From assembly GCA_038062075.1 (NCBI GenBank), contig JBBTXY010000008.1, positions 1 to 57,036 on the forward strand: a stretch of DNA of 57,036 bases. The letters run 5' to 3'. This DNA is from Patescibacteria group bacterium (GTDB lineage Bacteria > Patescibacteriota > Minisyncoccia > Phycocordibacterales > UBA2100). Under the pieces are notes generated by a model. That model ran no database searches, was not told the origin of the DNA, and saw only the letters and a list, made by a program, of their open reading frames with translations. The position numbers were made by a program, and so were the translations under genes. Positions 1 to 57,036 of the stretch are shown here, piece by piece; position 1 is the stretch's first letter; each line of letters starts with the position of its first letter.

Positions 1-55
1 CGATGTCAAACATCATGCTCCACCGTCTGGCGAGGGGTTATTGAACATGCTCTAG
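1..55 (+). mobile_element. Possible 3' end of an IS5-family transposase with right terminal repeat
   Basis: Frame 3..44 reads MSNIMLHRLARGY*, resembling IS5-type C-termini (..MIxLMLRRLA). It is followed by TTGAACATGCTC|TAG, a GAG-type end on the reverse strand. Truncated by the window edge. Confidence 0.3.
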
Positions 56-118
56 GTGTTGGTTGAAAGGATTTAAGGCGAACAGAATACCATGAGGAAA
101 GAGGTGCGTCAAGTACAC

Positions 119-154
119 CATTGCTTGATACTTAGGACTCATTGCTTGATACTT
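119..154 (+). repeat. 15-bp direct repeat CATTGCTTGATACTT x2 (119-133, 140-154)
   Basis: Exact repeat with 21-bp period, ending 9 bp before ATG 164. Confidence 0.85.
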
Positions 155-163
155 GTTAAAAAT

Positions 164-516
164 ATGGGTCTTCATATTCTCAAAGAACCTCTTACGCGCG
201 CGCAGTTGCAGGAAATTGCGAGCGAGCGGTTTGGCGATCTGGTGAAAGCGGTCGTTGATATTGATAAAGGGCTCATTGCGCTGGGAGCGGAATTGCATGC
301 AGATGCACAGACGCTTCTCATCGATACGGAGGGTTCCTCGAACGAGCATACGTGGGGGATTAATCTCTATCCGGCCGAACCACGAGAGAATTTTATCGAA
401 TATGATTCGCTTTCAACTTGAAGCCGGCGTTCGGCAATCGCACGCGCGGCGTTGAGAACGTGGAGATTCAGAATAAAATTCGCACATTCGTCGAATCGTT
501 TATTGTTGGTGCCTAA
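164..516 (+). pseudogene. DUF5674-like protein with an apparent 1-bp frameshift at ~411-413
   Basis: MGLHIL..VKAVVDI..GAELHAD..WGINLYP..FIEYDSL stops at 421. A shifted frame continues NLKPAFGNRTRGVENVEIQNKIRTFVESFIVGA* to 516, matching the expected family C-terminus. Confidence 0.65.
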
Positions 517-517
517 T

Positions 518-847
518 ATGACAGTGATGCACGCACAACTTGCAGAGGGAAGATGGCAGCAGTTGACGCTCGCGGAGCAGATGGGGAATATCGGCAGCGA
601 AGTCTCGCGCGCGGCGACCGCGTTCGGCAAGAACGAAGCGCGCCTTGAGAGTGCGCTCATTCGCGGGCTTGAGCTCTTCGATCTCACTCTGGCCGACCCG
701 CGCTGGAAGGGTAGGAAGAGCGAGATAGGGCGCGCACGTGAGGTTTTTTGCGACGCGGTGCTTGGCGGCAAGGAATACGGCACAACATTCCCGGGATTAC
801 AGAAGTATTTCGACCAATTTGCACTTGCCTCTCGTCGCGCGGTATAG
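518..847 (+). CDS. Conserved hypothetical helical protein (RWQQLTLAEQMGNIGSEVSRA motif)
   Basis: ATG 1 bp after the upstream stop; 109 aa. Confidence 0.75.
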   Translation: MTVMHAQLAEGRWQQLTLAEQMGNIGSEVSRAATAFGKNEARLESALIRGLELFDLTLADPRWKGRKSEIGRAREVFCDAVLGGKEYGTTFPGLQKYFDQFALASRRAV

Positions 848-854
848 TCAGTTC

Positions 855-1295
855 ATGCAAGTCATTCTATTGAGAGACGTCGCGGGTGTGGGGCAGAAGG
901 GGAGCGTGAAGAACGTCTCTGACGGCTACGCCCTGAATTTTCTCATTCCCAATCGACTTGCCGAAATGGCGACGAAAGAAAAGATGCAAACCCTTCACAA
1001 AGAACAGGCGGCGACGAAAGCGGAAATGGAAGTGCGGGAAAAAGAATGGACGGCGCTTGTGAAAAAACTTGAAGGGCAAACTCTGCACATAAAGGCGAAC
1101 GCGAGCGAACAGGGTCACTTGTACGAAAAAATCTCAGGCGAGCACGTTGCAAAAGTAATCGAAAAGGAGTTGAAAGTAACACTACCACAAGGTGTGGTTC
1201 AACCAAAAATGGCAATAAAACAAACCGGCGAATGGCCGGTCGAAATTCGGCTTGGGGAACACAAGGCAACTATCACTGTTTCGGTTATCACCTAG
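855..1295 (+). CDS. rplI: 50S ribosomal protein L9
   Basis: MQVILLRDVAGVGQKGSVKNVSDGYALNFLIP signature. Confidence 0.96.
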   Translation: MQVILLRDVAGVGQKGSVKNVSDGYALNFLIPNRLAEMATKEKMQTLHKEQAATKAEMEVREKEWTALVKKLEGQTLHIKANASEQGHLYEKISGEHVAKVIEKELKVTLPQGVVQPKMAIKQTGEWPVEIRLGEHKATITVSVIT

Positions 1296-1305
1296 CGGAG
1301 TGAGA

Positions 1306-1329
1306 GAAATGAAAGCAAACTTTCATTTC
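1306..1329. terminator. Hairpin between convergent rplI and rpmA
   Basis: GAAATGAAAG-CAAA-CTTTCATTTC. Confidence 0.5.
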
Positions 1330-1362
1330 CGAACGAGCGACGGTGCTATAGAGCGAAGCTAT

Positions 1363-1647
1363 CTACTTCGCAGTAGGAACTACTTCAACGCGCGAGCGGA
1401 TGCTTGTGCGACCGTCGAAATTGGTCTTGCGTCTTGTTGAGAATTTAACGGCGCCGTCGATTTTCGCAAAAAGAGTGTGGTCGGAGCCCATGCCGATATT
1501 GCGGCCGGCCATTATTTTGGTGCCGCGCTGACGGACGATGATTTCGCCGATAGCGACTTTCGCACCATCAGCACGCTTAACGCCGAGGTATTTCGGATTC
1601 GAATCGCGCAGGTTTTTGGCTGTTCCGCCGGCTTTTGTATGGGCCAT
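1363..1647 (-). CDS. rpmA: 50S ribosomal protein L27
   Basis: [33 protein letters not shown]. Confidence 0.97.
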
Positions 1648-1708
1648 AAACTAGTTGCTGGTTGCTAGTAGCTAGTTACTAGTCATAAAAATCAGCTACA
1701 ATTCCCAG

Positions 1709-2083
1709 ATGCACATCAGGATACAGGAAATATTACTGAAGGTCAAATTGGCGGGAGAGGGGATTCTTGCCGAATGGGGGCTTATTGTGGTCATATTTTT
1801 GGTCGCTTTTGGGAGTTTTGGTTTGGGGAGGCTCTCTGCGGTGGAAAAGGCACGGCCAGTCGTCTCAATTGGCCAAGCTCCAGAAGAAAGAGAGCCGCGG
1901 AGCATGGCGATAGGCGGGCTTGTGGTCGCCTCGCGCAGCGGCTCTGTCTACCACTACCCTTGGTGCGCCGGTGCCTCGCAGATCGCAGCGGCAAATCAGG
2001 TGTGGTTCGCGAGTGAAAAGGCCGCGCAGGATGCCGGGTATAGCCCCGCAAAGAATTGCGCTGGATTAGCCGGCAGCCAGTAG
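1709..2083 (+). CDS. Membrane-anchored protein with C-terminal Ada-like metal-binding motif
   Basis: TM segment, then VASRSGSVYHYPWC..FASEKAAQDAGYSPAKNC. Confidence 0.75.
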   Translation: MHIRIQEILLKVKLAGEGILAEWGLIVVIFLVAFGSFGLGRLSAVEKARPVVSIGQAPEEREPRSMAIGGLVVASRSGSVYHYPWCAGASQIAAANQVWFASEKAAQDAGYSPAKNCAGLAGSQ

Positions 2084-2157
2084 CCAGTAGCCTGCAGCTA
2101 TGCGAAAATGTGGTGTATGAATTCTTGCTACCAGCTACCAGCTACCAGCTACAAGCT

Positions 2158-2757
2158 ATGCTAGTCATCGACATCGAAGCGACGGGGGTGGAAGCGCATA
2201 AGCATTCCATCGTTTCCGTTGGCGCCTTGGATTTTTCGAACCCGTCAAATCGTTTTTATGAGGAATGCCGCATCTGGGACGGCGCGCATGTGATGGACGA
2301 GGCACTGGAAATAAACGGATTCACAAAAGAAGAGATTTCCGACCCGAAAAAGCAGAGCGAGGCGGATCTTGTGCGCGCATTCATGCACTGGAGCGAGAGC
2401 GTCGCGGAGCGCACCTTCGCAGGGCAGAATCCGTCCTTTGACCGCGATTTTATGAAATATGCCGCGGAGCGCGCAGGGCATACGAATTGGCCATTTGCAC
2501 ATCGTACTATTGATTCACACACGCTCTGCTGGATGCACATGATAGAGCGGGGGCTCCAGCCGCCGATTGATCCGAAACATCGCCGCTCGGCCTTGGATTT
2601 GGACGCTGTTTTAAACTACTGCGGCATCCCAAAGGAGCCGGAGCCGCACAACGCGCTCACCGGTGCGCTTTCTCACGCTGAAGTTATCTCCCGCCTCCTC
2701 TACGGCAGAAAGCTCCTGCCAGAATTCGAGCAATATCCGATTCCGTGGGCAAAGTAG
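2158..2757 (+). CDS. DEDDh 3'-5' exonuclease (DnaQ/RNase T-like)
   Basis: VIDIEATG (ExoI), QNPSFDRDF (ExoII), HNALTGA (ExoIII, last Asp replaced). Confidence 0.88.
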   Translation: MLVIDIEATGVEAHKHSIVSVGALDFSNPSNRFYEECRIWDGAHVMDEALEINGFTKEEISDPKKQSEADLVRAFMHWSESVAERTFAGQNPSFDRDFMKYAAERAGHTNWPFAHRTIDSHTLCWMHMIERGLQPPIDPKHRRSALDLDAVLNYCGIPKEPEPHNALTGALSHAEVISRLLYGRKLLPEFEQYPIPWAK

Positions 2758-2769
2758 TATCAACCACAT

Positions 2770-2807
2770 ACACATCAAACTCTCACGGCCGTGAGAGTTT
2801 GATGTGT
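2770..2807. repeat. Perfect 38-bp palindrome
   Basis: ACACATCAAACTCTCACGG|CCGTGAGAGTTTGATGTGT. Confidence 0.9.
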
Positions 2808-2854
2808 CGCGCATGACTGGTTTACATACGAGAGAAGTGGTGTAGGATAAAGGC

Positions 2855-3607
2855 ATGAACGCATTCACCATTCTTCTCGGGCTCGTCATTTTAGTCGCGA
2901 TTTTGGTCCTCATTATCCGCCAGGTGAACCAGTACGAAAAAGGCGTCTTCTTTACCATTGGCAAATTCACCGGCATCAGGGAGCCGGGCTGGCGTATCGT
3001 CATTCCAATTTTCCAATCAATGAAAAAAGTGGACATGCGCGTGAAGGCGGTTGACGTGCCGGAGCAGAAAGCCATCACGAAAGACAACATCGCGGTCGGC
3101 GTCACGGCCGTCATTTATTACCGCGTCGTCGATGCCGGAAAGGCAATTCTCGAAGTGGAAGACTTCATTTATGCAATGAGCCAGCTCGCGCAAACGACGA
3201 TGAGGAACGCGGTCGGCGAAGTGGAGCTCGACGAACTTCTTTCCCAGCGCGACAAGATCTCGGAGCGTATCAGTCGGGTCGTCGATGAGGCGAGCGAGCT
3301 GTGGGGGATTAAGGTGTCCAATGTCGAGCTTAAAGACATCTCGCTTCCGGAGAACATGGAGCGCACTATCGCGAAGCAAGCGGAAGCGGAGCGCGAAAAG
3401 CGTGCGGTCATCATCAAAGCCGAAGGGGAAGTCATGGCGGCGGAAAACATGGCCAAAGCGGCCTCGATGCTTGCGGCCGCTCCCGGCGCACTTCATTTGC
3501 GCACGCTCCAGAGCATTAACGACATCTCGTCCGATCAGTCCAACACGGTCGTCTTCGCGGTGCCGCTTGAAGTCTTGCGCGCACTAGAGAAATTGACGGG
3601 TAAATAA
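2855..3607 (+). CDS. SPFH/stomatin (slipin) family membrane protein
   Basis: N-terminal TM, AQTTMRNAVG, AKQAEAERE, LHLRTLQ. Confidence 0.93.
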   Translation: MNAFTILLGLVILVAILVLIIRQVNQYEKGVFFTIGKFTGIREPGWRIVIPIFQSMKKVDMRVKAVDVPEQKAITKDNIAVGVTAVIYYRVVDAGKAILEVEDFIYAMSQLAQTTMRNAVGEVELDELLSQRDKISERISRVVDEASELWGIKVSNVELKDISLPENMERTIAKQAEAEREKRAVIIKAEGEVMAAENMAKAASMLAAAPGALHLRTLQSINDISSDQSNTVVFAVPLEVLRALEKLTGK

Positions 3608-3612
3608 CAACT

Positions 3613-3927
3613 ATGTCAGTCGAACGAAAGAGGTTTACGGACGAAGAACCGTATCCGCGGGACAAAATCAAGAAAATCGTCGATGAATTTTATGCGCACG
3701 AAAAGAACGGAGGTGTAATACCGAACGAGGTTGAAAAAGCAGCCGTCATACTTTCATACATAGAACACTTGCAAGCTAAATATAGAAAGCAGGGGCAACC
3801 GATGACCGAGCGCGATATCGCGACATTAGGATTCGACATTGACGCTTTGCGCGAAGGAAAACTTCGCGCTTCTGCATTGCATGGGGAAGACGAAGAGGGC
3901 AATGAGTCGGAAAGTCGGGTGGCATAA
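3613..3927 (+). CDS. Hypothetical protein
   Basis: 104-aa ORF directly after the SPFH gene. Confidence 0.6.
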   Translation: MSVERKRFTDEEPYPRDKIKKIVDEFYAHEKNGGVIPNEVEKAAVILSYIEHLQAKYRKQGQPMTERDIATLGFDIDALREGKLRASALHGEDEEGNESESRVA

Positions 3928-4099
3928 GATGCGAGCTCGATCAAAATAAAGTCCGGAGGCCTTTTGGGGCAGGGAGAGAGATTTTTAGTGGGTGTATTCG
4001 TCGCGCTTTCTCTCTACTTGGTATGTCGCACAATATATCTTTTGCGACATATAGCCTGGAGAATCTCGGCGGCGCTAGATTGACAGGTATACTGGTCTG

Positions 4100-4753
4100 A
4101 TGCATTCCTTCTCACGACGGTTGCGTACAATTCTTCCTGCGCATGCACGAAAAGTATTTTCAAAACTTTCTTCCCCGCAAAAAATCCAGGATTTTTTAGA
4201 TGCACTTCCGATCAATTTTGAGGAGACGGGGGAGACCAACCTCTCTCCCCTACTGGTGCTGCGGGAGAAAAAAGCACATTGTTTTGAGGGCGCTGTTTTT
4301 GCCGCCGCGGCACTCGCGTATCATGGTGAGCGACCGCTTCTCATGGATTTTGAAACACTGCCAAACGACGAGGATCATACGATCACAGTTTTTAAACAAA
4401 AAGGACATTGGGGCGCCATCAGCAAAACGAACCACGCGGTCTTGAAGTATCGCGATCCGGTGTATGAATCGCCTCGCGAGCTCGCGATGTCTTTCTTCAA
4501 CGAATATTATTTGTGGGACGGCACAAAATCGATGCGTTCCTATTCAAAGCCCTTCGATCTCTCACAATTCGCGCCGGAGCAATGGGTGACTTCTGATGAA
4601 CCGCTTGATTGGCTTATGACCACACTCTCGAAAAGCGGCTATTACACTGTCGTCCCTCGCGGCACAAAACTCCGCAAAGCATCTAAAATAGAGCTCGAGG
4701 CGCTGAAATTGACCGAGTGGTACGATCACGGAAGAAACAGCTTTAAGGTTTAA
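4100..4753 (+). CDS. Transglutaminase-like (Cys-His) hypothetical protein
   Basis: AHCFEGA..DEDHTI..WGAISKTNH; TATACT 6 nt upstream. Confidence 0.7.
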   Translation: MHSFSRRLRTILPAHARKVFSKLSSPQKIQDFLDALPINFEETGETNLSPLLVLREKKAHCFEGAVFAAAALAYHGERPLLMDFETLPNDEDHTITVFKQKGHWGAISKTNHAVLKYRDPVYESPRELAMSFFNEYYLWDGTKSMRSYSKPFDLSQFAPEQWVTSDEPLDWLMTTLSKSGYYTVVPRGTKLRKASKIELEALKLTEWYDHGRNSFKV

Positions 4754-4819
4754 GAATCGCCTTTGCGTAATATCGTCCAAAGGGACTGGTCGCCTCCTTT
4801 TTAGTTAGATTTAGAGGTA

Positions 4820-6082
4820 CTAGAGGTAGTCCAACGGGTTCAGGTACCCACTCAAAGCCGAAACGGGAATGATCGCACTGTTACAGCCCTTGCCGGAGCC
4901 TAGTTGCCGCACCTGTACGGCATCCGATGCGTAGACAGTGAAGTGAAGGTGCGGCCCCGTAGCGTAGCCGGTGACGCCGGAGAAGCCGATAACCTGCCCT
5001 GTGGCGACGTTCTGACCTTCAACCACATTTATCTGCGAAAGGTGGGCGTAGAGCGTTGTAAGGCCATTTCCGTGCTTAATCAAGACCCATTTGCCGTAGG
5101 AGTAGCACCCGCGTATGGCGTCGGTGTTTCCGGTCCCCTGCACGATACCTGAAAGGGCTGCTTTGACAGGAGTTCCGATAGAAGCACGGAAGTCGACGCC
5201 GTTGTGCGTGCCGGAAACATAGAGGCGCCCCGAATCGGCGGTTTTCCCGAATTGCTGGGTGATGGTGATCGCATCCAAGGGCCAGCGGAGAATGCCCTTG
5301 CCGGCGGGAGGAATGTGTGAAGGGTCGAGCGTATACTGAAGCTTCGATTCGAGCTCATTGAGCGCGGCTTCGAATGAGGCTTTGGCAGTTTTCTTTTCTT
5401 CCACCAGTTTCTGATAATTCGATTCCTGATTTTTCGTCTGCGTGAGAAGGTTTTGCTGTTCCTTTTTCTGCACAGCAAGCGACTGCTCCTGCGAGGAAAG
5501 CTCCCCTTTTTGGACGACAAGCTCTTCCCGTTTCTTTTCGGTCACCTCCTTGTCTTCCGTCAACTGCTCTTTGACTTCCAAAAGTGAGAGGACGTGCCCA
5601 TGCATGTTTTCCTGAATGACGCGGATGTTCTCCGTGTCGTCCCACACATCCGCGATGGAGTTGTGCGCGAGAATCATCTCGACTAACGACGCACTTTCCG
5701 ACTCGTGCAGAGAACGCACCGTCTCTGCGATGGCGGCAGAGTCAACCGCAATCAGTTGTTCTTTTTCCTGGATGTCGCCGCCCAATTGCTTTATTTGGAG
5801 CTCGGTCGTCGCGATCTGGCTCTGCTTCGCGCGCACCTTCGCCTGCGTCTGCTTCACGGAGATATCAAGAGCGTTCACCGCCGTTTGTAGTGTTTGCTTT
5901 TTCTCGCCCACCACAGCCAGCTCTTTCTCATACTGCGCGATCTCTTTGTTCAACGCTTCGATCTGCGCCTGGTGGTCATTGATCTGGTTCTGAATGTCCG
6001 CTGCCGACTGGGCAAGGAGTATGAATGGCACGCCAAGCATGACGCTCACGAGAAGCCCTGAAAAAACAGCTTTCCCTACCAT
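4820..6082 (-). CDS. Coiled-coil M23 peptidase (EnvC/CwlO-like murein hydrolase)
   Basis: Signal peptide, long coiled coil, HNGVD, YAHL, GPHLHF. Confidence 0.92.
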   Translation of the reverse strand: MVGKAVFSGLLVSVMLGVPFILLAQSAADIQNQINDHQAQIEALNKEIAQYEKELAVVGEKKQTLQTAVNALDISVKQTQAKVRAKQSQIATTELQIKQLGGDIQEKEQLIAVDSAAIAETVRSLHESESASLVEMILAHNSIADVWDDTENIRVIQENMHGHVLSLLEVKEQLTEDKEVTEKKREELVVQKGELSSQEQSLAVQKKEQQNLLTQTKNQESNYQKLVEEKKTAKASFEAALNELESKLQYTLDPSHIPPAGKGILRWPLDAITITQQFGKTADSGRLYVSGTHNGVDFRASIGTPVKAALSGIVQGTGNTDAIRGCYSYGKWVLIKHGNGLTTLYAHLSQINVVEGQNVATGQVIGFSGVTGYATGPHLHFTVYASDAVQVRQLGSGKGCNSAIIPVSALSGYLNPLDYL

Positions 6083-6084
6083 GA

Positions 6085-7419
6085 CTATTCCAGTATAGCG
6101 TGAGCTGCCCTGATACGCTCCAAAACCTCATTTTTGCCCAAAATTGAGGCTATAACGAAGGGGTCGGGGGACTTTTCCCTCCCCGAGAGGGCGTAGCGTA
6201 GAGGCCACAAAACGGCTCCCCTTCCCTTTTCCTCAGCATACGGCCAGAGCACATCGTGAATATGTTCTGCCGTGAATTCAGGAGCAGGGACTTTTTCAAA
6301 CATCATCGAGATCGCGGCGAGATGTTCATGCGCAGCAGCGGGGTTACTTTTCTTTTCAGGGATGAGATTTTTTTCCAAATGTGGTTTCGTGAAGAAATAA
6401 TCGTATTCGCCTTCTTCAGCTTGAAAACGGATATCGTCCCAGACGCTGATGCGCTCCCGAAGAATGGGCAGGAGCATACGGCCGATCGCTTCATTCCATG
6501 AGACGTTCTTTTTAAGAGAGCCTTTCAGGATAAGAAGCGCGTGCGACGCGAAATCGTTTTCAGGCATCCGGAGCAGATATTCGCGGTTGAACCACCGCAG
6601 CTTCTCTTCATTGAAAACCGCGCCTGCCTTGTGGATGTCAGCGAGCTCGAATTGCGCGATGAGTTCATCCATGGAGAGTATCTCGATATCGCCTTTCGGG
6701 CTCCAGCCGAGAAGTGCTAAGAAGTTGACCACTGCCTCGGGGAGATACCCTTTCGCGCGGAAATCTTTCACACCGGTCTCATGCTTTCGCTTCGACATCT
6801 TCGTTCTATCCGGCATAAGAATAAGCGGCAAGTGCGCATAGACCGGGCGCGGGAGGCCAAGCGCCTCCTGGATGAGGATCTGACGAGGTGTATTGGAGAT
6901 ATGGTCTTCCCCGCGGATCACATGAGTGATTTTTGCTTCTCCGTCGTCGACGACGACCGCAAAGTGGTACAAGGGATCGTCAATAGAGCGCGCGATGATA
7001 AAATCCTTCAACTCCGTCGTGTCGAACGTTATGTCGCCGCGAATGACGTCGGCGAAGGTGATAGTTGTGCCGGGGTTGCGCAGGCGCACCACTTCGACCA
7101 TGCGCTCGGAGTCGTCTTTGGCAGGCTCTTTCGAAACATATGCGCGATCAGCATCGATAAGTTTGTGCAGGAGCTCTTTGTGCTTCCCCACATGTTCGGA
7201 CTGCACATATCTCTCATCAAAAACAAGACCGAGCCACTGCATTTCCTCGTAGATATCCTGCTCATATTCTTTTTTACTGCGCTCCTTATCAGTATCCTCG
7301 ATACGCAGGACGAACGTTCCGCCATGTTTTTTTGCAAAGAGGTAATTAAAGAGCGCGGTGCGGGCAGTGCCGATATGAAAAAACCCTGTAGGAGACGGTG
7401 CGATGCGAACACGGACCAT
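6085..7419 (-). CDS. gltX: Glutamate--tRNA ligase
   Basis: RIAPSPTGFFHIG, LRIEDTD, IRGEDH, KMSKR. Confidence 0.96.
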   Translation of the reverse strand: MVRVRIAPSPTGFFHIGTARTALFNYLFAKKHGGTFVLRIEDTDKERSKKEYEQDIYEEMQWLGLVFDERYVQSEHVGKHKELLHKLIDADRAYVSKEPAKDDSERMVEVVRLRNPGTTITFADVIRGDITFDTTELKDFIIARSIDDPLYHFAVVVDDGEAKITHVIRGEDHISNTPRQILIQEALGLPRPVYAHLPLILMPDRTKMSKRKHETGVKDFRAKGYLPEAVVNFLALLGWSPKGDIEILSMDELIAQFELADIHKAGAVFNEEKLRWFNREYLLRMPENDFASHALLILKGSLKKNVSWNEAIGRMLLPILRERISVWDDIRFQAEEGEYDYFFTKPHLEKNLIPEKKSNPAAAHEHLAAISMMFEKVPAPEFTAEHIHDVLWPYAEEKGRGAVLWPLRYALSGREKSPDPFVIASILGKNEVLERIRAAHAILE

Positions 7420-7422
7420 AGG

Positions 7423-8565
7423 TTAGATGGGTTCGTGCGAAATCGCAGTTTCCAGAATCACTTCAGCGATCTTCCGCCCTGCGCCGGGGCGCGCGAACGC
7501 TTTCGCCGCTTCTGACATGCGCCTGCGAGTTGGTTCGTCATCCATAAGACGTTTGATCTCTGCGAGCAAGATGTGCGGCGTGAGGTTCTTCTGCTCGATG
7601 ACCAAGGCGGCGCCTGCACGCGCATAGGAAAAGGCATTCTCCGTCTGGTCATGCGAGACCTCGCCGGGAATGGGGACGAGGATGGCAGGAATGCCCCAGG
7701 AAGCTATCTCGAAGATGCTGCCGCTTCCGGCGCGCGAGATGATGAGCGAGGTGATGCCGGCGGTCATCTTCAGCGCAAGCGCGTTCAAAAGGCCGAAGAC
7801 GCGGTAACGCTCGGCGTGCAGAGAATCATGCAAGACGACGCCAGCCACGCGCTGCGCCTCTTCGGCATTTGCGATACCCGCCTGATGGACGACGTTGTAC
7901 GAGGCGACCAGGGTCGGGAGCGTATCAATGACTATCTCATTCAAGGCTTGCGCGCCTTGCGAGCCGCCGACGATGAAGATAGTGGGGGCATTCGGGTCGA
8001 GTTTCAGGAATTCGTGACCACCTTCACGGGCAGGCGATTCTATCTCAACGCGGATGGGGTGCCCGGTGCGCGCGATCTTCTCGCGCACCTTTTCGGGGAA
8101 TGTCGCTGCGGCATTGGGGTGCGCGACGGCGATCCAACGCGCGAATTTAGACGCCCATAAAGAGACGCGACCGGGCCGCGCATCGGCGTCATAAATAACA
8201 ACTGGGATACGCAGAAGCCGCGTGGCAAAAAGGGTCGGGAACGCGGCGTACCCTCCTGTCGAGAACACGACGTCTGGGTAGATGGAGAACAACAGAAAGA
8301 AACAGCGGGTAATGCCTGCTGCGGTTGTGAAGAAACTAAAAGGATTGGGAATGCGGCGCTCGCGTGAGAGCTTCCCCGCGGGAGCCGAATGGTATTCGAT
8401 ATCATGTTCGGCAAGCGCCATTTTATCGAACGGTTCGGGACCAAGATAGAAGTATTGCGGCTCCAAGAGCTTGCGTTCCTTGCAAATGTTCTCAATACCT
8501 TCGACGACCGCGATCAAGGGATAGAAATGTCCTCCAGTTCCTCCGCCCGTGAGTGCGATTTTCAT
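7423..8565 (-). CDS. murG: MurG glycosyltransferase
   Basis: TGGGTGGHFYP, GGSQGA, SRAGSG, DQTENA. Confidence 0.95.
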   Translation of the reverse strand: MKIALTGGGTGGHFYPLIAVVEGIENICKERKLLEPQYFYLGPEPFDKMALAEHDIEYHSAPAGKLSRERRIPNPFSFFTTAAGITRCFFLLFSIYPDVVFSTGGYAAFPTLFATRLLRIPVVIYDADARPGRVSLWASKFARWIAVAHPNAAATFPEKVREKIARTGHPIRVEIESPAREGGHEFLKLDPNAPTIFIVGGSQGAQALNEIVIDTLPTLVASYNVVHQAGIANAEEAQRVAGVVLHDSLHAERYRVFGLLNALALKMTAGITSLIISRAGSGSIFEIASWGIPAILVPIPGEVSHDQTENAFSYARAGAALVIEQKNLTPHILLAEIKRLMDDEPTRRRMSEAAKAFARPGAGRKIAEVILETAISHEPI

Positions 8566-8666
8566 CCCGCTCTTTCTATGTTGATAATCGGATATCTACA
8601 ATGAGATGGTAGTGCAAAACACATGCGGACGCTATGAGTACATCGTACCGAAAGGGCGGGGTTCAT
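8561..8666 (-). mobile_element. 96-bp MITE-like insertion at the murG start codon with 5-bp duplication ATGAA
   Basis: Minus strand reads TACAAT-N8-ATGAA|CCCCGCCCTTTC...GAAAGAGCGGG|ATGAAAATC. Confidence 0.6.
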
Positions 8667-8713
8667 GGTCTTTTATTGTAGCGCCAGAGGAAAGCTTTCG
8701 AAAGCCCGTGCGA

Positions 8714-9820
8714 CTATTTTCGGGGAATGCGCCGCGAGATGCTTAAAAGTATTCCCGCACTCCCAAGAGAGACCAACATCGCACTCCCGCCTTGGCTGAT
8801 GAACGTAAGTGGAATACCCGTCAGCGGGGCGAGCCCGAGCATGGCAGCGATATTAATGAATGCCTCGCCGACGAGATAGGTGGAAATGCCGACGGCCAGA
8901 AGCCCCCCGAAAAGATCCGGCGCACGTGCGGCAAGCCCGTATCCGCGAAGCCCCAAAACGAGGAAGAGCACGACCGTGACGCTCGCTCCGATGAACCCCA
9001 GTTCTTCCGCGACAACAGCGAATATCGAATCCCCCATCGGCTCCGGCAGATAGGTGAATTTCTGTATCCCCTGCCCCAAGCCGCGCCCAGCAAGGCCGCC
9101 GGAGCCGATGGCGATAAGCGATTGCCGTATCTGGTAGCCTTCGCCCTGCGCGCTCTGTGCCGCCGGGTTGATAAACGTCGCGATGCGATCGTAGAGATAC
9201 GCGTACTTGGGCGTAAAAGAAAGTAGGACCAGGCTCGCGATCGCGACGACACTGATGAGGGCGATATCGCGCAACCGCACGCCCGCGGCAATGGCGACGG
9301 CAAATACCGATACGACGATGATGCCGAGGGTCCCGAAATCGGGCTGGAGCGCAAGAAGAAGCGCGGGGGCGGCGCAGAGGCCGCAAAAGGCCGCGAGACC
9401 CTTCCAGGAGGCCATTTCTTCGCGCAGCGTGGCAAAGAGGGCGGCCGCCAGGATGACGGCCGCGATCTTCAAGAGTTCCGCGGGTTGCGCCGTCGTGAAG
9501 CCGAGGTCGAGCCAGCGGCGGCCGCCGCCATGTTCGAAACCCAAGCCCGGAATAAAGACGAGCGCTGTTGCGAGAAGGGCGAATGCGAATAGATACGGAG
9601 CAAGCGTGCGCCATACACGGTAGTCGATGGAAAAACCCGCAAGCAGTGCAGCAAGACCGCCACCAATGCCGAGCGCGAAATGATTGAAAACAACACTTGA
9701 GATGTTAGTCGCGCCTCGCGCGAGAAGCCCGACCGCTGCAGACGAGAACATCAAGGCGCCGCTCAAAACCAGTGCGGCGAGAATGATAATAAGAAGCGTA
9801 TCAGCACGGGCAATGCGCAT
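8714..9820 (-). CDS. ftsW: FtsW/RodA (SEDS) peptidoglycan polymerase
   Basis: GRRWL, QPAELLK, QPDFG, LPEPMGDSIFA, PLTGIPLTFISQGGS; lies between mraY and murG. Confidence 0.93.
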   Translation of the reverse strand: MRIARADTLLIIILAALVLSGALMFSSAAVGLLARGATNISSVVFNHFALGIGGGLAALLAGFSIDYRVWRTLAPYLFAFALLATALVFIPGLGFEHGGGRRWLDLGFTTAQPAELLKIAAVILAAALFATLREEMASWKGLAAFCGLCAAPALLLALQPDFGTLGIIVVSVFAVAIAAGVRLRDIALISVVAIASLVLLSFTPKYAYLYDRIATFINPAAQSAQGEGYQIRQSLIAIGSGGLAGRGLGQGIQKFTYLPEPMGDSIFAVVAEELGFIGASVTVVLFLVLGLRGYGLAARAPDLFGGLLAVGISTYLVGEAFINIAAMLGLAPLTGIPLTFISQGGSAMLVSLGSAGILLSISRRIPRK

Positions 9821-9831
9821 GTGAGGGGTTC

Positions 9832-10893
9832 TTAACGGCCGATAAGTGCGATAATAACGCCGAGAAAAGCAAAAACGATCGAGAGCACCCAGTAGCGCAT
9901 GGTCACCTTCTCGCCTGGCCAGCCGATTGCTTCGAAGTGGTGATGCAGGGGCGCGATGCGGAAAAGCTTGCGGCCGAAGGCCGCTTTCCAGAACATCTGC
10001 AGGATATCGGAAGCGACCGTCACGACAAGAAGTGCCCCGATGATAGGTAACACCGCAACACCGATGCCGTCGCCAAGATCATCGGTCATGAAGGCGACGA
10101 CGGGGATCGTGAGTGTAAGGGCCATCGTGCCCGTGTCGCTCATGTAAAAGCGCGCCGGAGGGATATTGAACCACAGAAATGCGAGGAGCCCCCCACAGAC
10201 CGTCGCGCAGAATGCCGCGAGATCGATCTGGTTCTGGGCGAACGCGATGATGGCATACGAGGCGAAGATGGAGGCGAAAATGCCACCAGAGAGCCCGTCG
10301 ATGCCGTCGATGACGCCGCTTGCGAAGAGCGCCAAAGAGATCGCGACGAAAAATGGAACAATGAGGATGCCGATGGAAAGCGGCCCATCGAACGGGATGC
10401 GAACAGCCGTCACATCGAGCTTATCGAAGAACCACCAGCCGATGATGAGGGAGAGTGCGACGACGACTGCGAGGCGATAACGGAGTTGAAGGCCCTGCCC
10501 TTCGGGACGGATGATGAGAAGGTCATCAATGAATCCTGCGATGGCGCCGACGAGAAGTGCGGCCAAAGGAAGCCATGTTTGATTGCGACTCAGGAAATTG
10601 AATTGTTCCAACAAGGGATTCTCGAACATGAACGCAAGGAGCGCGAGAAGAAGGGTTGTGAGGAGCGTACTCCCCCAGACGACGATGCCGCCGAAGCGTG
10701 GCGCGCGGATCTCATGCTTCGTGTGAAGACGGTTGAATTCCGCGGCTGCCGTTCCGTCATAGGCGATCTTCCCGCCGTTTTTCTTCCACGCTTTATATGT
10801 GTAGAGATAGTGCGTGAGGATCGGTGTCATGCCGATGCCAACGGCGAACGCTACACCTGCTGGTATGAGCACTCGGACGACATCTGGGACCAT
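9832..10893 (-). CDS. mraY: Phospho-N-acetylmuramoyl-pentapeptide transferase
   Basis: GFIDD, DGIDGL, WFNIPPARFYMSDTG, APLHHHFE. Confidence 0.95.
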   Translation of the reverse strand: MVPDVVRVLIPAGVAFAVGIGMTPILTHYLYTYKAWKKNGGKIAYDGTAAAEFNRLHTKHEIRAPRFGGIVVWGSTLLTTLLLALLAFMFENPLLEQFNFLSRNQTWLPLAALLVGAIAGFIDDLLIIRPEGQGLQLRYRLAVVVALSLIIGWWFFDKLDVTAVRIPFDGPLSIGILIVPFFVAISLALFASGVIDGIDGLSGGIFASIFASYAIIAFAQNQIDLAAFCATVCGGLLAFLWFNIPPARFYMSDTGTMALTLTIPVVAFMTDDLGDGIGVAVLPIIGALLVVTVASDILQMFWKAAFGRKLFRIAPLHHHFEAIGWPGEKVTMRYWVLSIVFAFLGVIIALIGR

Positions 10894-10925
10894 CGCCCCA
10901 TTTTACCCCGATTTTTGACCCGTTC

Positions 10926-11969
10926 CTACTCGCGCGGTTCGGTCTCCGCAAGGACTTGGAGCGTCGTGGCCACCAACTTTTTCATGTCTTCAAATCTTCC
11001 ATCGGGTGTGGAGCCGAGGACAACGATGACGACCGGATGATTGATACCAGCGTCGAAAACGATGGCGAGGTTGCCGCCCGCGAGGTCGGTGAGACCGGTC
11101 TTTCCCATGATGATGTTCGGGATCGAGGAGAGTGCCTCATTCGTGTTATGCGCCTCTTTTTTAGGCATGTTGAGCGGCCCCAGGACTTCGCCGCCGCGCG
11201 CCGTGCCGGCAAAAAGATCGCGGTTAGCGCGCAGTGCATAGGCAAAGAGCGCGGCGATGTCTTTTGATGAGCCAAGAGCGCCTGCCTGGGTGGTGCTCTC
11301 GTCGAGACCGCTCGGGTTCACAAAATAGGTCGATTGCAACCCGAGACGTCTTGCAAGCGAGTTCATGCGCCAGACGGCTGCTTTGCCACGCGGCGCTTCA
11401 AGATATTTTTCGCGCAGGCGACTGTCTGCCGCCTCGGCCAAGCCTTCCGCGGCCGTATTCGACGAAGCGATAAGCATGTATTCGATGAGGTCACGCGTAA
11501 CCCATTCTTCTCCCATCGTGATACCCCCTTCGCCGCGGATAACGGCCTCGCGAGAAATGGTAACAATCTCGTCCAGCGAGAGCACCTCGGAAACGACCAA
11601 GGCGAGTGCGACTTTCGTTATCGAAGCGAGCGGGAGCTGTGCATTGGGTTCGCGAGCAAAAAGGGTTTTTCCGTTCGCAAGGTCGGTGACATAGATGCCC
11701 TTTCCTTGGAGCTCCAGCGTGCCGTACGCGTCCTGATGTTGTGGGGTTTCCACGGCAGCAACATTCGCTGCTCCCAGCGCAGGAAGGGACGGAAGCGCTG
11801 CGACGACGAGACCCAAGCCTCCGATGAGGCTCACGGTGAGAAAGAGCGCCCCCACGACGACATGGCTCAAAGGCGGGCGGGATAGAGTCGACGTGACTTC
11901 CTGCACAGCTTCTTGTGTGGCAGGAGCCGCTTCAGTTGGTGTCTGATTCTGGTCCATCTCCGGTTCCAT
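10926..11969 (-). CDS. D-alanyl-D-alanine carboxypeptidase (peptidase S11)
   Basis: ASITK (SxxK), SSN (SxN), GKTG. Confidence 0.9.
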   Translation of the reverse strand: MEPEMDQNQTPTEAAPATQEAVQEVTSTLSRPPLSHVVVGALFLTVSLIGGLGLVVAALPSLPALGAANVAAVETPQHQDAYGTLELQGKGIYVTDLANGKTLFAREPNAQLPLASITKVALALVVSEVLSLDEIVTISREAVIRGEGGITMGEEWVTRDLIEYMLIASSNTAAEGLAEAADSRLREKYLEAPRGKAAVWRMNSLARRLGLQSTYFVNPSGLDESTTQAGALGSSKDIAALFAYALRANRDLFAGTARGGEVLGPLNMPKKEAHNTNEALSSIPNIIMGKTGLTDLAGGNLAIVFDAGINHPVVIVVLGSTPDGRFEDMKKLVATTLQVLAETEPRE

Positions 11970-12513
11970 GCTCTTTTTGTGCAGCCTTAAAGGCGGCTAA
12001 TTCGCGACCGATTGTACCATATTCCGGAAGGTCTTCCCTTGTCCGCGTGCCGAGGTGCGCGAGGAGGTCGGTCGTCGGCTTATAGAGATATTCACGCCCA
12101 TCTTCAGGATTCCCGCTCCGCTCGATACAACCGCGCGTAAGAAGCGTGCGGATGGTTGAAGAAGAATTTACGCCGCGAACGTAGTCTATCTGCGCGCGCG
12201 TCGAGGGACCTTCGTAGAGAAGGATGGCAAGGACTTCGAGTCCAGCATTCCCGATATCGCGCTCTGCTGCTTCGGCGACGGTTTTTGCGACCACGTCGCG
12301 TGCCGTGTTCGCGATAACGAGTGCGGCTTCGGTATCCGAGCGCACCAGGGTAAGCCCGGTCCCCTCCAATCGCTTTTCAAGAGCTTCTAAGCTTTGCATG
12401 AGAGCTGCGTGGTCGCATCCCAAAGAGCGCGTGAGCTGCTTGAATGTGAGCGCTCCTCCTTCGGCAAAGAGGAGCGCATGCGCTTGTGCGGCGAGTGTGT
12501 TTGTATCTGTCAT
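11932..12513 (-). CDS. scpB: Segregation and condensation protein B
   Basis: ALLFAEG, LEVLAILLYEGPSTRAQIDYVRGVNS. Confidence 0.92.
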   Translation of the reverse strand: MTDTNTLAAQAHALLFAEGGALTFKQLTRSLGCDHAALMQSLEALEKRLEGTGLTLVRSDTEAALVIANTARDVVAKTVAEAAERDIGNAGLEVLAILLYEGPSTRAQIDYVRGVNSSSTIRTLLTRGCIERSGNPEDGREYLYKPTTDLLAHLGTRTREDLPEYGTIGRELAAFKAAQKEHGTGDGPESDTN

Positions 12514-12517
12514 ACCG

Positions 12518-13258
12518 CTAGCCGTATCGGGGTGCTCCCACAGCCTCTGATTCAATAAGGATCTCGCTAAAAAGTTTGTCTTGCGTGACTGAAATCGAGC
12601 CGTGGCGAGCAAGTTCCAAAACAGCCAGGAAATGAACGATGGTATCTCCCCGTGAAGCGCCCTTGGTTATCTCGCTCCAGCGAGCCCGGACGGCGGAGGC
12701 AAGGCGCGATTTGAGGCCTGAAATGGCATCTTCAAGGGCTAAAACCGGCGCAATGGTCGCCTCGCCGAGCTTCGTAAGCGTGGGCAGCGTGTTAACGAGT
12801 TTTTGAGCTGCTCGAAGAATGGTCGCGATGGTCGTCTCCCCAGGAGCGAAGGCAGGCTGCTCCACACCGGTAATGCGGGCGATATCGGGCCTGCGCCGCG
12901 CGAAATGGAGGGGCGCCCTACCCCACTCTTTCTGTAGTAGTTTCGATGCTTTGCGTACGATGGCAAGCCGCTGCAGCCGCTGCTCTAATTCTTCGATCGA
13001 CTGCTCTTCCTCATCGGAGAGATCAACGGACGGCAGCAGCGTGCGTGATTTGATGAGAAGCAAGGTACTGGCGACGAGGACGAACTGCGACGTCTCCAAA
13101 AGCGGCAACTCCGGCAGTTTTTCGACGTAGGCGAGGTACGCGTCGCACACTTCCGCGAGCGAGACGTGCGAGACCGAGAGCTTCCGCTTCTCGATGAGAT
13201 CAAGCAGGGTCTCCAGCGGCCCTTGGTAGTGCTCCGTTTCAATATTGAATTGCTGCAT
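12518..13258 (-). CDS. scpA: Segregation and condensation protein A
   Basis: YQGPLETLLDLI, LLLIKSRTLLP, FLAVLEL. Confidence 0.92.
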   Translation of the reverse strand: MQQFNIETEHYQGPLETLLDLIEKRKLSVSHVSLAEVCDAYLAYVEKLPELPLLETSQFVLVASTLLLIKSRTLLPSVDLSDEEEQSIEELEQRLQRLAIVRKASKLLQKEWGRAPLHFARRRPDIARITGVEQPAFAPGETTIATILRAAQKLVNTLPTLTKLGEATIAPVLALEDAISGLKSRLASAVRARWSEITKGASRGDTIVHFLAVLELARHGSISVTQDKLFSEILIESEAVGAPRYG

Positions 13259-13306
13259 GCTTTGCTTTTCCCTGCAAGCTACAGGCTGCAAGCTACAAGC
13301 TCACAG

Positions 13307-14635
13307 CTATTCCGATAGTCTAACATCGATTCTGTTCATATCCCGCGGGAAGGCAGTCGCTTCGCGGATATTCTTGAGATCAAGCATTTTCATCGTGAAG
13401 CGCTCAAGACCCGTGGAGCAGCCGCCATGCGGCGGGATGCCGTATTTATGCGCCTGGAGGTAATACGAGAATTTTTCCGGATCCAACCCGCGCGAGCGAA
13501 GGCGCTCCAGGATTTGGTCGTAGTCGTGGATGCGCTGGCTACCGCTGTTGATCTCCAAACCGCGAAAGAGAAGATCGAAGCTGCGTGAGAATGGCTCTTC
13601 TCCCGGCTCTTCATAGGAATAAAAAGCGCGCTGTTTCGTCGGATAGTGGGTAATAAAGACGAAATCAGAGTGCCGTTTCTCTTTTGCATACTCGCAGATC
13701 TGCCGCTCATCTTCCGGCGACATATCGTGCGTATCTTCGATCTCGCGAGCAAATTCCTTGCGGATGATATCCTGCGCCTCGGTCAAGGTGAAGGTCGGGA
13801 ATGTTTCGGGCGCTTCAGGCACTTCGACGCCGAAACGCTCGAAAATATCAAGGTGTTTCTTCCCCACCGCAGCTATTACTTCCGTAACGACGTCATGCAG
13901 CACGTTCATCACATCCGTGTGGTCTTTGATGAACCCCATTTCAAAATCCATCTGCGTGAGCTCGCTCAAGTGGCGCGGCGTCGCATGTTTCTCGCCGCGG
14001 AATATCTTTGCGATAGTGAACGAGCGCTCGAATGCGTTCACCATGATCTCTTTGTAGAATTGCGGCGAGGTCGCAAGGTACGCGGTCGTATCGTAGTAGT
14101 AGTTCACTTTGAATGCCGCGGCGCCGCCTTCGGCGTCGCCGCCGACGATCGCCGGCGCCTGGAATTCGATAAAGCCACGCTCCTGAAGCGCTTTTCGATA
14201 GGCCTCGAGGATCGCCGCCTGTAGAGTGAAAATGTCACGATTGTGCTGGTTGCGGAGGGTGAGCGGCCGGTTATCGAGAAGCGTGTCGAGATTCACCTCC
14301 GCGTCGAGTTCGAACGGAAGTGTTTGGGCAGGGTTTAAGACAGTTATCTCTTCGATCTGGAGCTCGATATCGCCATTCTGCTTCCCCACCTGCACGTTCT
14401 TTTCAGGTCGTTTGTTCACGATACCGGAAAGTGCAACCGCGCTTTCGATACTCACGTCCTTCGCAACATTGATCGCTGCGCTTTTCGGAAGTACGACACC
14501 CTGCACCGTGCCGGAACGGTCGCGAATATCGAAAAAGACCATCTTCCCTTGGTCGCGACGGACGGTAATCCAGCCATTGATAATGACGGAGTGTCCGATC
14601 TTTTCCTGTAAATCACTAATTAAGGTTCTATTCAT
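13307..14635 (-). CDS. aspS: Aspartate--tRNA(Asp/Asn) ligase, short archaeal-type non-discriminating form
   Basis: OB fold, YLATSPQFYK, FRGEK..RHL, GSQRIHD, PPHGG..GLER, FPRD; 442 aa without the GAD insertion. Confidence 0.9.
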   Translation of the reverse strand: MNRTLISDLQEKIGHSVIINGWITVRRDQGKMVFFDIRDRSGTVQGVVLPKSAAINVAKDVSIESAVALSGIVNKRPEKNVQVGKQNGDIELQIEEITVLNPAQTLPFELDAEVNLDTLLDNRPLTLRNQHNRDIFTLQAAILEAYRKALQERGFIEFQAPAIVGGDAEGGAAAFKVNYYYDTTAYLATSPQFYKEIMVNAFERSFTIAKIFRGEKHATPRHLSELTQMDFEMGFIKDHTDVMNVLHDVVTEVIAAVGKKHLDIFERFGVEVPEAPETFPTFTLTEAQDIIRKEFAREIEDTHDMSPEDERQICEYAKEKRHSDFVFITHYPTKQRAFYSYEEPGEEPFSRSFDLLFRGLEINSGSQRIHDYDQILERLRSRGLDPEKFSYYLQAHKYGIPPHGGCSTGLERFTMKMLDLKNIREATAFPRDMNRIDVRLSE

Positions 14636-14646
14636 ATTGGTTGGAT

Positions 14647-15483
14647 TTATTCTTCATCGTTCAATGTACGTCGCACGCTCTCTATTTCCTCTGGGGATAC
14701 GAAATGCTTACCCGCCATCATTATTCCTAGCACGATAGCATTGTTAAAAGCGTGCGCGGTTAAGGCGTGTGAAAATCCGCGTTCGCGTTGAAGATACCAG
14801 CAAAACATGCCTGCAATGAATTGCGGTAAAGGTAATGTTTCGATTCGCCCCCCTTCTTTCGTGTGAGCCTGAGCGAATAGAATAGACGTCGGTACACCCA
14901 CTTCCCACAATACACCAGCATCGCTGCCAAGAGCCCTATCAACGACTAAAGAAGGTAGGAGTCTGAATCCGATTTCCTCGACAGTCGGGGCAATAATAAC
15001 TGCGAGTGTTGTAAGCGCGCCCGGATTCTCGAACAGCATTTTAATCATTTCTTTTTTACCTGCAGCGCCAACTCGCGTGCTTGTCCCTTCGCTTTCTTCT
15101 TTTTTTGAATCGGAGAGAGCGTTTCGCGAAGCGAGTAATGTATTCATGATAAAGACGCCTATCATATTTGAAAAAGCGACCAGTGTCGCTTGAGCAATCG
15201 TCTCTCCATATGCTTTTACGATACTGTCCTTAGGCTGTTTGGATCGCAAAAATTCTTCCTCACCGGCTACAGGAGGGTTAAAGGTGCCCATCCCGGCGAG
15301 AAGTGAAGTTGTAGCGGCACCAGACAAAAAAGTACGACGTGTCATCGACCTAGTCGATACATTGAGATTCGGCGTGGAGATTTCCATGAGTGCACGTTGC
15401 ATGTCTGAGGCACCTACCACGTGCTTTGGGTTTTTTTCGCCATGAACCTGATTCTGTTGCGCAAGTTTTGGTTCCGATTCCAT
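14647..15483 (-). CDS. CPBP (Abi/CAAX) intramembrane metalloprotease family protein
   Basis: APTVEEIGFR, FAQAH, AHAFNN; Tat-like TRRTFL near the N-terminus. Confidence 0.8.
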   Translation of the reverse strand: MESEPKLAQQNQVHGEKNPKHVVGASDMQRALMEISTPNLNVSTRSMTRRTFLSGAATTSLLAGMGTFNPPVAGEEEFLRSKQPKDSIVKAYGETIAQATLVAFSNMIGVFIMNTLLASRNALSDSKKEESEGTSTRVGAAGKKEMIKMLFENPGALTTLAVIIAPTVEEIGFRLLPSLVVDRALGSDAGVLWEVGVPTSILFAQAHTKEGGRIETLPLPQFIAGMFCWYLQRERGFSHALTAHAFNNAIVLGIMMAGKHFVSPEEIESVRRTLNDEE

Positions 15484-15489
15484 ATTTAA

Positions 15490-16425
15490 TTACAACAACA
15501 CGCCGACTGTAGCACGGACGTCCTTTATCTTGGAAGCGGCACGTTCGCGGGCTTTCGTGCTTCCTTCGTCCAAGACGCGCTTCACGTCCTCGTCTGTTAT
15601 CTCATCGCGCACTGTGCGCATCGGTTCGATAAGGTTCTCCAAGTCCTCGACAAGCGCCTCTTTGAGGGTCTTGTAGCTGCCCTTACTCGCTTCGTAGAGC
15701 GACGCGAGCTCGGGTTCAGGCTTGAGAAGCTTGTGAATGGCATAGACGTTCTCCGGCCGCTCCCCCGACGAATCCGTCACGATGCTCATCACGGCTTTCG
15801 CGAGCTCGTCTTTTGTCCCGAAAAGCGGAATGGTATTGCCGTAGCTTTTGCTCATCTTCTTGCCGTCGGTCCCCGGAACGATCGCGACCGACTTCTGGAT
15901 GAGTTCTTTGGGTTCTTTGAATGTTTCGCCATAAGTCTTATTGAATTTCGCCGCGGTTTCGCGCGCATACTCGAGATGCTGGCGTTGATCTTCGCCGACC
16001 GGCACGACATCGGTGTCGTAGAGAAGAATATCGGCCGCCATGAGCATCGGATACGCAAAAAGGCCCGCGTTCTGCTCAAGCCCTTTCGCGACTTTATCTT
16101 TATAGGCGTGCGCCTGCATCAAGAACGGCACCGTTACAAGCGTCTGGAAGATCCACGCGAGCTCTGTGTGCTCCGGCACTTGCGATTGCTGGAAGATGAT
16201 TGCGGAATCGGGCCGAATGCCGACGGCAAGATAATCGCGGACAACGTTGAAGATGTTCTCTCGCAGTTCTTTCGGGTCTTTAAGAGTCGTCAATGCGTGA
16301 TAATCCGCGACCATGAGCATGCAGTCGTATTGTTTCGAGAGCTCGACAAACGGCTTCAAGGCGCCGAAATAGTTGCCGATGTGGAGCGCACCAGACGGTT
16401 GAAGCCCCGTTAGCAGCTTTTGCAT
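15490..16425 (-). CDS. trpS: Tryptophan--tRNA ligase
   Basis: TGLQPSGALHIGN, YPMLMAADIL, VPVGEDQ, KMSKS. Confidence 0.97.
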   Translation of the reverse strand: MQKLLTGLQPSGALHIGNYFGALKPFVELSKQYDCMLMVADYHALTTLKDPKELRENIFNVVRDYLAVGIRPDSAIIFQQSQVPEHTELAWIFQTLVTVPFLMQAHAYKDKVAKGLEQNAGLFAYPMLMAADILLYDTDVVPVGEDQRQHLEYARETAAKFNKTYGETFKEPKELIQKSVAIVPGTDGKKMSKSYGNTIPLFGTKDELAKAVMSIVTDSSGERPENVYAIHKLLKPEPELASLYEASKGSYKTLKEALVEDLENLIEPMRTVRDEITDEDVKRVLDEGSTKARERAASKIKDVRATVGVLL

Positions 16426-16488
16426 TCGACAATAGTATCAGGAAACTGTCTCTTTTCTAGCCCCCGTTCTGTTAGTACCATGGTTACG

Positions 16489-18258
16489 ATGTGCGGCATA
16501 TTCGGCTACATCGGCGAGAGCAGGGACGCAGGCGAAGCGGTTGTGGAGGGCCTGCGCCGGTTGGATTACCGCGGCTACGATAGCTGGGGTGTGGCGGTCT
16601 TGAAGAGTGATGATATTGCCCTCGAGAAAAGCGTCGGTGTCGTTGATGAACATCCGCTTCCCTTCCGCGGGCACGTCGGGATCGGCCACACGCGCTGGGC
16701 GACGCATGGCGCGGTCACCGAAGCGAACGCTCATCCGCACATGGCAACCGACGGCTCTTTCGCGCTCGCGCATAACGGCATCGTTGAAAACATGGAAGAG
16801 CTGAAGAATGTGCTCGCCAAGAAAGGTTACCGATTCCTCTCGCAGACTGACACCGAAGCGATTGTTTATCTTATTGAAGAGAAATGGAAGAAGGCAAAAA
16901 CATTGCAGGAAGCCGTGCGCACAGCATTCAAAGAACTGGAGGGACGCAACACGGTCATCGTCCTATCGAGCGACGGGCACATTATCGGCGCACGCAACGG
17001 TTCCCCTCTCGTCATCGGCGTCGGCGCACGGCCGGGAGAGATTTACTTTTCTTCGGATGTCCTCTCGTTCTCCTCGTATGTGAAAGGCGTCGTCGTCTTG
17101 GAGAACGGCCAGATGGCAGCTACAAGCCCGCAGGGCCTCTCGGTCATTGATATCGCAAGCGGCAAGAAATTGAAACCGAAGATCGAGAAGAATGTCATTG
17201 TACGCGCTTCCTCCGACAAGGGAAAATACGAACATTACATGCTCAAAGAAATTATGGAGTCGCCGGAAGTTATCCAGCGTATCGCGGCTCACAAAGATAC
17301 TGATATCCGCAAGCTCGCGCGCGCTATTACTAAGGCACGAAGAGTCTACACCATCGGCTCCGGCACAGCAGGCGCCGCCGCGGGGCAATTTGGCTTCTAC
17401 CTCCGTGAGTACGGCGGCATTCCCGCGCTCGGACTCATCGGCGCGGAAGCGACTGAATACTACGGCCTCTTCGGAAAGGGCGATCTTCTCATTGCACTCT
17501 CACAGAGCGGCGAGACGGCAGACGTTTTGGAAGTGCTGGAGTTTGCGCAGAAAAAAGGCGCGACGATTGCCTCGTATGTGAACATGCCGGGGAGCATGAT
17601 AACGCGCATGTCAGACTTCAAATACATGGCGGAGGCGGGGCCAGAAATCTGTGTGATGTCCACCAAGATTTTCACCTCGCAGATCGCGTGGGGATACTTA
17701 ATAGCTAAAGCGGTTCAGGGAAGGCTCGCAGAAGGCAAGAAACAACTGAAATCTCTTGTGCAACAGGCGGAGAAATTGCTCGCAGATGAGAAGAAAATTG
17801 CAGAAATTAAGAGCCTTGCTCCGCAGATGGCACAGAATGAGCACCTCTTTCTTCTCGCCAAAGGGCAGAATCTGCAGATCGCGCGCGAGGCGATGGTGAA
17901 GATCATCGAAGGCTCGTATATCCACGCGCATGCCATTCCCGCAGGCGATCTCAAGCATTACGCGATCACCTTGATGGAGCCCGGCGTTCCTGTCGTCGCC
18001 ATCGTCTCAAACGATGCACTGCGAAGCGACGTCTTGAATGCGATCCATGAAGTGAAAGCGCGCGGCGCGTTCGTGACCGGTGTCGCGCCTTCAGCCGCGA
18101 AGGAATTCGATCAGACCCTTCTCGTTCCTGATACGAAAGAAACGAGCGCTATCATGAACATCATTCCCCTGCAGCTTCTCGCCTACTACATGGCGGTACA
18201 CCTCGGCACCAACGTCGACAAACCGCGCAATATCGCCAAAAGCGTCACAGTTAAGTAG
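16489..18258 (+). CDS. glmS: Glutamine--fructose-6-phosphate transaminase
   Basis: MCGIFG, YRGYDS, GHTRWATHG, SQSGETAD, PRNIAKSVTV. Confidence 0.96.
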   Translation: MCGIFGYIGESRDAGEAVVEGLRRLDYRGYDSWGVAVLKSDDIALEKSVGVVDEHPLPFRGHVGIGHTRWATHGAVTEANAHPHMATDGSFALAHNGIVENMEELKNVLAKKGYRFLSQTDTEAIVYLIEEKWKKAKTLQEAVRTAFKELEGRNTVIVLSSDGHIIGARNGSPLVIGVGARPGEIYFSSDVLSFSSYVKGVVVLENGQMAATSPQGLSVIDIASGKKLKPKIEKNVIVRASSDKGKYEHYMLKEIMESPEVIQRIAAHKDTDIRKLARAITKARRVYTIGSGTAGAAAGQFGFYLREYGGIPALGLIGAEATEYYGLFGKGDLLIALSQSGETADVLEVLEFAQKKGATIASYVNMPGSMITRMSDFKYMAEAGPEICVMSTKIFTSQIAWGYLIAKAVQGRLAEGKKQLKSLVQQAEKLLADEKKIAEIKSLAPQMAQNEHLFLLAKGQNLQIAREAMVKIIEGSYIHAHAIPAGDLKHYAITLMEPGVPVVAIVSNDALRSDVLNAIHEVKARGAFVTGVAPSAAKEFDQTLLVPDTKETSAIMNIIPLQLLAYYMAVHLGTNVDKPRNIAKSVTVK

Positions 18259-19087
18259 TCGGGAGTTCAACGATAAATTCGCTTCCCTTCCCCTTCCCAG
18301 CGGATTCTGCCCAAATGCGACCGCCGTGGGCTTCGGTGACCTGTTTTGCGATGAAGAGGCCGTAGCCGGTTGAATCGACGTTCACTTTGGTTGATTCTTT
18401 CCCTTTTCCACCCTCGGTAAAAAGATTCTTCATGTCTTCGGGCGTGATACCGATCCCCGTATCCTTCACTGAAAAACGAATGGCATTCGGAGTGCGCGCA
18501 AGGGACACTGTAATGCTTCCTGATGGCGTGTAGTGGATAGCATTATCAACCAGATTTCGGATAAGATGGCGGCGTAATTTCGCCTCGTCACCCATCAAGG
18601 AATACTCGGAATACTCGCTGGGCTCGATGGTGGATTCAAGCGCAAGCCCTTTTTCTTTTGCCGCAGATGCCGAATCACGCAGAACATCCTGAAGCGTCTT
18701 CTCAAAATCGAATGATTTCTTGTCGTATGTGACGGTACCTTTGCGCAAATTTGCCGCGTCGAGAATATCGCTTACCATATCAACCCCTCTTCGCATATCG
18801 GTGAGACCATTATCAACCATTCTCTCCAGGAGTTCTGATACCGGGCCATAATCTCCTTGAATTATGCCAGCATAAGCAGCTTCACTTTTAGCCATGTACC
18901 CCTTCACCTCATGGCTGATAAATCGAAGTAAATTCTCCTGTTGCCGATTTGCTATCTCAAGTTCTTTTTTAAGCCGTGCAAGTTCAAGCGAATGTTTGTA
19001 AACGATCTCGTTTGCCGCCTTTAATTCTCTCTCGTAATCCGAAGGCGTTCTTAATCGTGCATCAGATTGTTGTTGCTTGTTGGCCAC
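18251..19087 (-). CDS. Soluble histidine kinase (coiled coil-HisKA-HATPase) with no sensor domain
   Basis: ISHEVK H box, NLVDNAIHY N box, DTGIGI, TGYGL. Confidence 0.9.
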   Translation of the reverse strand: MANKQQQSDARLRTPSDYERELKAANEIVYKHSLELARLKKELEIANRQQENLLRFISHEVKGYMAKSEAAYAGIIQGDYGPVSELLERMVDNGLTDMRRGVDMVSDILDAANLRKGTVTYDKKSFDFEKTLQDVLRDSASAAKEKGLALESTIEPSEYSEYSLMGDEAKLRRHLIRNLVDNAIHYTPSGSITVSLARTPNAIRFSVKDTGIGITPEDMKNLFTEGGKGKESTKVNVDSTGYGLFIAKQVTEAHGGRIWAESAGKGKGSEFIVELPTT

Positions 19088-19096
19088 AGATGAATA

Positions 19097-19378
19097 TTAT
19101 CGTAAACTCGCAGGAACTTCAGATGGTGACATTTTCATAACGAGACTTAAGGTAGCTTCGCGACACACCTCGTGTGATGCCCGTCCAAACAGTCGTTCAT
19201 ATTGTGCAACAAGACGATCAATAACTTCCTTTGAATTACCTACAACAGCAATCTCGACTCGGGTTTGATTGACAATCGTAAGTCCTGTCACCTTTCTTGC
19301 CTCACTCCATGCAAGAGGGCCAATAACAAGCTCTTGTTCCTTAATTATTCTTACAGCGATGTCATTTAACGAGGGCAT
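19097..19378 (-). CDS. Small hypothetical protein (IIKEQELVIGPLA motif)
   Basis: 93 aa, tightly packed between the membrane protein and the kinase. Confidence 0.75.
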   Translation of the reverse strand: MPSLNDIAVRIIKEQELVIGPLAWSEARKVTGLTIVNQTRVEIAVVGNSKEVIDRLVAQYERLFGRASHEVCREATLSLVMKMSPSEVPASLR

Positions 19379-19382
19379 AATG

Positions 19383-20192
19383 TTATGTTCGTTGAATTTT
19401 CTCTGGATGAAGAAGGCCGACACCGGCAGACAGCGCAAGCATTGCTGTCGTAAACAAAAGATCGACCCAATCACCCGGATACCATATTTCAAGAGTCGTG
19501 GTATACGAAAAGAGAAAATCGGCAAAATACAGAATGATAAAGCCTAAAAGAATAAAGTATATGGCCTTCTTATATATGCCGCCAAAATAATTGTATGACA
19601 GGCCATATATTAATGTAGCAAGCGTAAGAATCACAACATCGCCAATCGGATAGGCGAGATCAAAAAATACTTTTGGCAGGCTACTGGTATCGGTAAACTC
19701 AAACGTTCCTGCGCGCGCGACAACAATCAAAAGATAGTATGAGACTGCGATGACGGCCGCAGGAACAAGAAGAAGCATAGTCTTTCCATTCGAGGAGCGC
19801 AGACCGTACTTCGCACCTGTGGCGCGTGAAAGCTCGATAACCCCAATAGCCCACAACGGCAAGGCAAGGATATAACCTACATCGGCGAGTGACGGATACG
19901 GAACATCAATCTGCAACAAGAAGTTATATACACCGGAAAAGATGAGCGTCCCTAACCCCCACGAAACAAGACCGAGCGAGAGAAAGATGACTGCGCGCCC
20001 GACAGCACTCGAAAACGACCCCCAATGCCGCGCAATCACGAGGCCATTGAGTCCGCCAATAAACGGGATGGCACCCAGAAACAGTATGCCGTAGAGATCG
20101 TTGACAAGCGATGACGTGGTTCCGCCCAGAAATAAAAATACGACAACAACAGCTGCAATACAGTAATCAACAATTAAGATTTTCAATACCAT
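19383..20192 (-). CDS. Polytopic membrane protein, putative stand-alone sensor
   Basis: About 8 hydrophobic segments; VPYPSLADVGY and LAYPIGD motifs resemble membrane sensor regions of signalling proteins. Confidence 0.75.
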   Translation of the reverse strand: MVLKILIVDYCIAAVVVVFLFLGGTTSSLVNDLYGILFLGAIPFIGGLNGLVIARHWGSFSSAVGRAVIFLSLGLVSWGLGTLIFSGVYNFLLQIDVPYPSLADVGYILALPLWAIGVIELSRATGAKYGLRSSNGKTMLLLVPAAVIAVSYYLLIVVARAGTFEFTDTSSLPKVFFDLAYPIGDVVILTLATLIYGLSYNYFGGIYKKAIYFILLGFIILYFADFLFSYTTTLEIWYPGDWVDLLFTTAMLALSAGVGLLHPEKIQRT

Positions 20193-20272
20193 ACTCGTGA
20201 TTCTCTATCCCCGTGTTTCCCTTGTTGGGACAATACGATCAGTATATAGTAGATACAACATTTGCAATATAC

Positions 20273-21988
20273 ATGTCCACATACGTCCTCGGTCTCAATT
20301 TCGCCTACCATGAACTGTCGGCATGTCTTTTAAAGGACGGAAAGCTCGTTGCCGCAGTCGAAGAAGAACGATTCTCCCGCATCAAGCGCGGCAAAAAGGC
20401 GTTGGTGGATAATCCCAACACCCTCCCGAAAGCTGCAATCGCTTTTTGCCTCGAAACGGCAGGCATTGCATTGAAGGATGTTGAGTACATCGGCCTATCG
20501 TTTTTCCCGGACGACCGTCTCAAAAATATCGGGTGCGACCAGTATTTTATCGAAGGCGATTGGGGCAGCGAAAAGGGCGAGCGGCTCTTTAATGAGAAGA
20601 TCAAACGAATCCCAAAAATGCTCAGCGACTTGGCGGGTACGGAAATGACGACCAGGGTCATGTGGATCCCGCATCACATCTGCCATGCAAGCAGTGCGTT
20701 TTTCGTCTCGCCGTTTAGAAAAGCCGCCGTCCTTTCGATTGATGGCATAGGAGAGTTTTCTTCCACCTGGCTCGGATGGGGCGACGGCACCGCATTGCAT
20801 GCCCTAAAAGAAATTTCATACCCAAATTCGGTCGGATTTCTCTGGGAAAAGATCAGTCAGTATCTCGGATTTACGGAGTACGATTCTTCAAAGGTGATGG
20901 GTCTCGCTGCCTACGGCGATGCCGCGCGTTTCTATCCGCAATTCCAAAAGATTGTGACACTCCTACCGGACGGAGAGTTTGCGCTCAAGGCCGATGTTTT
21001 GCGTTTTCGCGTCCGGGATTTCAGCGAGCTGGAGAAATTATTTGGCGTTTCCCGAATCGAATCGTCAGCCGACGTGCGTAAAGATCAGGAAGACATCGCG
21101 GCAGCACTCCAGAAAATTACGGATGACGTCATCATGCATATTGTGCAGCACTTAAAAAAGGTAACAAAAATGAACCATCTCTGCCTTGCGGGCGGCGTTG
21201 CCCTCAACTGCGTGTCAAATGCCAGAATTATGCAGAGTGGTCTTTTTAAAAAAATATTTGTACAGCCTGCGGCAAATGATGCTGGAACTGCGCTGGGTGC
21301 CGCACACCATATATGGAACGACCTCCTTGGCCATCCGAGAACGTATGTACTTAAGCATTCGTACTGGGGACCATCGTACACTAATGCCGATATTCAAAAG
21401 GCGCTCAAACAGGCGAATATTCAAAATATCCACTGTGTAAAGAACATCCACGAGGCTGTCGCACGGCAGCTCGCCGACGGCAATATCGTCGGCTGGTTCC
21501 AAGGCCGAGTCGAATGGGGGCCGCGTGCGCTCGGCAATAGATCGTTGCTTGCCGATCCGCGCAGAGCGGATATGAAAATGATCCTCAACGAGCGCATCAA
21601 GAAACGTGAATCATTCAGGCCGTTTGCACCGAGCATTCTTGCCGAGCATGCCTCCCAATGGTTCTCTGTCCCGAGAAAGTGCACATCGCGCTCGACGGAA
21701 TGCATGATCATCAATTTTGACGTAAAAAAAAGCAAGCGTGTCATAGTGCCGGCAATTACGCACGCAGACGGTACGGCGCGCGTACAGCTCGTGAATAAAA
21801 AAACAAACCCACGGTACCACAAGCTCATCTCTGCCTTCTATAAGCGCACCGGCGTCCCCCTGGTCTTGAATACGTCGTTTAACGACAACGAACCGATTGT
21901 CAACTCTCCAGAGGATGCGATTAAGACTTTTCTGCGCACAAAAATGGATGCCCTTGCGATCGGTAATTACCTTGTTACAAAACAATAA
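20273..21988 (+). CDS. Carbamoyltransferase (NodU/CmcH/TobZ family)
   Basis: EEERFSR, HHICHA, DGIGE, AGGVALN, GPRALGNRS, RPFAPS, LNTSFN. Confidence 0.94.
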   Translation: MSTYVLGLNFAYHELSACLLKDGKLVAAVEEERFSRIKRGKKALVDNPNTLPKAAIAFCLETAGIALKDVEYIGLSFFPDDRLKNIGCDQYFIEGDWGSEKGERLFNEKIKRIPKMLSDLAGTEMTTRVMWIPHHICHASSAFFVSPFRKAAVLSIDGIGEFSSTWLGWGDGTALHALKEISYPNSVGFLWEKISQYLGFTEYDSSKVMGLAAYGDAARFYPQFQKIVTLLPDGEFALKADVLRFRVRDFSELEKLFGVSRIESSADVRKDQEDIAAALQKITDDVIMHIVQHLKKVTKMNHLCLAGGVALNCVSNARIMQSGLFKKIFVQPAANDAGTALGAAHHIWNDLLGHPRTYVLKHSYWGPSYTNADIQKALKQANIQNIHCVKNIHEAVARQLADGNIVGWFQGRVEWGPRALGNRSLLADPRRADMKMILNERIKKRESFRPFAPSILAEHASQWFSVPRKCTSRSTECMIINFDVKKSKRVIVPAITHADGTARVQLVNKKTNPRYHKLISAFYKRTGVPLVLNTSFNDNEPIVNSPEDAIKTFLRTKMDALAIGNYLVTKQ

Positions 21989-22000
21989 ATCTCGCTCCCT

Positions 22001-22038
22001 GACCGCAGGGCGTTACTCGCTCTACGTCGCCAGTAAAA
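22001..22038 (-). repeat. Partial copy of the modular repeat at 40860/42434
   Basis: 22016-22038 is the reverse complement of 40860-40882; 22001-22014 is the reverse complement of 40983-40996. Confidence 0.8.
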
Positions 22039-22096
22039 ATGAGCTGCCCGCTCCGCGCTAGCCGCGCTGTGCGGCATACTCGTCACATGTCAGTAG

Positions 22097-22606
22097 CTAA
22101 AGGACAAAAATGCAAAGCGCCACGGCCGACACCCAAATGCCTCCCGGATTTTGGATGGATGCCGCTGATGCGGTTATGCGTTCGACATCAAGATCCTGTA
22201 TTGAGGCGTTGAATTTTGTCTCGTACATTTCCGTCGCAAGGCGCTGTGCAATTTCTTTCGCTGCATTAGGACCAGTGGCGTCTCCGTGATATTCGGAAAT
22301 ATATCCGATTTGCTCCTTACTCCTGGCAATCACCGTTCCGACCGCCGCGGAAGCATATTCTCCTTTTCGATCCGTGTCTTGTCGAGCCATGACACAAAAC
22401 GTTATCTGCCCAAGCGTGAGCATCGAAAACCCCTTGTCGGGCGAAACAATCTCGCAGCTTGCTGGAAGTATGCTCGAAACGGTAACCAAATTGTGTGCAA
22501 TTGGGCCCGCAGAAAGGAGCGCCTTCTCAAACGCATGCAGTCTATCCGTATGCCTCCCCGTTCCCGAGACAAAGAACGCATATTTTGGTACAAGAGGATT
22601 TGCCAT
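22097..22606 (-). CDS. Pyruvoyl-dependent arginine decarboxylase
   Basis: FEKALLSAG..NLVTVSSILP self-cleavage (S-S) motif, GYISEYH. Confidence 0.85.
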   Translation of the reverse strand: MANPLVPKYAFFVSGTGRHTDRLHAFEKALLSAGPIAHNLVTVSSILPASCEIVSPDKGFSMLTLGQITFCVMARQDTDRKGEYASAAVGTVIARSKEQIGYISEYHGDATGPNAAKEIAQRLATEMYETKFNASIQDLDVERITASAASIQNPGGIWVSAVALCIFVL

Positions 22607-22632
22607 TGTTGCTAAGTATAACAAAACTAGGC

Positions 22633-22667
22633 AAAAAATACCGTCGCGCCCAAGGAGGGCGCGACGG
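22633..22667 (-). terminator. Intrinsic terminator
   Basis: CCGTCGCGCCC/GGGCGCGACGG stem followed by a T-run on the minus strand. Confidence 0.75.
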
Positions 22668-22676
22668 CTGTCTTTG

Positions 22677-23282
22677 CTAGCGATTCTTGAGGTACAGTGG
22701 TGCTGTAATCAAGCCATTCAGGATCAGTATCCATACAGGTAGCAGAATGATCCAGAACGTAGACGTCTCCCAAGTGAGCGCGAAGATATTCGCAACACTC
22801 GCTAAAAAGCTTAGTGTCCATGCGAGCCGACTTTCTTTCGATGGTTCGACCCATGCCTTTTTAATTGTCGGCGTTGCCGCAAATGTCTCCATGAGAAGCC
22901 CGATCGTCAGTGGTAGTCCTGGCGAATCGTATTTCCACCACACGAGAGCTGCAAGGCCCGCACCCACAAGACAGATCAGATCAAGAATCGTGTGCCCTCC
23001 CTCTCCATGTTTAAGAGAGAGAAGTGCGACAGTCGAAAATCCGAATGCATACGCCATCGGAAGCCAGACCGTATCCGTAGCCCCCGTTTCCTTGTAGCTT
23101 ATGGCTATAAGTATGCCGATACCGGCTAATATGAGCCATGTTGCTCGGTTCGGTACCGTCCATTTTTCCTTGGGAAGTCTGCGAAATAAGTAGTCGCGAC
23201 CGTATATCGCAAGGATATATATCACGATATCTGCTAGCGCAAGTACTGCAGCTGTAATGCCCATCGCTTCGTTGAAGAACAT
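22677..23282 (-). CDS. Hypothetical multi-pass membrane protein (PNRATW..PTIKKAW motifs)
   Basis: Hydrophobic ORF; AAGGAGG 8 nt upstream of ATG 23282. Confidence 0.75.
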   Translation of the reverse strand: MFFNEAMGITAAVLALADIVIYILAIYGRDYLFRRLPKEKWTVPNRATWLILAGIGILIAISYKETGATDTVWLPMAYAFGFSTVALLSLKHGEGGHTILDLICLVGAGLAALVWWKYDSPGLPLTIGLLMETFAATPTIKKAWVEPSKESRLAWTLSFLASVANIFALTWETSTFWIILLPVWILILNGLITAPLYLKNR

Positions 23283-23389
23283 GAGCGCACCTCCTTGTAC
23301 TGCCTCCATGGCCGAAGCCATCTGTGCATACGGTATCATATTTTCAACAAAAAACTGAATGGGAATCAAAATGCTTAAAACTGGAGAAA

Positions 23390-23884
23390 CTATCCTCTCG
23401 CAAACGCAAGCGCGGCGTAGGCGCCGAGGAGCCAGAGGAGACGGTAGGATTCGGAGAAAAGCGCCGCGATGGAGTCGTTGAGATGCCAGAGGGCGTCAAG
23501 CGCGGGCACCTGCAGCCACACGACAATAATCACGATGGTGGCAGCCACGCCAGCAAGAAGCGCCTGGATGGGCTCTCCCGTCCCACTCTCGACGTACTCA
23601 AGCGCCATTCTGCGGACGATGAGATAGCTTGCAACGGACACTGCCCCAAATGTTGCTGCTTGGGCTGTAGGAGACGAAAACAGGACTTCAATACCACTCA
23701 AAATAACCGTCTTTTCGACAAAGGAGAAAAGGAAAGCTGCTATTGGGAGGGCAAGCGCAAGGGCGCAAGCGCGACCGATACCACTGCGCAGAGAATCAAG
23801 CGCAAAAAGCACCGCAAGCCCGCCGAGCGCGAGCCAATCGAATGGAATACCCGTGATAATCCCTGTCACCGCACTAAAATCCAT
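23390..23884 (-). CDS. Hypothetical membrane protein
   Basis: 164-aa hydrophobic ORF; TATACT 6 nt upstream. Confidence 0.75.
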   Translation of the reverse strand: MDFSAVTGIITGIPFDWLALGGLAVLFALDSLRSGIGRACALALALPIAAFLFSFVEKTVILSGIEVLFSSPTAQAATFGAVSVASYLIVRRMALEYVESGTGEPIQALLAGVAATIVIIVVWLQVPALDALWHLNDSIAALFSESYRLLWLLGAYAALAFARG

Positions 23885-23937
23885 TTAGACAGTATACATG
23901 ATTACAGCGCCAACCATTCGCTATCGAGATATCCTAT

Positions 23938-23979
23938 CGGGAGATCGTAACTCCCGATATCGGGAGTTACGATCTCCCG
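23938..23979. repeat. 42-bp perfect palindrome made of two inverted REP-like units (intergenic copy)
   Basis: CGGGAGATCGTAACTCCCGAT|ATCGGGAGTTACGATCTCCCG. Confidence 0.95.
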
Positions 23980-23999
23980 GTAGTTGACTTGCGGGATAT

Positions 24000-25073
24000 T
24001 TAGATACCTTCTTTGCGCAACTCTTCGATTGCGACACGTGCGGCTTTTGAAAGTTTCTTCGGAAATTCAATGTCAATGCGCACGAGAAGGTCGCCACGCG
24101 CGCCACGCCCATGCGGAACGCCTTTGCCACGCACACGCAGCATCTCCCCCTGCGTGATACCGGCGGGAACAGTGAGCGTTGTTTCCCCATCCAAGGTCTT
24201 GATGCGATATTCGCCACCAAGCAAGGCGTCGGAAAGTTTAATGGAGAGTGCGGTTACGAGATTGTTGCCTTCGCGCGTAAAGAGCTTGTCCGATTTGACG
24301 TGCACTTTAATGTAGAGGTCGCCGGATGCACCTCCTTGCAGAGCCTCGCCCCGGCCCGGCATGCGGATCATCTCGCCGTCCTCAATGCCGGCGGGGACCA
24401 CAATATGCACTTCTTCCTGTTTCTTCATGACGCCCTCGCCGCGGCACGCTGCGCACGGCTCCTTCGGCACCTCGCCCTTCCCTTTGCAGGTTGGGCACGC
24501 GCGCGCCGAGCTGAACGTGCCAAAAAAGGTGTTGCGTGATTCGCGGATTTGCCCCTTCCCGTTGCAGGCAGTACAGCTAGTCATCGCCGTTCCATTCTTT
24601 GCGCCCATTCCTTCGCAGACATCACAAACCCCAAGTTTGGAAATAAGGACGCGTCGCTCAGCGCCAAAAATGGCGTCACGGAACGGAAGCTCGATATCCA
24701 TGGAGATGTCGCGCCCGCGGCGCGCGCGACTACCTCCACCCCCGAAGAAATCGCCGAAAATGTCGCCGAGGTCGAATTCGACTCCTTGGCCTCCCTGGAA
24801 TCCTTCGAAGCCTGCAAAGTTAGAGAAATCAAAACCGCCAAATCCCGCCCCCTGCTGGGCGCCGCCGGCGAACGTCTGGCCGAACTGATCATATTGCGCA
24901 CGTTTTTTCTCGTCGGAGAGCACGGCATACGCTTCGCTCACCTCTTTGAATTTCGCCTCGTCGCCTCCTTTCTTGTCAGGATGATATTTGTGCGCGAGTG
25001 AGCGGAACGCTTTCTTGATGTCTTCTCCGCTCGCTGACTTCGAGACACCGAGGATAGAATAGTAATCTCTCAT
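24000..25073 (-). CDS. dnaJ: Chaperone DnaJ
   Basis: HPD motif, G/F region, four CxxCxGxG repeats. Confidence 0.97.
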
Positions 25074-25121
25074 ACGAAGCATTATAGTCGCTCACTGAAA
25101 CACTGCAAATGGTGATGTCTA

Positions 25122-26984
25122 CTATGTTCCTTTTTGACTATCTTCCGGGCCCTGTTGCGGCGGTTTTTGGTCGCCCTGCTGTTGGTTTTTCTGCATCGCT
25201 TCCCCAATCGAGCTTAAGGCGCTCGAGAGCGCATCAGCGGCGCTCTTTAGTGCATTCACATCAGTGCCACTCCGCGCCGTCTTTAAGGCGTCGATCTTCT
25301 CTTGCACGTTCTTGCGGATATCCTCACCCACTTTATCGCCATGCTCTTTCAGCGCTTTCTCCGCAGCATACACAAGCTGATCAGCGGCGTTCTGCGCCTC
25401 GGTAAGTTCTCTTTTCTTTTTGTCGGCTTCGGCATTCGCTTCGGCATCAGCGCGCATTTTCTCTATCTCCGCTTCGGTAAGGCCCGAGCGCTGTTCGATG
25501 CGAATAGACTGCTCCTTGCCGCTTGTCTTATCTTTTGCTTTCACAGACAGAATACCGTTCGCATCAATATCGAAAGTGACTTCGATCTGCGGAAGCCCAC
25601 GTGGCGCAGGCGGAATACCATCGAGGTTGAAGCGGCCGAGCGACTTGTTGTCCGCCGCCATGGGGCGCTCGCCCTGGACGACATGGATCTCCACCGACGG
25701 CTGGTTATCGGCCGCGGTCGAGAAAACCTGCGACTTTGAAGTCGGGATAGTGGTGTTGCGTTCGATCAATTTCGTCGCAACGCCGCCGAGAGTCTCGATG
25801 CCGAGGGAAAGCGGGATGACATCGAGAAGCAGCACATCCTTCACATCGCCTTGGAGAATGCCGCCCTGTATCGCCGCGCCCATCGCGACGACCTCATCCG
25901 GATTCACGCCCATGTGCGGCTTCTTATTGAAGAATTTTTCGACAGCTTGCTGCAAAGCCGGCATGCGCGTCTGCCCGCCAACTAAAATGACCTCATTGAT
26001 GTCCGGATTCTTAAAAGGAGAAGCTTCCATCGCGCGTTTCGTGATGTCCATGGCTCGAGCGATGAATTCTTCGGAGAGCTCTTCCAGCTTCGCGCGGGTC
26101 ATCTTGATGAGAAGGTGCCGTGGGCCGGAAGCGTCGGACGTGATGAACGGAATGTTCACTTCAGTTTCCACCGCCGTGGAGAGCTCGATCTTCGCTTTCT
26201 CCGCACCCTCATCGAGGCGCTGGCGTGCCAAGGGGTCGTTGCGCACGTCGATGCCACTCTCCTTCTTGAACTCCTCCGCAAGCCAGTTGATGATTGTCTG
26301 GTCGATGTCTTTCCCGCCCAAATGTGCATCGCCATCGGTGGAGCGCACTTCGATAACATCATCTCCCACTTCAAGAACGGAGATGTCAAAGGTTCCCCCA
26401 CCAAAGTCAAACACGACGATCTTTTCGTTCTTTTTCTTGTTGAAACCGTAAGCCAGGGCCGCCGCAGTCGGTTCGTTGATGATGCGCTTCACGTCGAGGC
26501 CCGCAATTTTTCCCGCGTCTTTCGTCGCTGCGCGTTGCGCGTCATTGAAGTAGGCTGGGACAGTGATGACCGCCTCCGTGATGGTCTCGCCCAATTTCGC
26601 TTCTGCATCTCGCTTTAGTTTTTGCAATATCATCGCCGAGATCTCCTCCGGTGTGTGCCATTTGTCGCCCATCTGGACCTCGATGCCGCTGTTTGAGGAC
26701 TTACGGAGCTCGAATGGGACCACGGCTTTATCTTTCTGCACACCCGGCTCGTCAAACGTATGGCCGATGAAGCGTTTTATCTGATAGACCGTGTTCTTGG
26801 GATTCGTGACCGCCTGACGTCTCGCAAGAAGGCCGACCAAACGCTCGTTGGTTTTTGAAAGCGCAACGACGGAAGGCGTCGTGCGCGCGCCCTCGGCGTT
26901 CTCCAAAATCATCGGTTCCCCACCAGAAACGATGGCCATTGCTGAATTTGTTGTTCCCAAGTCGATGCCTAGAATTTTTGCCAT
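25122..26984 (-). CDS. dnaK: Chaperone DnaK
   Basis: [25 protein letters not shown]. Confidence 0.98.
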
Positions 26985-27067
26985 AGAAGTGTTTTTGAGT
27001 TACGCTGGTAACTTTTTCGAGCGCAAATATACCTACTTACGATACGTCTGTCAAGTTTTTGGCATCT

Positions 27068-27607
27068 TTATTTGAAAATCGCAATCTGCGCGGGACGCAG
27101 GATGCGCTCTTTCGTCCGATAGCCGCGCCGAAACACCTTTGCAATAGTGTGCGGAGTGCCATTGTCGACCTCTTGAATGGCCTCATGTAGGTTCGGGTCG
27201 AACATATCGCCTTCTTTACCAAAAATCTCAACACCATGCGCCTTCAAAACACCCTCGATGTGGGCTTTGATGCTCTCAATACCCGCCCGCCATGTCGCGT
27301 CAACCGTATTCCAGCTCTCTCCCTCCATTGCGAGATCAAATCCATCCAAAGCGGGAATCAGCTCTTCAACAAGGATCTCCTTCCCGCGTGTTCCGGCACG
27401 CGATAATGATTCCTGCACTTCTCTTTTCGCGTTCACCATGTCGGCTTTCGCTCGCTGCCAACCATCAAGATATTCCTGTCGGTCTTTCTTCACTTCTTCG
27501 AGTTCGTCTTTCAGTTTTTTGAGCTTGGCTTTCAATGCGCCAATATCTCCTAGTTCTTCTTCGGGCTCGAAGTCGATATCTTCGTTATCCGATGGAGTAG
27601 AGATCAT
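27068..27607 (-). CDS. grpE: Nucleotide exchange factor GrpE
   Basis: WQRAKAD, FDPNLHEAI, GY..ILRPA. Confidence 0.95.
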   Translation of the reverse strand: MISTPSDNEDIDFEPEEELGDIGALKAKLKKLKDELEEVKKDRQEYLDGWQRAKADMVNAKREVQESLSRAGTRGKEILVEELIPALDGFDLAMEGESWNTVDATWRAGIESIKAHIEGVLKAHGVEIFGKEGDMFDPNLHEAIQEVDNGTPHTIAKVFRRGYRTKERILRPAQIAIFK

Positions 27608-27632
27608 GGCGAGAGTATAGCATTTTCGATCA

Positions 27633-27664
27633 CAAAAAGAGAAGAGTCGCTTTCGCGACTCTTC
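27633..27664 (-). terminator. Intrinsic terminator closing the ribosomal protein operon
   Basis: GAAGAGTCGC-GAAA-GCGACTCTTC-TCTTTTT on the minus strand. Confidence 0.8.
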
Positions 27665-27691
27665 AAGAGATCACCGGATTATGACCACCGT

Positions 27692-27955
27692 TCATATCTT
27701 CTTAGCTTCACTATACGCATCGTACCCCATCCCTGCGGAGAAAAGTAAAAAACCGAAGAATGCTATAGCCTTGCCGATTGGCGTTGCACCCGTAACGAGC
27801 ATAGATGCCCCAATATCGACAAAGGTCAAAATTAAGCCATTCAACGACCAGAGCAGCAGAAATACACCGAGAACTATCCGTCTCTTGATCAAGAGATAGC
27901 CGAGGCCAGGAATGATGACATTGGATACACCCGCAACGATTGGATGGATCTTCAT
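27692..27955 (-). CDS. Small membrane protein
   Basis: 87 aa, IIPGLGYL motif, follows rpsI. Confidence 0.65.
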   Translation of the reverse strand: MKIHPIVAGVSNVIIPGLGYLLIKRRIVLGVFLLLWSLNGLILTFVDIGASMLVTGATPIGKAIAFFGFLLFSAGMGYDAYSEAKKI

Positions 27956-27963
27956 ATTTTCCT

Positions 27964-28356
27964 CTATCGCTTACTCCATTGAGGGGCACGTCGCGCCGCT
28001 TTGAGGCCGAATTTCTTGCGCTCTTTGGCGCGCGGGTCGCGCTTCAAATAGCCTTTTACTTTCAAGTCTTTGCGGAGTGCTGCATCCATTTCGGTAAGCG
28101 CGCGGGAGATGCCGTGGCGCACGGCTTCTGCTTGCGCTTTGTGACCGCCGCCTTTCACGATAGCCGTTACGGTGTAGGCGCCGCCGACGGTCTTAAATGG
28201 CGCGTTCACAGTATCAACCATGACGGGAAGCGGAAAGTAATCCGACGCGTTCTTGTCGTTCACCATGATAGAAGTCGATTTTGCAGAAGCGAGGCGCACG
28301 CGTGCTGATGCCGTCTTCCGGCGCCCGACTGCTTCAATGTATTTCTTTTCGGCCAT
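27964..28356 (-). CDS. rpsI: 30S ribosomal protein S9
   Basis: GRRKTA, GGGHKAQ, ERKKFGL..PQWSKR. Confidence 0.97.
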   Translation of the reverse strand: MAEKKYIEAVGRRKTASARVRLASAKSTSIMVNDKNASDYFPLPVMVDTVNAPFKTVGGAYTVTAIVKGGGHKAQAEAVRHGISRALTEMDAALRKDLKVKGYLKRDPRAKERKKFGLKAARRAPQWSKR

Positions 28357-28403
28357 ATGAATAGTTAGTTAGCCACTAGCGACTAGGGTTTAGGAAGATG
28401 CAT

Positions 28404-28766
28404 TTACTCAGTAACTATTAAACGCTTGAGACGTGCGGTTTTCATCGTGTTGCGCGGAAGCATGCGCTCGACTGCCTTGCGCACTGCGGCACTTGCGCCG
28501 CGGCGGCCGATGAGTGATGCGAGCGTCTCTTTCTTCAAACCTCCCGGATGGCCCGAATAGTGCGTGTAAACCTTACTAAGGCGCTTTTTCTCGCTGATGC
28601 GCATCTTCTTGGCATTCGTGACGCTAACCTTCACCTGCGAAGGAATATGCGGCGTGTAATCGGGAGAAGTCTTCCCCATGAGCGCTCTCGCGACTTCCGA
28701 CGCGACGCGGCCGATGGTTTTGCCAGCGGCATCGATCGTGTAGGTTGTTTCTTTTGTGTGAGCCAT
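28404..28766 (-). CDS. rplM: 50S ribosomal protein L13
   Basis: IDAAGKTIGRVAS, HYSGHPGGLK, AVERMLP. Confidence 0.95.
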   Translation of the reverse strand: MAHTKETTYTIDAAGKTIGRVASEVARALMGKTSPDYTPHIPSQVKVSVTNAKKMRISEKKRLSKVYTHYSGHPGGLKKETLASLIGRRGASAAVRKAVERMLPRNTMKTARLKRLIVTE

Positions 28767-28768
28767 AG

Positions 28769-29122
28769 CTATGCGACAAATTCTATCCGTGCCATTTCGG
28801 CGATACGCTTCCCTATGCGACCGAGGCGCACGATGCGCGTGTAGCCGCCCGCACGTGCTGCATAGCGCGGCGCTAAGGTATCATGCAACTTCTTTACCGC
28901 TTCCGACGAGCGCAGGCGCGACGCGACAATGCGACGGCTCGCAAGGGAACCCTTCTTCGCTTCAGTGACGAGGCCCTCCGCAAAAGGACGCAGTTCCTTC
29001 GCCTTCGCGACGGTAGTCGTAATAGCATCTGCAAGCACCAAGGAACGAGCAAGGGAGCGCAGAAGGGCCTCGCGCTGCGCTTTTGGTCTATTCAGTGTCC
29101 GTCGTTTCTTGTGATGCCGCAT
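28769..29122 (-). CDS. rplQ: 50S ribosomal protein L17
   Basis: MRH, ITTTVAKAKELR, GGYTRI. Confidence 0.96.
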   Translation of the reverse strand: MRHHKKRRTLNRPKAQREALLRSLARSLVLADAITTTVAKAKELRPFAEGLVTEAKKGSLASRRIVASRLRSSEAVKKLHDTLAPRYAARAGGYTRIVRLGRIGKRIAEMARIEFVA

Positions 29123-29172
29123 AAACTAGGTGTTAGGTTCTAGGGACTAGGTTCTAGAAAAAATAAAATACA

Positions 29173-30141
29173 TTATTGGGTACGAAGGGTGAGACCGAGA
29201 TTCGAGAGAGCGCGCTTGATATCTTGCAAGCCTTTTTGGCCCAAGCCCTCGATAGCAAGAAGGTCATCTTCGCGCTTCCTCACGAGGCCGCCGACAGTGC
29301 GAATGGAAGCGTTATCAAGCGCCTGCTCGACACGCTGGGGCAGATTCAGTTCTGAAATGCGCGTCTTCAAGACTTCCGCATCAGCGGTTCTTTCTTCCCG
29401 CCGCGCACCCACTCCTGCCTCTTCGGCAGCGGCTTCCTCGATAACTTCCTCTTCCTTAAAGCCGACGATCGCGCGCAGCTGGTGGATCATCGTCTCGATG
29501 GATCTTTCCAGCGCTTCGCGCGCGGTGATGGTACCGTCCGTCTCAATAAGCATGCGCAGGCGATTGAAGTCGGTGCGGTCACCGACACGCATATTCTCGA
29601 CTTCGTAGTTCACGCGGCGAATGGGGCTGAAAATGGCATCAAGCGCGATCGTGCCGATGTCCACACGCTCCTTTTGATGCACTTCTTTCGGCACATAGCC
29701 GAGCCCGCGCTCCGCGCGGACCTCCATCTCCAATGTGACCTTCCCTGTCACCTCCGCGATGTGCTGCTCGGGGTTCAATATTTCTACTTGGCCGGGTAGA
29801 TCGAAATCGGCGGCCGTTATGGTCTTCGGGCCTTTGACGGAGAGCCTTAAGGTCTGCGGCTCGTCGGTCGTGAGCTTAAGGCGCATCTTGCGCACATTGA
29901 GAAGCAGCGTCACGATATCTTCTTTGACGCCCTCGATGGTCGAGAATTCGTGCGCGACGCCCGGGATCTTCACCGAGGTTACTGCCGCGCCGGGAAGCGA
30001 AGAGAGAATGATACGGCGCAAGGAATTCCCCAATGTATAGCCGTAGCCCGGGTAAAGTCCATCGATCTCATACACACCGCTGCGCTCCGATTCGGAGACG
30101 ACACGCGGTTTAGAAGGCAGTGCAATATGGTAATCCAACAT
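29173..30141 (-). CDS. rpoA: RNA polymerase alpha subunit
   Basis: GYGYTLGNSLRRIILSSLPG, HEFSTIEGVKED, alpha-CTD. Confidence 0.97.
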   Translation of the reverse strand: MLDYHIALPSKPRVVSESERSGVYEIDGLYPGYGYTLGNSLRRIILSSLPGAAVTSVKIPGVAHEFSTIEGVKEDIVTLLLNVRKMRLKLTTDEPQTLRLSVKGPKTITAADFDLPGQVEILNPEQHIAEVTGKVTLEMEVRAERGLGYVPKEVHQKERVDIGTIALDAIFSPIRRVNYEVENMRVGDRTDFNRLRMLIETDGTITAREALERSIETMIHQLRAIVGFKEEEVIEEAAAEEAGVGARREERTADAEVLKTRISELNLPQRVEQALDNASIRTVGGLVRKREDDLLAIEGLGQKGLQDIKRALSNLGLTLRTQ

Positions 30142-30179
30142 ATTAAAAAATGGCGCGAGGTGAATAAGCGCTTATAAAT

Positions 30180-30208
30180 AATATACCCCAAACACTAAAA
30201 AGTGGCAA
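30180..30208 (-). promoter_or_regulatory. Sigma70-type internal promoter for rpoA
   Basis: TTGCCA-N17-TATATT. Confidence 0.6.
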
Positions 30209-30292
30209 GGGTTAGACTGGTAATATTCGGCTGCATGACGTCGATGGCACAAGTGCATAGTAAGCTGGAAAGACTTTAGTGATGGGCAGGCA

Positions 30293-30898
30293 CTAACGCG
30301 AATAAAACTCAAATACTGCCGGATAATCGAGGGGGATCTCTGCAGGCGTATAGGTCGGCTCGCCTTCTATCTTCACCATCATGGTCGGTAGGTCGACGGA
30401 GAGCCATGAGGGAATGGAGCGTGAGGCACTCTCGGGATTCCCCAAGTGAGAGAACAGGGGGCTTTTTCGACTTCCTTCGCGCACCGAGATCGAGTCGCCC
30501 TTCTTAAGGCGCATGGAAGGCGTCGTCACGCGCGTGCCATTCACGACTAAGTGGCCGTGGGATGCCATCTGCCTGGCGGCGCGGCGTGTAAGCGCCAAGC
30601 CTGCACGATACGCGACACTATCGAGACGCATCTCGAGCGCGTGATGCAAACTCTCCGGCGGGTTCGCCGTCTCGAACGCGGCTTCCGCGTAATTGGCAAG
30701 CTGGCGCTCCGGAAGGCCGTAGGTAAAGCGTACTTTCTGCTTTTCCAAAAGTTGCCGGCCGAAATCCGATTTCCCGCGACCGCCACGCGTCTTTTTCGTA
30801 CGCGCCTCGGAGAGCGCGAATTTCTGCGTCTGCGTCTGCTCGAAAATAGCAGCACCTAAACGCTTCGCGATCTTGTATTTTGATTTGATGGGCAGCAT
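30293..30898 (-). CDS. rpsD: 30S ribosomal protein S4
   Basis: QLLEKQK, LEMRLD, ARQMASHGH, EFYSR. Confidence 0.96.
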   Translation of the reverse strand: MLPIKSKYKIAKRLGAAIFEQTQTQKFALSEARTKKTRGGRGKSDFGRQLLEKQKVRFTYGLPERQLANYAEAAFETANPPESLHHALEMRLDSVAYRAGLALTRRAARQMASHGHLVVNGTRVTTPSMRLKKGDSISVREGSRKSPLFSHLGNPESASRSIPSWLSVDLPTMMVKIEGEPTYTPAEIPLDYPAVFEFYSR

Positions 30899-31086
30899 AT
30901 TAGATTTTGTTAGCGAGCGCAGCGAGCTTAGAAAATCTTATACCCGCCCATCCGCCATCTTGTAAATGACGGTCTACATTTAGGTTTGACACGGTGATTT
31001 TTGTAAAGAAGTTGATCATATTTGTTGCAAGTGGCGGATAGGCGGGTGATGAAAATTATTGTCGCTTCGCTCTGTAATTTTCCATC
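30899..31086. repeat. Three-part structured element, copy A (rpsK-rpsD gap)
   Basis: Hairpin with GAGCGCAGCGA; inner IR 30942-30957/31032-31047; hairpin with TCGCTTCGCTC. Confidence 0.85.
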
Positions 31087-31519
31087 AAATGCGGCGAGGC
31101 TTCGGCGGCCGCGGACCGTTGTGCGGGACCGGCGTATCATCGGCGATGCGCGTCACCTCGATGCCTTTGCCGGCAAAACCGCGCAGCGCTGATTCGCGGC
31201 CGCTCCCAACGCCGCGGATGACCACATCGACTTCCTTGACGCCCATCATCGCAGCCTTCTCGCCGAGAAGCTCTCCCACCTTCGCCGCCGCGAATGGCGT
31301 TCCCTTCTTTGCGCCGGAGAAGCCCAAAGCGCCCGAAGACGACCACGCGACAGTATTGCCTTCTTTGTCGGCCAAGGTAACCATCGTGTTGTTGTAGGTC
31401 GCTTGGATAAAGAGCGTTCCTGATGCAAGCGTACGTTTTGCGGTCCTGGCAAGGGAGCGGGATTTCAGTCCCTGATCGACCGTGCCTCCTGATTTCCTGA
31501 TGATGCGTTTTTTGCCCAT
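31085..31519 (-). CDS. rpsK: 30S ribosomal protein S11
   Basis: ATYNNT, KKGTPFAA, PVPHNG. Confidence 0.97.
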   Translation of the reverse strand: MGKKRIIRKSGGTVDQGLKSRSLARTAKRTLASGTLFIQATYNNTMVTLADKEGNTVAWSSSGALGFSGAKKGTPFAAAKVGELLGEKAAMMGVKEVDVVIRGVGSGRESALRGFAGKGIEVTRIADDTPVPHNGPRPPKPRRI

Positions 31520-31702
31520 AGATTTTTGTTACGAGCGTAGCGAGTTAGAAAAATCTATGCCCGCCCAAAATTTTCGCGTGTACGCTCTTGTGTCAAGTAG
31601 ATTAATTATAGGTGATTCCATACGTTATATTGATGTTGTTCGATTGTTCGAAAATTTAGGCGGGCTAAGAAAATCTAATTCACTTCGCTCATGAGATTTT
31701 CT
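31520..31702. repeat. Three-part structured element, copy B (rpsM-rpsK gap)
   Basis: Hairpin with GAGCGTAGCGA; inner IR 31559-31576/31649-31665; hairpin with TCACTTCGCTC. Confidence 0.85.
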
Positions 31703-32084
31703 AAGTTTTCTCCAATTTGCGTCTGCCGGAAGTCATGGTCTTGCGGACATTACCACGGACAGTGCGCGAGTTGGTCTTCGTGGTCTGGCCGCGCACCGGC
31801 AGCTTCTTCGCATGACGCACGCCGCGGTGAGATTTGATGTCTTTGAGACGCCGGATGTTCCCTGATATGAAGCGGCGAAGCTCGCCTTCGACAACGAACG
31901 ACTCGATCGCCTCGCGCAGGGCAGATTCACTCTTCGTGGAAAGTTTATCGGGGCGCGTACCGGGGTCAATTCCCAACTTCTCGAGGGTCTCCCGCGCACG
32001 CGGGCGTCCCACGCCATAGATCGCCGTGAGACCGATCTCAAGGCGTTTGGTATCTGGAATGGTAATGCCTGCGATACGGAGCAT
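31701..32084 (-). CDS. rpsM: 30S ribosomal protein S13
   Basis: RIAGI, LTAIYGVG, LPVRGQTTKTNSRT. Confidence 0.97.
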   Translation of the reverse strand: MLRIAGITIPDTKRLEIGLTAIYGVGRPRARETLEKLGIDPGTRPDKLSTKSESALREAIESFVVEGELRRFISGNIRRLKDIKSHRGVRHAKKLPVRGQTTKTNSRTVRGNVRKTMTSGRRKLEKT

Positions 32085-32170
32085 AGTTGTTGTAAATGTT
32101 GTAGTTGTTATAAGTGTTCTAGATGCGATTCAATTCGTGCATTTTTAACATGTTGAACATATATAACGGC

Positions 32171-32284
32171 TTAACCTTGTCGTTGTTTGTGGCGCGGATT
32201 CGTGCAAATAACCCACAGTCGTCCATGCCGGCGCACATGCCGGCACTTCAAACAGATTTTCTTGACCGATGCTTTGACTTTCAT
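32171..32284 (-). CDS. rpmJ: 50S ribosomal protein L36 (missing from the ORF track)
   Basis: Hand translation [37 protein letters not shown]. Confidence 0.97.
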
Positions 32285-32480
32285 GGCTGATTTTTACAGA
32301 GCGAAGCGACAATAAAAATCGCCACCCGCCCATCCGCCTAAATTTTTAGGTGTGGCAATGAGGTTATCTTGTCTTTCGAACGTATTTTTTTCAATGTTGA
32401 TCATATGCTTGTTTTAAAAATTTGGGCGGATAGGCGGGTAAGGTTATTTCTAACTCACGTACGTTCGTAAGAAAAACCTT
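32285..32480. repeat. Three-part structured element, copy C (infA-rpmJ gap)
   Basis: Hairpin with GAGCGAAGCGA; inner IR 32324-32348/32415-32439; terminal hairpin 32440-32480. Confidence 0.85.
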
Positions 32481-32721
32481 AGAACCTTCGCACGATGCGA
32501 GCCCGCCCACCGTAGGGATCGAGTTGGAGAGAAACTTTATCTCCGACTAAGACCTTTATCCTATGTAAACGCATTTTCCCCGCGAGATAGGCAAGCTGGA
32601 GCTCACCGCTCGGGAGTTTGACTCGGAACAGCGTATTCGGAAGGGCCTCTTCAACGATACCCTCCACGACTTCTGGTTCCTCCATACCTGCCACACGAAT
32701 ATGATTAGATTGTTCGTCCAC
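32479..32721 (-). CDS. infA: Translation initiation factor IF-1 (start may be ATG 32685)
   Basis: EALPNTLFRV, LAGKMR, GDKV, RIVRR. Confidence 0.95.
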   Translation of the reverse strand: MDEQSNHIRVAGMEEPEVVEGIVEEALPNTLFRVKLPSGELQLAYLAGKMRLHRIKVLVGDKVSLQLDPYGGRARIVRRF

Positions 32722-32802
32722 TCCGGCTACACTCGTGTGTAAACGACCTGAATAAACGATCTAGTAATGCGTGTCGTGTGTACAGGCATGTCTGCGCTCA
32801 AG

Positions 32803-32831
32803 ATATTAGCAGGAGTGTGCTGGTAAGTCAA
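32803..32831 (-). promoter_or_regulatory. Sigma70-type promoter of the infA-rpsI operon
   Basis: TTGACT-N17-TAATAT. Confidence 0.65.
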
Positions 32832-32834
32832 CCA

Positions 32835-34181
32835 TCAGAAGGGTCGTGCGGGTTCCTCGACCGTGACCGTGATCTTTGCAGGATCCGAGGGGAAGGCATG
32901 CTTCCAAAAAGGCGTGATGCGTGCCCGTGCTTCTTCAACCGCAGGAAAGCCCTGGATGATGGTCTCGAATGCCGATTCCTCGCGCCCCGCAAGGGCTTCG
33001 GAGAGCGCATTCGCATCGACGTTCCACACCAACTGTCCGGAGCCGGAGAGGTTGAAATTCAAGGGCTTCTCCCCCATCTCCTGCTGCGCCAAGGTTGACG
33101 TGGCCTGTGCGGAGATATTGTCTGCAAAATGTAATGAGATGGACTGCCCTTCCGCGCTCGCGCTTACGGCCTGTGCGATCACCTGCGCGAAAACGGCTTC
33201 CGGGAATATCGGGAGTGTGATCGTCGCTCGCTCATGGACGCGCACGCCCCCTCCCGACTCTGATGTCGGTGGCAGGGTCTCGAATGTAATGTTGGCAAGG
33301 CCAGGAAATGCGAGCGACCCTTCAGGCACTGCTTGTGCAAGCTCCTTCGCCTTCTCGTGCAAGCGTCCCCGTATTTCAGAGCGTGCTGCCTCAAGTGTCG
33401 CGGGAGGCACCGCAGGACGATTGCCGGAGAATCCGCCGGTAAATGCAGCGGTTGATCTCGCATAGACCTTTTCGTACATATCCGGCGTCGACTTGAGGCC
33501 GGGGAGCGTAAAGCGATCGACAGGCGCGATGTTGTAGCTCTCCCCCGTCTGGTCCGCAAAGACCGTCACCTGGATGGTGCCCGGGGTCCCGCCTTTTCGC
33601 CCCGGCACATCAACGGAAGCGGGAATGCGGAACACGAGCCCGTTGGGGCTTTGGAACCGCGTGTTCTTGATGAGGCGCACCGGAGCGTCAGAATATGCAT
33701 TGTAGATTGTGATAGTGCCCGTTGCCTTTTCTTGCGCCTCTTCGACGCCACTTGCCGAGACGACCGCGGAATCATCATAGGATTGTGAGACGACCGTGTA
33801 GGAAATACTTCCTGCCGCAGCGCTCGCTGCCGGATAGGCGGTAAAAAGCGTCGCGGCGTCGAAAGGAACGATCTGCGTGTGCGGCGAAACGTTGATCGTG
33901 GTCGAGGGGAAGAAGACCAAGATACCTGCGCCGATAAGAACGACGAGCGCCACTATCGCGGCAACCCACATACCCCAACGCCCGCGCTTGCGCGGGGTGC
34001 TGTATTCGTTCGTGAGGGGAGGTCGCGCGGGAGTAGCCCGCGACATGCGCTGGCGGGTAGATGGCTGGATGTTGCGGATGGACCTTTCAGGGGTCATATG
34101 CGGTTCGGCTTCCGGCTCCGCGCCAGATAGCGCTGGTTCGTCTTCCGGGACGATATCCTGCATGTAATTACGTGCGGCCAT
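32835..34181 (-). CDS. Bitopic membrane protein with a baseplate-J-like extracytoplasmic region
   Basis: Disordered N-terminus, single TM, ATGTITIYN..LIKNTRF..VDVPG..VFADQTGESYNI. Confidence 0.7.
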   Translation of the reverse strand: MAARNYMQDIVPEDEPALSGAEPEAEPHMTPERSIRNIQPSTRQRMSRATPARPPLTNEYSTPRKRGRWGMWVAAIVALVVLIGAGILVFFPSTTINVSPHTQIVPFDAATLFTAYPAASAAAGSISYTVVSQSYDDSAVVSASGVEEAQEKATGTITIYNAYSDAPVRLIKNTRFQSPNGLVFRIPASVDVPGRKGGTPGTIQVTVFADQTGESYNIAPVDRFTLPGLKSTPDMYEKVYARSTAAFTGGFSGNRPAVPPATLEAARSEIRGRLHEKAKELAQAVPEGSLAFPGLANITFETLPPTSESGGGVRVHERATITLPIFPEAVFAQVIAQAVSASAEGQSISLHFADNISAQATSTLAQQEMGEKPLNFNLSGSGQLVWNVDANALSEALAGREESAFETIIQGFPAVEEARARITPFWKHAFPSDPAKITVTVEEPARPF

Positions 34182-34256
34182 ATGTGAAGGCTTACTGGGC
34201 GTATAAGAACGCCTGCGACCCGGGCAGTATACCATGGTCACGAACGAGGGGAGTCA

Positions 34257-35402
34257 TCATGTGGATTGCATGAGCTGCACGCTGAAAGCGGCCGTCGCGA
34301 TCCCCGTGTCAGGCACTCCCTCTTTCCCCCAGGATACTGAATCACGTAAGTGCTCCGGCGTGAGTGTCTCAACAATGAATGGCTGCGTCGTTGTTGTGAA
34401 CTGCGAAAAATCGATGCGCGAGAAGAATCCGTGGAGCCATTGCGAGAGCTCGAGCGGGGCGACAAGGATGGTGGCATTCGGAAGCCGGCGCACGCCGGCA
34501 AGTGAAGTGAACACTTCGCCGAACGCACGCACGAGATCGGGCTCGGCACGCGCGAGGGAATCCTTCAGAGCTTCGCATGCGCTTGACGAACAGGTGTCGG
34601 TCGCGAGCATGCGCAGGAGGGACATCGTCTCCTCCGGAAGCCCCCCACTTGCGACACGCTTCAGGATGGTCGCTAACCCTTCCGAAGCGGCGGCATATTG
34701 CGTGATGGCGTCGCGGCGCACGACCGCGCAGGCGGTCGTCGCGCTACCGAGGTCGATGAGAAAGAAGCGCTGCAGTTCGGGGAGATACTCCTGCATGACG
34801 ATGAGGAGCGCGCGAAGCCCTGAGTGCAGGGAGAGCGGCCGATCAGGAAGAAGCGCTGCGACCTCATCGGTGATCGCCCGCTTCATCGCGGGGTCGATAT
34901 CACTCTCGAACGCCACAACACTGATCGAGCTCGCATGCTTTCCCAGAGGGTTCCCGGTCGGATACCCATTGAGGAACACCTGCATGACGCCCGCTTCTAA
35001 GATGCTCGAGCGATCCAATTCCGACGGTTGCGCCAAGGCTTGCTTGGCGAAGCGCGCAATGACATCTTTCGTGATGGTCTGCTCTTTCTCGAATGCGCCA
35101 TCTGCGCGCGCGGTACGGAAACGCGTCCAGGGCGCACGAAGCACCACGTGCGCCGCAGACGGCGCAGTACCCCCTTTCTCTCGATACGTTTTCAAGAACT
35201 TCTCAGCGGTATCTTTGAAAAGATTCGTGATGGCGGCGAGTATTTGTTCATGAGTGCGATCTTCGAAGGGAAGCGTCGCACGTGTCGATGCATGCACCTG
35301 CACCGGTGTATGTCCAAGTGTTACTAAAGAGACACCGACGCTCCCATCGCCGATATCGACGATAAGGACCGGCTTCCCTACGCCGCGCTTGATAGAAAAC
35401 AT
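34257..35402 (-). CDS. Divergent actin-fold (FtsA/PilM-like) protein
   Basis: IVDIGDGSVG and LIDLGSATT phosphate-loop-like motifs. Confidence 0.65.
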   Translation of the reverse strand: MFSIKRGVGKPVLIVDIGDGSVGVSLVTLGHTPVQVHASTRATLPFEDRTHEQILAAITNLFKDTAEKFLKTYREKGGTAPSAAHVVLRAPWTRFRTARADGAFEKEQTITKDVIARFAKQALAQPSELDRSSILEAGVMQVFLNGYPTGNPLGKHASSISVVAFESDIDPAMKRAITDEVAALLPDRPLSLHSGLRALLIVMQEYLPELQRFFLIDLGSATTACAVVRRDAITQYAAASEGLATILKRVASGGLPEETMSLLRMLATDTCSSSACEALKDSLARAEPDLVRAFGEVFTSLAGVRRLPNATILVAPLELSQWLHGFFSRIDFSQFTTTTQPFIVETLTPEHLRDSVSWGKEGVPDTGIATAAFSVQLMQST

Positions 35403-35432
35403 GACTGTTAGTATACCGTGCCTCCAGGGCTC

Positions 35433-37352
35433 TTAGTGGAGCACTGCTTTTATCCTGCGGATACCTGCGGCGACGGCTTCTTCTTTCTGTATCTTGAAAA
35501 CACCGCTCTTCCCTATCTCCGCCGTGTTCGTTACGTGCGGCCCGCCGCAGAACTCTATTGAGAACGCATTCTCGAATTGCGGTTCCTCCCCGGTCGCGCC
35601 TGCGGGACCGACCGAATAGATGGAAACGGTTTCTGGGTACTTCGCGCCAAACTCATGCTGAGCATTCAGCTTCTCAGCTTCTTCGCGCGGCATGGTACTT
35701 CGGATAACGGGAAGCGCCTCCTGTACTTTTTCATTGACGATGCGTTCGACCTCTCGCTTCTCCTCGTCGGTCATCTTTTCTCCATGTGAGAAATCGATGC
35801 GCAGACGCTCGCTCGTGATGTTCGAGCCCCTCTGCTTCACATGCTCGCCCAAGACCACTTGGAGCGCTTTGAGGAGTAGGTGGTGTGCTGTGTGCAAGCA
35901 CGTCGTCGCTTCCGACGTATCAGCAAGGCCTCCTTTGAATTTCTGCTCGGCGCCGGCGCGGGAGATATCGGAATGCGTTTTCATATGTTTCTTGAAGCTG
36001 AATTCATCCACCGAGAGCCCGCGCTCGTTCGCAAGTTCCTGCGTCATCTCGAACGGGAAACCGTAGGTCGTGAAGAGTTTAAAGGCTTGCTCCCCCGAAA
36101 TAGAGCCTGTTGCCATTTTCTCGAATTCCTTCATTCCCTCCGCAAGCGTATGCGCGAATTGTTTCTCTTCGTTCCAGATCGTTTCTTTAATGAGTTGATA
36201 CGGTCCGTCCCCCTGCAATTCGGGATACGCTTCCTTGTACTTTTCAATGAACATAACGGCACAGCGCACGAGCATGCTGTCCTCCTCATCCTTATCTTGC
36301 ACTTCGAGCTTCATCGCGTGTTGTGATGCGCGACGGATGAGACGGCGCAACACATAGCCGCGCTCCGTGTTCGAAGGTTTTACGCCGTCGGAGATCATGA
36401 ACATCGCGGCGCGCACATGATCCACGAGGATACGGAACGAGCGCGTGTAGCGGCTGTCTGAATAAGACTTCCGGGAGAATTTCTCCAAAAGAAGAATGGG
36501 CTCTTCGAACACATCCGTCGCGAACACATCCGGATTATCGTGGAGCGCCGCGACGATACGCTCCAGCCCGCCGCCAAAGTCAACGTTCCGCTTCGGTAAG
36601 GGCGCGAAGGTACCATCTTCCTTCTTGAGGTATTGCATGAAAACGGAATTCCCGATTTCCAAAAAACGGCCACAGTCACAATTCGGATGACATTCGTCGC
36701 CGAATTTCGCATCGTGCATCGTCCCGAAATCATAAAAATATTCCGAATCGGGTCCGCCCGGCTCGCCTACGGGCATGGTGCTCGGTATACCGGCCCTCGA
36801 CCACCAATTCTTTCTTGCATCGTAGTAGAAAATGCGTCCATCGCGCATGCCGAGCCGCGAGCCGTCAGCCTCTGAACCGATCTCGACGATAACTGCATCA
36901 ATCCCCTTCTCCACAAACAGCGACTGCCATATTTCTGCCGCTTCAGTGTCACGCGGAATGCCGTTCTTCTCGTCGCCTGCGAATACCGTCACGTAGAGCT
37001 TGCGCGGATCGAGCCCTGCCTCGAGGAGAAAATCGAATACGTATTCGAGCTCGTCTTTTTTCCAGTAATCGCCCAAGGACCAATGGCCGAGCATCTCGAA
37101 AAATGTCGTATGGCGGTTGTCGCCCACTTCCTCGATATCTTCCGCGCGGAAGGAGCGCTGCGAATTCGCCAAGCGCTTTCCTTCCGGGTGCTCTTTCCCC
37201 AAGAGATACGGGACCAGTGGCTGCATGCCGCTTCCCGTGAAAAGCGTCGTCGGATCGTTCTGCGGAATAAGCGAAGCGCTTGGGATGATGGCGTGGCCGC
37301 GCGCTTTGAAGAATTCGAGATAGGCGGCACGGATATCGGCAAGCGTCTTCAT
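35433..37352 (-). CDS. alaS: Alanine--tRNA ligase lacking the C-Ala domain
   Basis: TLFTGSGMQ, HTTFFEMLG, GYVLRRLIRR, HTAHH, CGGPH; ends right after GIRRIKA. Confidence 0.95.
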   Translation of the reverse strand: MKTLADIRAAYLEFFKARGHAIIPSASLIPQNDPTTLFTGSGMQPLVPYLLGKEHPEGKRLANSQRSFRAEDIEEVGDNRHTTFFEMLGHWSLGDYWKKDELEYVFDFLLEAGLDPRKLYVTVFAGDEKNGIPRDTEAAEIWQSLFVEKGIDAVIVEIGSEADGSRLGMRDGRIFYYDARKNWWSRAGIPSTMPVGEPGGPDSEYFYDFGTMHDAKFGDECHPNCDCGRFLEIGNSVFMQYLKKEDGTFAPLPKRNVDFGGGLERIVAALHDNPDVFATDVFEEPILLLEKFSRKSYSDSRYTRSFRILVDHVRAAMFMISDGVKPSNTERGYVLRRLIRRASQHAMKLEVQDKDEEDSMLVRCAVMFIEKYKEAYPELQGDGPYQLIKETIWNEEKQFAHTLAEGMKEFEKMATGSISGEQAFKLFTTYGFPFEMTQELANERGLSVDEFSFKKHMKTHSDISRAGAEQKFKGGLADTSEATTCLHTAHHLLLKALQVVLGEHVKQRGSNITSERLRIDFSHGEKMTDEEKREVERIVNEKVQEALPVIRSTMPREEAEKLNAQHEFGAKYPETVSIYSVGPAGATGEEPQFENAFSIEFCGGPHVTNTAEIGKSGVFKIQKEEAVAAGIRRIKAVLH

Positions 37353-37370
37353 ACTGGCAAAAAATAACAT

Positions 37371-37400
37371 AAAAGAAGAGCCGGGGCTACGAGCCCCGGC
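37371..37400 (-). terminator. Intrinsic terminator
   Basis: GCCGGGGCT-CGT-AGCCCCGGC-TCTTCTTTT on the minus strand. Confidence 0.75.
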
Positions 37401-37414
37401 CCAATGATGGCGAC

Positions 37415-37639
37415 TTAGCCATTGGGATTTGCGATTACATTCTCTGCGAGTGCGAGGGCTTCACGAAGGAGCGTCTTTGATTCATCTGTCACCGCTACGT
37501 CTGTCTCGCTAAGTTCAAGAAATCGCCGTATCGAATCAGCGCATTGCTCAGCGAAGTAGAAACGATCTTCTGGCGGCAGACTGCTCAAGGTTTCTTTAAA
37601 CTCTTTGAACGTATCGCTATTCGGGTTTTGAATGAACAT
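37415..37639 (-). CDS. Small hypothetical protein
   Basis: 74-aa ORF with purine-rich RBS-like sequence, followed by a terminator. Confidence 0.55.
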   Translation of the reverse strand: MFIQNPNSDTFKEFKETLSSLPPEDRFYFAEQCADSIRRFLELSETDVAVTDESKTLLREALALAENVIANPNG

Positions 37640-37692
37640 CTTCTTTCCCTTTCTCCTCACGAACCGTAATTCTAATATACAAAGTGTTTAAC

Positions 37693-39720
37693 TCAAAGTC
37701 GTGCAAGTGTTTGTAATAAAAATGCATAATCGAACGCGCGTTGTTTGATCCACTCGTACCGACCGCTTTTGCCGAAATGTCCCCCTTCGAGCTCGATCTT
37801 GAAAAGAAGCGAGTTCGTGTCGATCTTTCGTGAGCGAAGGCGGGCGACCCATTTCGCCGCTTCCCAGTACGGCGTGCGAATATCGTGCATCGAAGCACGC
37901 ACCAAGATCGGCGGATACGCTGCTGCGCGCACGGTCTCATAGGGCGACTGCTTCATAAGGTAGCGGTAGTGTTTCGGATCCTTCGGATTCCCTATTTCAT
38001 CGAAGTGGAGCCGCGTGCCGCCGAGCTTTTCGTCGAGAAGTGAGGTGATGAGGTCCGCCGCGGGAACGTAGACAACGGCCGCACCGAAAAGAGAGGGCTC
38101 GCGATTCAAGACTTGCCCCATGAGCATGCCGCCCGCGGAGCCGCCGGTGATCGCGAGCTTCTCGCGCGTCGTGTAATGCTTGCGCACCAAGAACTTCGCG
38201 GCTGCAAGAAAATCATCCGCTGTGCGATGCTTCGTGAGAAGATGCGCCTCTTTGTGCCAATGCCAGCCTAATTCGCCCCCGCCGCGCGGATGCGCGACGG
38301 CAATGACCCAGCCGCGCTCGAGAAGGCTAAGCCTCGCGACCGAGAAGTGCGGATCATTCGAGATGCCGTAGGAGCCGTACGCTTCCAGAAGCAAGGGTGC
38401 CTTCTTCTTCACGTTCTTCTTGTGCGCGAGGACGACAGGAATTTTGACGCCGTCGCTTTTGACCCATACGCGCTTCGAGGTATAGGAATTCTTATGATAA
38501 TAAGGCACTTCCTGCCGTTTGCGGATGATGAAGTGCTTCGTATCTACGTCGTAATCGTAGGCGGTTTTCGGCGTGATGAAGGAATCATAGGTGATGCGGA
38601 TGTAGGGCGATTCGTATTCGAGATTGTCCCAGAGCGAGATGGTGTGCCCCTCTTCGGGGAAGACGACTTTCTCGCGCTTCCCTTCCGGGGTTGAAATGTA
38701 GATCTCTTCAGAACCTTCTTCGCGAATAGTAAGTGCTATAAAATTCTTGAATGGCACGAAGCCGGTTATTGCACGCTCTATCTTGTGCGGGAGCCACGGT
38801 TTCCAATGGGCGCGCTGCGGCTTCCCGACCAGCGTACGCATAATTTTATAGTTCACTGCTTTCTCGTTCGTGGTGATGTAGAAGAATCCTTCGTGATGCT
38901 CGACGTAGTAGCGCACTTTATTTTTGCGCGGCGTGATGAGCCGGGGCTTCGCGAGGGGTTCGCGCGCGGGGAGATACCGCGCTTCCGTCGTCGTATAGTT
39001 CGCGGCGTAAATAAAGATGTAGTCGCGGCTGCGGCTCTTCCCCAAGGAGACATACCATTGCGGGTCTTTTTCCTCATAGACCAGTGTGTCACTCGCCGGA
39101 TTATCCCCAAGCGTGTGACGAAAAACCTTTCGTGGCGGATGCGGGTGTTCTTCCTTCGTATAGAACAGATACAAGCCATCCTCCGACCACTCGACGTCGC
39201 CGACCGAGGTAATGATGTCGGCGCGCAATTCGCCAGTTGAGAGATCTTTGATGAAGAGCGTGTGATCCTCATCCCCTTTCGTATCGATCGTGTATGCAAG
39301 CAGCGCATGATCAGGCGAAAGAGCGCTCTCGCCGAGCGAGAAGTATTCGAAACCCTCCGCAAGCTTATTTTCGTCAAGGATGACTTCTTCTGTGCCGCGC
39401 GCGCCTTTCATGCGGCAATGGATCGCATACTCCTTCCCGCGCTTCATGCGCGTGTAATAGAGGTAGGGACCACGCTTGATCGGCACCGATTTGTCGTCTT
39501 CTTTGATGCGCGAACGGATCTCCTTGTACAGCTTCGCCTGCAAGCGAAGCGTGGGGCGCATAACCTTTTCAGCATACGAATTTTCTGTTTTGAGATACTC
39601 GCGCGCTTCTGAAGGTTCCTGGAGCCAGGTAAACTCATCTGCCCGTTTGTGGCCGTGCAGCGTAAAAACCTGTGGCTTTCCCACAGGAGTAGGCGGCACT
39701 AGAACTGATTTCCCTCGCAT
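37693..39720 (-). CDS. ptrB: Oligopeptidase B (S9A)
   Basis: YGSYG, RGGGELG, GGSAGG nucleophile, GGHFG. Confidence 0.92.
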   Translation of the reverse strand: MRGKSVLVPPTPVGKPQVFTLHGHKRADEFTWLQEPSEAREYLKTENSYAEKVMRPTLRLQAKLYKEIRSRIKEDDKSVPIKRGPYLYYTRMKRGKEYAIHCRMKGARGTEEVILDENKLAEGFEYFSLGESALSPDHALLAYTIDTKGDEDHTLFIKDLSTGELRADIITSVGDVEWSEDGLYLFYTKEEHPHPPRKVFRHTLGDNPASDTLVYEEKDPQWYVSLGKSRSRDYIFIYAANYTTTEARYLPAREPLAKPRLITPRKNKVRYYVEHHEGFFYITTNEKAVNYKIMRTLVGKPQRAHWKPWLPHKIERAITGFVPFKNFIALTIREEGSEEIYISTPEGKREKVVFPEEGHTISLWDNLEYESPYIRITYDSFITPKTAYDYDVDTKHFIIRKRQEVPYYHKNSYTSKRVWVKSDGVKIPVVLAHKKNVKKKAPLLLEAYGSYGISNDPHFSVARLSLLERGWVIAVAHPRGGGELGWHWHKEAHLLTKHRTADDFLAAAKFLVRKHYTTREKLAITGGSAGGMLMGQVLNREPSLFGAAVVYVPAADLITSLLDEKLGGTRLHFDEIGNPKDPKHYRYLMKQSPYETVRAAAYPPILVRASMHDIRTPYWEAAKWVARLRSRKIDTNSLLFKIELEGGHFGKSGRYEWIKQRAFDYAFLLQTLARL

Positions 39721-39776
39721 CGGCGATACTCTACCACCGACTGCCGATTATTGACAAAAAGCCGATATATTGCACA

Positions 39777-40034
39777 CTATAAAGCGCCTTCGGCGCGAAG
39801 CAGCGCCCGCTTCTTCTTCTCGCCACCGCGATTGTAGCTTCCCAATGAACCATCCGAGCGTAAAACGCGATGGCATGGGATCTTTGGATCGAAATTCGTC
39901 CGCATAACGGTGCCTACCGCACGCGCCGCTTTTGCCCTCCCGGCTTTCTTCGCGACTTCTGCATACGTCATCGTCGCCCCTTTCGGAATGCGCGCGACGA
40001 CGGCACGGACTTTGTCAGAAAATGAAGTGCTCAT
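39777..40034 (-). CDS. Minimal O6-alkylguanine DNA alkyltransferase (MGMT family)
   Basis: IPKG..TYAEVA..ARAVG..PCHRV. Confidence 0.9.
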   Translation of the reverse strand: MSTSFSDKVRAVVARIPKGATMTYAEVAKKAGRAKAARAVGTVMRTNFDPKIPCHRVLRSDGSLGSYNRGGEKKKRALLRAEGAL

Positions 40035-40837
40035 AATCCCAAAGATGCCTGTCCTTTATTCGCCTTCGATGCGAACGCTTGCAGTTTCTTCCCTGCCGCC
40101 TCGCGGTAGACGCAGAAATCGCATGCGGCCCCGACTTCCGGCAGTGCGTCCGCATCGAGGCACGCCTTGATGGCATCGAGTGTCGGATCAATCCAGCCGG
40201 TCTCCCCATCGCACGGTACGACGGTCACTTCGAATTCGAGATGTCCGTCGAACGCGGCCTTGTCCGCACTCGCGTTCGCATAGACAAAATAGCCGCGCGG
40301 CGAGACGTCGAACCCGTTCTTCGCGAGCAGCCACTGGTACACGCCCATCTGCCGACGGTATTGATCCTCCCATGAGGAATCAGCGAGGCTCTCGATAGTC
40401 CCATTCTTCGATGTCGCCTTGTAATCAACGACGATGAGCTTGCCGTTCTTATCCTGCCAGACGTCGTCGACCGCGCCGGAGACAACGAGGCCCGTCTTTT
40501 CATGACGATGCTCGAGGCCTTTGAAATTCTCCCGCCACGTATCGATGTCGGGATGGTTGAACGGGATCGCGTCTATCCCATACGTCTCCATAAGGGGATG
40601 TTTCGAGCCTTCCGTGCGATGAATATCGAATTCCTTTTTGAGGAGTGCGTCCACTGCGACATTGAGCGTGAAGGCGGGACCACGCGGACGGCCTGTCCCG
40701 AGCTTGTTATCAAGATAGAAACAGCGCGGACATTCAACGAAGAGATCTATTTTCGACCGGGAAAGGCGCCATTTCGACCCGCCGTAGTTCCAATCCGGAG
40801 AACGATCAGGGTTGTACTTCTTCGTGAATTGCGCCAT
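40031..40837 (-). CDS. PD-(D/E)XK nuclease superfamily protein (RecB/Cas4-like, stand-alone)
   Basis: CPRCFY, GAVDD, VVDYK, QMGVY, CDFC. Confidence 0.85.
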   Translation of the reverse strand: MAQFTKKYNPDRSPDWNYGGSKWRLSRSKIDLFVECPRCFYLDNKLGTGRPRGPAFTLNVAVDALLKKEFDIHRTEGSKHPLMETYGIDAIPFNHPDIDTWRENFKGLEHRHEKTGLVVSGAVDDVWQDKNGKLIVVDYKATSKNGTIESLADSSWEDQYRRQMGVYQWLLAKNGFDVSPRGYFVYANASADKAAFDGHLEFEVTVVPCDGETGWIDPTLDAIKACLDADALPEVGAACDFCVYREAAGKKLQAFASKANKGQASLGL

Positions 40838-40859
40838 CACGAGAGTATACCATTGTGCG

Positions 40860-41012
40860 TTTTACTGGCGACGTAGAGCGAGCGAGATGCGAAAGCGCAG
40901 CTTTCGCATCTCCGAGCCGAGGAGCCAGAAACCGGCGCAACGCCCTGCGCTATGCGCAGGGTGTCTTTCGAGCCGCAGGGTGAACGCCCTGCGGTCTCGA
41001 AAGAGCCGGTTT
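40860..41012. repeat. Modular GCA-triloop repeat, long copy with nested hairpins
   Basis: TTTACTGGCGAC..GAGATGCGAAAGC-GCA-GCTTTCGCATCTC-CGAGCCGAGGAGCCAG-AAACCGGC[..]GCCGGTTT. Confidence 0.85.
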
Positions 41013-41478
41013 ACTCCTCTTCAACGGAATCGTGATACCACTCTTTGAAACGATGTTCGACGTACCACATGCCGAAAAAGATGACGAGGGTGAGCGCGGT
41101 CGCAAAAACAGCGAGCGCATACATCCCGAATCCAACGACGACGCCAATCGATGCTGCGACCCACAGCCCCGCTGCCGTCGTGATGCCATGGACGCCATTC
41201 CCTTGGAAGAACATGACGCCACCCCCGATGAAGCCGACACCCATCACGATGCCTGCGGCGATGCGCATCGGGTCGAAATTGACATAGCCGAGGAATTGAT
41301 TATCGACGTACCACCCGACGAGCGTGAACATGCAGGCGCCGAGGGAGACGAGTGCAAACGTGCGTGTGCCTGCCGATTGCCGCGCAACGACCGCGCGTTC
41401 CGTGCCGATAAGCATGCCGAGGACGGCTGCAAGCACGAGCTTGCCGAACATCACGAACGTCGGATCAGGGATGAGCAT
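41011..41478 (-). CDS. MgtC/SapB family membrane protein
   Basis: IGTER, AGTRTF, DPMRIAAG, GITTAAGLW. Confidence 0.92.
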   Translation of the reverse strand: MLIPDPTFVMFGKLVLAAVLGMLIGTERAVVARQSAGTRTFALVSLGACMFTLVGWYVDNQFLGYVNFDPMRIAAGIVMGVGFIGGGVMFFQGNGVHGITTAAGLWVAASIGVVVGFGMYALAVFATALTLVIFFGMWYVEHRFKEWYHDSVEEE

Positions 41479-41511
41479 GATGTTTCAGTATACGCTATCT
41501 CCCCACGGGAT

Positions 41512-42381
41512 TCAGGCATGATGCAATAGAGGTGTGAATTGCGCATCGACTTTCGTGAGGGGCCTGCAGAGGTACTGTGCTTCCTCCAAGACCTGCGGGA
41601 TACGTGCCGGCTTCACGCCATACTCCTGGAGGACATGTGCGGTTTGCACGTCACGGCAGAGCACGATGTGATTGTCCATGAGGCGGCGTTTCTCGCCTTC
41701 CGTCAGCATCGTGAGCGCAGTCAAGGGATGTACACGGGCTTCTTCGATCATTGTGAGAAGCCCGCGATTGTGCGGGTAATCCCAGCCAAGGAACGTCAAT
41801 CCTGAACACTGCGCATAACGGATGGCGTTCCGGGTAAAGCGTGTGTTTGTCACAAGCCAGCCTTCGGAAACGCGTGAGGACTGCTCCGGCGCGCGCGCGA
41901 GGTCTTCGAAACGCGCCTTCACGTAGAGCGCATCTTTCACGTCGGTTTTCCCGCCGGCTTCGTTGTGGAATTTCGCTTCGATACCGGCGCGCCGGCCGTT
42001 TTTCTCCGCAAGCACGTCAACTTCGTGCGGCGCGCAGCGGCCCGTCATCGCGACTCCCGTGCGCGTTTTCCACCCGTGCGCGCGCAGGATTTCCGCCAGG
42101 AATTGCTCAAACGGAAAACCAGAGGGGCCGAGCGCGAAGACCGCGCGTTTTACCGAATAGCGCGCCGCGACCGCGGGGGTCCCCTCTTCGCGCAGAAGCT
42201 CGAATGCATGCGCGTAGATGTCTTCCGTGCGCATGCCCTCGCGAAGCTCGCGCTCGATGCGCGCGATGATGTCGGCGCGCGACGCAGGCGCCGCGCCCGC
42301 ACGCGAGAGTGAAAGGTCGAGTTTATGTGGGTCGAATGGCTCCCTTTCGCCATCGGCTTTTGTTATCAAAACCGGATGCAC
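41512..42381 (-). CDS. ATP-cone plus Mrr-like restriction endonuclease domain protein
   Basis: ITKADGEREPFD (ATP cone); FEQF..HEVDV..IEAK..LVTNTRFT (Mrr_cat). Confidence 0.85.
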   Translation of the reverse strand: MHPVLITKADGEREPFDPHKLDLSLSRAGAAPASRADIIARIERELREGMRTEDIYAHAFELLREEGTPAVAARYSVKRAVFALGPSGFPFEQFLAEILRAHGWKTRTGVAMTGRCAPHEVDVLAEKNGRRAGIEAKFHNEAGGKTDVKDALYVKARFEDLARAPEQSSRVSEGWLVTNTRFTRNAIRYAQCSGLTFLGWDYPHNRGLLTMIEEARVHPLTALTMLTEGEKRRLMDNHIVLCRDVQTAHVLQEYGVKPARIPQVLEEAQYLCRPLTKVDAQFTPLLHHA

Positions 42382-42433
42382 AATGCTTCAGTATACGTGT
42401 TGCTGGTCTCTCCAGCGCACTTTTTCCACAGTG

Positions 42434-42513
42434 TTTACTGGCGACATAGAGCGAGATGCGAAAGCGCAGCTTTCGCATCTCCGAGCCGAGGAGCCAGAAA
42501 CAGGCGCCGGTTT
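42434..42513. repeat. Modular GCA-triloop repeat, short copy
   Basis: Near-identical direct repeat of 40861-40936, ending AAACAGGCGCCGGTTT. Confidence 0.88.
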
Positions 42514-42520
42514 ACAACGT

Positions 42521-43594
42521 CTACGGCACAATAACGCCCCCGCCGACGAGCGCATCGCCATCATAGAGAACCAACGACTGCCCCGGCGGAGCGAGATGCG
42601 GTTCTCTGAACCGCACCTGATCGCCGGAAACCGTACAGGCGACAGGCGTCTCGCGGTATCGTGCCTGTGCGAGAAGCGGCTCGCCTTCGTACGGCTTCTC
42701 GATCCAATTCGTGTCGGTAAGAGTCACCGATGTGCGCAGCGCTCGCGCCCTGTTTTTTGAAACGGTTATCGTGTTGCGCTTTGTGTCGATCCCAATGACA
42801 TACGATGGCTCTTCGTGCGTGGTCGTCGCGGAAATGCGAAATCCGTGCCGCTCGCCCACGGTATAGAGCGCTGCGCCGTCATGTTCGCCGATAGTCTTCC
42901 CCTCTTCATTGAGTACCGCTCCTTTTTCAAGCGGCAGATAGTGCGCTAAAAAGTCGCGCAATGAGACGTCCCCGACGAAACAAAGCCCCTGACTATCGCG
43001 CTTTTTTGCGACGGGAAGCCTGAATTGTTCCGCGAGTGCACGCACCTCCGGCTTCGTATAGCCGCCGACCGGAAAGAGTGTTTTGGAGAGGTCGTCTTCG
43101 GTGAGCTGCCAGAGGAAATAACTTTGGTCCTTGTTGAGATCCTTACCGCGGAGAAGTCGATGGTGTCCGGGAGATCGTAACTCCCGATATCGGGAGTTAC
43201 GATCTCCCGATATCGTCATAATTTTAACATAATGACCTGTCGCAATTATATCGGCGCCTTCTGCAAATGCCCACTTCTTGAACGCACCGAACTTAATGTG
43301 CCGGTTGCAGAGAACATCCGGATTCGGCGTCACGCCCCGCGCATAGTTCGCGACCATGTCATCAATGACCGACTTTTTATACTCCTCGGAAAGATCGATT
43401 TCCTTAAAGGGAATCCAGAGCGCGGCGCACACCCGCATCGCGTCAAGCCTGTCTTTCTGCCACGGACACTCGATGAACTCCGGCCGCCATATCTTAATGA
43501 ACGCGCCCACAACATCGTAGCCCTGTTCTTTCAAAAGCGCGGCCGAAACAGCGCTATCGACGCCGCCGGAGAGACCGACAAATACTTTGCTCAC
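42521..43594 (-). CDS. mnmA: tRNA 2-thiouridylase MnmA with an in-frame palindrome insertion
   Basis: SGGVDS, TPNPDVLCN, ATGHY, KDQSYFL, SQGLCF. Confidence 0.96.
   Translation of the reverse strand: MSKVFVGLSGGVDSAVSAALLKEQGYDVVGAFIKIWRPEFIECPWQKDRLDAMRVCAALWIPFKEIDLSEEYKKSVIDDMVANYARGVTPNPDVLCNRHIKFGAFKKWAFAEGADIIATGHYVKIMTISGDRNSRYRELRSPGHHRLLRGKDLNKDQSYFLWQLTEDDLSKTLFPVGGYTKPEVRALAEQFRLPVAKKRDSQGLCFVGDVSLRDFLAHYLPLEKGAVLNEEGKTIGEHDGAALYTVGERHGFRISATTTHEEPSYVIGIDTKRNTITVSKNRARALRTSVTLTDTNWIEKPYEGEPLLAQARYRETPVACTVSGDQVRFREPHLAPPGQSLVLYDGDALVGGGVIVP
43168..43209. repeat. 42-bp REP-like palindrome inside mnmA
   Basis: Identical to 23938-23979; contributes GDRNSRYRELRSP. Confidence 0.95.
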
Positions 43595-43595
43595 A

Positions 43596-43697
43596 AGGTA
43601 AAAGGTAAAGGGTAAAGGTTAAAAGTACAAGTTAAAAGTAACAAGTGACTTTTGACCTTTAACCTTAACTTTTACCCTTGAACTTTTGCCTTTTAAC
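43596..43697. repeat. Inverted arrays of degenerate 6-7-mers (AAGGTAA.. / ..TTTAACC)
   Basis: Purine-rich units followed by complementary pyrimidine-rich units fill the mltG-mnmA gap. Confidence 0.75.
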
Positions 43698-44747
43698 TTA
43701 GGTTCCTAAATACAACTTCTTCTTCCTCAAATGCTCCTCGTATGTCTTCGAATAGTGGGTCACGTGGTTCTTATCGGCGAGATAGAAAAGATACCCTTCG
43801 TCGATGGGCGCCACGGCAGCACGCAGGGATGAAAGCGATGGCGAGCCGATGGGCCCCGGCGGCAGGCCTTTGTTGGCGTAGGTATTATAGGGGTCATCTT
43901 CGTTTTTGAGGTCGGCATTCGTAAGGCTGAACGTTGAGCGCCCGATGGAGTAGAGGAATGCCGCATCAACCTGGAGGGCCATACCTATCTTGATGCGCCG
44001 CCAGAGGACTCCCGCGATCATGCGCCGATCTTGCGCCGTATGGGCTTCTTTCTCGAGAATGGATGCCATGATGACGACTTCCGAAAGGGGCTTCCCAAAG
44101 TCGGCGATCTCTCCCGCAAGGGAGGCGATGTGCGTATCGAAGTTCTGCCGCAGTGCTTTCAGAACGACTTCTTCGGTCGCATTGGGAAGGAAGAAATAGG
44201 TATCCGGGAACAGATACCCTTCTTGCGGCTGTGCTTCCGTGAGAAATTTCTCTTCGTCAAAACGCTGGAGCTGTGCGCCGAATAATTTCGCCATCTCTTT
44301 CGTCGTCATCCCTTCGGTGACGCGGATGCGGATGGGTTCGAGACCGAACGCACCGGTCGTGATGGCACGCGCAACAGAGAAGAAATCCTTAGGCTCCTTA
44401 AAGAGATAATCGCCCGCGCGCACGCCGCGCTCCGCGCCGAGCATCATGACCGCAAGGCGGAGCGCGAAACCGCTTCGAACGACCTTTTGCTCTTCAAGAA
44501 GCATGCCCACTTCTTCTGCCGTCGCGCCCTCGGGAACGGTGATCAGCTGCCCCACCGGAAACCCTCGTGGCGGCGCGACAACGGACACATATATGAGAAG
44601 TGCGGCTGTACCGATGGCGATGATAAGAAAGAGCGAACGACGATTTGCCCCCTCCTGCCAGCGCACGGTGATCGCCTCTTCCATCCTCCCCGCAAACGAC
44701 ACGAGCGTACGGAGCTGCTGAATGAGCGCGTCAAAGAATTTTTGCAT
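43698..44747 (-). CDS. mltG: Endolytic transglycosylase MltG
   Basis: EGYLFPDTY, MASILEKE, PYNTY..GLPPGPI. Confidence 0.94.
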   Translation of the reverse strand: MQKFFDALIQQLRTLVSFAGRMEEAITVRWQEGANRRSLFLIIAIGTAALLIYVSVVAPPRGFPVGQLITVPEGATAEEVGMLLEEQKVVRSGFALRLAVMMLGAERGVRAGDYLFKEPKDFFSVARAITTGAFGLEPIRIRVTEGMTTKEMAKLFGAQLQRFDEEKFLTEAQPQEGYLFPDTYFFLPNATEEVVLKALRQNFDTHIASLAGEIADFGKPLSEVVIMASILEKEAHTAQDRRMIAGVLWRRIKIGMALQVDAAFLYSIGRSTFSLTNADLKNEDDPYNTYANKGLPPGPIGSPSLSSLRAAVAPIDEGYLFYLADKNHVTHYSKTYEEHLRKKKLYLGT

Positions 44748-44755
44748 GGAAGGTA

Positions 44756-46210
44756 TTACACCGGGAGATTCGGCGGCGGCGGCGCCTTCGCCGAAGGAAT
44801 GCGCTGGAGGCCTGGCACTTGGATCGTCCTCGATGGCGGATGCCAGATGGTCGCCAAGGTCTCGACACTCGTGATGTTGTATGGCGTTTTCCAGGGATCA
44901 TGGAATACTTGGCGTCGGCGATACCGGTCGAAATACCGGCGCATTTCGATTTCCCACCGGATGCCGTTCCAATCTTGCCACTCGTAATCCCACACGTTGT
45001 GGCCGCGACGCGGACGAAGCATGACCATGTAGTTCGGGTTCGCAAATGGCCGATAGAGCCAGCGTATCGCCGTATATTCGGAGCTGCGCATCTTCCTGCG
45101 CGGCGCGATGTAGATGCCACGGCCGCAGAATTCGAACGGAAGTTTCCCCAAATGCCGCGCCATGGCGGCCATCTGCGCGCGCTGCTGCTCCGTCGGATGG
45201 GGGAATCCGTACTTGATCTCCTCCCCACCATTGGGCATTTCAGCCGCTTTTTTACGGATCATCTCGACCTCTTCCTCGACGATTTTCTTCCAGTCACTCA
45301 CCAAGTGAGAACGAAAGACGATCTGCACCCACGCCTGCTCATCGTGGTTCAAAGCACCTAAAGTCTCCAGAACCTGCGCAAAAGGCTCCACTTTGAATTC
45401 TTCCTTCGGGTCTTTATCAAGCTCGAAGTCGATATACGTACGGATGCTATACGCGTTAAGACGGGGGCTGCTTTCATCTTTAATGTGATTAGCTACAAAA
45501 ATGTAATCGGTACCGAACCCCTCGTATTTCTTCGGGTCATACTGGAAACGCATCGCATAATCCTCAACCTCCACGAGCTCAACCTCCGGATACTGGGCAT
45601 ACATGCTTGCTTCCACCATGTTCTTGAAAGCTTTTCTTGTCCAGATGTAAAAATGGATCTCACCGCCAAAAGACGCTATCTCCAACGAAAAGTAGGGGCG
45701 GCAACCACCGTGCCACACGCGATCAATAAAGGTCGTCTCGCTCGCGCGGATCCAAAAACCCGTCAAAACTTGCTCCATGGCTCGAGGGGATTTCGTGACT
45801 TCCATGGGCATCTTCACTTCAAGAAGAACGGGGTTTGTCCGGCGGAAAATATAATTTGACCGTACGTACCACATCCACGCTGCCGAAAATCCGAGGATAA
45901 ACCCGACAACGCCGATAATGGGCGAGAACAACAACAACCACGCCCAAGTTAGCGTGATGAAGGACGGAAAGAGTATATACGCGCCGATAAAGAGTGGGAT
46001 AAACAAACCAGTAATAAAAAGTGCACGCGAAATACCCCAATCTCCAACGTAATCCACCCATTCCTCGAGATTCATCAACCCTCCGATCTTCCCCAGGAGC
46101 GATTTCTCGTACTTCCCGCCGTGGTGGGGTGAGATCAAGGTCTCAATGCCGCCCGCGACCGATTCGAACGCTGCGTCAATAGCGGATTTCCCTTTTGCCT
46201 CTTCGGCCAT
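44756..46210 (-). CDS. Membrane-anchored hypothetical protein of CPR type
   Basis: Two TMs; KSPRAMEQV, FSLEIAS, YAQYP, ETLATIWHPP, PPPNLP. Confidence 0.75.
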   Translation of the reverse strand: MAEEAKGKSAIDAAFESVAGGIETLISPHHGGKYEKSLLGKIGGLMNLEEWVDYVGDWGISRALFITGLFIPLFIGAYILFPSFITLTWAWLLLFSPIIGVVGFILGFSAAWMWYVRSNYIFRRTNPVLLEVKMPMEVTKSPRAMEQVLTGFWIRASETTFIDRVWHGGCRPYFSLEIASFGGEIHFYIWTRKAFKNMVEASMYAQYPEVELVEVEDYAMRFQYDPKKYEGFGTDYIFVANHIKDESSPRLNAYSIRTYIDFELDKDPKEEFKVEPFAQVLETLGALNHDEQAWVQIVFRSHLVSDWKKIVEEEVEMIRKKAAEMPNGGEEIKYGFPHPTEQQRAQMAAMARHLGKLPFEFCGRGIYIAPRRKMRSSEYTAIRWLYRPFANPNYMVMLRPRRGHNVWDYEWQDWNGIRWEIEMRRYFDRYRRRQVFHDPWKTPYNITSVETLATIWHPPSRTIQVPGLQRIPSAKAPPPPNLPV

Positions 46211-46257
46211 TCCTTAAGTATATCAATTTTTCTCCAGCGATACGAAGGCGATTAACA

Positions 46258-46382
46258 ACAGCGCTCGTGAAGGCGCACCATATGCGGTGCCTAGCGAGCC
46301 CGACGGGGCGAGCTCGAGGAATTTTTCAGTAGAAAAATATCCGTGCACCGCATATGGTGCGCCGGAGCGAAACCTGCGCTGT
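46258..46382. repeat. Multi-stem intergenic element with a 19-bp perfect inverted repeat
   Basis: GGCGCACCATATGCGGTGC (46272-46290) / GCACCGCATATGGTGCGCC (46345-46363); outer ACAGCGC/GCGCTGT. Confidence 0.8.
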
Positions 46383-46383
46383 A

Positions 46384-47406
46384 TTACCTCCCAATCGCGT
46401 ACTTCCCGTCCTCCCGCCGCTTAAATTCAGAGTGCTGGAGATTAACGACGATGGTCGCGTCTTTGACATATCGCTCGCGCTTCACGCGCTCGATGATCTC
46501 CTCGCGCGTGAGAGCCCCGTCGCGTTCGATGATGTTGCGGATGACCTCGCGCACGACGCCGGGCGCATAGCCCCATTCCTTCAAGGCGTAGAGGCCGCGG
46601 CCGACGAGGACGAAACGGCTGTCCTTGATGAGTTCGTTGTGGGTTGTCGCCGGGTGCGCCTCGCGTTTGAAGAGGTCGTGGATGCCCTTCGCGACTTCGG
46701 TGAAGTGCATGGGCGAACCGTGACGCTTCAAGGTAAGATACGCGAAATCGCGGGTGTTCTTGATGCGCACATGGGGCGACTCCATCCGCCCCCACTCGCC
46801 CAAAGGGTTCTTGCCGAGGCGCTTCGAGAGCGCGAGCCAACGCAAGAGCACCTCCTCTTCTCGAAGCTTCACACCCGCCACCTTCAAGTAGCGTGCGAAC
46901 TCTTCGAGGAACTCGTCTTCCGGAAGAAGCGCGGTCGGTTCGATCGATTCATAGAGTTCGGAAAGCGCCTGCTCCACCGCTTCGGCGAGCGTCGCATCCA
47001 CGTACCACCGACGGTGAAAATCCGGAGTCTCGCGCTTGTCGATAAAATGAGCCCCTACCGTGAGGATGAAGAGCACGTGATTGCGCTCCGCCTCACTCTT
47101 CGGGATAAGCGTCAAAATGGTGTGTTCCGCAAGGACGGCGCCCAATTCCGCGATCGCTTTCTTAAGCTCCTCGAGCGTCCGCGCATGCGCGGCGTAGCTC
47201 TCCGAATCACGGATGCTCGCAAGGCCGCCGCTCTCTATCTGGCGGATGCGCTCGCGGGTGATGCCATATTCCTTCCCAATAGCCTCGAGCGTGCGCCCCT
47301 TCCCCTCGGAGAAGAGACCGAAACGGTCGGAAAGCACTTTGCGAACGCGCTCCGGGAGTCCGACGAGGAGATCTTTGGTGACTGACTTGGCTTGGAATGA
47401 TTGCAT
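46384..47406 (-). CDS. Sigma70 region-4 HTH fused to HARE-HTH (RNAP delta-like) domains
   Basis: RFGL..TLEAIGKEYGITRERIRQIE; HNELIKDSRFVLVGRGLYALKEW. Confidence 0.8.
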   Translation of the reverse strand: MQSFQAKSVTKDLLVGLPERVRKVLSDRFGLFSEGKGRTLEAIGKEYGITRERIRQIESGGLASIRDSESYAAHARTLEELKKAIAELGAVLAEHTILTLIPKSEAERNHVLFILTVGAHFIDKRETPDFHRRWYVDATLAEAVEQALSELYESIEPTALLPEDEFLEEFARYLKVAGVKLREEEVLLRWLALSKRLGKNPLGEWGRMESPHVRIKNTRDFAYLTLKRHGSPMHFTEVAKGIHDLFKREAHPATTHNELIKDSRFVLVGRGLYALKEWGYAPGVVREVIRNIIERDGALTREEIIERVKRERYVKDATIVVNLQHSEFKRREDGKYAIGR

Positions 47407-47472
47407 GGTAGTGCAAATAATTGACTCTACTCAATTCGTATGATGTACCTTATATCAATTACCCCCCAGACT

Positions 47473-47612
47473 GTCAACCCCGTTAGAAGTCCTTGGTGAA
47501 AATATTTACCTTTGGAGGTAAATATTTCGTGGTCTTATCAAATACGATACGTAACGTAATACCTTGATTCACAGAACATTAATACCCTGCCACAGACTTC
47601 TAACGGGGTCAA
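47473..47612. mobile_element. 130-bp MITE-like element with 5-bp duplication GTCAA
   Basis: GTCAA|CCCCGTTAGAAGTC...GACTTCTAACGGG|GTCAA; internal hairpin AAATATTTACCT/AGGTAAATATTT. Confidence 0.7.
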
Positions 47613-47708
47613 TACTTTCCCTTATCAACAGTCATATCACAGATAAGTCACAGATGCGAGGGCTCTGCGGCTCGGCCTTCCGAAACGCCTCTGTGATAGA
47701 ATCGCTTC

Positions 47709-50375
47709 ATGGCCTCCTCCTCCCGCGTGCCCCCGCAAGATATTGACACGGAGCGCGCGCTCCTCGGCGCCCTCATGATAAATCAAAGTGCCATCTACGA
47801 AGTTGCCGATGTCGTGCATGTCGATTCGTTCTATGCAGGGAAACACCGCGCTATCTACGACGCTATGCTGAGCCTCTACGGGAAAGGCGAGCCTATCGAC
47901 ATTGTGACGGTCGCAGGGAAACTCACGGAGCGGAAACAGCTTGAAGAGATCGGCGGGCGAAGCTACCTCACGGAATTGGTGGAAGCGGCGGCCTCCCCCG
48001 GCTCGGCGCGACACTACGCACAGACGGTGCAAACGAAATACTTGCTGCGCTCCCTGATCGACGCCGCCGCAAAAATCGGCGAACTCGGCTTCCAGGAAGA
48101 CCGCGAAATAGAACAAATCCTCGACGAGGCGCAGCAGGCCGTTTTCGCGGTCTCGAATGCTCCCATGCTGCGTAACTTCACCGCCATCAAGGAAGAACTC
48201 CACGAGGCGTGGGAACGCTTGGAGAACCTCCAAAAACATACTGGTTCCTTGCGCGGCATCCCCACCGGCTTCCCTGCGCTCGACAATATGCTCTCTGGAT
48301 TACAAGAATCGGACCTCGTCATCCTTGCCGCGCGTCCTTCGATGGGAAAGACAGCACTCGCCCTCGATATCGCGCGGCAAACGGCTACCAAACACCAAAC
48401 GGCTGTCGGTATCTTCAGCCTCGAAATGAGCTCGCAACAACTTGTGGATCGTATGCTTGCCGCGCAAGCCGGCGTCAATGCGTGGCGACTGCGTACTGGG
48501 AAGATATCGAGAGATGATGAATATGAACGCTTGCAAGCTGGTATCGCCGAACTCTCCGAAGCGCCAATTTTCATCGACGACAAAGCAAGTAACACCGTCT
48601 TAGGCATGCGCTCCGTCGCCCGCCGACTGAAAATGGAAAAAGGTCTCGGACTCGTCATCGTCGATTACCTCCAGCTCATCGTACCCCCAACTGCTGGCTC
48701 GAACGTCTCCGTCGTGCAGCAAGTGACAGAGATCTCGCGTTCCTTGAAAGGCATGGCGCGCGAGCTGCGCGTTCCCGTCCTCGCGCTCTCGCAGCTCTCG
48801 CGCGCGATCGAGACCCGCCGCGGCCGTCCGCGCCTCTCCGATCTACGCGATTCGGGCTGTCTTACCGGAGATACTCTGATCCAGAGGGCGGATACCGGCG
48901 AACGTATACCAATTAAGGCATTGGTCGGAAAGACGAATGTTCCGCTCGTTTCCATGGATGCGTCGTATCGCCTTCGTCCCATGCTTGCCTCCGCTGTTTT
49001 CTCGAGTGGGGAAAAACAGGTCTTTTCACTCACAACCAGAAGCGGCCGCACGATCAAGGCATCCGGGAATCATCAATTCCTTACCTTCGAGGGGTGGCAG
49101 CGCCTTGATGCGCTTCAGGAGGGCGATCGGATCGCACTGCCGCGGTTCCTTACGGCGCAGGAAGCGCCGAGCCAGCTTTCCGTCAATGAACTCGTTCTGC
49201 TCGCGCATCTTCTCGGTGACGGGTGCGTTCTGCCGCGCCAGCCCATTCATTACACGAGCGCCGATGAAAAGAATATCGAAGCGGTAGAAACGGCGGCGGG
49301 CGCGCTCTTCGGTATCGCGCCACGGCGAATCCGGCAAAAGAATTGGTGGCATAGCTATCTTCCGTCCCCGTATCGCCTGACACATGGCAAACATCACCCC
49401 ATCACAGATTGGTTTTCGCGACTTAACATCGCGCCAGTGCGCTCATATGAAAAACGAGTGCCCCAATCAGTTTTTGCTACTGACTCGAGATCCATTCAAC
49501 TCTTTCTTCACCACCTGTGGGCGACCGATGGTAACATTTCGTGGAAAAAACTTCCGGGACGAAAACCTGCGGCAGCCATTTACTACGCGACGTCCAGCCG
49601 TGGACTCGCCGATGACGTCCAGCATCTTCTCCTACGCCTCGGCATCTGGAGCACCGTGCGCTCTGTCGCACAAGGCGTACATCGCGCGAACTACCATGTG
49701 CTCATTCAGAGCGCGCCGGTCCAATTGCGCTTTCTCGAGCTCGTGGGTTCCTACGGCGGACGTGGCGCGATCGTGCCGAAGCTTCAAGAGGCGCTTCGCG
49801 CGATAGCGCCGCTCCCGAACACCGACACCATTCCTCAAGAGGTCTGGCAGTTGGTGAGCAGGGAAAAAGAACGTGGTGGTATGAGTTGGCGTGGTGTCGC
49901 GAAGTCTCTAGATGTCTCGTACAACGGCAGCGCACTTATGGCAACAGGCGTCTCCCGAACGCGTCTTGCGCAAGTTGCAAAAGCGATCGGCAGCGAGACG
50001 TTAGTGCATCTCGCCGAATCGGACATTTACTGGGATGAAGTGGCATCGATCGAACCACTCGCAGTCGAAGAAGTATTTGATATCAGCGTGCCGGGGACTC
50101 ATAACTTCGTCGCAGGAGACATGCTTGTTCATAACAGCATCGAGCAAGATGCCGACGTCGTCATGTTCATCCATCGCGAGGACAAAATGGACCGTGAAGC
50201 GGAGAAGACGAATGTGGCGGAAATCCTCATCGAAAAACACCGCAATGGTCCTATTGGTAAAATTGACCTCCTCTTCGACGAGGAGAAAACGACGTTCCGC
50301 TCCATCGAGAAAGCCGATTTCGGCGACTTCACGCCGGAGGCGGCAGTTGCTGGAGAAGAAGGACAGCCGTTCTAG
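47709..50375 (+). CDS. dnaB: Replicative DNA helicase containing an intein
   Basis: AARPSMGKT, FSLEM, IVDYLQL, LSQLSR, LRDSG|intein|SIEQDAD. Confidence 0.97.
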   Translation: MASSSRVPPQDIDTERALLGALMINQSAIYEVADVVHVDSFYAGKHRAIYDAMLSLYGKGEPIDIVTVAGKLTERKQLEEIGGRSYLTELVEAAASPGSARHYAQTVQTKYLLRSLIDAAAKIGELGFQEDREIEQILDEAQQAVFAVSNAPMLRNFTAIKEELHEAWERLENLQKHTGSLRGIPTGFPALDNMLSGLQESDLVILAARPSMGKTALALDIARQTATKHQTAVGIFSLEMSSQQLVDRMLAAQAGVNAWRLRTGKISRDDEYERLQAGIAELSEAPIFIDDKASNTVLGMRSVARRLKMEKGLGLVIVDYLQLIVPPTAGSNVSVVQQVTEISRSLKGMARELRVPVLALSQLSRAIETRRGRPRLSDLRDSGCLTGDTLIQRADTGERIPIKALVGKTNVPLVSMDASYRLRPMLASAVFSSGEKQVFSLTTRSGRTIKASGNHQFLTFEGWQRLDALQEGDRIALPRFLTAQEAPSQLSVNELVLLAHLLGDGCVLPRQPIHYTSADEKNIEAVETAAGALFGIAPRRIRQKNWWHSYLPSPYRLTHGKHHPITDWFSRLNIAPVRSYEKRVPQSVFATDSRSIQLFLHHLWATDGNISWKKLPGRKPAAAIYYATSSRGLADDVQHLLLRLGIWSTVRSVAQGVHRANYHVLIQSAPVQLRFLELVGSYGGRGAIVPKLQEALRAIAPLPNTDTIPQEVWQLVSREKERGGMSWRGVAKSLDVSYNGSALMATGVSRTRLAQVAKAIGSETLVHLAESDIYWDEVASIEPLAVEEVFDISVPGTHNFVAGDMLVHNSIEQDADVVMFIHREDKMDREAEKTNVAEILIEKHRNGPIGKIDLLFDEEKTTFRSIEKADFGDFTPEAAVAGEEGQPF
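48858..50135 (+). mobile_element. 426-aa intein with LAGLIDADG homing endonuclease
   Basis: Starts CLTGDT; block B SGNH; LLAHLLGDG and FLHHLWATDG; ends THNFVAGDMLVHN followed by Ser+1. Confidence 0.96.
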
Positions 50376-50376
50376 T

Positions 50377-50985
50377 ATGCCGAGAGATCCGATCGAGCGC
50401 CTAAGCGCTCTCTTCGAAAAATTCCCCGGCATCGGCCCCAGGCAGGCACAACGCTTCGTGCAGTTCCTTCTACGCTCGTCATCTACTACTCGACGGGAGC
50501 TCACGGAATCCATACGCGAGCTCGGAAGTTCGGTGCACCAGTGCCCCGAATGCATGCGTTTCTCTTCAGGTGAGAAAGGACTCTGCAATATCTGCGCAAA
50601 CAAAGAACGCGACATTTCGCTTCTTGCAATCGTCGCATCCGACGCCGATCTCTCTGCCTTGGAGCGCTCCCACACCTACCGCGGCCGCTACTTCGTCCTC
50701 GGCGGCCTGTTGCTCCTTTCTTCGGAGCGAACCAACGGCCTGCGCATCAAGGAACTTCTCACTTCTATTCCGAAACGTGCGAAAGCCGGGCTTAAGGAAA
50801 TCATTCTCGCCTTCCCGGCAAACCCCGAAGGCGACTCGACCGCTATCCGCATATCTCACGAATGTCGGGAGATCGTAACTCCCGATATCAAAATCTCTAC
50901 CCTCGGCCGCGGTCTCTCGACTGGGAGCGAACTTGAATACGCGGACCCGGACACTCTAAAGAGCGCGCTTGATAATCGAAAATAA
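50377..50985 (+). CDS. recR: Recombination protein RecR
   Basis: FPGIGPRQAQR HhH, C4 zinc finger, Toprim, GSELEYAD. Confidence 0.93.
   Translation: MPRDPIERLSALFEKFPGIGPRQAQRFVQFLLRSSSTTRRELTESIRELGSSVHQCPECMRFSSGEKGLCNICANKERDISLLAIVASDADLSALERSHTYRGRYFVLGGLLLLSSERTNGLRIKELLTSIPKRAKAGLKEIILAFPANPEGDSTAIRISHECREIVTPDIKISTLGRGLSTGSELEYADPDTLKSALDNRK
50866..50889. repeat. Half copy of the REP-like palindrome inside recR
   Basis: CGGGAGATCGTAACTCCCGATATC, 24/24 match; encodes REIVTPDI. Confidence 0.9.
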
Positions 50986-50986
50986 C

Positions 50987-51141
50987 GGGATAGAGTTTAG
51001 GTGCGTCCGGCTACAAACCGGTATTGCCCGCTAGATTTGAATAGGCTAAGGCCATGGGTTCCACGTTCAGGTCTAGCCGGGGTTCCGAGGCGGTTTGCGT
51101 GCACTCTGTGCCGCCGCCTCGGACCAAATCTAAAACCGCCC
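50987..51141 (+). ncRNA. Candidate structured RNA between recR and rplU
   Basis: Stems 51030-41/51066-77, 51084-93/51114-23 and 50996-51002/51128-34; G-U wobbles favour the plus strand. Confidence 0.35.
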
Positions 51142-51458
51142 TAGATGGCGGTGATTCTCACTTTCGTATACGGCTGGCGATGGCCTTTCTTCTTGAAATA
51201 GCGGCTCTTTTGGCGGTAGCGGATGACGGTCACTTTCGCTTCGCGGCCTTCTTCGAGGATTTCCCCTGACACTTTGGCGCCGGCAACATGTGGAGTACCG
51301 ACTTTCGTCTCCTTACCGTCGTCGGTCAAAAGCACTTTATCAAAGTTGACCTTGTCGCCTTTTCCCTTTGTCCCCTTCAAAGTTTCAACATAAATAACGT
51401 CCCCGTCCTTGACGAGGTACTGCTTCGAGCCGGTCTCGATGATCGCGATCTTTGCCAT
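51141..51458 (-). CDS. rplU: 50S ribosomal protein L21
   Basis: AIIETGSKQYLV, GHRQPYT. Confidence 0.96.
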   Translation of the reverse strand: MAKIAIIETGSKQYLVKDGDVIYVETLKGTKGKGDKVNFDKVLLTDDGKETKVGTPHVAGAKVSGEILEEGREAKVTVIRYRQKSRYFKKKGHRQPYTKVRITAI

Positions 51459-51607
51459 AAGTTGGAAGAGTATATGACATCCGCAGCCTTTACGCAAATG
51501 AATATTTGCATATATATGCTAATCATTGCATAATTCATGTCAGTCCCGCAATTCTCCTTTGACTGCCGCGCCCCGCTTCGAGGCCCGGCTACAGTGGAGG
51601 ATTTACC

Positions 51608-51892
51608 ATGAAGTTGCTTGTCACTCTTGTGCTCCTTCTTGCCCCAACGTACGCATGTGCGCTGACGAACGAGGAGCTCACAGTTCGTTGCCAGCACGAA
51701 GGCTCTGCCAAGATCGCCGCGCAGGCCAAAGCATGGAACTGCGAACCACCCGAACAAATCAGAGTGAGCCACATTGACAATCGTTGGTGGAACCCGTCGA
51801 AATATGTTTGGTTCACCGCGCAAATTAACTGCGCGAACGATCAAACCACTGTAAGCAAGTTGGTGCAGTACTATCGTGGCAAATGCTACTGA
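51608..51892 (+). CDS. Small secreted Cys-containing hypothetical protein
   Basis: GGAGG RBS, signal peptide, downstream terminator. Confidence 0.7.
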   Translation: MKLLVTLVLLLAPTYACALTNEELTVRCQHEGSAKIAAQAKAWNCEPPEQIRVSHIDNRWWNPSKYVWFTAQINCANDQTTVSKLVQYYRGKCY

Positions 51893-51930
51893 GATGGCGA
51901 TCTGATGTTACAGCCATTCGGATTATCTTC

Positions 51931-51963
51931 AACCGGCTCTCTCACAGGGCCGGTTTTCTTTTT
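51931..51963 (+). terminator. Intrinsic terminator
   Basis: AACCGGCTCT-CTCAC-AGGGCCGGTT then T-rich tail. Confidence 0.75.
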
Positions 51964-51985
51964 CCATACCCTCGGCGAGGAGAGT

Positions 51986-53059
51986 TTACTCTTCGCTCGA
52001 AGGCTTATCGATGAGCGCGACATCCAGCCCCGCTGAATCTCCTGTTATCCGCAACACATCCTTGTCGATCTTCCCTAATTCTTTCGAGCCAGCATTGTAG
52101 TGGTTTACCGTCGTTGAGAGCGCGGTGCCGACTTTGCGATAGTAGTCCTCATACGCCTTCAGGTGGCGTGAGAGATTCTCAACGTTCTTCGCGATGTCCT
52201 TAGCCGTTTCTTCGATCTTGAATGCCTTGAAGCCGTACAAAACCGATTGAAGGTAGGCGGCGAAGGTCGTCGGCGAGACGATGATGACTTTCTTTTCGTT
52301 GTAGGCGTAATCAATCAGATTGCGCGTATTTACTTTCACCGAGCCGACTTCATTGATGAGAAGATCGTAGTAGATAGCCTCGGCTGGGATATACATAAAG
52401 GCGAACGGCAACGTGCCGTCCTTGGGACGCACATACTTCGCGCACTCGTCGATGCGCATCTTGAGATCGTTCTTGAACTGCTTCTCCAATTCCTCGCGCT
52501 GGCGGTCGTTTATCGCGTTCACGAGCCGCTGGTAATTGTCGAGTGAGAATTTAGCGTCGATCGGGATGATTCCCTCCTTTGTCGTGATGATGGCATCAAC
52601 GGTCTCCCCGCCGGGGAATTCGTACTGCATCGTGTATGAACCGGGCGGGAGAATATTCGAGAGAATGAGCTCGAGCGACGCCTCGCCGAGATTCCCTCGT
52701 TGCTTCTGGTGCTTCAGGACCTTCTCGAGGTTCTGCAGTTGCTCTGCGATCGTGAAGACCTGCTTCGTTGACTCTTTCGTCTCCGAGACGCCTTTCACGA
52801 CCTCCATCAACTGGTCCGACATCTGTTTGCTGATTGTCGTCATCAATTTGTGCGCCTGATCGGATTGCGTGCGCATGCCTTCGAACATCTGTCTCGTGCC
52901 TTCGCCGAGCTTGTGCTCCATGGCGCGGGAGAGGTCCTGTAACTGATTCTGCAACAAGACAAGGCTTTGAGAATCCTGCGCCGGCCTCTGGCTGCGCCAG
53001 AAAAGGAACGCGAGAAGCGCGAGATTGGCGATAAGCAGTATGACGATGAGCCATTCCAT
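51986..53059 (-). CDS. rmuC: DNA recombination protein RmuC
   Basis: RGNLGE, IPIDAKF, MYIPAEAIY, VSPTT. Confidence 0.92.
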   Translation of the reverse strand: MEWLIVILLIANLALLAFLFWRSQRPAQDSQSLVLLQNQLQDLSRAMEHKLGEGTRQMFEGMRTQSDQAHKLMTTISKQMSDQLMEVVKGVSETKESTKQVFTIAEQLQNLEKVLKHQKQRGNLGEASLELILSNILPPGSYTMQYEFPGGETVDAIITTKEGIIPIDAKFSLDNYQRLVNAINDRQREELEKQFKNDLKMRIDECAKYVRPKDGTLPFAFMYIPAEAIYYDLLINEVGSVKVNTRNLIDYAYNEKKVIIVSPTTFAAYLQSVLYGFKAFKIEETAKDIAKNVENLSRHLKAYEDYYRKVGTALSTTVNHYNAGSKELGKIDKDVLRITGDSAGLDVALIDKPSSEE

Positions 53060-53177
53060 CCCGTTAGAAGTAGGACGCGGACAACAAAGTGCTGCCCCCT
53101 ACCTTGTTAGTATTGATAAGCCCGATTTGCATAACCTAAACCTGCCCCCGTGCGTCCGCGACTTCTAACGGGACCAT
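53056..53177 (-). mobile_element. 114-bp MITE-like element inserted at the rmuC start codon with ATGG duplication
   Basis: Minus strand reads TACAAT-N7-ATGG|TCCCGTTAGAAGT...ACTTCTAACGGG|ATGGAA; same TIR core as 47478-47607. Confidence 0.7.
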
Positions 53178-53203
53178 TGTGCACATTGTAACTTGCAAAC
53201 CGC

Positions 53204-53231
53204 TTGACAGGAAATCAGGATTTTGTAAAGT
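53204..53231 (+). promoter_or_regulatory. Sigma70-type promoter
   Basis: TTGACA-N16-TAAAGT. Confidence 0.55.
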
Positions 53232-53237
53232 GTTGCG

Positions 53238-53361
53238 GAATTGTTCTTCGCCGAGGTTGGTCTGGGAACTACCCATCCCCCATGCCAAGCCGGCAAGCAC
53301 GGGACCCCCTCCCGTGTCCTGGAGCTCAGATCCTTCCCCCGGGATCTGAGCTCTCTTCTTT
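53238..53361 (+). ncRNA. Candidate small RNA with three C5 runs and its own terminator
   Basis: Upstream promoter; hairpins 53250-94, 53298-316 and 53322-53 plus U-rich tail. Confidence 0.5.
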
Positions 53362-53397
53362 ATACAACTCTTAATCTCTGTGTGTTAGACTGAAACG

Positions 53398-53847
53398 ATG
53401 CTCACCCTAAAGGTCAAAGATGACATGAAGGAGGCGATGAAGGCGAAAGACGACCTGCGCGTACAGACCCTGCGCGGCGCGATGGCGGCATTCACGAACG
53501 AACTCGTCGCCAAAGGTAAGAAACCGACAGATGAAGTTGATAATGAGATGGCGCAGACTGTCTTGAAGAGATTGGCGAAGCAGCGCAAGGATTCAATCGA
53601 ACAATTCACCAAAGGAAACCGCCCGGAACTTGCCGAAAAAGAAGCAAAAGAACTCGCCATCATCGAATCCTATCTCCCGCAGATGGCTTCTGAAGCAGAA
53701 GTTGAGAAGATCGCGAAAGAGAAAATCGCCGAGATGGGTGCAGATAAAACCAAAATGGGCCAGATTATGGGCGCAACAATGAAAGCTCTCGACGGCAATG
53801 CAGACGGAGCAGTCGTTAAGAAGGTTGTGGAAAAACTGCTCTCATAA
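53398..53847 (+). CDS. GatB/YqeY domain protein
   Basis: DMKEAMKAKD, KQRKDSIEQF, YLPQ, MGQIMG, ADG. Confidence 0.93.
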   Translation: MLTLKVKDDMKEAMKAKDDLRVQTLRGAMAAFTNELVAKGKKPTDEVDNEMAQTVLKRLAKQRKDSIEQFTKGNRPELAEKEAKELAIIESYLPQMASEAEVEKIAKEKIAEMGADKTKMGQIMGATMKALDGNADGAVVKKVVEKLLS

Positions 53848-53923
53848 AGTTGCATTCTCGAAATATTTGCATACACTACAGTCACCTGCTCAGCAGGTTA
53901 ACCAAAACCAAAAGGAGAGCAGA

Positions 53924-54148
53924 ATGCTGAAAGTTGTTTCGGTTACTCCAACCCAAGCAACGGTTCACTTCAACGCTGGCATCCAATGCACGTATGGGTG
54001 CCCAATAGAGGAAAAGAACGTCCGTGGCAAGAGACTGAAGGTCATCGCGAAAGACCCGCTGGCCGATCGTATCTTGCCACGAGGTTGGGGCCGCGATTCC
54101 CGACGCAAGGCCGCTGAAGCCATTCAAAAGGCTCGCGATAACAAGTAG
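53924..54148 (+). CDS. Small hypothetical protein
   Basis: AAGGAG RBS, 74 aa, downstream hairpin 54177-54197. Confidence 0.55.
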   Translation: MLKVVSVTPTQATVHFNAGIQCTYGCPIEEKNVRGKRLKVIAKDPLADRILPRGWGRDSRRKAAEAIQKARDNK

Positions 54149-54204
54149 ATTACGATTGCGCTCAGGCGCAATCACAGGAGACGTCTGTGGCGTCTCCTTC
54201 CTTT

Positions 54205-54732
54205 TTAGTATTTCAACACAAACCGCCAGGGCTTTTTAGCCCATTCCTCTGCATAGGCAACGCCGATGCGCGGCGTGCGCTCGATCCCCTTCTCCACAAC
54301 TGGTTTTGCATCTTCGATCCATACACCATTCTCAGGCACGGCCTTTTTCGCATTCAAGGCACGCGTGATGCGAAGCTCTTTCGTCAGCTTTCCCGGCCCG
54401 TCAACGAGCGTGTGATCAATTTTCACCGCACGGATGAGAACCGCACCTGGGTGGTCCTTGGGCCCCGTCACGATATTGAGCATCTCGTACATGCCATAGA
54501 TGAAATAGACATACCACCTGCCCGGCGGTCCAAACATGACCTCGGTACGGGCGGTGCGGCCGCGCGAGGCGTGGCTCGCTTTATCCAAAGGGCCCTCATA
54601 GGCTTCCGTCTCGATTATTCGGTAGCGCTTCGTTTCCCCACCGCGCTGCCGCACGAGGATCTTCCCCAGAAGGTCAGGTGCGACCCGATCCGCCGAGCGC
54701 ATGAAGAATTTCTCTCCCAAAACACGCGCCAT
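54205..54732 (-). CDS. 3-methyladenine DNA glycosylase (MPG/AAG family)
   Basis: IIETEAY, YVYFIYGMY, AVLIRA, GPGKL, PRIG. Confidence 0.93.
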   Translation of the reverse strand: MARVLGEKFFMRSADRVAPDLLGKILVRQRGGETKRYRIIETEAYEGPLDKASHASRGRTARTEVMFGPPGRWYVYFIYGMYEMLNIVTGPKDHPGAVLIRAVKIDHTLVDGPGKLTKELRITRALNAKKAVPENGVWIEDAKPVVEKGIERTPRIGVAYAEEWAKKPWRFVLKY

Positions 54733-54737
54733 TCACG

Positions 54738-55922
54738 TCAGTATACGGATTTCGCCATTCTGTGCGAAATAAGAACTGATGCTGCGGCGGCAATACCCGC
54801 CGCGAGAATACAGACTCCGAACGCGACCGGCGCGCTCCCGAAAAGAAGCAGCACGGCAAAGAGAGCGCATGCGGTAATCCTTCCGAGCGCCATGCCCATT
54901 TCCTTAAGCGCTGTATACTCATCGACGAAATGCCCCGCGTCTGCCGTCTGTTCGAAAGCCCGCGCGTCAATGCCGAAGCGACGCGCAGGAATGCCGCCAT
55001 GATAATACACGTCCGCAATAAAGACCTGCAGCGGCGTCCCCGCGACGAGTCGCAGAACCCAGCTTGAGAATACGACAATCGCGAGCGTGAGAACGGAGCG
55101 TTCAAGACCGAGTGCGGTGAGCACACGCCGTATCACGCGCCGCGCAAGGAAGGTGATGAGCAAGGTCGCCGAAAGGATGGTTCCAAGAAGCACATATGAT
55201 TGTCCCACGATAAAAAAGACGGCAAGCGGCCAGAAAAGGAGCAAGGTGACCCCTTGCACGCCATCGAGGAAGGATGTGAAGAGAAGCCCGCGGTTGGCAC
55301 GAGCGAAGAGCGCCGCGAACGTTTCCCCAAAACTCCACACGAACCGTTCATACCCTTCCCGCACGAACGTAAGCGGGAAAAGAGAGAGGAGGATTGTGAT
55401 GACAACAATGACGAACAACGCCGCTGCCCCGCCAGGTACAACAAGTGCAAGTCCGCCACAGAGCGGCATGAGCGCGATCGCCGCCTCACGCACGAACGAA
55501 GCGCGAGAAGTCCCTTCGCGCTCGAGGACAGTGGCATACGGTACCCAGTAGAGCGCGCGGTGTATCCCGCCCAAAACGACGAATCCCGCGACCATCGAAA
55601 AGACGAACTCGCGGGTGAGCGTCGCCTGTGGCGCAAAGAGGACCGCAATCGAGAGAAATGCGAATACGGACGCAAGCGTGCCGTAGACAAGCGCGCGACG
55701 GAGCCCCTGGCGCAGCACGGCCCCTGCAAGAGGTGTAAGTACGAACATGACCCCTTGCGAAAGCGCATACAAAGCACCAACACCGAACAACGCAAGCTCG
55801 AGGTTACCGCTCCCGACGTGCAACACGCGAAACACGACAAGCCACGCGAAAATGTTTCCCGCAGAAAGGGCGAGGCGGAGCAAAAAGCGATGGGACTGTA
55901 GCGCCCGCGCGCCTTCGCCCAT
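54738..55922 (-). CDS. MFS-like multi-pass membrane protein
   Basis: About 12 hydrophobic segments in two halves. Confidence 0.7.
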   Translation of the reverse strand: MGEGARALQSHRFLLRLALSAGNIFAWLVVFRVLHVGSGNLELALFGVGALYALSQGVMFVLTPLAGAVLRQGLRRALVYGTLASVFAFLSIAVLFAPQATLTREFVFSMVAGFVVLGGIHRALYWVPYATVLEREGTSRASFVREAAIALMPLCGGLALVVPGGAAALFVIVVITILLSLFPLTFVREGYERFVWSFGETFAALFARANRGLLFTSFLDGVQGVTLLLFWPLAVFFIVGQSYVLLGTILSATLLITFLARRVIRRVLTALGLERSVLTLAIVVFSSWVLRLVAGTPLQVFIADVYYHGGIPARRFGIDARAFEQTADAGHFVDEYTALKEMGMALGRITACALFAVLLLFGSAPVAFGVCILAAGIAAAASVLISHRMAKSVY

Positions 55923-55926
55923 ACCC

Positions 55927-56301
55927 TTACACAAGACGCGGATTCATCGCGGCTGCTTTTCGACGCAACGAGGTAAAGAGCGGCACGATAACGACAAGCG
56001 CATACCCGACCCACACGCTCCACGAAGCGTAGAGGCCCCAACCGGAGAATGGCACGAGAAAGAACGCGTCAGAAAGCGCGGCGACAACAGCCCACGCGAA
56101 GGTATACGGAAGTAGGTCTTTCCACGTGTCCATCCGGAGCGAGCGCGCTGCGATCGTCGTGATAAGGACGAGAACGCCAAGGCGGATTACAAGCGAGAGA
56201 ATGCCGAGCGAGAGCCCATAGATGACCAAGCCCGACCAGACGAGATACATGACCGCGTAGATAATGACCCCCCAGCCGATTGCATTCTTAAGCAACATCA
56301 T
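55927..56301 (-). CDS. Hypothetical 4-TM protein
   Basis: Hydrophobic ORF; TATAAT 8 nt upstream. Confidence 0.7.
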   Translation of the reverse strand: MMLLKNAIGWGVIIYAVMYLVWSGLVIYGLSLGILSLVIRLGVLVLITTIAARSLRMDTWKDLLPYTFAWAVVAALSDAFFLVPFSGWGLYASWSVWVGYALVVIVPLFTSLRRKAAAMNPRLV

Positions 56302-56383
56302 TACTGCGCATTATATCCCCTCACGTGCGTGTACGCGCCCGATCGCGTGAACATATGTGGATAAAGGAGTGTGCGCCCCATAC

Positions 56384-56413
56384 GCAAAAATCCCGCTTTC
56401 GCGGGATTTTTGC
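56384..56413 (-). terminator. Intrinsic, likely bidirectional terminator
   Basis: GCAAAAATCCCGC-GAAA-GCGGGATTTTTGC. Confidence 0.8.
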
Positions 56414-56428
56414 AGCATACAATCAGGG

Positions 56429-56749
56429 TTACCAATTGTTGCGTCGTCCGCCTCCTCCCCAGTCGCCACCTCCGCCGCGATTATCGCGGCGAGGGCGCTC
56501 TTCCATAGGGCGCGCTTCGTTGACGGTAAGCGTGCGGCCGCCGAAGTCCTTGCCATTCCACAGGTCAATGGCCTTCTGGGCGTCATCATCACTTCCGAAT
56601 TCAACGAAACCGAAGCCCTTCGAACGACCGCTCATCTTGTCCATGATGACAACGGCCGACGTGACTGCTCCGGCTTGCGCAAAGGCTTCCTTCAGCTCGT
56701 CGTCCGTCGTTGAGTACGGAAGACCGCCGACATAGAGTTTCTTCGCCAT
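56429..56749 (-). CDS. RRM RNA-binding protein with Gly-rich tail
   Basis: LYVGGL (RNP2), KGFGFVEF (RNP1), VNEARP. Confidence 0.95.
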   Translation of the reverse strand: MAKKLYVGGLPYSTTDDELKEAFAQAGAVTSAVVIMDKMSGRSKGFGFVEFGSDDDAQKAIDLWNGKDFGGRTLTVNEARPMEERPRRDNRGGGGDWGGGGRRNNW

Positions 56750-56914
56750 GTATTCGTCTGTTTCTTCTAGTATTAAATGTAAACCAACCTTTCCTATCTT
56801 TGCCGGTTTACCTTGCGGCTACCTCCCTCAAAGCATGGAAAACTTACATTCGCCGCCAGTATAGCCTGCTCTTCATAAAACGCAAGGGATAAGCTAGAAT
56901 AGGATGTTTCAAAG

Positions 56915-56986
56915 GGGCCAGTAGTTCAGTGGTAGAATGCCTCATTTGCAATGAGGAGGTCCGGGGTTCGATCCCCCGCTGGTCCA
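56915..56986 (+). tRNA. tRNA-Ala(TGC), CCA not encoded
   Basis: Acceptor GGGCCAG/CTGGTCC with G3-U70; anticodon arm CCTCA-TTTGCAA-TGAGG; T loop TTCGATC. Confidence 0.96.
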
Positions 56987-57033
56987 CAAAAATAACGAAG
57001 CCAAAGACATGCTTTGGCTTCGTTATTTTTGTG
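56985..57033 (+). terminator. Long hairpin directly after the tRNA
   Basis: CACAAAAATAACGAAGCCAAAG-ACATG-CTTTGGCTTCGTTATTTTTGTG. Confidence 0.7.
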
Positions 57034-57036
57034 GTG

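Follow-up and report, generated by a model that had tools for sequence, protein, structure and literature searches.

A REP-type hairpin repeat lies in frame within housekeeping genes of a Patescibacteria group bacterium and flanks RAYT-like transposase genes in its relatives

Two identical copies of a 42-nt perfect palindrome lie in the window (the whole 57,036-nt stretch of DNA that was analyzed), one after dnaJ at 23938-23979 and one inside mnmA at 43168-43209. What kind of element can sit both between genes and, in frame, within one? The original prediction was of a REP-like palindrome that had entered protein-coding genes, and both copies were indeed perfect and located where it had placed them. 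The features that bear on the question are these:

23390-23884, minus strand: open reading frame downstream of the intergenic doublet, matching no Pfam family
23934-23983, no strand: intergenic hairpin doublet, the palindrome at 23938-23979 plus paired flanks, 20 nt past the dnaJ stop
24000-25082, minus strand: dnaJ, just upstream of that doublet (Pfam DnaJ, DnaJ_CXXCXGXG and DnaJ_C)
42521-43594, minus strand: mnmA, tRNA 2-thiouridylase, frame intact (Pfam tRNA_Me_trans domains, 244.5 bits; PDB 2der, E 9e-81)
43164-43213, no strand: hairpin doublet in mnmA, the palindrome at 43168-43209, its minus strand read in frame as SGDRNSRYRELRSP
50383-50985, plus strand: recR (Pfam RecR_HhH, Toprim_4 and RecR_C; RecR structures, E 1e-27)
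50862-50888, plus strand: single 27-nt hairpin unit in recR, read in frame as (C)REIVTPDI

An exact 21-mer occurs at five sites in the window, 23938-23958 (+), 23959-23979 (-), 43168-43188 (+), 43189-43209 (-) and 50866-50886 (+), against 0.01 expected by chance; none of 100 shuffles reached five, and allowing up to three mismatches added no further site. Comparison of 135 units from 25 genomes extended the unit to a 27-nt hairpin of consensus AT(A/G)T-CGGGAnnTCGTAnnTCCCG-A(T/C)AT, in which a 12-bp stem closes on a CGT loop. The 21-bp unit had been drawn as CGGGAG-ATCGTAA-CTCCCG; it is a hairpin, but this pairing is a weakened form of an 8-bp core stem with the CGT loop, each stem holding an A.A mismatch. 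Because the unit is 27 nt long, the recR copy, previously taken for a half copy at 50866-50889, is a whole single unit. Units are arranged singly or as head-to-head doublets, and the two doublets of the window share 46 nt in opposite orientations. Folded as single-stranded DNA, the 50-nt intergenic doublet forms one 23-bp hairpin (-25.2 kcal/mol, z -11.0), with values of -24.3 kcal/mol (z -8.2) for the mnmA doublet and -7.1 kcal/mol (z -4.0) for the recR unit. Watson-Crick pairing holds at the four flanking positions in 130, 99, 100 and 112 of the 135 units and at pair 5 in only 36, while core pair 6/14 is GC in 67, TA in 54, CG in 9, TG in 3 and otherwise in 2.

Palindromes break de Bruijn graphs, and contig C13 of this assembly begins inside the hairpin that follows a RAYT-like gene, which raises the concern that a repeat was wrongly stitched into genes during assembly or binning. 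No contig from public runs crosses the whole mnmA palindrome, and none joins the mnmA flanks without it. In these assembled contigs, which were searched in place of raw reads, two other samples of one study covered the left junction as far as 43196 and the right junction from 43184 onward, in separate contigs that both had 0 mismatches, and a second study contained the left junction up to 43180. Reading frames are open through every copy in this genome, and independent assemblies (G118, G104, G068 and G014) carry hairpins at the same codons, all of which makes an artefact extremely improbable. Neither a target-site duplication nor an empty-site polymorphism was seen; the signs of mobility are all indirect.

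Across the genome we counted 10 units at six loci, and the expectation of in-frame copies was borne out at five of them, within MnmA, RecR, UvrC, UvrB and PheT (hosts confirmed by Pfam). One might suppose that conservation acts on the encoded residues and not on the DNA, given that MnmA and UvrC of this genome share an identical peptide, SGDRNSRYRELRSP, which recurs in UvrC of G104 and G118. However, the RecR copy is read in a different frame from that of MnmA, as REIVTPDI, just as had been proposed; UvrB reads the hairpin DNA in two frames within one protein; and 61 in-gene units use all three frames (SGD.., REI../RDL.. and IG.Y..P). Moreover, one copy is intergenic, and peptides at one site vary (REIVTPDI, REIVSPDI and RDLRNPDI) while the hairpin is kept. 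A selected peptide motif is therefore scarcely credible: with every frame in use at one site or another, the palindrome is a REP-like DNA repeat. Unlike classical REPs, it lies mostly inside protein-coding genes, where it encodes 8-15 residues of surface loops.

The effect on protein length differs among hosts. When MnmA is aligned to its E. coli counterpart (PDB 2der), the sole gap in the region, 13 residues, falls exactly over the palindrome-coded residues, and the spacing from GHY to RLLRG is 23 residues versus 10, in agreement with the earlier estimate of about 10 in E. coli. The MnmA loop measures 26 residues here; of 29 orthologues, the 8 closest have 9 residues there and all lack the doublet. 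Modeling of the loops had been suggested at the outset; for MnmA, AlphaFold2 placed the insert at a low-confidence beta-hairpin tip (pLDDT 54 versus a mean of 89). By sequence comparison, MnmA truly gains a loop. UvrB (with a 30-aa insert, not present in the 7 closest orthologues) and UvrC also gain residues, and all three inserts are missing from the closest relatives. By contrast, the lengths of RecR and PheT are barely altered: the RecR loop is as long as in 10 orthologues, with no change within the genus, and 3 aa longer than in PDB 5zvq, while PheT gains 1 aa. The proposal that the element adds peptide loops thus held for MnmA, UvrB and UvrC but not for RecR or PheT, and the closest MnmA orthologues, which lack the palindrome, have shorter loops. 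The recR hairpin, whose position is also occupied in G118, G068 and G014, substitutes for loop residues instead of adding any. The C terminus of TsaD likewise carries length-neutral copies, and in AdoHcyase of relatives the hairpin overwrites a conserved motif with no alignment gap. The length-neutral copies in RecR, PheT and AdoHcyase are at odds with simple insertion.

A RAYT/Y1 transposase gene flanked by the repeat had been anticipated, and we found one: in 8 related genomes a RAYT-like HUH/Y1 transposase gene is preceded and followed by this hairpin and usually contains it as well. At all eight resolved loci it precedes the ATG by 7-20 nt; at seven it follows the stop by 3-20 nt, and in 7/8 it also occurs at codon 46. 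The G104 locus carries exactly the window's hairpin variant. Stem type at position 6/14 is uniform among the copies of a locus, while pair 7/13 varies between copies in G118 and G104. The proteins (about 216-226 aa, including some 80 extra C-terminal residues, with up to 15 paralogues per genome) contain NHYHLL and YIHLNP motifs. Their sole PDB profile match is E. coli TnpA_REP (4er8, E 0.007, both motifs aligned), and their sole NCBIfam match is REP_Tyr_transpos, for 6/6 proteins at 31-45 bits against a model cut-off of 80.

Within its own 815-kb assembly (90% complete), no RAYT-like gene is flanked by the window's hairpin, contrary to what had been expected. The five RAYT-like genes there, which match Pfam Y1_Tnp above its cut-off, though weakly (25-36 bits), each have a private hairpin, on both sides in four cases and upstream only for C3:78750; the hairpin of one paralogue, family B, is present as 14 units, and open frames of at least 150 aa run across nearly all of them. 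Since none of these genes has matching flanks, present-day activity in this organism is unproven. The genome also encodes a true IS200-type TnpA (C31:13242-13601, 117.5 bits).

The 24 other genomes hold 125 units, of which 61 lie inside conserved genes, 16 at RAYT genes and 40 outside genes shared with this genome (G000). The 43 genome-by-gene cases are confined to 17 genes, led by TsaD (9 genomes), PheT (6), PurL (4) and UvrC, RecR and AdoHcyase (3 each). The hosts include DNA repair genes (UvrA, UvrB, UvrC, RecR and TopA) and tRNA or translation genes (PheT, LeuRS, MnmA and TsaD), as well as PurL, AdoHcyase, MurB, a Mur ligase, AtpG and malic enzyme. Positions in host proteins agree to the residue across genomes, and those in recR, uvrC, uvrB, pheT and mnmA are occupied in distant genomes by hairpins of the same or sister families, with differing stem variants whose pairing is preserved by compensating changes. 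Stem variants thus differ from genome to genome at the same site, yet a single variant prevails within a genome (11/11 units in G113, 8/8 in G110, 7/7 in G014, 6/6 in G107, and 4/4 in both G027 and G116), and loop orientation at one site flips between genomes. G000, G104 and G118 have an identical variant in common although closer relatives lack the element, a distribution that calls either for transfer or for a loss in the closer clade, with which the tree is compatible.

Do these positions record recent, independent insertions of an active selfish element, nearly random in its targets, of which in-frame copies in permissive loops survive and fill the same loops repeatedly? Seven of this genome's units do not differ by a single base, and the inserts absent from the closest relatives, one of them at the floppy tip predicted for MnmA, fit such an account. 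So do the UvrC loop, which holds unrelated palindromes in G097, G092, G119, G085 and G068, and the MnmA loop, at which 7/29 orthologues have other stems with the same loop; these loops evidently accept many different elements. Against it, 5000 simulations of random insertion always hit at least 37 genes (17 observed) and placed the element in any one gene in at most 5 genomes (9 observed), although, kin being non-independent, this rejects only independent random insertion and not shared ancestry. The residue-exact matches and length-neutral copies, which are not insertions, also speak against it, and on the tree one loss could account for the 8 "empty" genomes. We regard recent insertion as unlikely, and the original description of the repeat as "recently active" is doubtful, the same positions being occupied in distant genomes. 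Slightly less likely still, in our judgment, is that the hairpins benefit the host as cis elements of its DNA or mRNA, such as pause, stability or protein-binding sites, maintained by a domesticated RAYT-like partner and not selfish at all. This would fit positions kept in very divergent genomes with compensated stems, and the bias toward repair and tRNA/translation genes, a bias also described in other phyla with speculation about altered repair (PMC3733652); tnpA_REP genes have been described as housekeeping-like (PMC8266576). Yet eight close relatives have intact genes with no hairpin at any of the five in-gene sites, hosts such as PurL, MurB and AtpG lie outside those classes, the loop flips orientation, and 40 of the 125 units lie beyond the shared genes.

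We consider it likely that the palindrome belongs to a REP-type hairpin repeat of a RAYT-like (TnpA_REP-related, HUH/Y1) transposase system in this Patescibacteria genus, with old occupied sites and copies kept alike within each genome. As hairpins also occupy the recR, uvrC, uvrB, pheT and mnmA positions in distant genomes, the sites look old or strongly preferred, and the overall pattern points to old sites homogenized per genome and not to fresh random insertions; hairpins that have stopped moving altogether would equally explain the conserved positions. On the model of old sites, copies would be kept alike and occasionally swapped, flipped or re-seeded by a transposase that may cut the single-stranded hairpin at its base and join it to another hairpin. 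We infer this strand exchange from a distant enzyme studied in vitro, E. coli TnpA_REP, which cuts single-stranded REPs on their 5' or 3' side and carries out strand transfer (PMC8266576). New sites would be rare, arising by net insertion (MnmA, UvrB and UvrC) or alternatively by length-neutral conversion of a partly similar stretch (RecR, PheT, and AdoHcyase in relatives). The host would tolerate the element because only open-frame copies in permissive loops survive.

Rickettsia palindromic elements (RPEs), reportedly described by Ogata et al. in 2000, are by description similar in being in-frame palindromic repeats in still-functional genes of a small, reduced genome, read in different frames. 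RPE-1 is about 100-150 bp, so the present unit is far shorter; no enzyme is known to mobilize RPEs, whereas the repeat here flanks a cognate RAYT-like gene in relatives. RPEs are also described in PMC3733652 (Di Nocera et al. 2013), which reports REPs located inside genes for two super-families, GTAG and CGTC: singles or dimers within known genes, encoding some 20-30 residues, often in excision-repair, recombination, tRNA synthetase and tRNA-modifying genes, with two in R. conorii uvrB, and presumed to occupy linkers or loops. That survey had thus already described in-gene REPs, many of them in repair genes, and the present units resemble them as short palindromes, single or dimeric, in known genes. 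They differ in that a GTAG or CGTC tag is found in just 1-2 of 135 units, in being genic at 5/6 loci of this genome where most REPs of the survey are intergenic, in recurring at the same residue positions across very divergent genomes, and in some copies overwriting conserved residues without change of length.

REPtrons combine REPs or BIMEs with a TnpA_REP (RAYT), as for E. coli TnpA_REP 4er8 (PMC8266576; see also PMC3333891), and the REPs of Group 3 enzymes are described as perfectly palindromic (PMC8266576). Shared with them are a Y1/HUH gene flanked by a genome-dispersed hairpin, inverted doublets as in BIMEs/REPINs, and HUH and YI..NP motifs that align with 4er8; unlike in REPtrons, the proteins are distant, longer at the C terminus and up to 15-fold paralogous, and the repeats number only about 10-20 per genome, most of them within genes. 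TnpA_Y1 subclass 2.1 (Quentin et al. 2018, PMC6006769) is similar by motifs only (NH[YF]H, FQ and Y[IV]HLNP; mean 238 aa), and its table entry there gives no REP structure, whereas cognate hairpins are clear here; for subclass 2.4 the same source notes REPs "inserted in tnpAREP", as here at codon 46. IS200/IS605 elements likewise use a Y1/HUH transposase that acts on single-stranded hairpins at element ends, but the present hairpins are dispersed alone, without the gene, and their RAYT-like proteins match Y1_Tnp only weakly.

The host of these in-frame hairpins is a tiny groundwater bacterium, and the genes hit are essential housekeeping genes. Since relatives carry the hairpin at the same gene positions, part of the sequence of these proteins is set by the repeat.

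The 21-nt hairpin sequence occurs in five exact copies in the window, where 0.01 would be expected and no shuffle attains five. The copies and the genes around them, named here and below from Pfam matches, are as follows.

Hairpin copies of the window and neighboring genes
23938-23979, 42-nt perfect palindrome, 20 nt past the dnaJ stop
24000-25082, minus strand, dnaJ (Pfam)
42521-43594, minus strand, mnmA (Pfam)
43168-43209, 42-nt perfect palindrome, inside mnmA
50383-50985, plus strand, recR (Pfam)
50866-50886, single 21-nt unit, inside recR

The calculated folding energies as single-stranded DNA are about -25 kcal/mol for the doublets (z -8 to -11) and -7.1 kcal/mol for the recR unit (z -4.0). 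A GATATC site lies at the doublet center. For the copy past dnaJ, a function as intrinsic terminator was considered and set aside, as the dnaJ strand has no T-run behind it.

Throughout the source assembly G000 (815 kb, 33 contigs, 90% complete), of which the window is contig C8, we found 10 hairpin units at six loci, three of them in the window. UvrC carries a doublet identical to the window's, read in the same frame as in MnmA; UvrB carries two variant units (perfect stem, loop side ATCGTAT) around a 32-nt spacer, in two frames; and PheT carries one unit of this perfect-stem variant (ATCGTAT). The reading frame stays open through every genic copy in G000. Five of the six loci thus sit in frame within housekeeping genes (MnmA, RecR, UvrC, UvrB, and PheT), and the frame differs between hosts (SGDRNSRYRELRSP in MnmA, REIVTPDI in RecR). 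Assembled contigs of public runs contain both junctions of the mnmA doublet in two other samples of one study and the left junction only in a second study; none of these k-mer contigs bridges the whole palindrome. In public run X2, a contig with a loose end at window position 43214 carries the hairpin (3 mismatches in 33 nt) and runs into a flank absent from the G000 assembly; this copy belongs either to the unassembled part of G000, as a further one, or to a different organism in the sample.

To define the unit, we aligned 135 copies in loop orientation, 10 of them from G000 and the other 125 from 24 relatives. Conservation extends four bases past the 19-nt core on both sides, as AT(A/G)T and A(T/C)AT, and the four flanking pairs are formed in 130, 99, 100, and 112 of the 135 units, with a fifth pair formed in only 36. 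As these flanking bases pair with each other, the unit is a 27-nt hairpin with a 12-bp stem and a CGT loop, and the recR copy (50862-50888), previously taken for a half copy, is instead a complete single unit. The stem covaries. Pair 6/14 is G-C in 67 units, T-A in 54, C-G in 9, T.G in 3, and broken in 2, and the occurrence of three Watson-Crick types at one stem pair shows that selection is on the hairpin and not on a peptide. Pair 7/13 is T-A in 76 units, A-T in 30, and an A.A mismatch, the variant of the window, in 26. While the GTAG/CGTC REP superfamilies bear a tetranucleotide tag at one end of the stem-loop, we found GTAG once, CGTC twice, and GTGG never within 9 nt of either end of the 135 units, which have the mutually pairing AT(A/G)T and A(T/C)AT flanks instead. 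The unit was also compared with a MITE, defined by the terminal inverted repeats of an IS and a target-site duplication. Conservation ends 4 nt past the core, and those 4 nt belong to the stem; no separate direct duplication is visible at the unit ends, where an AT or TA duplication could hide in the ATAT flanks.

In related genomes, the hairpin is linked to genes for RAYT-like proteins, HUH/Y1 transposases related to TnpA_REP. Among the 116 genomes of the genus, a loose pattern detected the hairpin in 43; the reversed pattern, used as a control, gave 0 or 1 match per strand per genome, with few genomes affected. A stricter pattern detected it in none of 24 genomes representing the order's other families. 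Several genomes contain three copies spaced ~165 and ~530 nt apart. In the relative G010, such a triple spans a 216-aa gene with NHYHLL and YIHLNP motifs, the hairpins lying directly before the ATG, in frame within the gene, and directly past the stop. A start-motif pattern resolved 8 of 10 candidate RAYT loci, missing those of G031 and G107 though homologues are present. Among the eight, the hairpin lies 7-20 nt upstream of the ATG in all, at codon 46 in seven, and 3-20 nt past the stop in seven. Pair 6/14 is uniform among all copies at one RAYT locus, and pair 7/13 varies between copies at the RAYT loci of G118 and G104; at the latter, the hairpin is exactly the variant of the window. A RAYT/Y1 gene flanked by the repeat, as had been proposed, therefore exists in relatives, but not within the G000 assembly.

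Residues H71, H73, and Y131 are invariant, and both NHYHLL and YIHLNP are kept, in all six aligned RAYT-like proteins, which thus have the HUH motif and catalytic tyrosine required of a REPtron transposase. A PDB search with a single sequence returned only chance-level matches (E. coli TnpA_REP, 4er8, at an E value of 0.58), and a profile was therefore needed; the six-protein profile matched 4er8 alone (E = 0.007) and aligned with it at both the HUH and the tyrosine motif. REP_Tyr_transpos (NF047646) was the sole NCBIfam match for all six proteins, at 31-45 bits and so below the cut-off of 80, and Pfam Y1_Tnp scored 25.5-36.2 bits (cut-off 23) on five paralogues of G000. On this evidence, the proteins are distant, longer relatives of RAYTs rather than equivalogs. 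Their motifs and length are like those of subclass 2.1 in Quentin et al. (2018); the table in PMC6006769 gives no REP for that subclass. Hairpins within tnpA_REP genes are described in the same source, where subclass 2.4 has REPs "inserted in tnpAREP." Members of the family were found in 12 of 12 chosen relatives (1-15 matches each), and of 120 further genomes sampled from the phylum, 33 have them as well. The richest case we saw was G118 (~1 Mb), which has 15 profile matches and hairpins of three variants totaling at least 19 units; it is a good subject for the question of how enzyme and hairpin pair.

G000 itself encodes five RAYT-like paralogues, 27-66% identical to the G010 protein.

RAYT-like paralogues of G000
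C3:78750-79427, private unrelated hairpin upstream only
C3:98842-99510, private unrelated hairpin on both sides
C13:14-667, private unrelated hairpin on both sides
C13:32867-33514, private unrelated hairpin on both sides
C21:36979-37656, family B hairpin on both sides and inside (hairpin span C21:36943-37678)

Four of the five have a private hairpin on both sides, C3:78750 has one upstream only, and in two the homologous loop contains a further copy. The CGGGAG-type hairpin of the window (family A) borders none of them in the 815-kb assembly, so the cognate gene of that hairpin is either unassembled or lost in G000; two of the four genes other than that on C21 lie at contig ends. A REPtron, in which a dispersed hairpin flanks its transposase gene, is therefore matched in the relatives and not for this hairpin in G000. 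Family B (GATGGAC-ATCGTAA-GTCCATC) shares the loop ATCGTAA with family A and has a different stem. Its 14 units in G000 occupy C21:36943-37678 and 11 other places (on C1, C13, C21, C22, C28, and C33), and nearly all lie across open frames of at least 150 aa, including a second site in PheT. Orthologues of UvrA, PheT, PurL, TsaD, and AtpG recur as hairpin hosts in the surveyed relatives. G000 also has a classical IS200/IS605-type TnpA at C31:13242-13601 (Y1_Tnp, 117.5 bits; 170-aa frame), distinct from the RAYT-like genes.

Other repeats were also observed in G000. A second family, with a 59-nt unit containing the palindrome GAGATGCGAAAGCGCAGCTTTCGCATCTC, is found as direct copies at window positions 40880-40938 and 42449-42507 (98% identity), as an inverted part at 22016-22038, and at C1:45016-45044 and C28:17139-17167. 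All copies are apparently intergenic, that at 42449-42507 adjoining the 3' end of mnmA, and the unit could represent either a terminator-like element or an extragenic REP of the classical kind. At the window end, a palindrome with 23-nt arms (56984-57034) matches the first bases of contig C28; from this common sequence, the assembly probably broke in the palindrome, and the uvrC-uvrA-murB-uvrB block of C28 probably follows directly after the window. Sequences of ~45 nt, one of which holds the palindrome CCTCGCAGCAGAGCTGCGAGG, are likewise repeated at the ends of C14, C30, C32, and C33, the starts of C17 and C22, and the ends of C16 and C28; these are further repeats that broke the assembly.

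The hairpins recur at the same positions in different genomes. Of the 42 other genomes with a match, we surveyed 24, taking the DNA on either side of 125 units and leaving out single-match genomes, most of them mismatched. Sixty-one units lay in genes conserved with G000 (the alignment to G000 extending on both sides of the unit), 16 at RAYT-like genes, and 40 in DNA without a G000 homologue, with 8 ambiguous. REPtron repeats are extragenic; here, by contrast, five of six G000 loci are genic, and 61 of 125 units in the relatives lie within conserved genes. The 61 units amount to 43 genome-by-gene cases on only 17 genes, led by TsaD (9 genomes), PheT (6), PurL (4), and UvrC, RecR, and AdoHcyase (3 each), with UvrB, MurB, a Mur ligase, and a zincin hit in 2 genomes each. 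When placement was random and length-weighted over 786 genes, the cases fell on at least 37 genes in every one of 5000 runs, and no gene was hit in more than 5 genomes; the simulation used 45 cases rather than the 43 observed, making the test slightly conservative, and ignored kinship among the non-independent genomes of the genus.

Alignments place the hairpins at positions identical to the residue between genomes, with different hairpins at one site. The RecR site holds GAG..CTC in G000 and G118, the ATCGTAT form in G014, and a TTT/AAA form with the loop flipped in G068, and the UvrB site holds the hairpin of another RAYT family in G068 and the window's doublet in G118. TsaD, PheT site 1, PurL, and AtpG have family B in G000 and family A in others; in UvrA, the two families (B in G000, A in others) lie ~15 residues apart. 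The UvrC loop between two cysteine pairs contains the window's doublet family in G000, G104, and G118 and unrelated long palindromes at loci of five other relatives: L065 (G097, a perfect 46-nt palindrome), L062 (G092), L059 (G119), L060 (G085), and L069 (G068). One of these five palindromes (G085) matched DNA beside a RAYT-like gene of its own genome, the comparison covering a subset of paralogues (e.g., 3 of 4 matches in G068 and 3 of 5 in G085). The MnmA loop has hairpins with the same loop and other stems in 7 of 29 orthologues.

In most genomes, all copies are of one variant. A single variant accounts for all units in G113 (11/11), G110 (8/8), G014 (7/7), G107 (6/6), and G027, G116, and G010 (4/4 each), while a few genomes, including G118, G031, G104, G068, and G000, have two or three variants. 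In a four-protein tree (unrooted, shown with a midpoint root), G000 is basal to eight hairpin-less relatives, between these and the G118/G104/G068/G109 clade, with support of 0.83 for the node joining it to the latter; one loss in the eight-genome clade therefore suffices. As G000 is ~0.7 substitutions per site from G118 in this tree, the 42-nt identity among G000, G104, and G118 cannot be neutral inheritance.

We also examined whether the hairpins add peptide or rewrite what is there. In MnmA, a loop has been gained: the sole nearby gap against E. coli MnmA (2der) is 13 residues long and falls over the palindrome-coded residues, and the stretch from ATGHY to RG has 26 residues in G000, compared with 9 in 8 and 13 in 10 of 29 genus orthologues, seven of the eight with 9 residues being among the closest to G000. 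An AlphaFold2 model (mean pLDDT 89) predicts the insert to be the tip of a beta-hairpin (strands 123-127 and 145-149), with a pLDDT of 54 for the 10-residue block 131-140. The 30-residue insert of UvrB is absent from its seven closest orthologues, and the UvrC loop is variable in length everywhere. RecR, on the other hand, shows no length gain within the genus and only three more residues than PDB 5zvq, and PheT is one residue longer. The AdoHcyase of G068, G110, and G113 carries the hairpin inside a conserved motif, VGIYEIPT aligning without a gap to VADYGIPV (PDB 7o5l). For TsaD with the hairpin, the alignment to PDB stops short of the C-terminal hairpin. With RecR and PheT barely longer and AdoHcyase gapless, the original prediction that the repeat adds peptide loops fits only three of the five genic sites of G000 (MnmA, UvrB, and UvrC); RecR and PheT are in-place rewritings.

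REPs are the textbook "extragenic" elements, and palindromes in frame within genes are classic for Rickettsia (RPE). Intragenic REPs, many of them in repair genes, have been described by Di Nocera et al. (PMC3733652). Compared with RPEs in its way of working, the hairpin studied here is like them in lying within genes whose frames stay open. We very likely have before us a RAYT-linked REP-type hairpin family. Less certain is how the copies spread. E. coli TnpA_REP cleaves 5' or 3' of REPs in vitro and carries out strand transfer (PMC8266576), in a report that still calls the mode of REP spread unresolved. By analogy, a RAYT-like enzyme might cut single-stranded hairpins at their base and join them to other hairpins, and we raise such exchange, or a conversion mechanism, as a tentative possibility. 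Hairpin exchange would explain the fixed positions, the alike copies, the flipped loops, and the replacement of one family by another, and the frame would be kept because unit length is constant. New sites would be rare, arising either from insertion or when partly similar sequence is converted; the AdoHcyase codons of G000 match the hairpin at 12 of 24 bases (manual count). It is conceivable, if on balance doubtful, that the hairpins occupy fixed, ancient codon positions and that strand exchange of hairpin for hairpin, or else templated conversion, keeps rewriting them to whatever sequence the RAYT-like enzyme of the genome prefers. On this view, host coding sequence would have the transposase as its site-keeping "editor": stem pairs would change in compensated fashion, loops would flip, and hairpin families would supplant one another at a given site. 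Conserved enzyme motifs could also be overwritten length-neutrally, as with VGIYEIPT over V..YGIPV of AdoHcyase.

Our literature search turned up no work that connects RPE or REPIN to Patescibacteria, CPR, or Kaiserbacteria. What is new relative to print is the mainly intragenic life of a RAYT-linked hairpin, the residue-exact recurrence of its sites across a deep radiation together with concerted stem change, and the length-neutral overwriting of a conserved motif. Hairpin repeats break assemblies. Proteins that serve as phylogenetic markers or in annotation (such as UvrB, PheT, TsaD, RecR, and MnmA) have 8-30 residues added or rewritten by them, and alignments of Patescibacteria proteins may be misled. 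In this lineage with almost no intergenic space, a REP-kind element resides mainly inside essential genes, and its identifiable cognate enzyme and only ~10-20 copies per genome provide a small natural data set: more than 100 genomes allow variants of the enzyme and of the hairpin to be set against insertion sites, and insertion-driven spread to be distinguished from conversion-driven spread. If the rewriting model is true, part of the sequence of essential proteins would follow what a DNA enzyme is specific for, and not what the protein itself requires.

Follow-up and report, generated by a model that had tools for sequence, protein, structure and literature searches.

A modular palindromic repeat family of Candidatus Kaiserbacteria fills three gaps of a ribosomal protein operon

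The window, that is, the whole stretch of 57,036 nucleotides that was analysed (contig JBBTXY010000008.1), carries on its minus strand an operon that codes for IF-1, L36, S13, S11, S4 and RpoA, as identified by Pfam. The source organism is a tiny groundwater bacterium with an 815-kb genome (90% complete). Three junctions of the operon, infA-rpmJ (194 nt), rpsM-rpsK (181 nt) and rpsK-rpsD (186 nt), are each filled exactly, from the upstream stop codon to the next start codon. The same architecture is found in all three, as an earlier note on this DNA had claimed: each copy comprises, in the order of the transcribed minus strand, a stop-codon hairpin (H1), a long stem with an AT-rich loop and a start-side hairpin (H2). 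In the window copies the long-stem arms measure 15-25 bp and the loop 66-77 nt. When the DNA contigs of four runs were compared, the contig of one run (X3) was identical to positions 30821-32215; among the contig joints listed for the four runs, which come from relatives at low likeness, none removes an element precisely. The features are as follows.

30899..31084, minus strand: element A, rpsK-rpsD gap, 186 nt (inverted repeats, gap comparison, fold)
30896..30943, minus strand: H2 of A, start-side, loop UCGCUGCGCUC, ending at the rpsD ATG (30896-30898) (model R1, 72.4 bits; fold)
30942..31047, minus strand: long stem of A, arms 30942-30957/31032-31047 (16 nt, 94% complementary, 74 nt between)
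31048..31087, minus strand: H1 of A, stop-side, loop GAGCGAAGCGA, taking in the rpsK stop TGA (31085-31087)
31520..31700, minus strand: element B, rpsM-rpsK gap, 181 nt (inverted repeats, gap comparison, fold)
31517..31560, minus strand: H2 of B, with an 11-bp lower stem that includes the entire rpsK ATG (31517-31519) (R1, 30.5 bits)
31559..31665, minus strand: long stem of B, 15-bp arms, 77-nt loop
31662..31705, minus strand: H1 of B, loop GAGCGAAGUGA, taking in the rpsM stop TAG (31701-31703) (26.5 bits when read on the plus strand)
32285..32478, minus strand: element C, infA-rpmJ gap, 194 nt (inverted repeats, gap comparison, fold)
32282..32325, minus strand: start-side hairpin of C, with the rpmJ ATG at 32282-32284 (fold)
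32324..32439, minus strand: long stem of C, arms 32324-32348/32415-32439 (25 nt, 92% complementary, 66 nt between)
32440..32481, minus strand: stop-side hairpin of C, loop diverged, taking in the infA stop TAA (32479-32481)

In element B a longer pairing of the long stem is also seen (31554-31573/31651-31670, 20 nt, 80% complementary, 77 nt between). The hairpin cap GAGCG(C/T/A)AGCGA was located at 30915, 31533 and 32299, and its inverse at 31062; on the start-side hairpins 30898-30914/30926-30942 and 31517-31532/31544-31559 the cap is 11 nt long. Positions 31056-31077 and 32294-32315 are exact reverse complements, as previously noticed, the core of the start-side hairpin of C being the exact reverse complement of the core of H1 of A, and the overlap of the stop-side hairpins with the three stop codons was likewise borne out. 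On either side of the long stem, the loop of H1 is an inverted copy of that of H2; the stems of the two hairpins are not related by such simple inversion. Predicted RNA folds of the three elements gave z values of -5.5, -6.8 and -7.8, and equally stable shuffles were obtained in 0 of 200 cases. Pairing of H1 with H2 is favoured over three separate hairpins in the predicted folds of A and B, and C is predicted to form three hairpins. The idea that the loops of the two hairpins kiss or co-evolve was rejected (9.59 complementary positions within elements versus 9.72 between elements). When pieces of H2 and H1 were compared with 16S rRNA from two members of the genus, a single complementary 8-mer was found, in the H1 loop.

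The covariation of H1, H2 and the long-stem arms is strong. For H2, analysed with a hand-set structure and model R1, pairing reached 92%, whereas shuffles gave 73% and 80% and slid partners 14-46%, and the pairs had changed on both sides in 16 of 16 and 11 of 16 cases. For H1, 10.0 of 14 positions are paired between a copy's own two flanks, versus 8.55 (sd 0.13) for flanks swapped between copies. Long-stem arms vary among copies yet stay complementary, with 1447 of 1551 pairs Watson-Crick and a duplex of 13-25 bp between cistrons in 95 copies; this set was drawn from 122 copies left after near-duplicates were merged, copies with a stem score under 8 or with less than 200 nt upstream being excluded. 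Owing to misalignment, no structure emerged from RNAalifold when eight H2 copies were simply aligned with MAFFT. The covarying stems of H2 carry a conserved apex, conserved internal loops and a conserved A-A mismatch. A mismatch in all three long stems had been read as a wobble pair on the transcribed strand. One G-U on the sense strand is indeed present per long stem; over the 95 long stems, 34 G-U versus 26 A-C give no general strand signal. The further idea of exceptionally stable single-stranded d(GCGNAGC) mini-hairpins gains nothing: the tip pairs covary, AU taking the place of GC, and the motif is therefore not preserved exactly.

The element is repeated at nine loci of the genome, the three window copies and six others. 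It is present in 15 of 24 same-genus genomes, with 0 to 18 copies per genome, and many Candidatus Kaiserbacteria MAGs also carry it, and the family counts more than 120 copies; spacer subfamilies recur at different loci among different genomes. No match to Rfam 15 was obtained on the elements (E<=10 in 28000-35000; six loci from other classes at E<=1), and literature searches on palindromic intergenic repeats in Patescibacteria, on intergenic sequence in Kaiserbacteria and on CPR miniature inverted-repeats found nothing on the element. Phage records gave no match, and two pattern matches on viral contigs were unconfirmed by the model. The view that the element is undescribed therefore stands, and the strong covariation and the many further copies run counter to both grounds of refutation that the earlier note had named. 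The best explanation of the three filled gaps is a modular repeat family of Candidatus Kaiserbacteria (Patescibacteria).

Placement relative to genes is strikingly regular. H2 ends at the ATG or 2 nt into it in 37/37 copies from the source genome and the genus, and abuts the ATG in 78/92 copies from other MAGs (from 94 matches, two cut by locus ends being left out). The element has one orientation relative to the genes, and its register to the start codon is near absolute. H2 stands before the same genes in many species. All ten downstream products that were tested could be named (SecY, L4, L2, NusA, SerRS, RpoA, L3, FtsZ, GroEL and RpoB); gene names other than these and the Pfam-checked operon set were judged from N-termini. 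About 8 of the 92 hairpins lie away from any start codon, some of them directly 3' of tRNA genes, and at one locus (L141) H1-type hairpins directly follow tRNA genes. The modules also occur apart: the dnaA 5' leader has a long stem and H2 without H1, some H2 copies stand alone without long stem or H1, and in one case (L013) H2 lies inside an open frame continuing from the upstream gene. The abutment of start codons across the family, together with the short spacer frame described below, goes beyond the earlier note.

In the five closest relatives, a sister clade with good support, each of the three junctions measures 1-42 nt, so the three copies are insertions. The empty junctions are of the TAA-n-ATG type, without a Shine-Dalgarno motif. 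Presence on the tree is scattered and requires at least four changes. No target-site duplication was visible when the three filled sites were compared with empty ones. Entry into the operon by insertion indicates that the element spreads like a MITE or a REPIN, in agreement with the mobile behaviour suggested before. In relatives the same gaps are filled by other palindromic repeat families. The earlier note had also proposed looking for a linked HUH or tyrosine recombinase. Six HUH-Y1 genes (PF01797) are present in the genome, but no R1 match (E<=1) was found within ~1.5-2 kb of the Y1 genes at any of 20 loci in the source and related genomes, and copy number does not follow Y1 gene number, one genome having 18 copies and one Y1 gene and another 0 copies and six Y1 genes. 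The palindrome that borders one RayT-like gene is a different one. DDE_Tnp_1, rve and TnpB-type domains had no match in the 90% complete genome.

Each window copy holds a short open frame, which in A runs from within the loop through the right arm and H2; the frames of A and C have the common start ATGATCAAC.

30900..31019, minus strand: short frame of A, 39 codons, TAA 1 nt before the rpsD ATG
31529..31621, minus strand: short frame of B, 30 codons, TAA 9 nt before the rpsK ATG
32294..32404, minus strand: short frame of C, 36 codons, TAA 9 nt before the rpmJ ATG

Among large-loop copies, a loop ATG opens a frame of 19-44 codons through H2 in 36/54, versus 7.8 expected from loop shuffles, the 36/54 overstating the number of independent cases since copies share ancestry. 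Such an ATG-started frame is missing from 18/54 large-loop copies, and 13/54 have no terminating ATG frame at all. Sorted by loop class, frames occur in 38/54 copies with loops of 60-80 nt versus 3/14 and 6/19 in the compact classes; 22/33 compact copies have no terminating ATG frame either, yet keep H2. The distance from stop to gene ATG, in frames of at least 20 codons, is 1 nt in 20/38 and 3 nt in 12/38. Codon-position periodicity was not detected (0.540, 0.564 and 0.537) in the ten frames used, which had been picked as open, so their openness is circular. With no periodicity, only the openness of the frame, and not the peptide, could be under selection. The short-frame ATG lies ~70 nt past the upstream stop and has no Shine-Dalgarno motif. 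A more accessible start for the short frame was unsupported: the predicted unpaired probability is 0.52 around its AUG versus 0.47 around the gene AUG, the short frame's AUG codon itself is less open (0.35 versus 0.44), and the two starts are thus not told apart by predicted accessibility.

Gene starts of the genome carry a leaderless signature, and Shine-Dalgarno motifs are few. Of 706 crude gene starts, 106 have a TANNNT that begins precisely at -12; AGGAG was counted 26 times in the vicinity of starts, and the sequence ahead of starts shows no enrichment of words that could pair with the 16S tail. The ATGs served by the element have no TANNNT at -12.

The above findings suggest a MITE- or REPIN-like spreading module that acts on the mRNA as a translational relay, a reading to which we assign a rough probability of 0.4. 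On the transcribed strand the upstream gene stops inside H1, and the long stem holds out the AT-rich loop of ~70 nt, where an ATG opens a frame of 30-39 codons that passes through the right arm and H2 and ends 1-9 nt before the gene ATG. If the short frame is translated, its ribosomes may melt H2 and reinitiate on the downstream gene. The relay would then restore, or boost, a translational coupling otherwise broken by the insert, and such coupling would matter given the leaderless signature and the scarcity of Shine-Dalgarno motifs. Counting against the relay, the frames of B and C stop 9 nt before the ATG, not 1-3 nt, many copies without such a frame keep H2, some hairpins lie away from any start codon, the short-frame ATG has no Shine-Dalgarno motif, codon periodicity is absent and the two starts do not differ in predicted accessibility. 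A bolder version, which we entertain only tentatively, is that the element is a portable translation-initiation cassette, a mobile RNA module equipped with a dock for the stop codon, a leader cistron displayed in the loop and a hairpin at the start codon. Because it would bring its own dock, leader cistron and start hairpin, the cassette could land between tightly coupled genes, in an organism poor in Shine-Dalgarno motifs, while keeping or raising downstream expression.

It is somewhat unlikely that the element is purely selfish, a REPIN- or MITE-like sequence folding as single-stranded DNA and moved in trans by an HUH-Y1 (IS200/RayT-like) transposase, with the open frame and the stop-start fit being merely what selection tolerates inside essential operons. 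The patchy presence and variable copy number, the empty sites of the closest relatives, the spacer subfamilies at different loci, the mutually inverted hairpin loops, the six PF01797 matches within 815 kb and the other palindromic repeats in relatives' gaps are what such an element would leave, and the 34:26 ratio gives the RNA strand no advantage. Against it stand the 0/20 Y1 loci with a nearby hairpin, Y1 gene numbers that copy number does not follow, the lack of a visible target-site duplication, H1 and H2 stems that each maintain their own pairing, and H2 at the same genes in many species. Orientation and register to the start codon are, moreover, near absolute, unlike the random extragenic placement of REPINs reported in PMC3116915.

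The element could also punctuate the mRNA: an endonuclease such as RNase III would cut the long stem, H1 would shield the upstream 3' end and H2 the downstream 5' end. The inter-cistron duplex of 95 copies, the hairpins precisely at the ends and starts of coding regions, the H1-type hairpins after tRNA genes at L141 and the dnaA leader lacking H1 would suit this, and there is precedent in T7 RNase III sites and in Correia elements. Punctuation is nevertheless unlikely, as it leaves the enrichment of frames and the stop beside the ATG unexplained, and a hairpin flush with the AUG should impede initiation on the processed message. We consider it quite improbable that a trans-acting protein binds H2 (and H1) and so controls translation or stability of a housekeeping regulon. 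Conserved internal loops, A-A mismatch and apex on covarying stems, a fixed register to the AUG, H2 copies standing alone, and targets such as ribosomal proteins, polymerase subunits, chaperones, FtsZ and SecY are consistent with an operator; its absence from 9/24 genus genomes and the variability of orthologous junctions would be odd for a core regulon.

A DNA-level cassette, with transcription terminated at H1 or the long stem and begun anew from the spacer or H2, is very unlikely. TTACAA-17-TATAAG spans the right arm of A, TATAAT lies in the spacer of B, and a leaderless promoter signature is common in the genome, but a consensus scan of 29100-32800 gave 3 promoter-like sites versus 2.8 expected, candidate -10 positions vary between copies and covary with the stem partner, and the served ATGs lack TANNNT at -12; with consensus sites at chance level and no terminator-like site in the elements, this candidate was rejected. 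Finally, it is hardly credible that the short frames encode functional small proteins sharing a C-terminus, since open frames and a common tail encoded by H2 are outweighed by absent codon periodicity, paired tail changes that obey RNA pairing and not protein logic, and the lack of a Pfam match, the frame of A having none.

Patescibacteria genomes are tiny, yet ~190 nt are spent at each of several essential-operon junctions. If the ribosome relay is true, it would represent a route of gene expression where Shine-Dalgarno pairing is rare and leaderless starts and coupling are apparently common, and a selfish repeat could be harmless or even useful within ribosomal operons. If the cassette reading is true, the element would be a natural, self-spreading counterpart of an engineered bicistronic design. 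The element offers a testable natural model of leader-cistron coupling, a marker with which insertion dynamics could be followed in uncultured bacteria of groundwater and, for Rfam-type curation, a well-covarying RNA or single-stranded DNA motif of more than 120 copies.

Among known systems, REPINs are, according to PMC3116915, REP doublets of inverted units and a spacer that form a long hairpin in single-stranded DNA or mRNA and are placed at random in extragenic space. The element resembles them in being small, non-autonomous, multi-copy and lineage-restricted (PMC3116915), in having Y1-HUH genes in the same genome, in its inverted hairpin loops flanking a long stem and in the predicted H1-H2 pairing of A and B. 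It differs from REPIN/RAYT systems, where a RAYT gene flanked by the same REPs stands close by, in not lying near any Y1 gene (0/20 loci), in being flush with start codons in one orientation (37/37 and 78/92), and in carrying a reading frame and embedding the flanking stop codon. DDE-type MITEs have a target-site duplication and an autonomous partner with the same ends; here no duplication is visible at the three filled sites, and no transposase of the DDE_Tnp_1, rve or TnpB type was matched in the genome. Correia/NEMIS, ERIC and RUP elements are palindromic inserts of 100-200 bp, co-transcribed as long RNA hairpins, some of them RNase III substrates, with fixed terminal inverted repeats, target duplications and either orientation; the present element lacks a visible duplication, is fixed in orientation and has stop and start codons as its ends. 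In palindrome-associated elements derived from IS200/IS605 the subterminal hairpins share one orientation on one strand, unlike the inverted loops found here. An integron attC site is an imperfect palindrome whose ends are R''/R' core sites of the form GTTRRRY; GTTAGCG and GTTACGA do not fit this form, and the flanking genes here are a conserved operon, not cassettes. An intrinsic terminator is a G+C-rich stem followed by a U run, and no site like it was found within the elements by consensus scan.

Three further systems share the reading frame. Rickettsia palindromic elements are reportedly selfish and translatable, in frame within coding regions; the present elements lie between cistrons, the H2 at L013 coming closest to the Rickettsia arrangement. 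In the bicistronic design, a short leader cistron is said to end at the gene start, where ribosomes unfold structure and reinitiate. The engineered version uses Shine-Dalgarno sites, and none are seen here; the likeness lies in a leader frame ending at the gene start, with a relay function that would be analogous. The MIRUs of Mycobacterium tuberculosis are reported to be intra-operon intergenic repeats of ~50 bp, in tandem direct arrays oriented with the genes, whose small frames overlap neighbouring stop and start codons and for which a coupling role is said to have been proposed. They differ in lacking the three-hairpin architecture and covarying stems, and the element comes as one palindromic copy per gap, but its frame, too, follows the gene orientation and meets the next start codon at its end.

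The earlier note's coordinates and details for the three gap elements were borne out when the sequence was re-examined, and the exact 22-nt reverse complement that it had reported between hairpins of two copies was confirmed. ORF calls and Pfam place infA, rpmJ, rpsM, rpsK, rpsD and rpoA on the minus strand of the window, with three gaps that, in mRNA sense, share one set of parts spanning the whole distance between stop and start codon. Each copy also carries a short frame, opened by an ATG in the loop and running through the start-side hairpin.

30899-31084, minus strand: copy A, rpsK-rpsD gap (186 nt); short frame of 39 codons, stop 1 nt before the ATG
31520-31700, minus strand: copy B, rpsM-rpsK gap (181 nt); short frame of 30 codons, stop 9 nt before the ATG
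32285-32478, minus strand: copy C, infA-rpmJ gap (194 nt); short frame of 36 codons, stop 9 nt before the ATG
H1, stop-side hairpin: ~40 nt, upstream stop codon within its 5' strand, cap GAGCGNAGCGA
Long stem: 15-25 bp, ACCCGCC... with ...GGCGGGU, enclosing an AT-rich loop of 66-77 nt
H2, start-side hairpin: ~45 nt, inverse cap UCGCUNCGCUC, terminating at the next ATG

RNA folds of A, B and C gave z of -5.5 to -7.8 against shuffles; at minimum energy, H1 pairs with H2 in A and B, and C forms three separate hairpins. The 86-nt rpmJ-rpsM gap (32085-32170) contains another kind of repeat, two tandem 18-nt units (32084-32119) plus a palindrome (32141-32160), and similar 'ttgtagatgttgta'-type inserts occupy gaps in loci L065 and L067 of other genomes. 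The rpsM start (32052-32095, minus) gave a weak Rfam Alpha_RBS match (RF00140; 28.4 bits vs a gathering score of 38, E = 0.0015). Judged from sequence, rpoA apparently has a promoter of its own, because TGGTATACT is kept in relatives directly after the rpsD stop and the rpsD-rpoA gap holds a promoter-like TTGCCA-17-TATATT (30180-30208, minus).

The element had been proposed to be undescribed, and Rfam scans of the window (E<=10) and of six loci of other classes (E<=1) returned no match to it; further copies were found. Two profile searches of the window genome (815 kb, 33 contigs), the first built from all three copies and the second restricted to H2, revealed the module before six more ATGs on other contigs, those of rplO, map, nrdB, dnaA, a solute-binding protein gene and a 38-codon frame, the gene names being our reading of the N-termini. 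The dnaA copy, with divergent rpmH upstream, has the long stem and H2 and lacks H1. The map copy (C27:11181-11268, minus) has a 28-nt G+C palindrome nested within H2 and a long stem without spacer, its mismatch on the opposite strand. With a covariance model built on H2, hits appeared in 15 of the 24 genomes from the genus, between 1 and 18 apiece, and in 1 of 16 drawn from the order's other families. Across 185,579 species genomes, a strict pattern scan picked out 88 stretches. Nearly all belong to MAGs that carry a Candidatus Kaiserbacteria, Parcubacteria, Paceibacterota or Patescibacteria label, and the model confirmed 94 hairpins in the 88; phage and viral collections gave no confirmed match.

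The element is an insertion in these gaps. Among 30 same-genus alpha operons most gaps measure 1-40 nt (e.g. TAA-t-ATG), and the element family occupies rpsK-rpsD in two, rpsM-rpsK in four, whose long stems belong to three different classes, and infA-rpmJ in the window genome only. On a tree from S13, S11 and S4, the five other members of the window genome's clade (support 100/99) show short gaps at each of the three junctions, and element presence required at least four changes. A has its arms and its short-frame start in common with C, which fits recent within-genome copying. Unrelated palindromic repeat families occupy the same gaps in other genomes: at least three were seen in stop-to-start gaps of relatives (L041, L044, L053, L054, L058, L063, L065, L066), made up of repeated 8-9-mers together with the inverse of these, e.g. 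ctacgaat...attcgtag and cttctagc...gctagaag.

Its structure is under selection, and the claim that stems differ between copies while pairing is kept was upheld by covariation in H2, H1 and the long-stem arms. H2 pairing reached 92% on model-fitted alignments, which are biased towards the model, vs 73% and 80% for shuffles and 14-46% for slid partners, the control that addresses this bias; both sides had changed in 16/16 and 11/16 pairs. For H1, a copy's own flanks scored 10.0 in pairing vs 8.55 (sd 0.13) for flanks exchanged between copies, and the arms exist in many sequence versions with complementarity retained. Co-variation between H1 and H2 loops within an element was not found; what is kept are local hairpins, not an H1-H2 duplex.

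Placement at genes was precise. All 37 genus hairpins end at an ATG (offset -3, -1 or -5), and in other MAGs 78 of 92 hairpins show an ATG at -3 or -1 whose frame stays open for 50 codons or more or extends past the locus end, a few more preceding short genes such as rpmJ; the downstream products tested (10/10) were SecY, L4, L2, NusA, SerRS, RpoA, L3, FtsZ, GroEL and RpoB. The H1 cap is present in 61 of 95 copies, mostly at a constant distance of 25 nt upstream of the long stem, and the upstream stop codon lies 29-43 nt before that stem, within the H1 5' strand. About eight of the 92 lack a start codon, including L141:29-77 and L141:7724-7771, in H1 orientation immediately 3' of a tRNA-Val and a tRNA-Leu gene. 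Both are followed by a G+C hairpin; the contig's Alphaproteobacteria label may be a binning error. The frame through H2 at L013:863-910 is open for 213 codons upstream and its end falls 3 nt short of the secY ATG, so that H2 seems to code for a C-terminal extension of the preceding gene.

A TANNNT motif with its first base at exactly -12 marks 106 of the 706 crude gene starts in the window genome (neighbouring offsets, ~5-36). The strongest word enrichment at that position is for GTATA and ATACT, and Shine-Dalgarno words are rare (AGGAG, 26 times). Such a pattern is the signature of many leaderless mRNAs, and it fits a picture in which many first genes are leaderless and later operon genes rely on translational coupling. 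In a same-genus genome (L176, G016:C4) the Rfam SSU match ends in ...GGAAUCAUUCAAAC, in place of the expected CCUCC. The window genome has no assembled 16S; its starts show no upstream enrichment of words that would pair with the 16S tail of that one genome.

Long-stem loops fall into classes of 3-9 nt, about 14-59 nt (many with two small G+C hairpins) and a narrow maximum at 61-79 nt (54 copies). In 36 of these 54, a loop ATG opens a frame through the right arm and H2 with its stop at most 14 nt before the gene ATG, vs 7.8 expected from loop shuffles; among frames of at least 20 codons (n=38), 20 stop 1 nt short of the ATG and 12 stop 3 nt short. Such a frame is mostly missing from the compact classes, and predicted accessibility gave the short frame's start no advantage.

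Because G-U and A-C stand at 34:26 in the long stems, pairing alone does not tell RNA from ssDNA. A purely selfish ssDNA element is rather unlikely, weakened because none of 20 HUH-Y1 (PF01797) transposase loci in this and related genomes has the hairpin within about 1.5-2 kb and because copy number shows no relation to how many Y1 genes a genome has; the linkage to an HUH recombinase raised earlier was not found at these loci. The window genome has six PF01797 matches (C31:13155-13655, C3:98560-99489, C13:32867-33517, C3:78723-79403, C21:36655-37659 and C13:269-499), one IS200-like (166 aa) and five RayT-like (216-334 aa); the gene at C13:32867 has its own palindrome on both flanks. A putative processing or stability module is less probable, a protein operator doubtful even beside that, and a promoter or terminator cassette very improbable. 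Small protein genes are the most remote reading: the short frames showed neither codon periodicity nor a Pfam match, and at most being translated, not the peptide, is the selected feature.

We tentatively favour (probability about 0.4) a spreading module that acts as a putative translational relay on mRNA, with ribosomes passing from the short frame to the downstream gene, and that resembles MITEs and REPINs.
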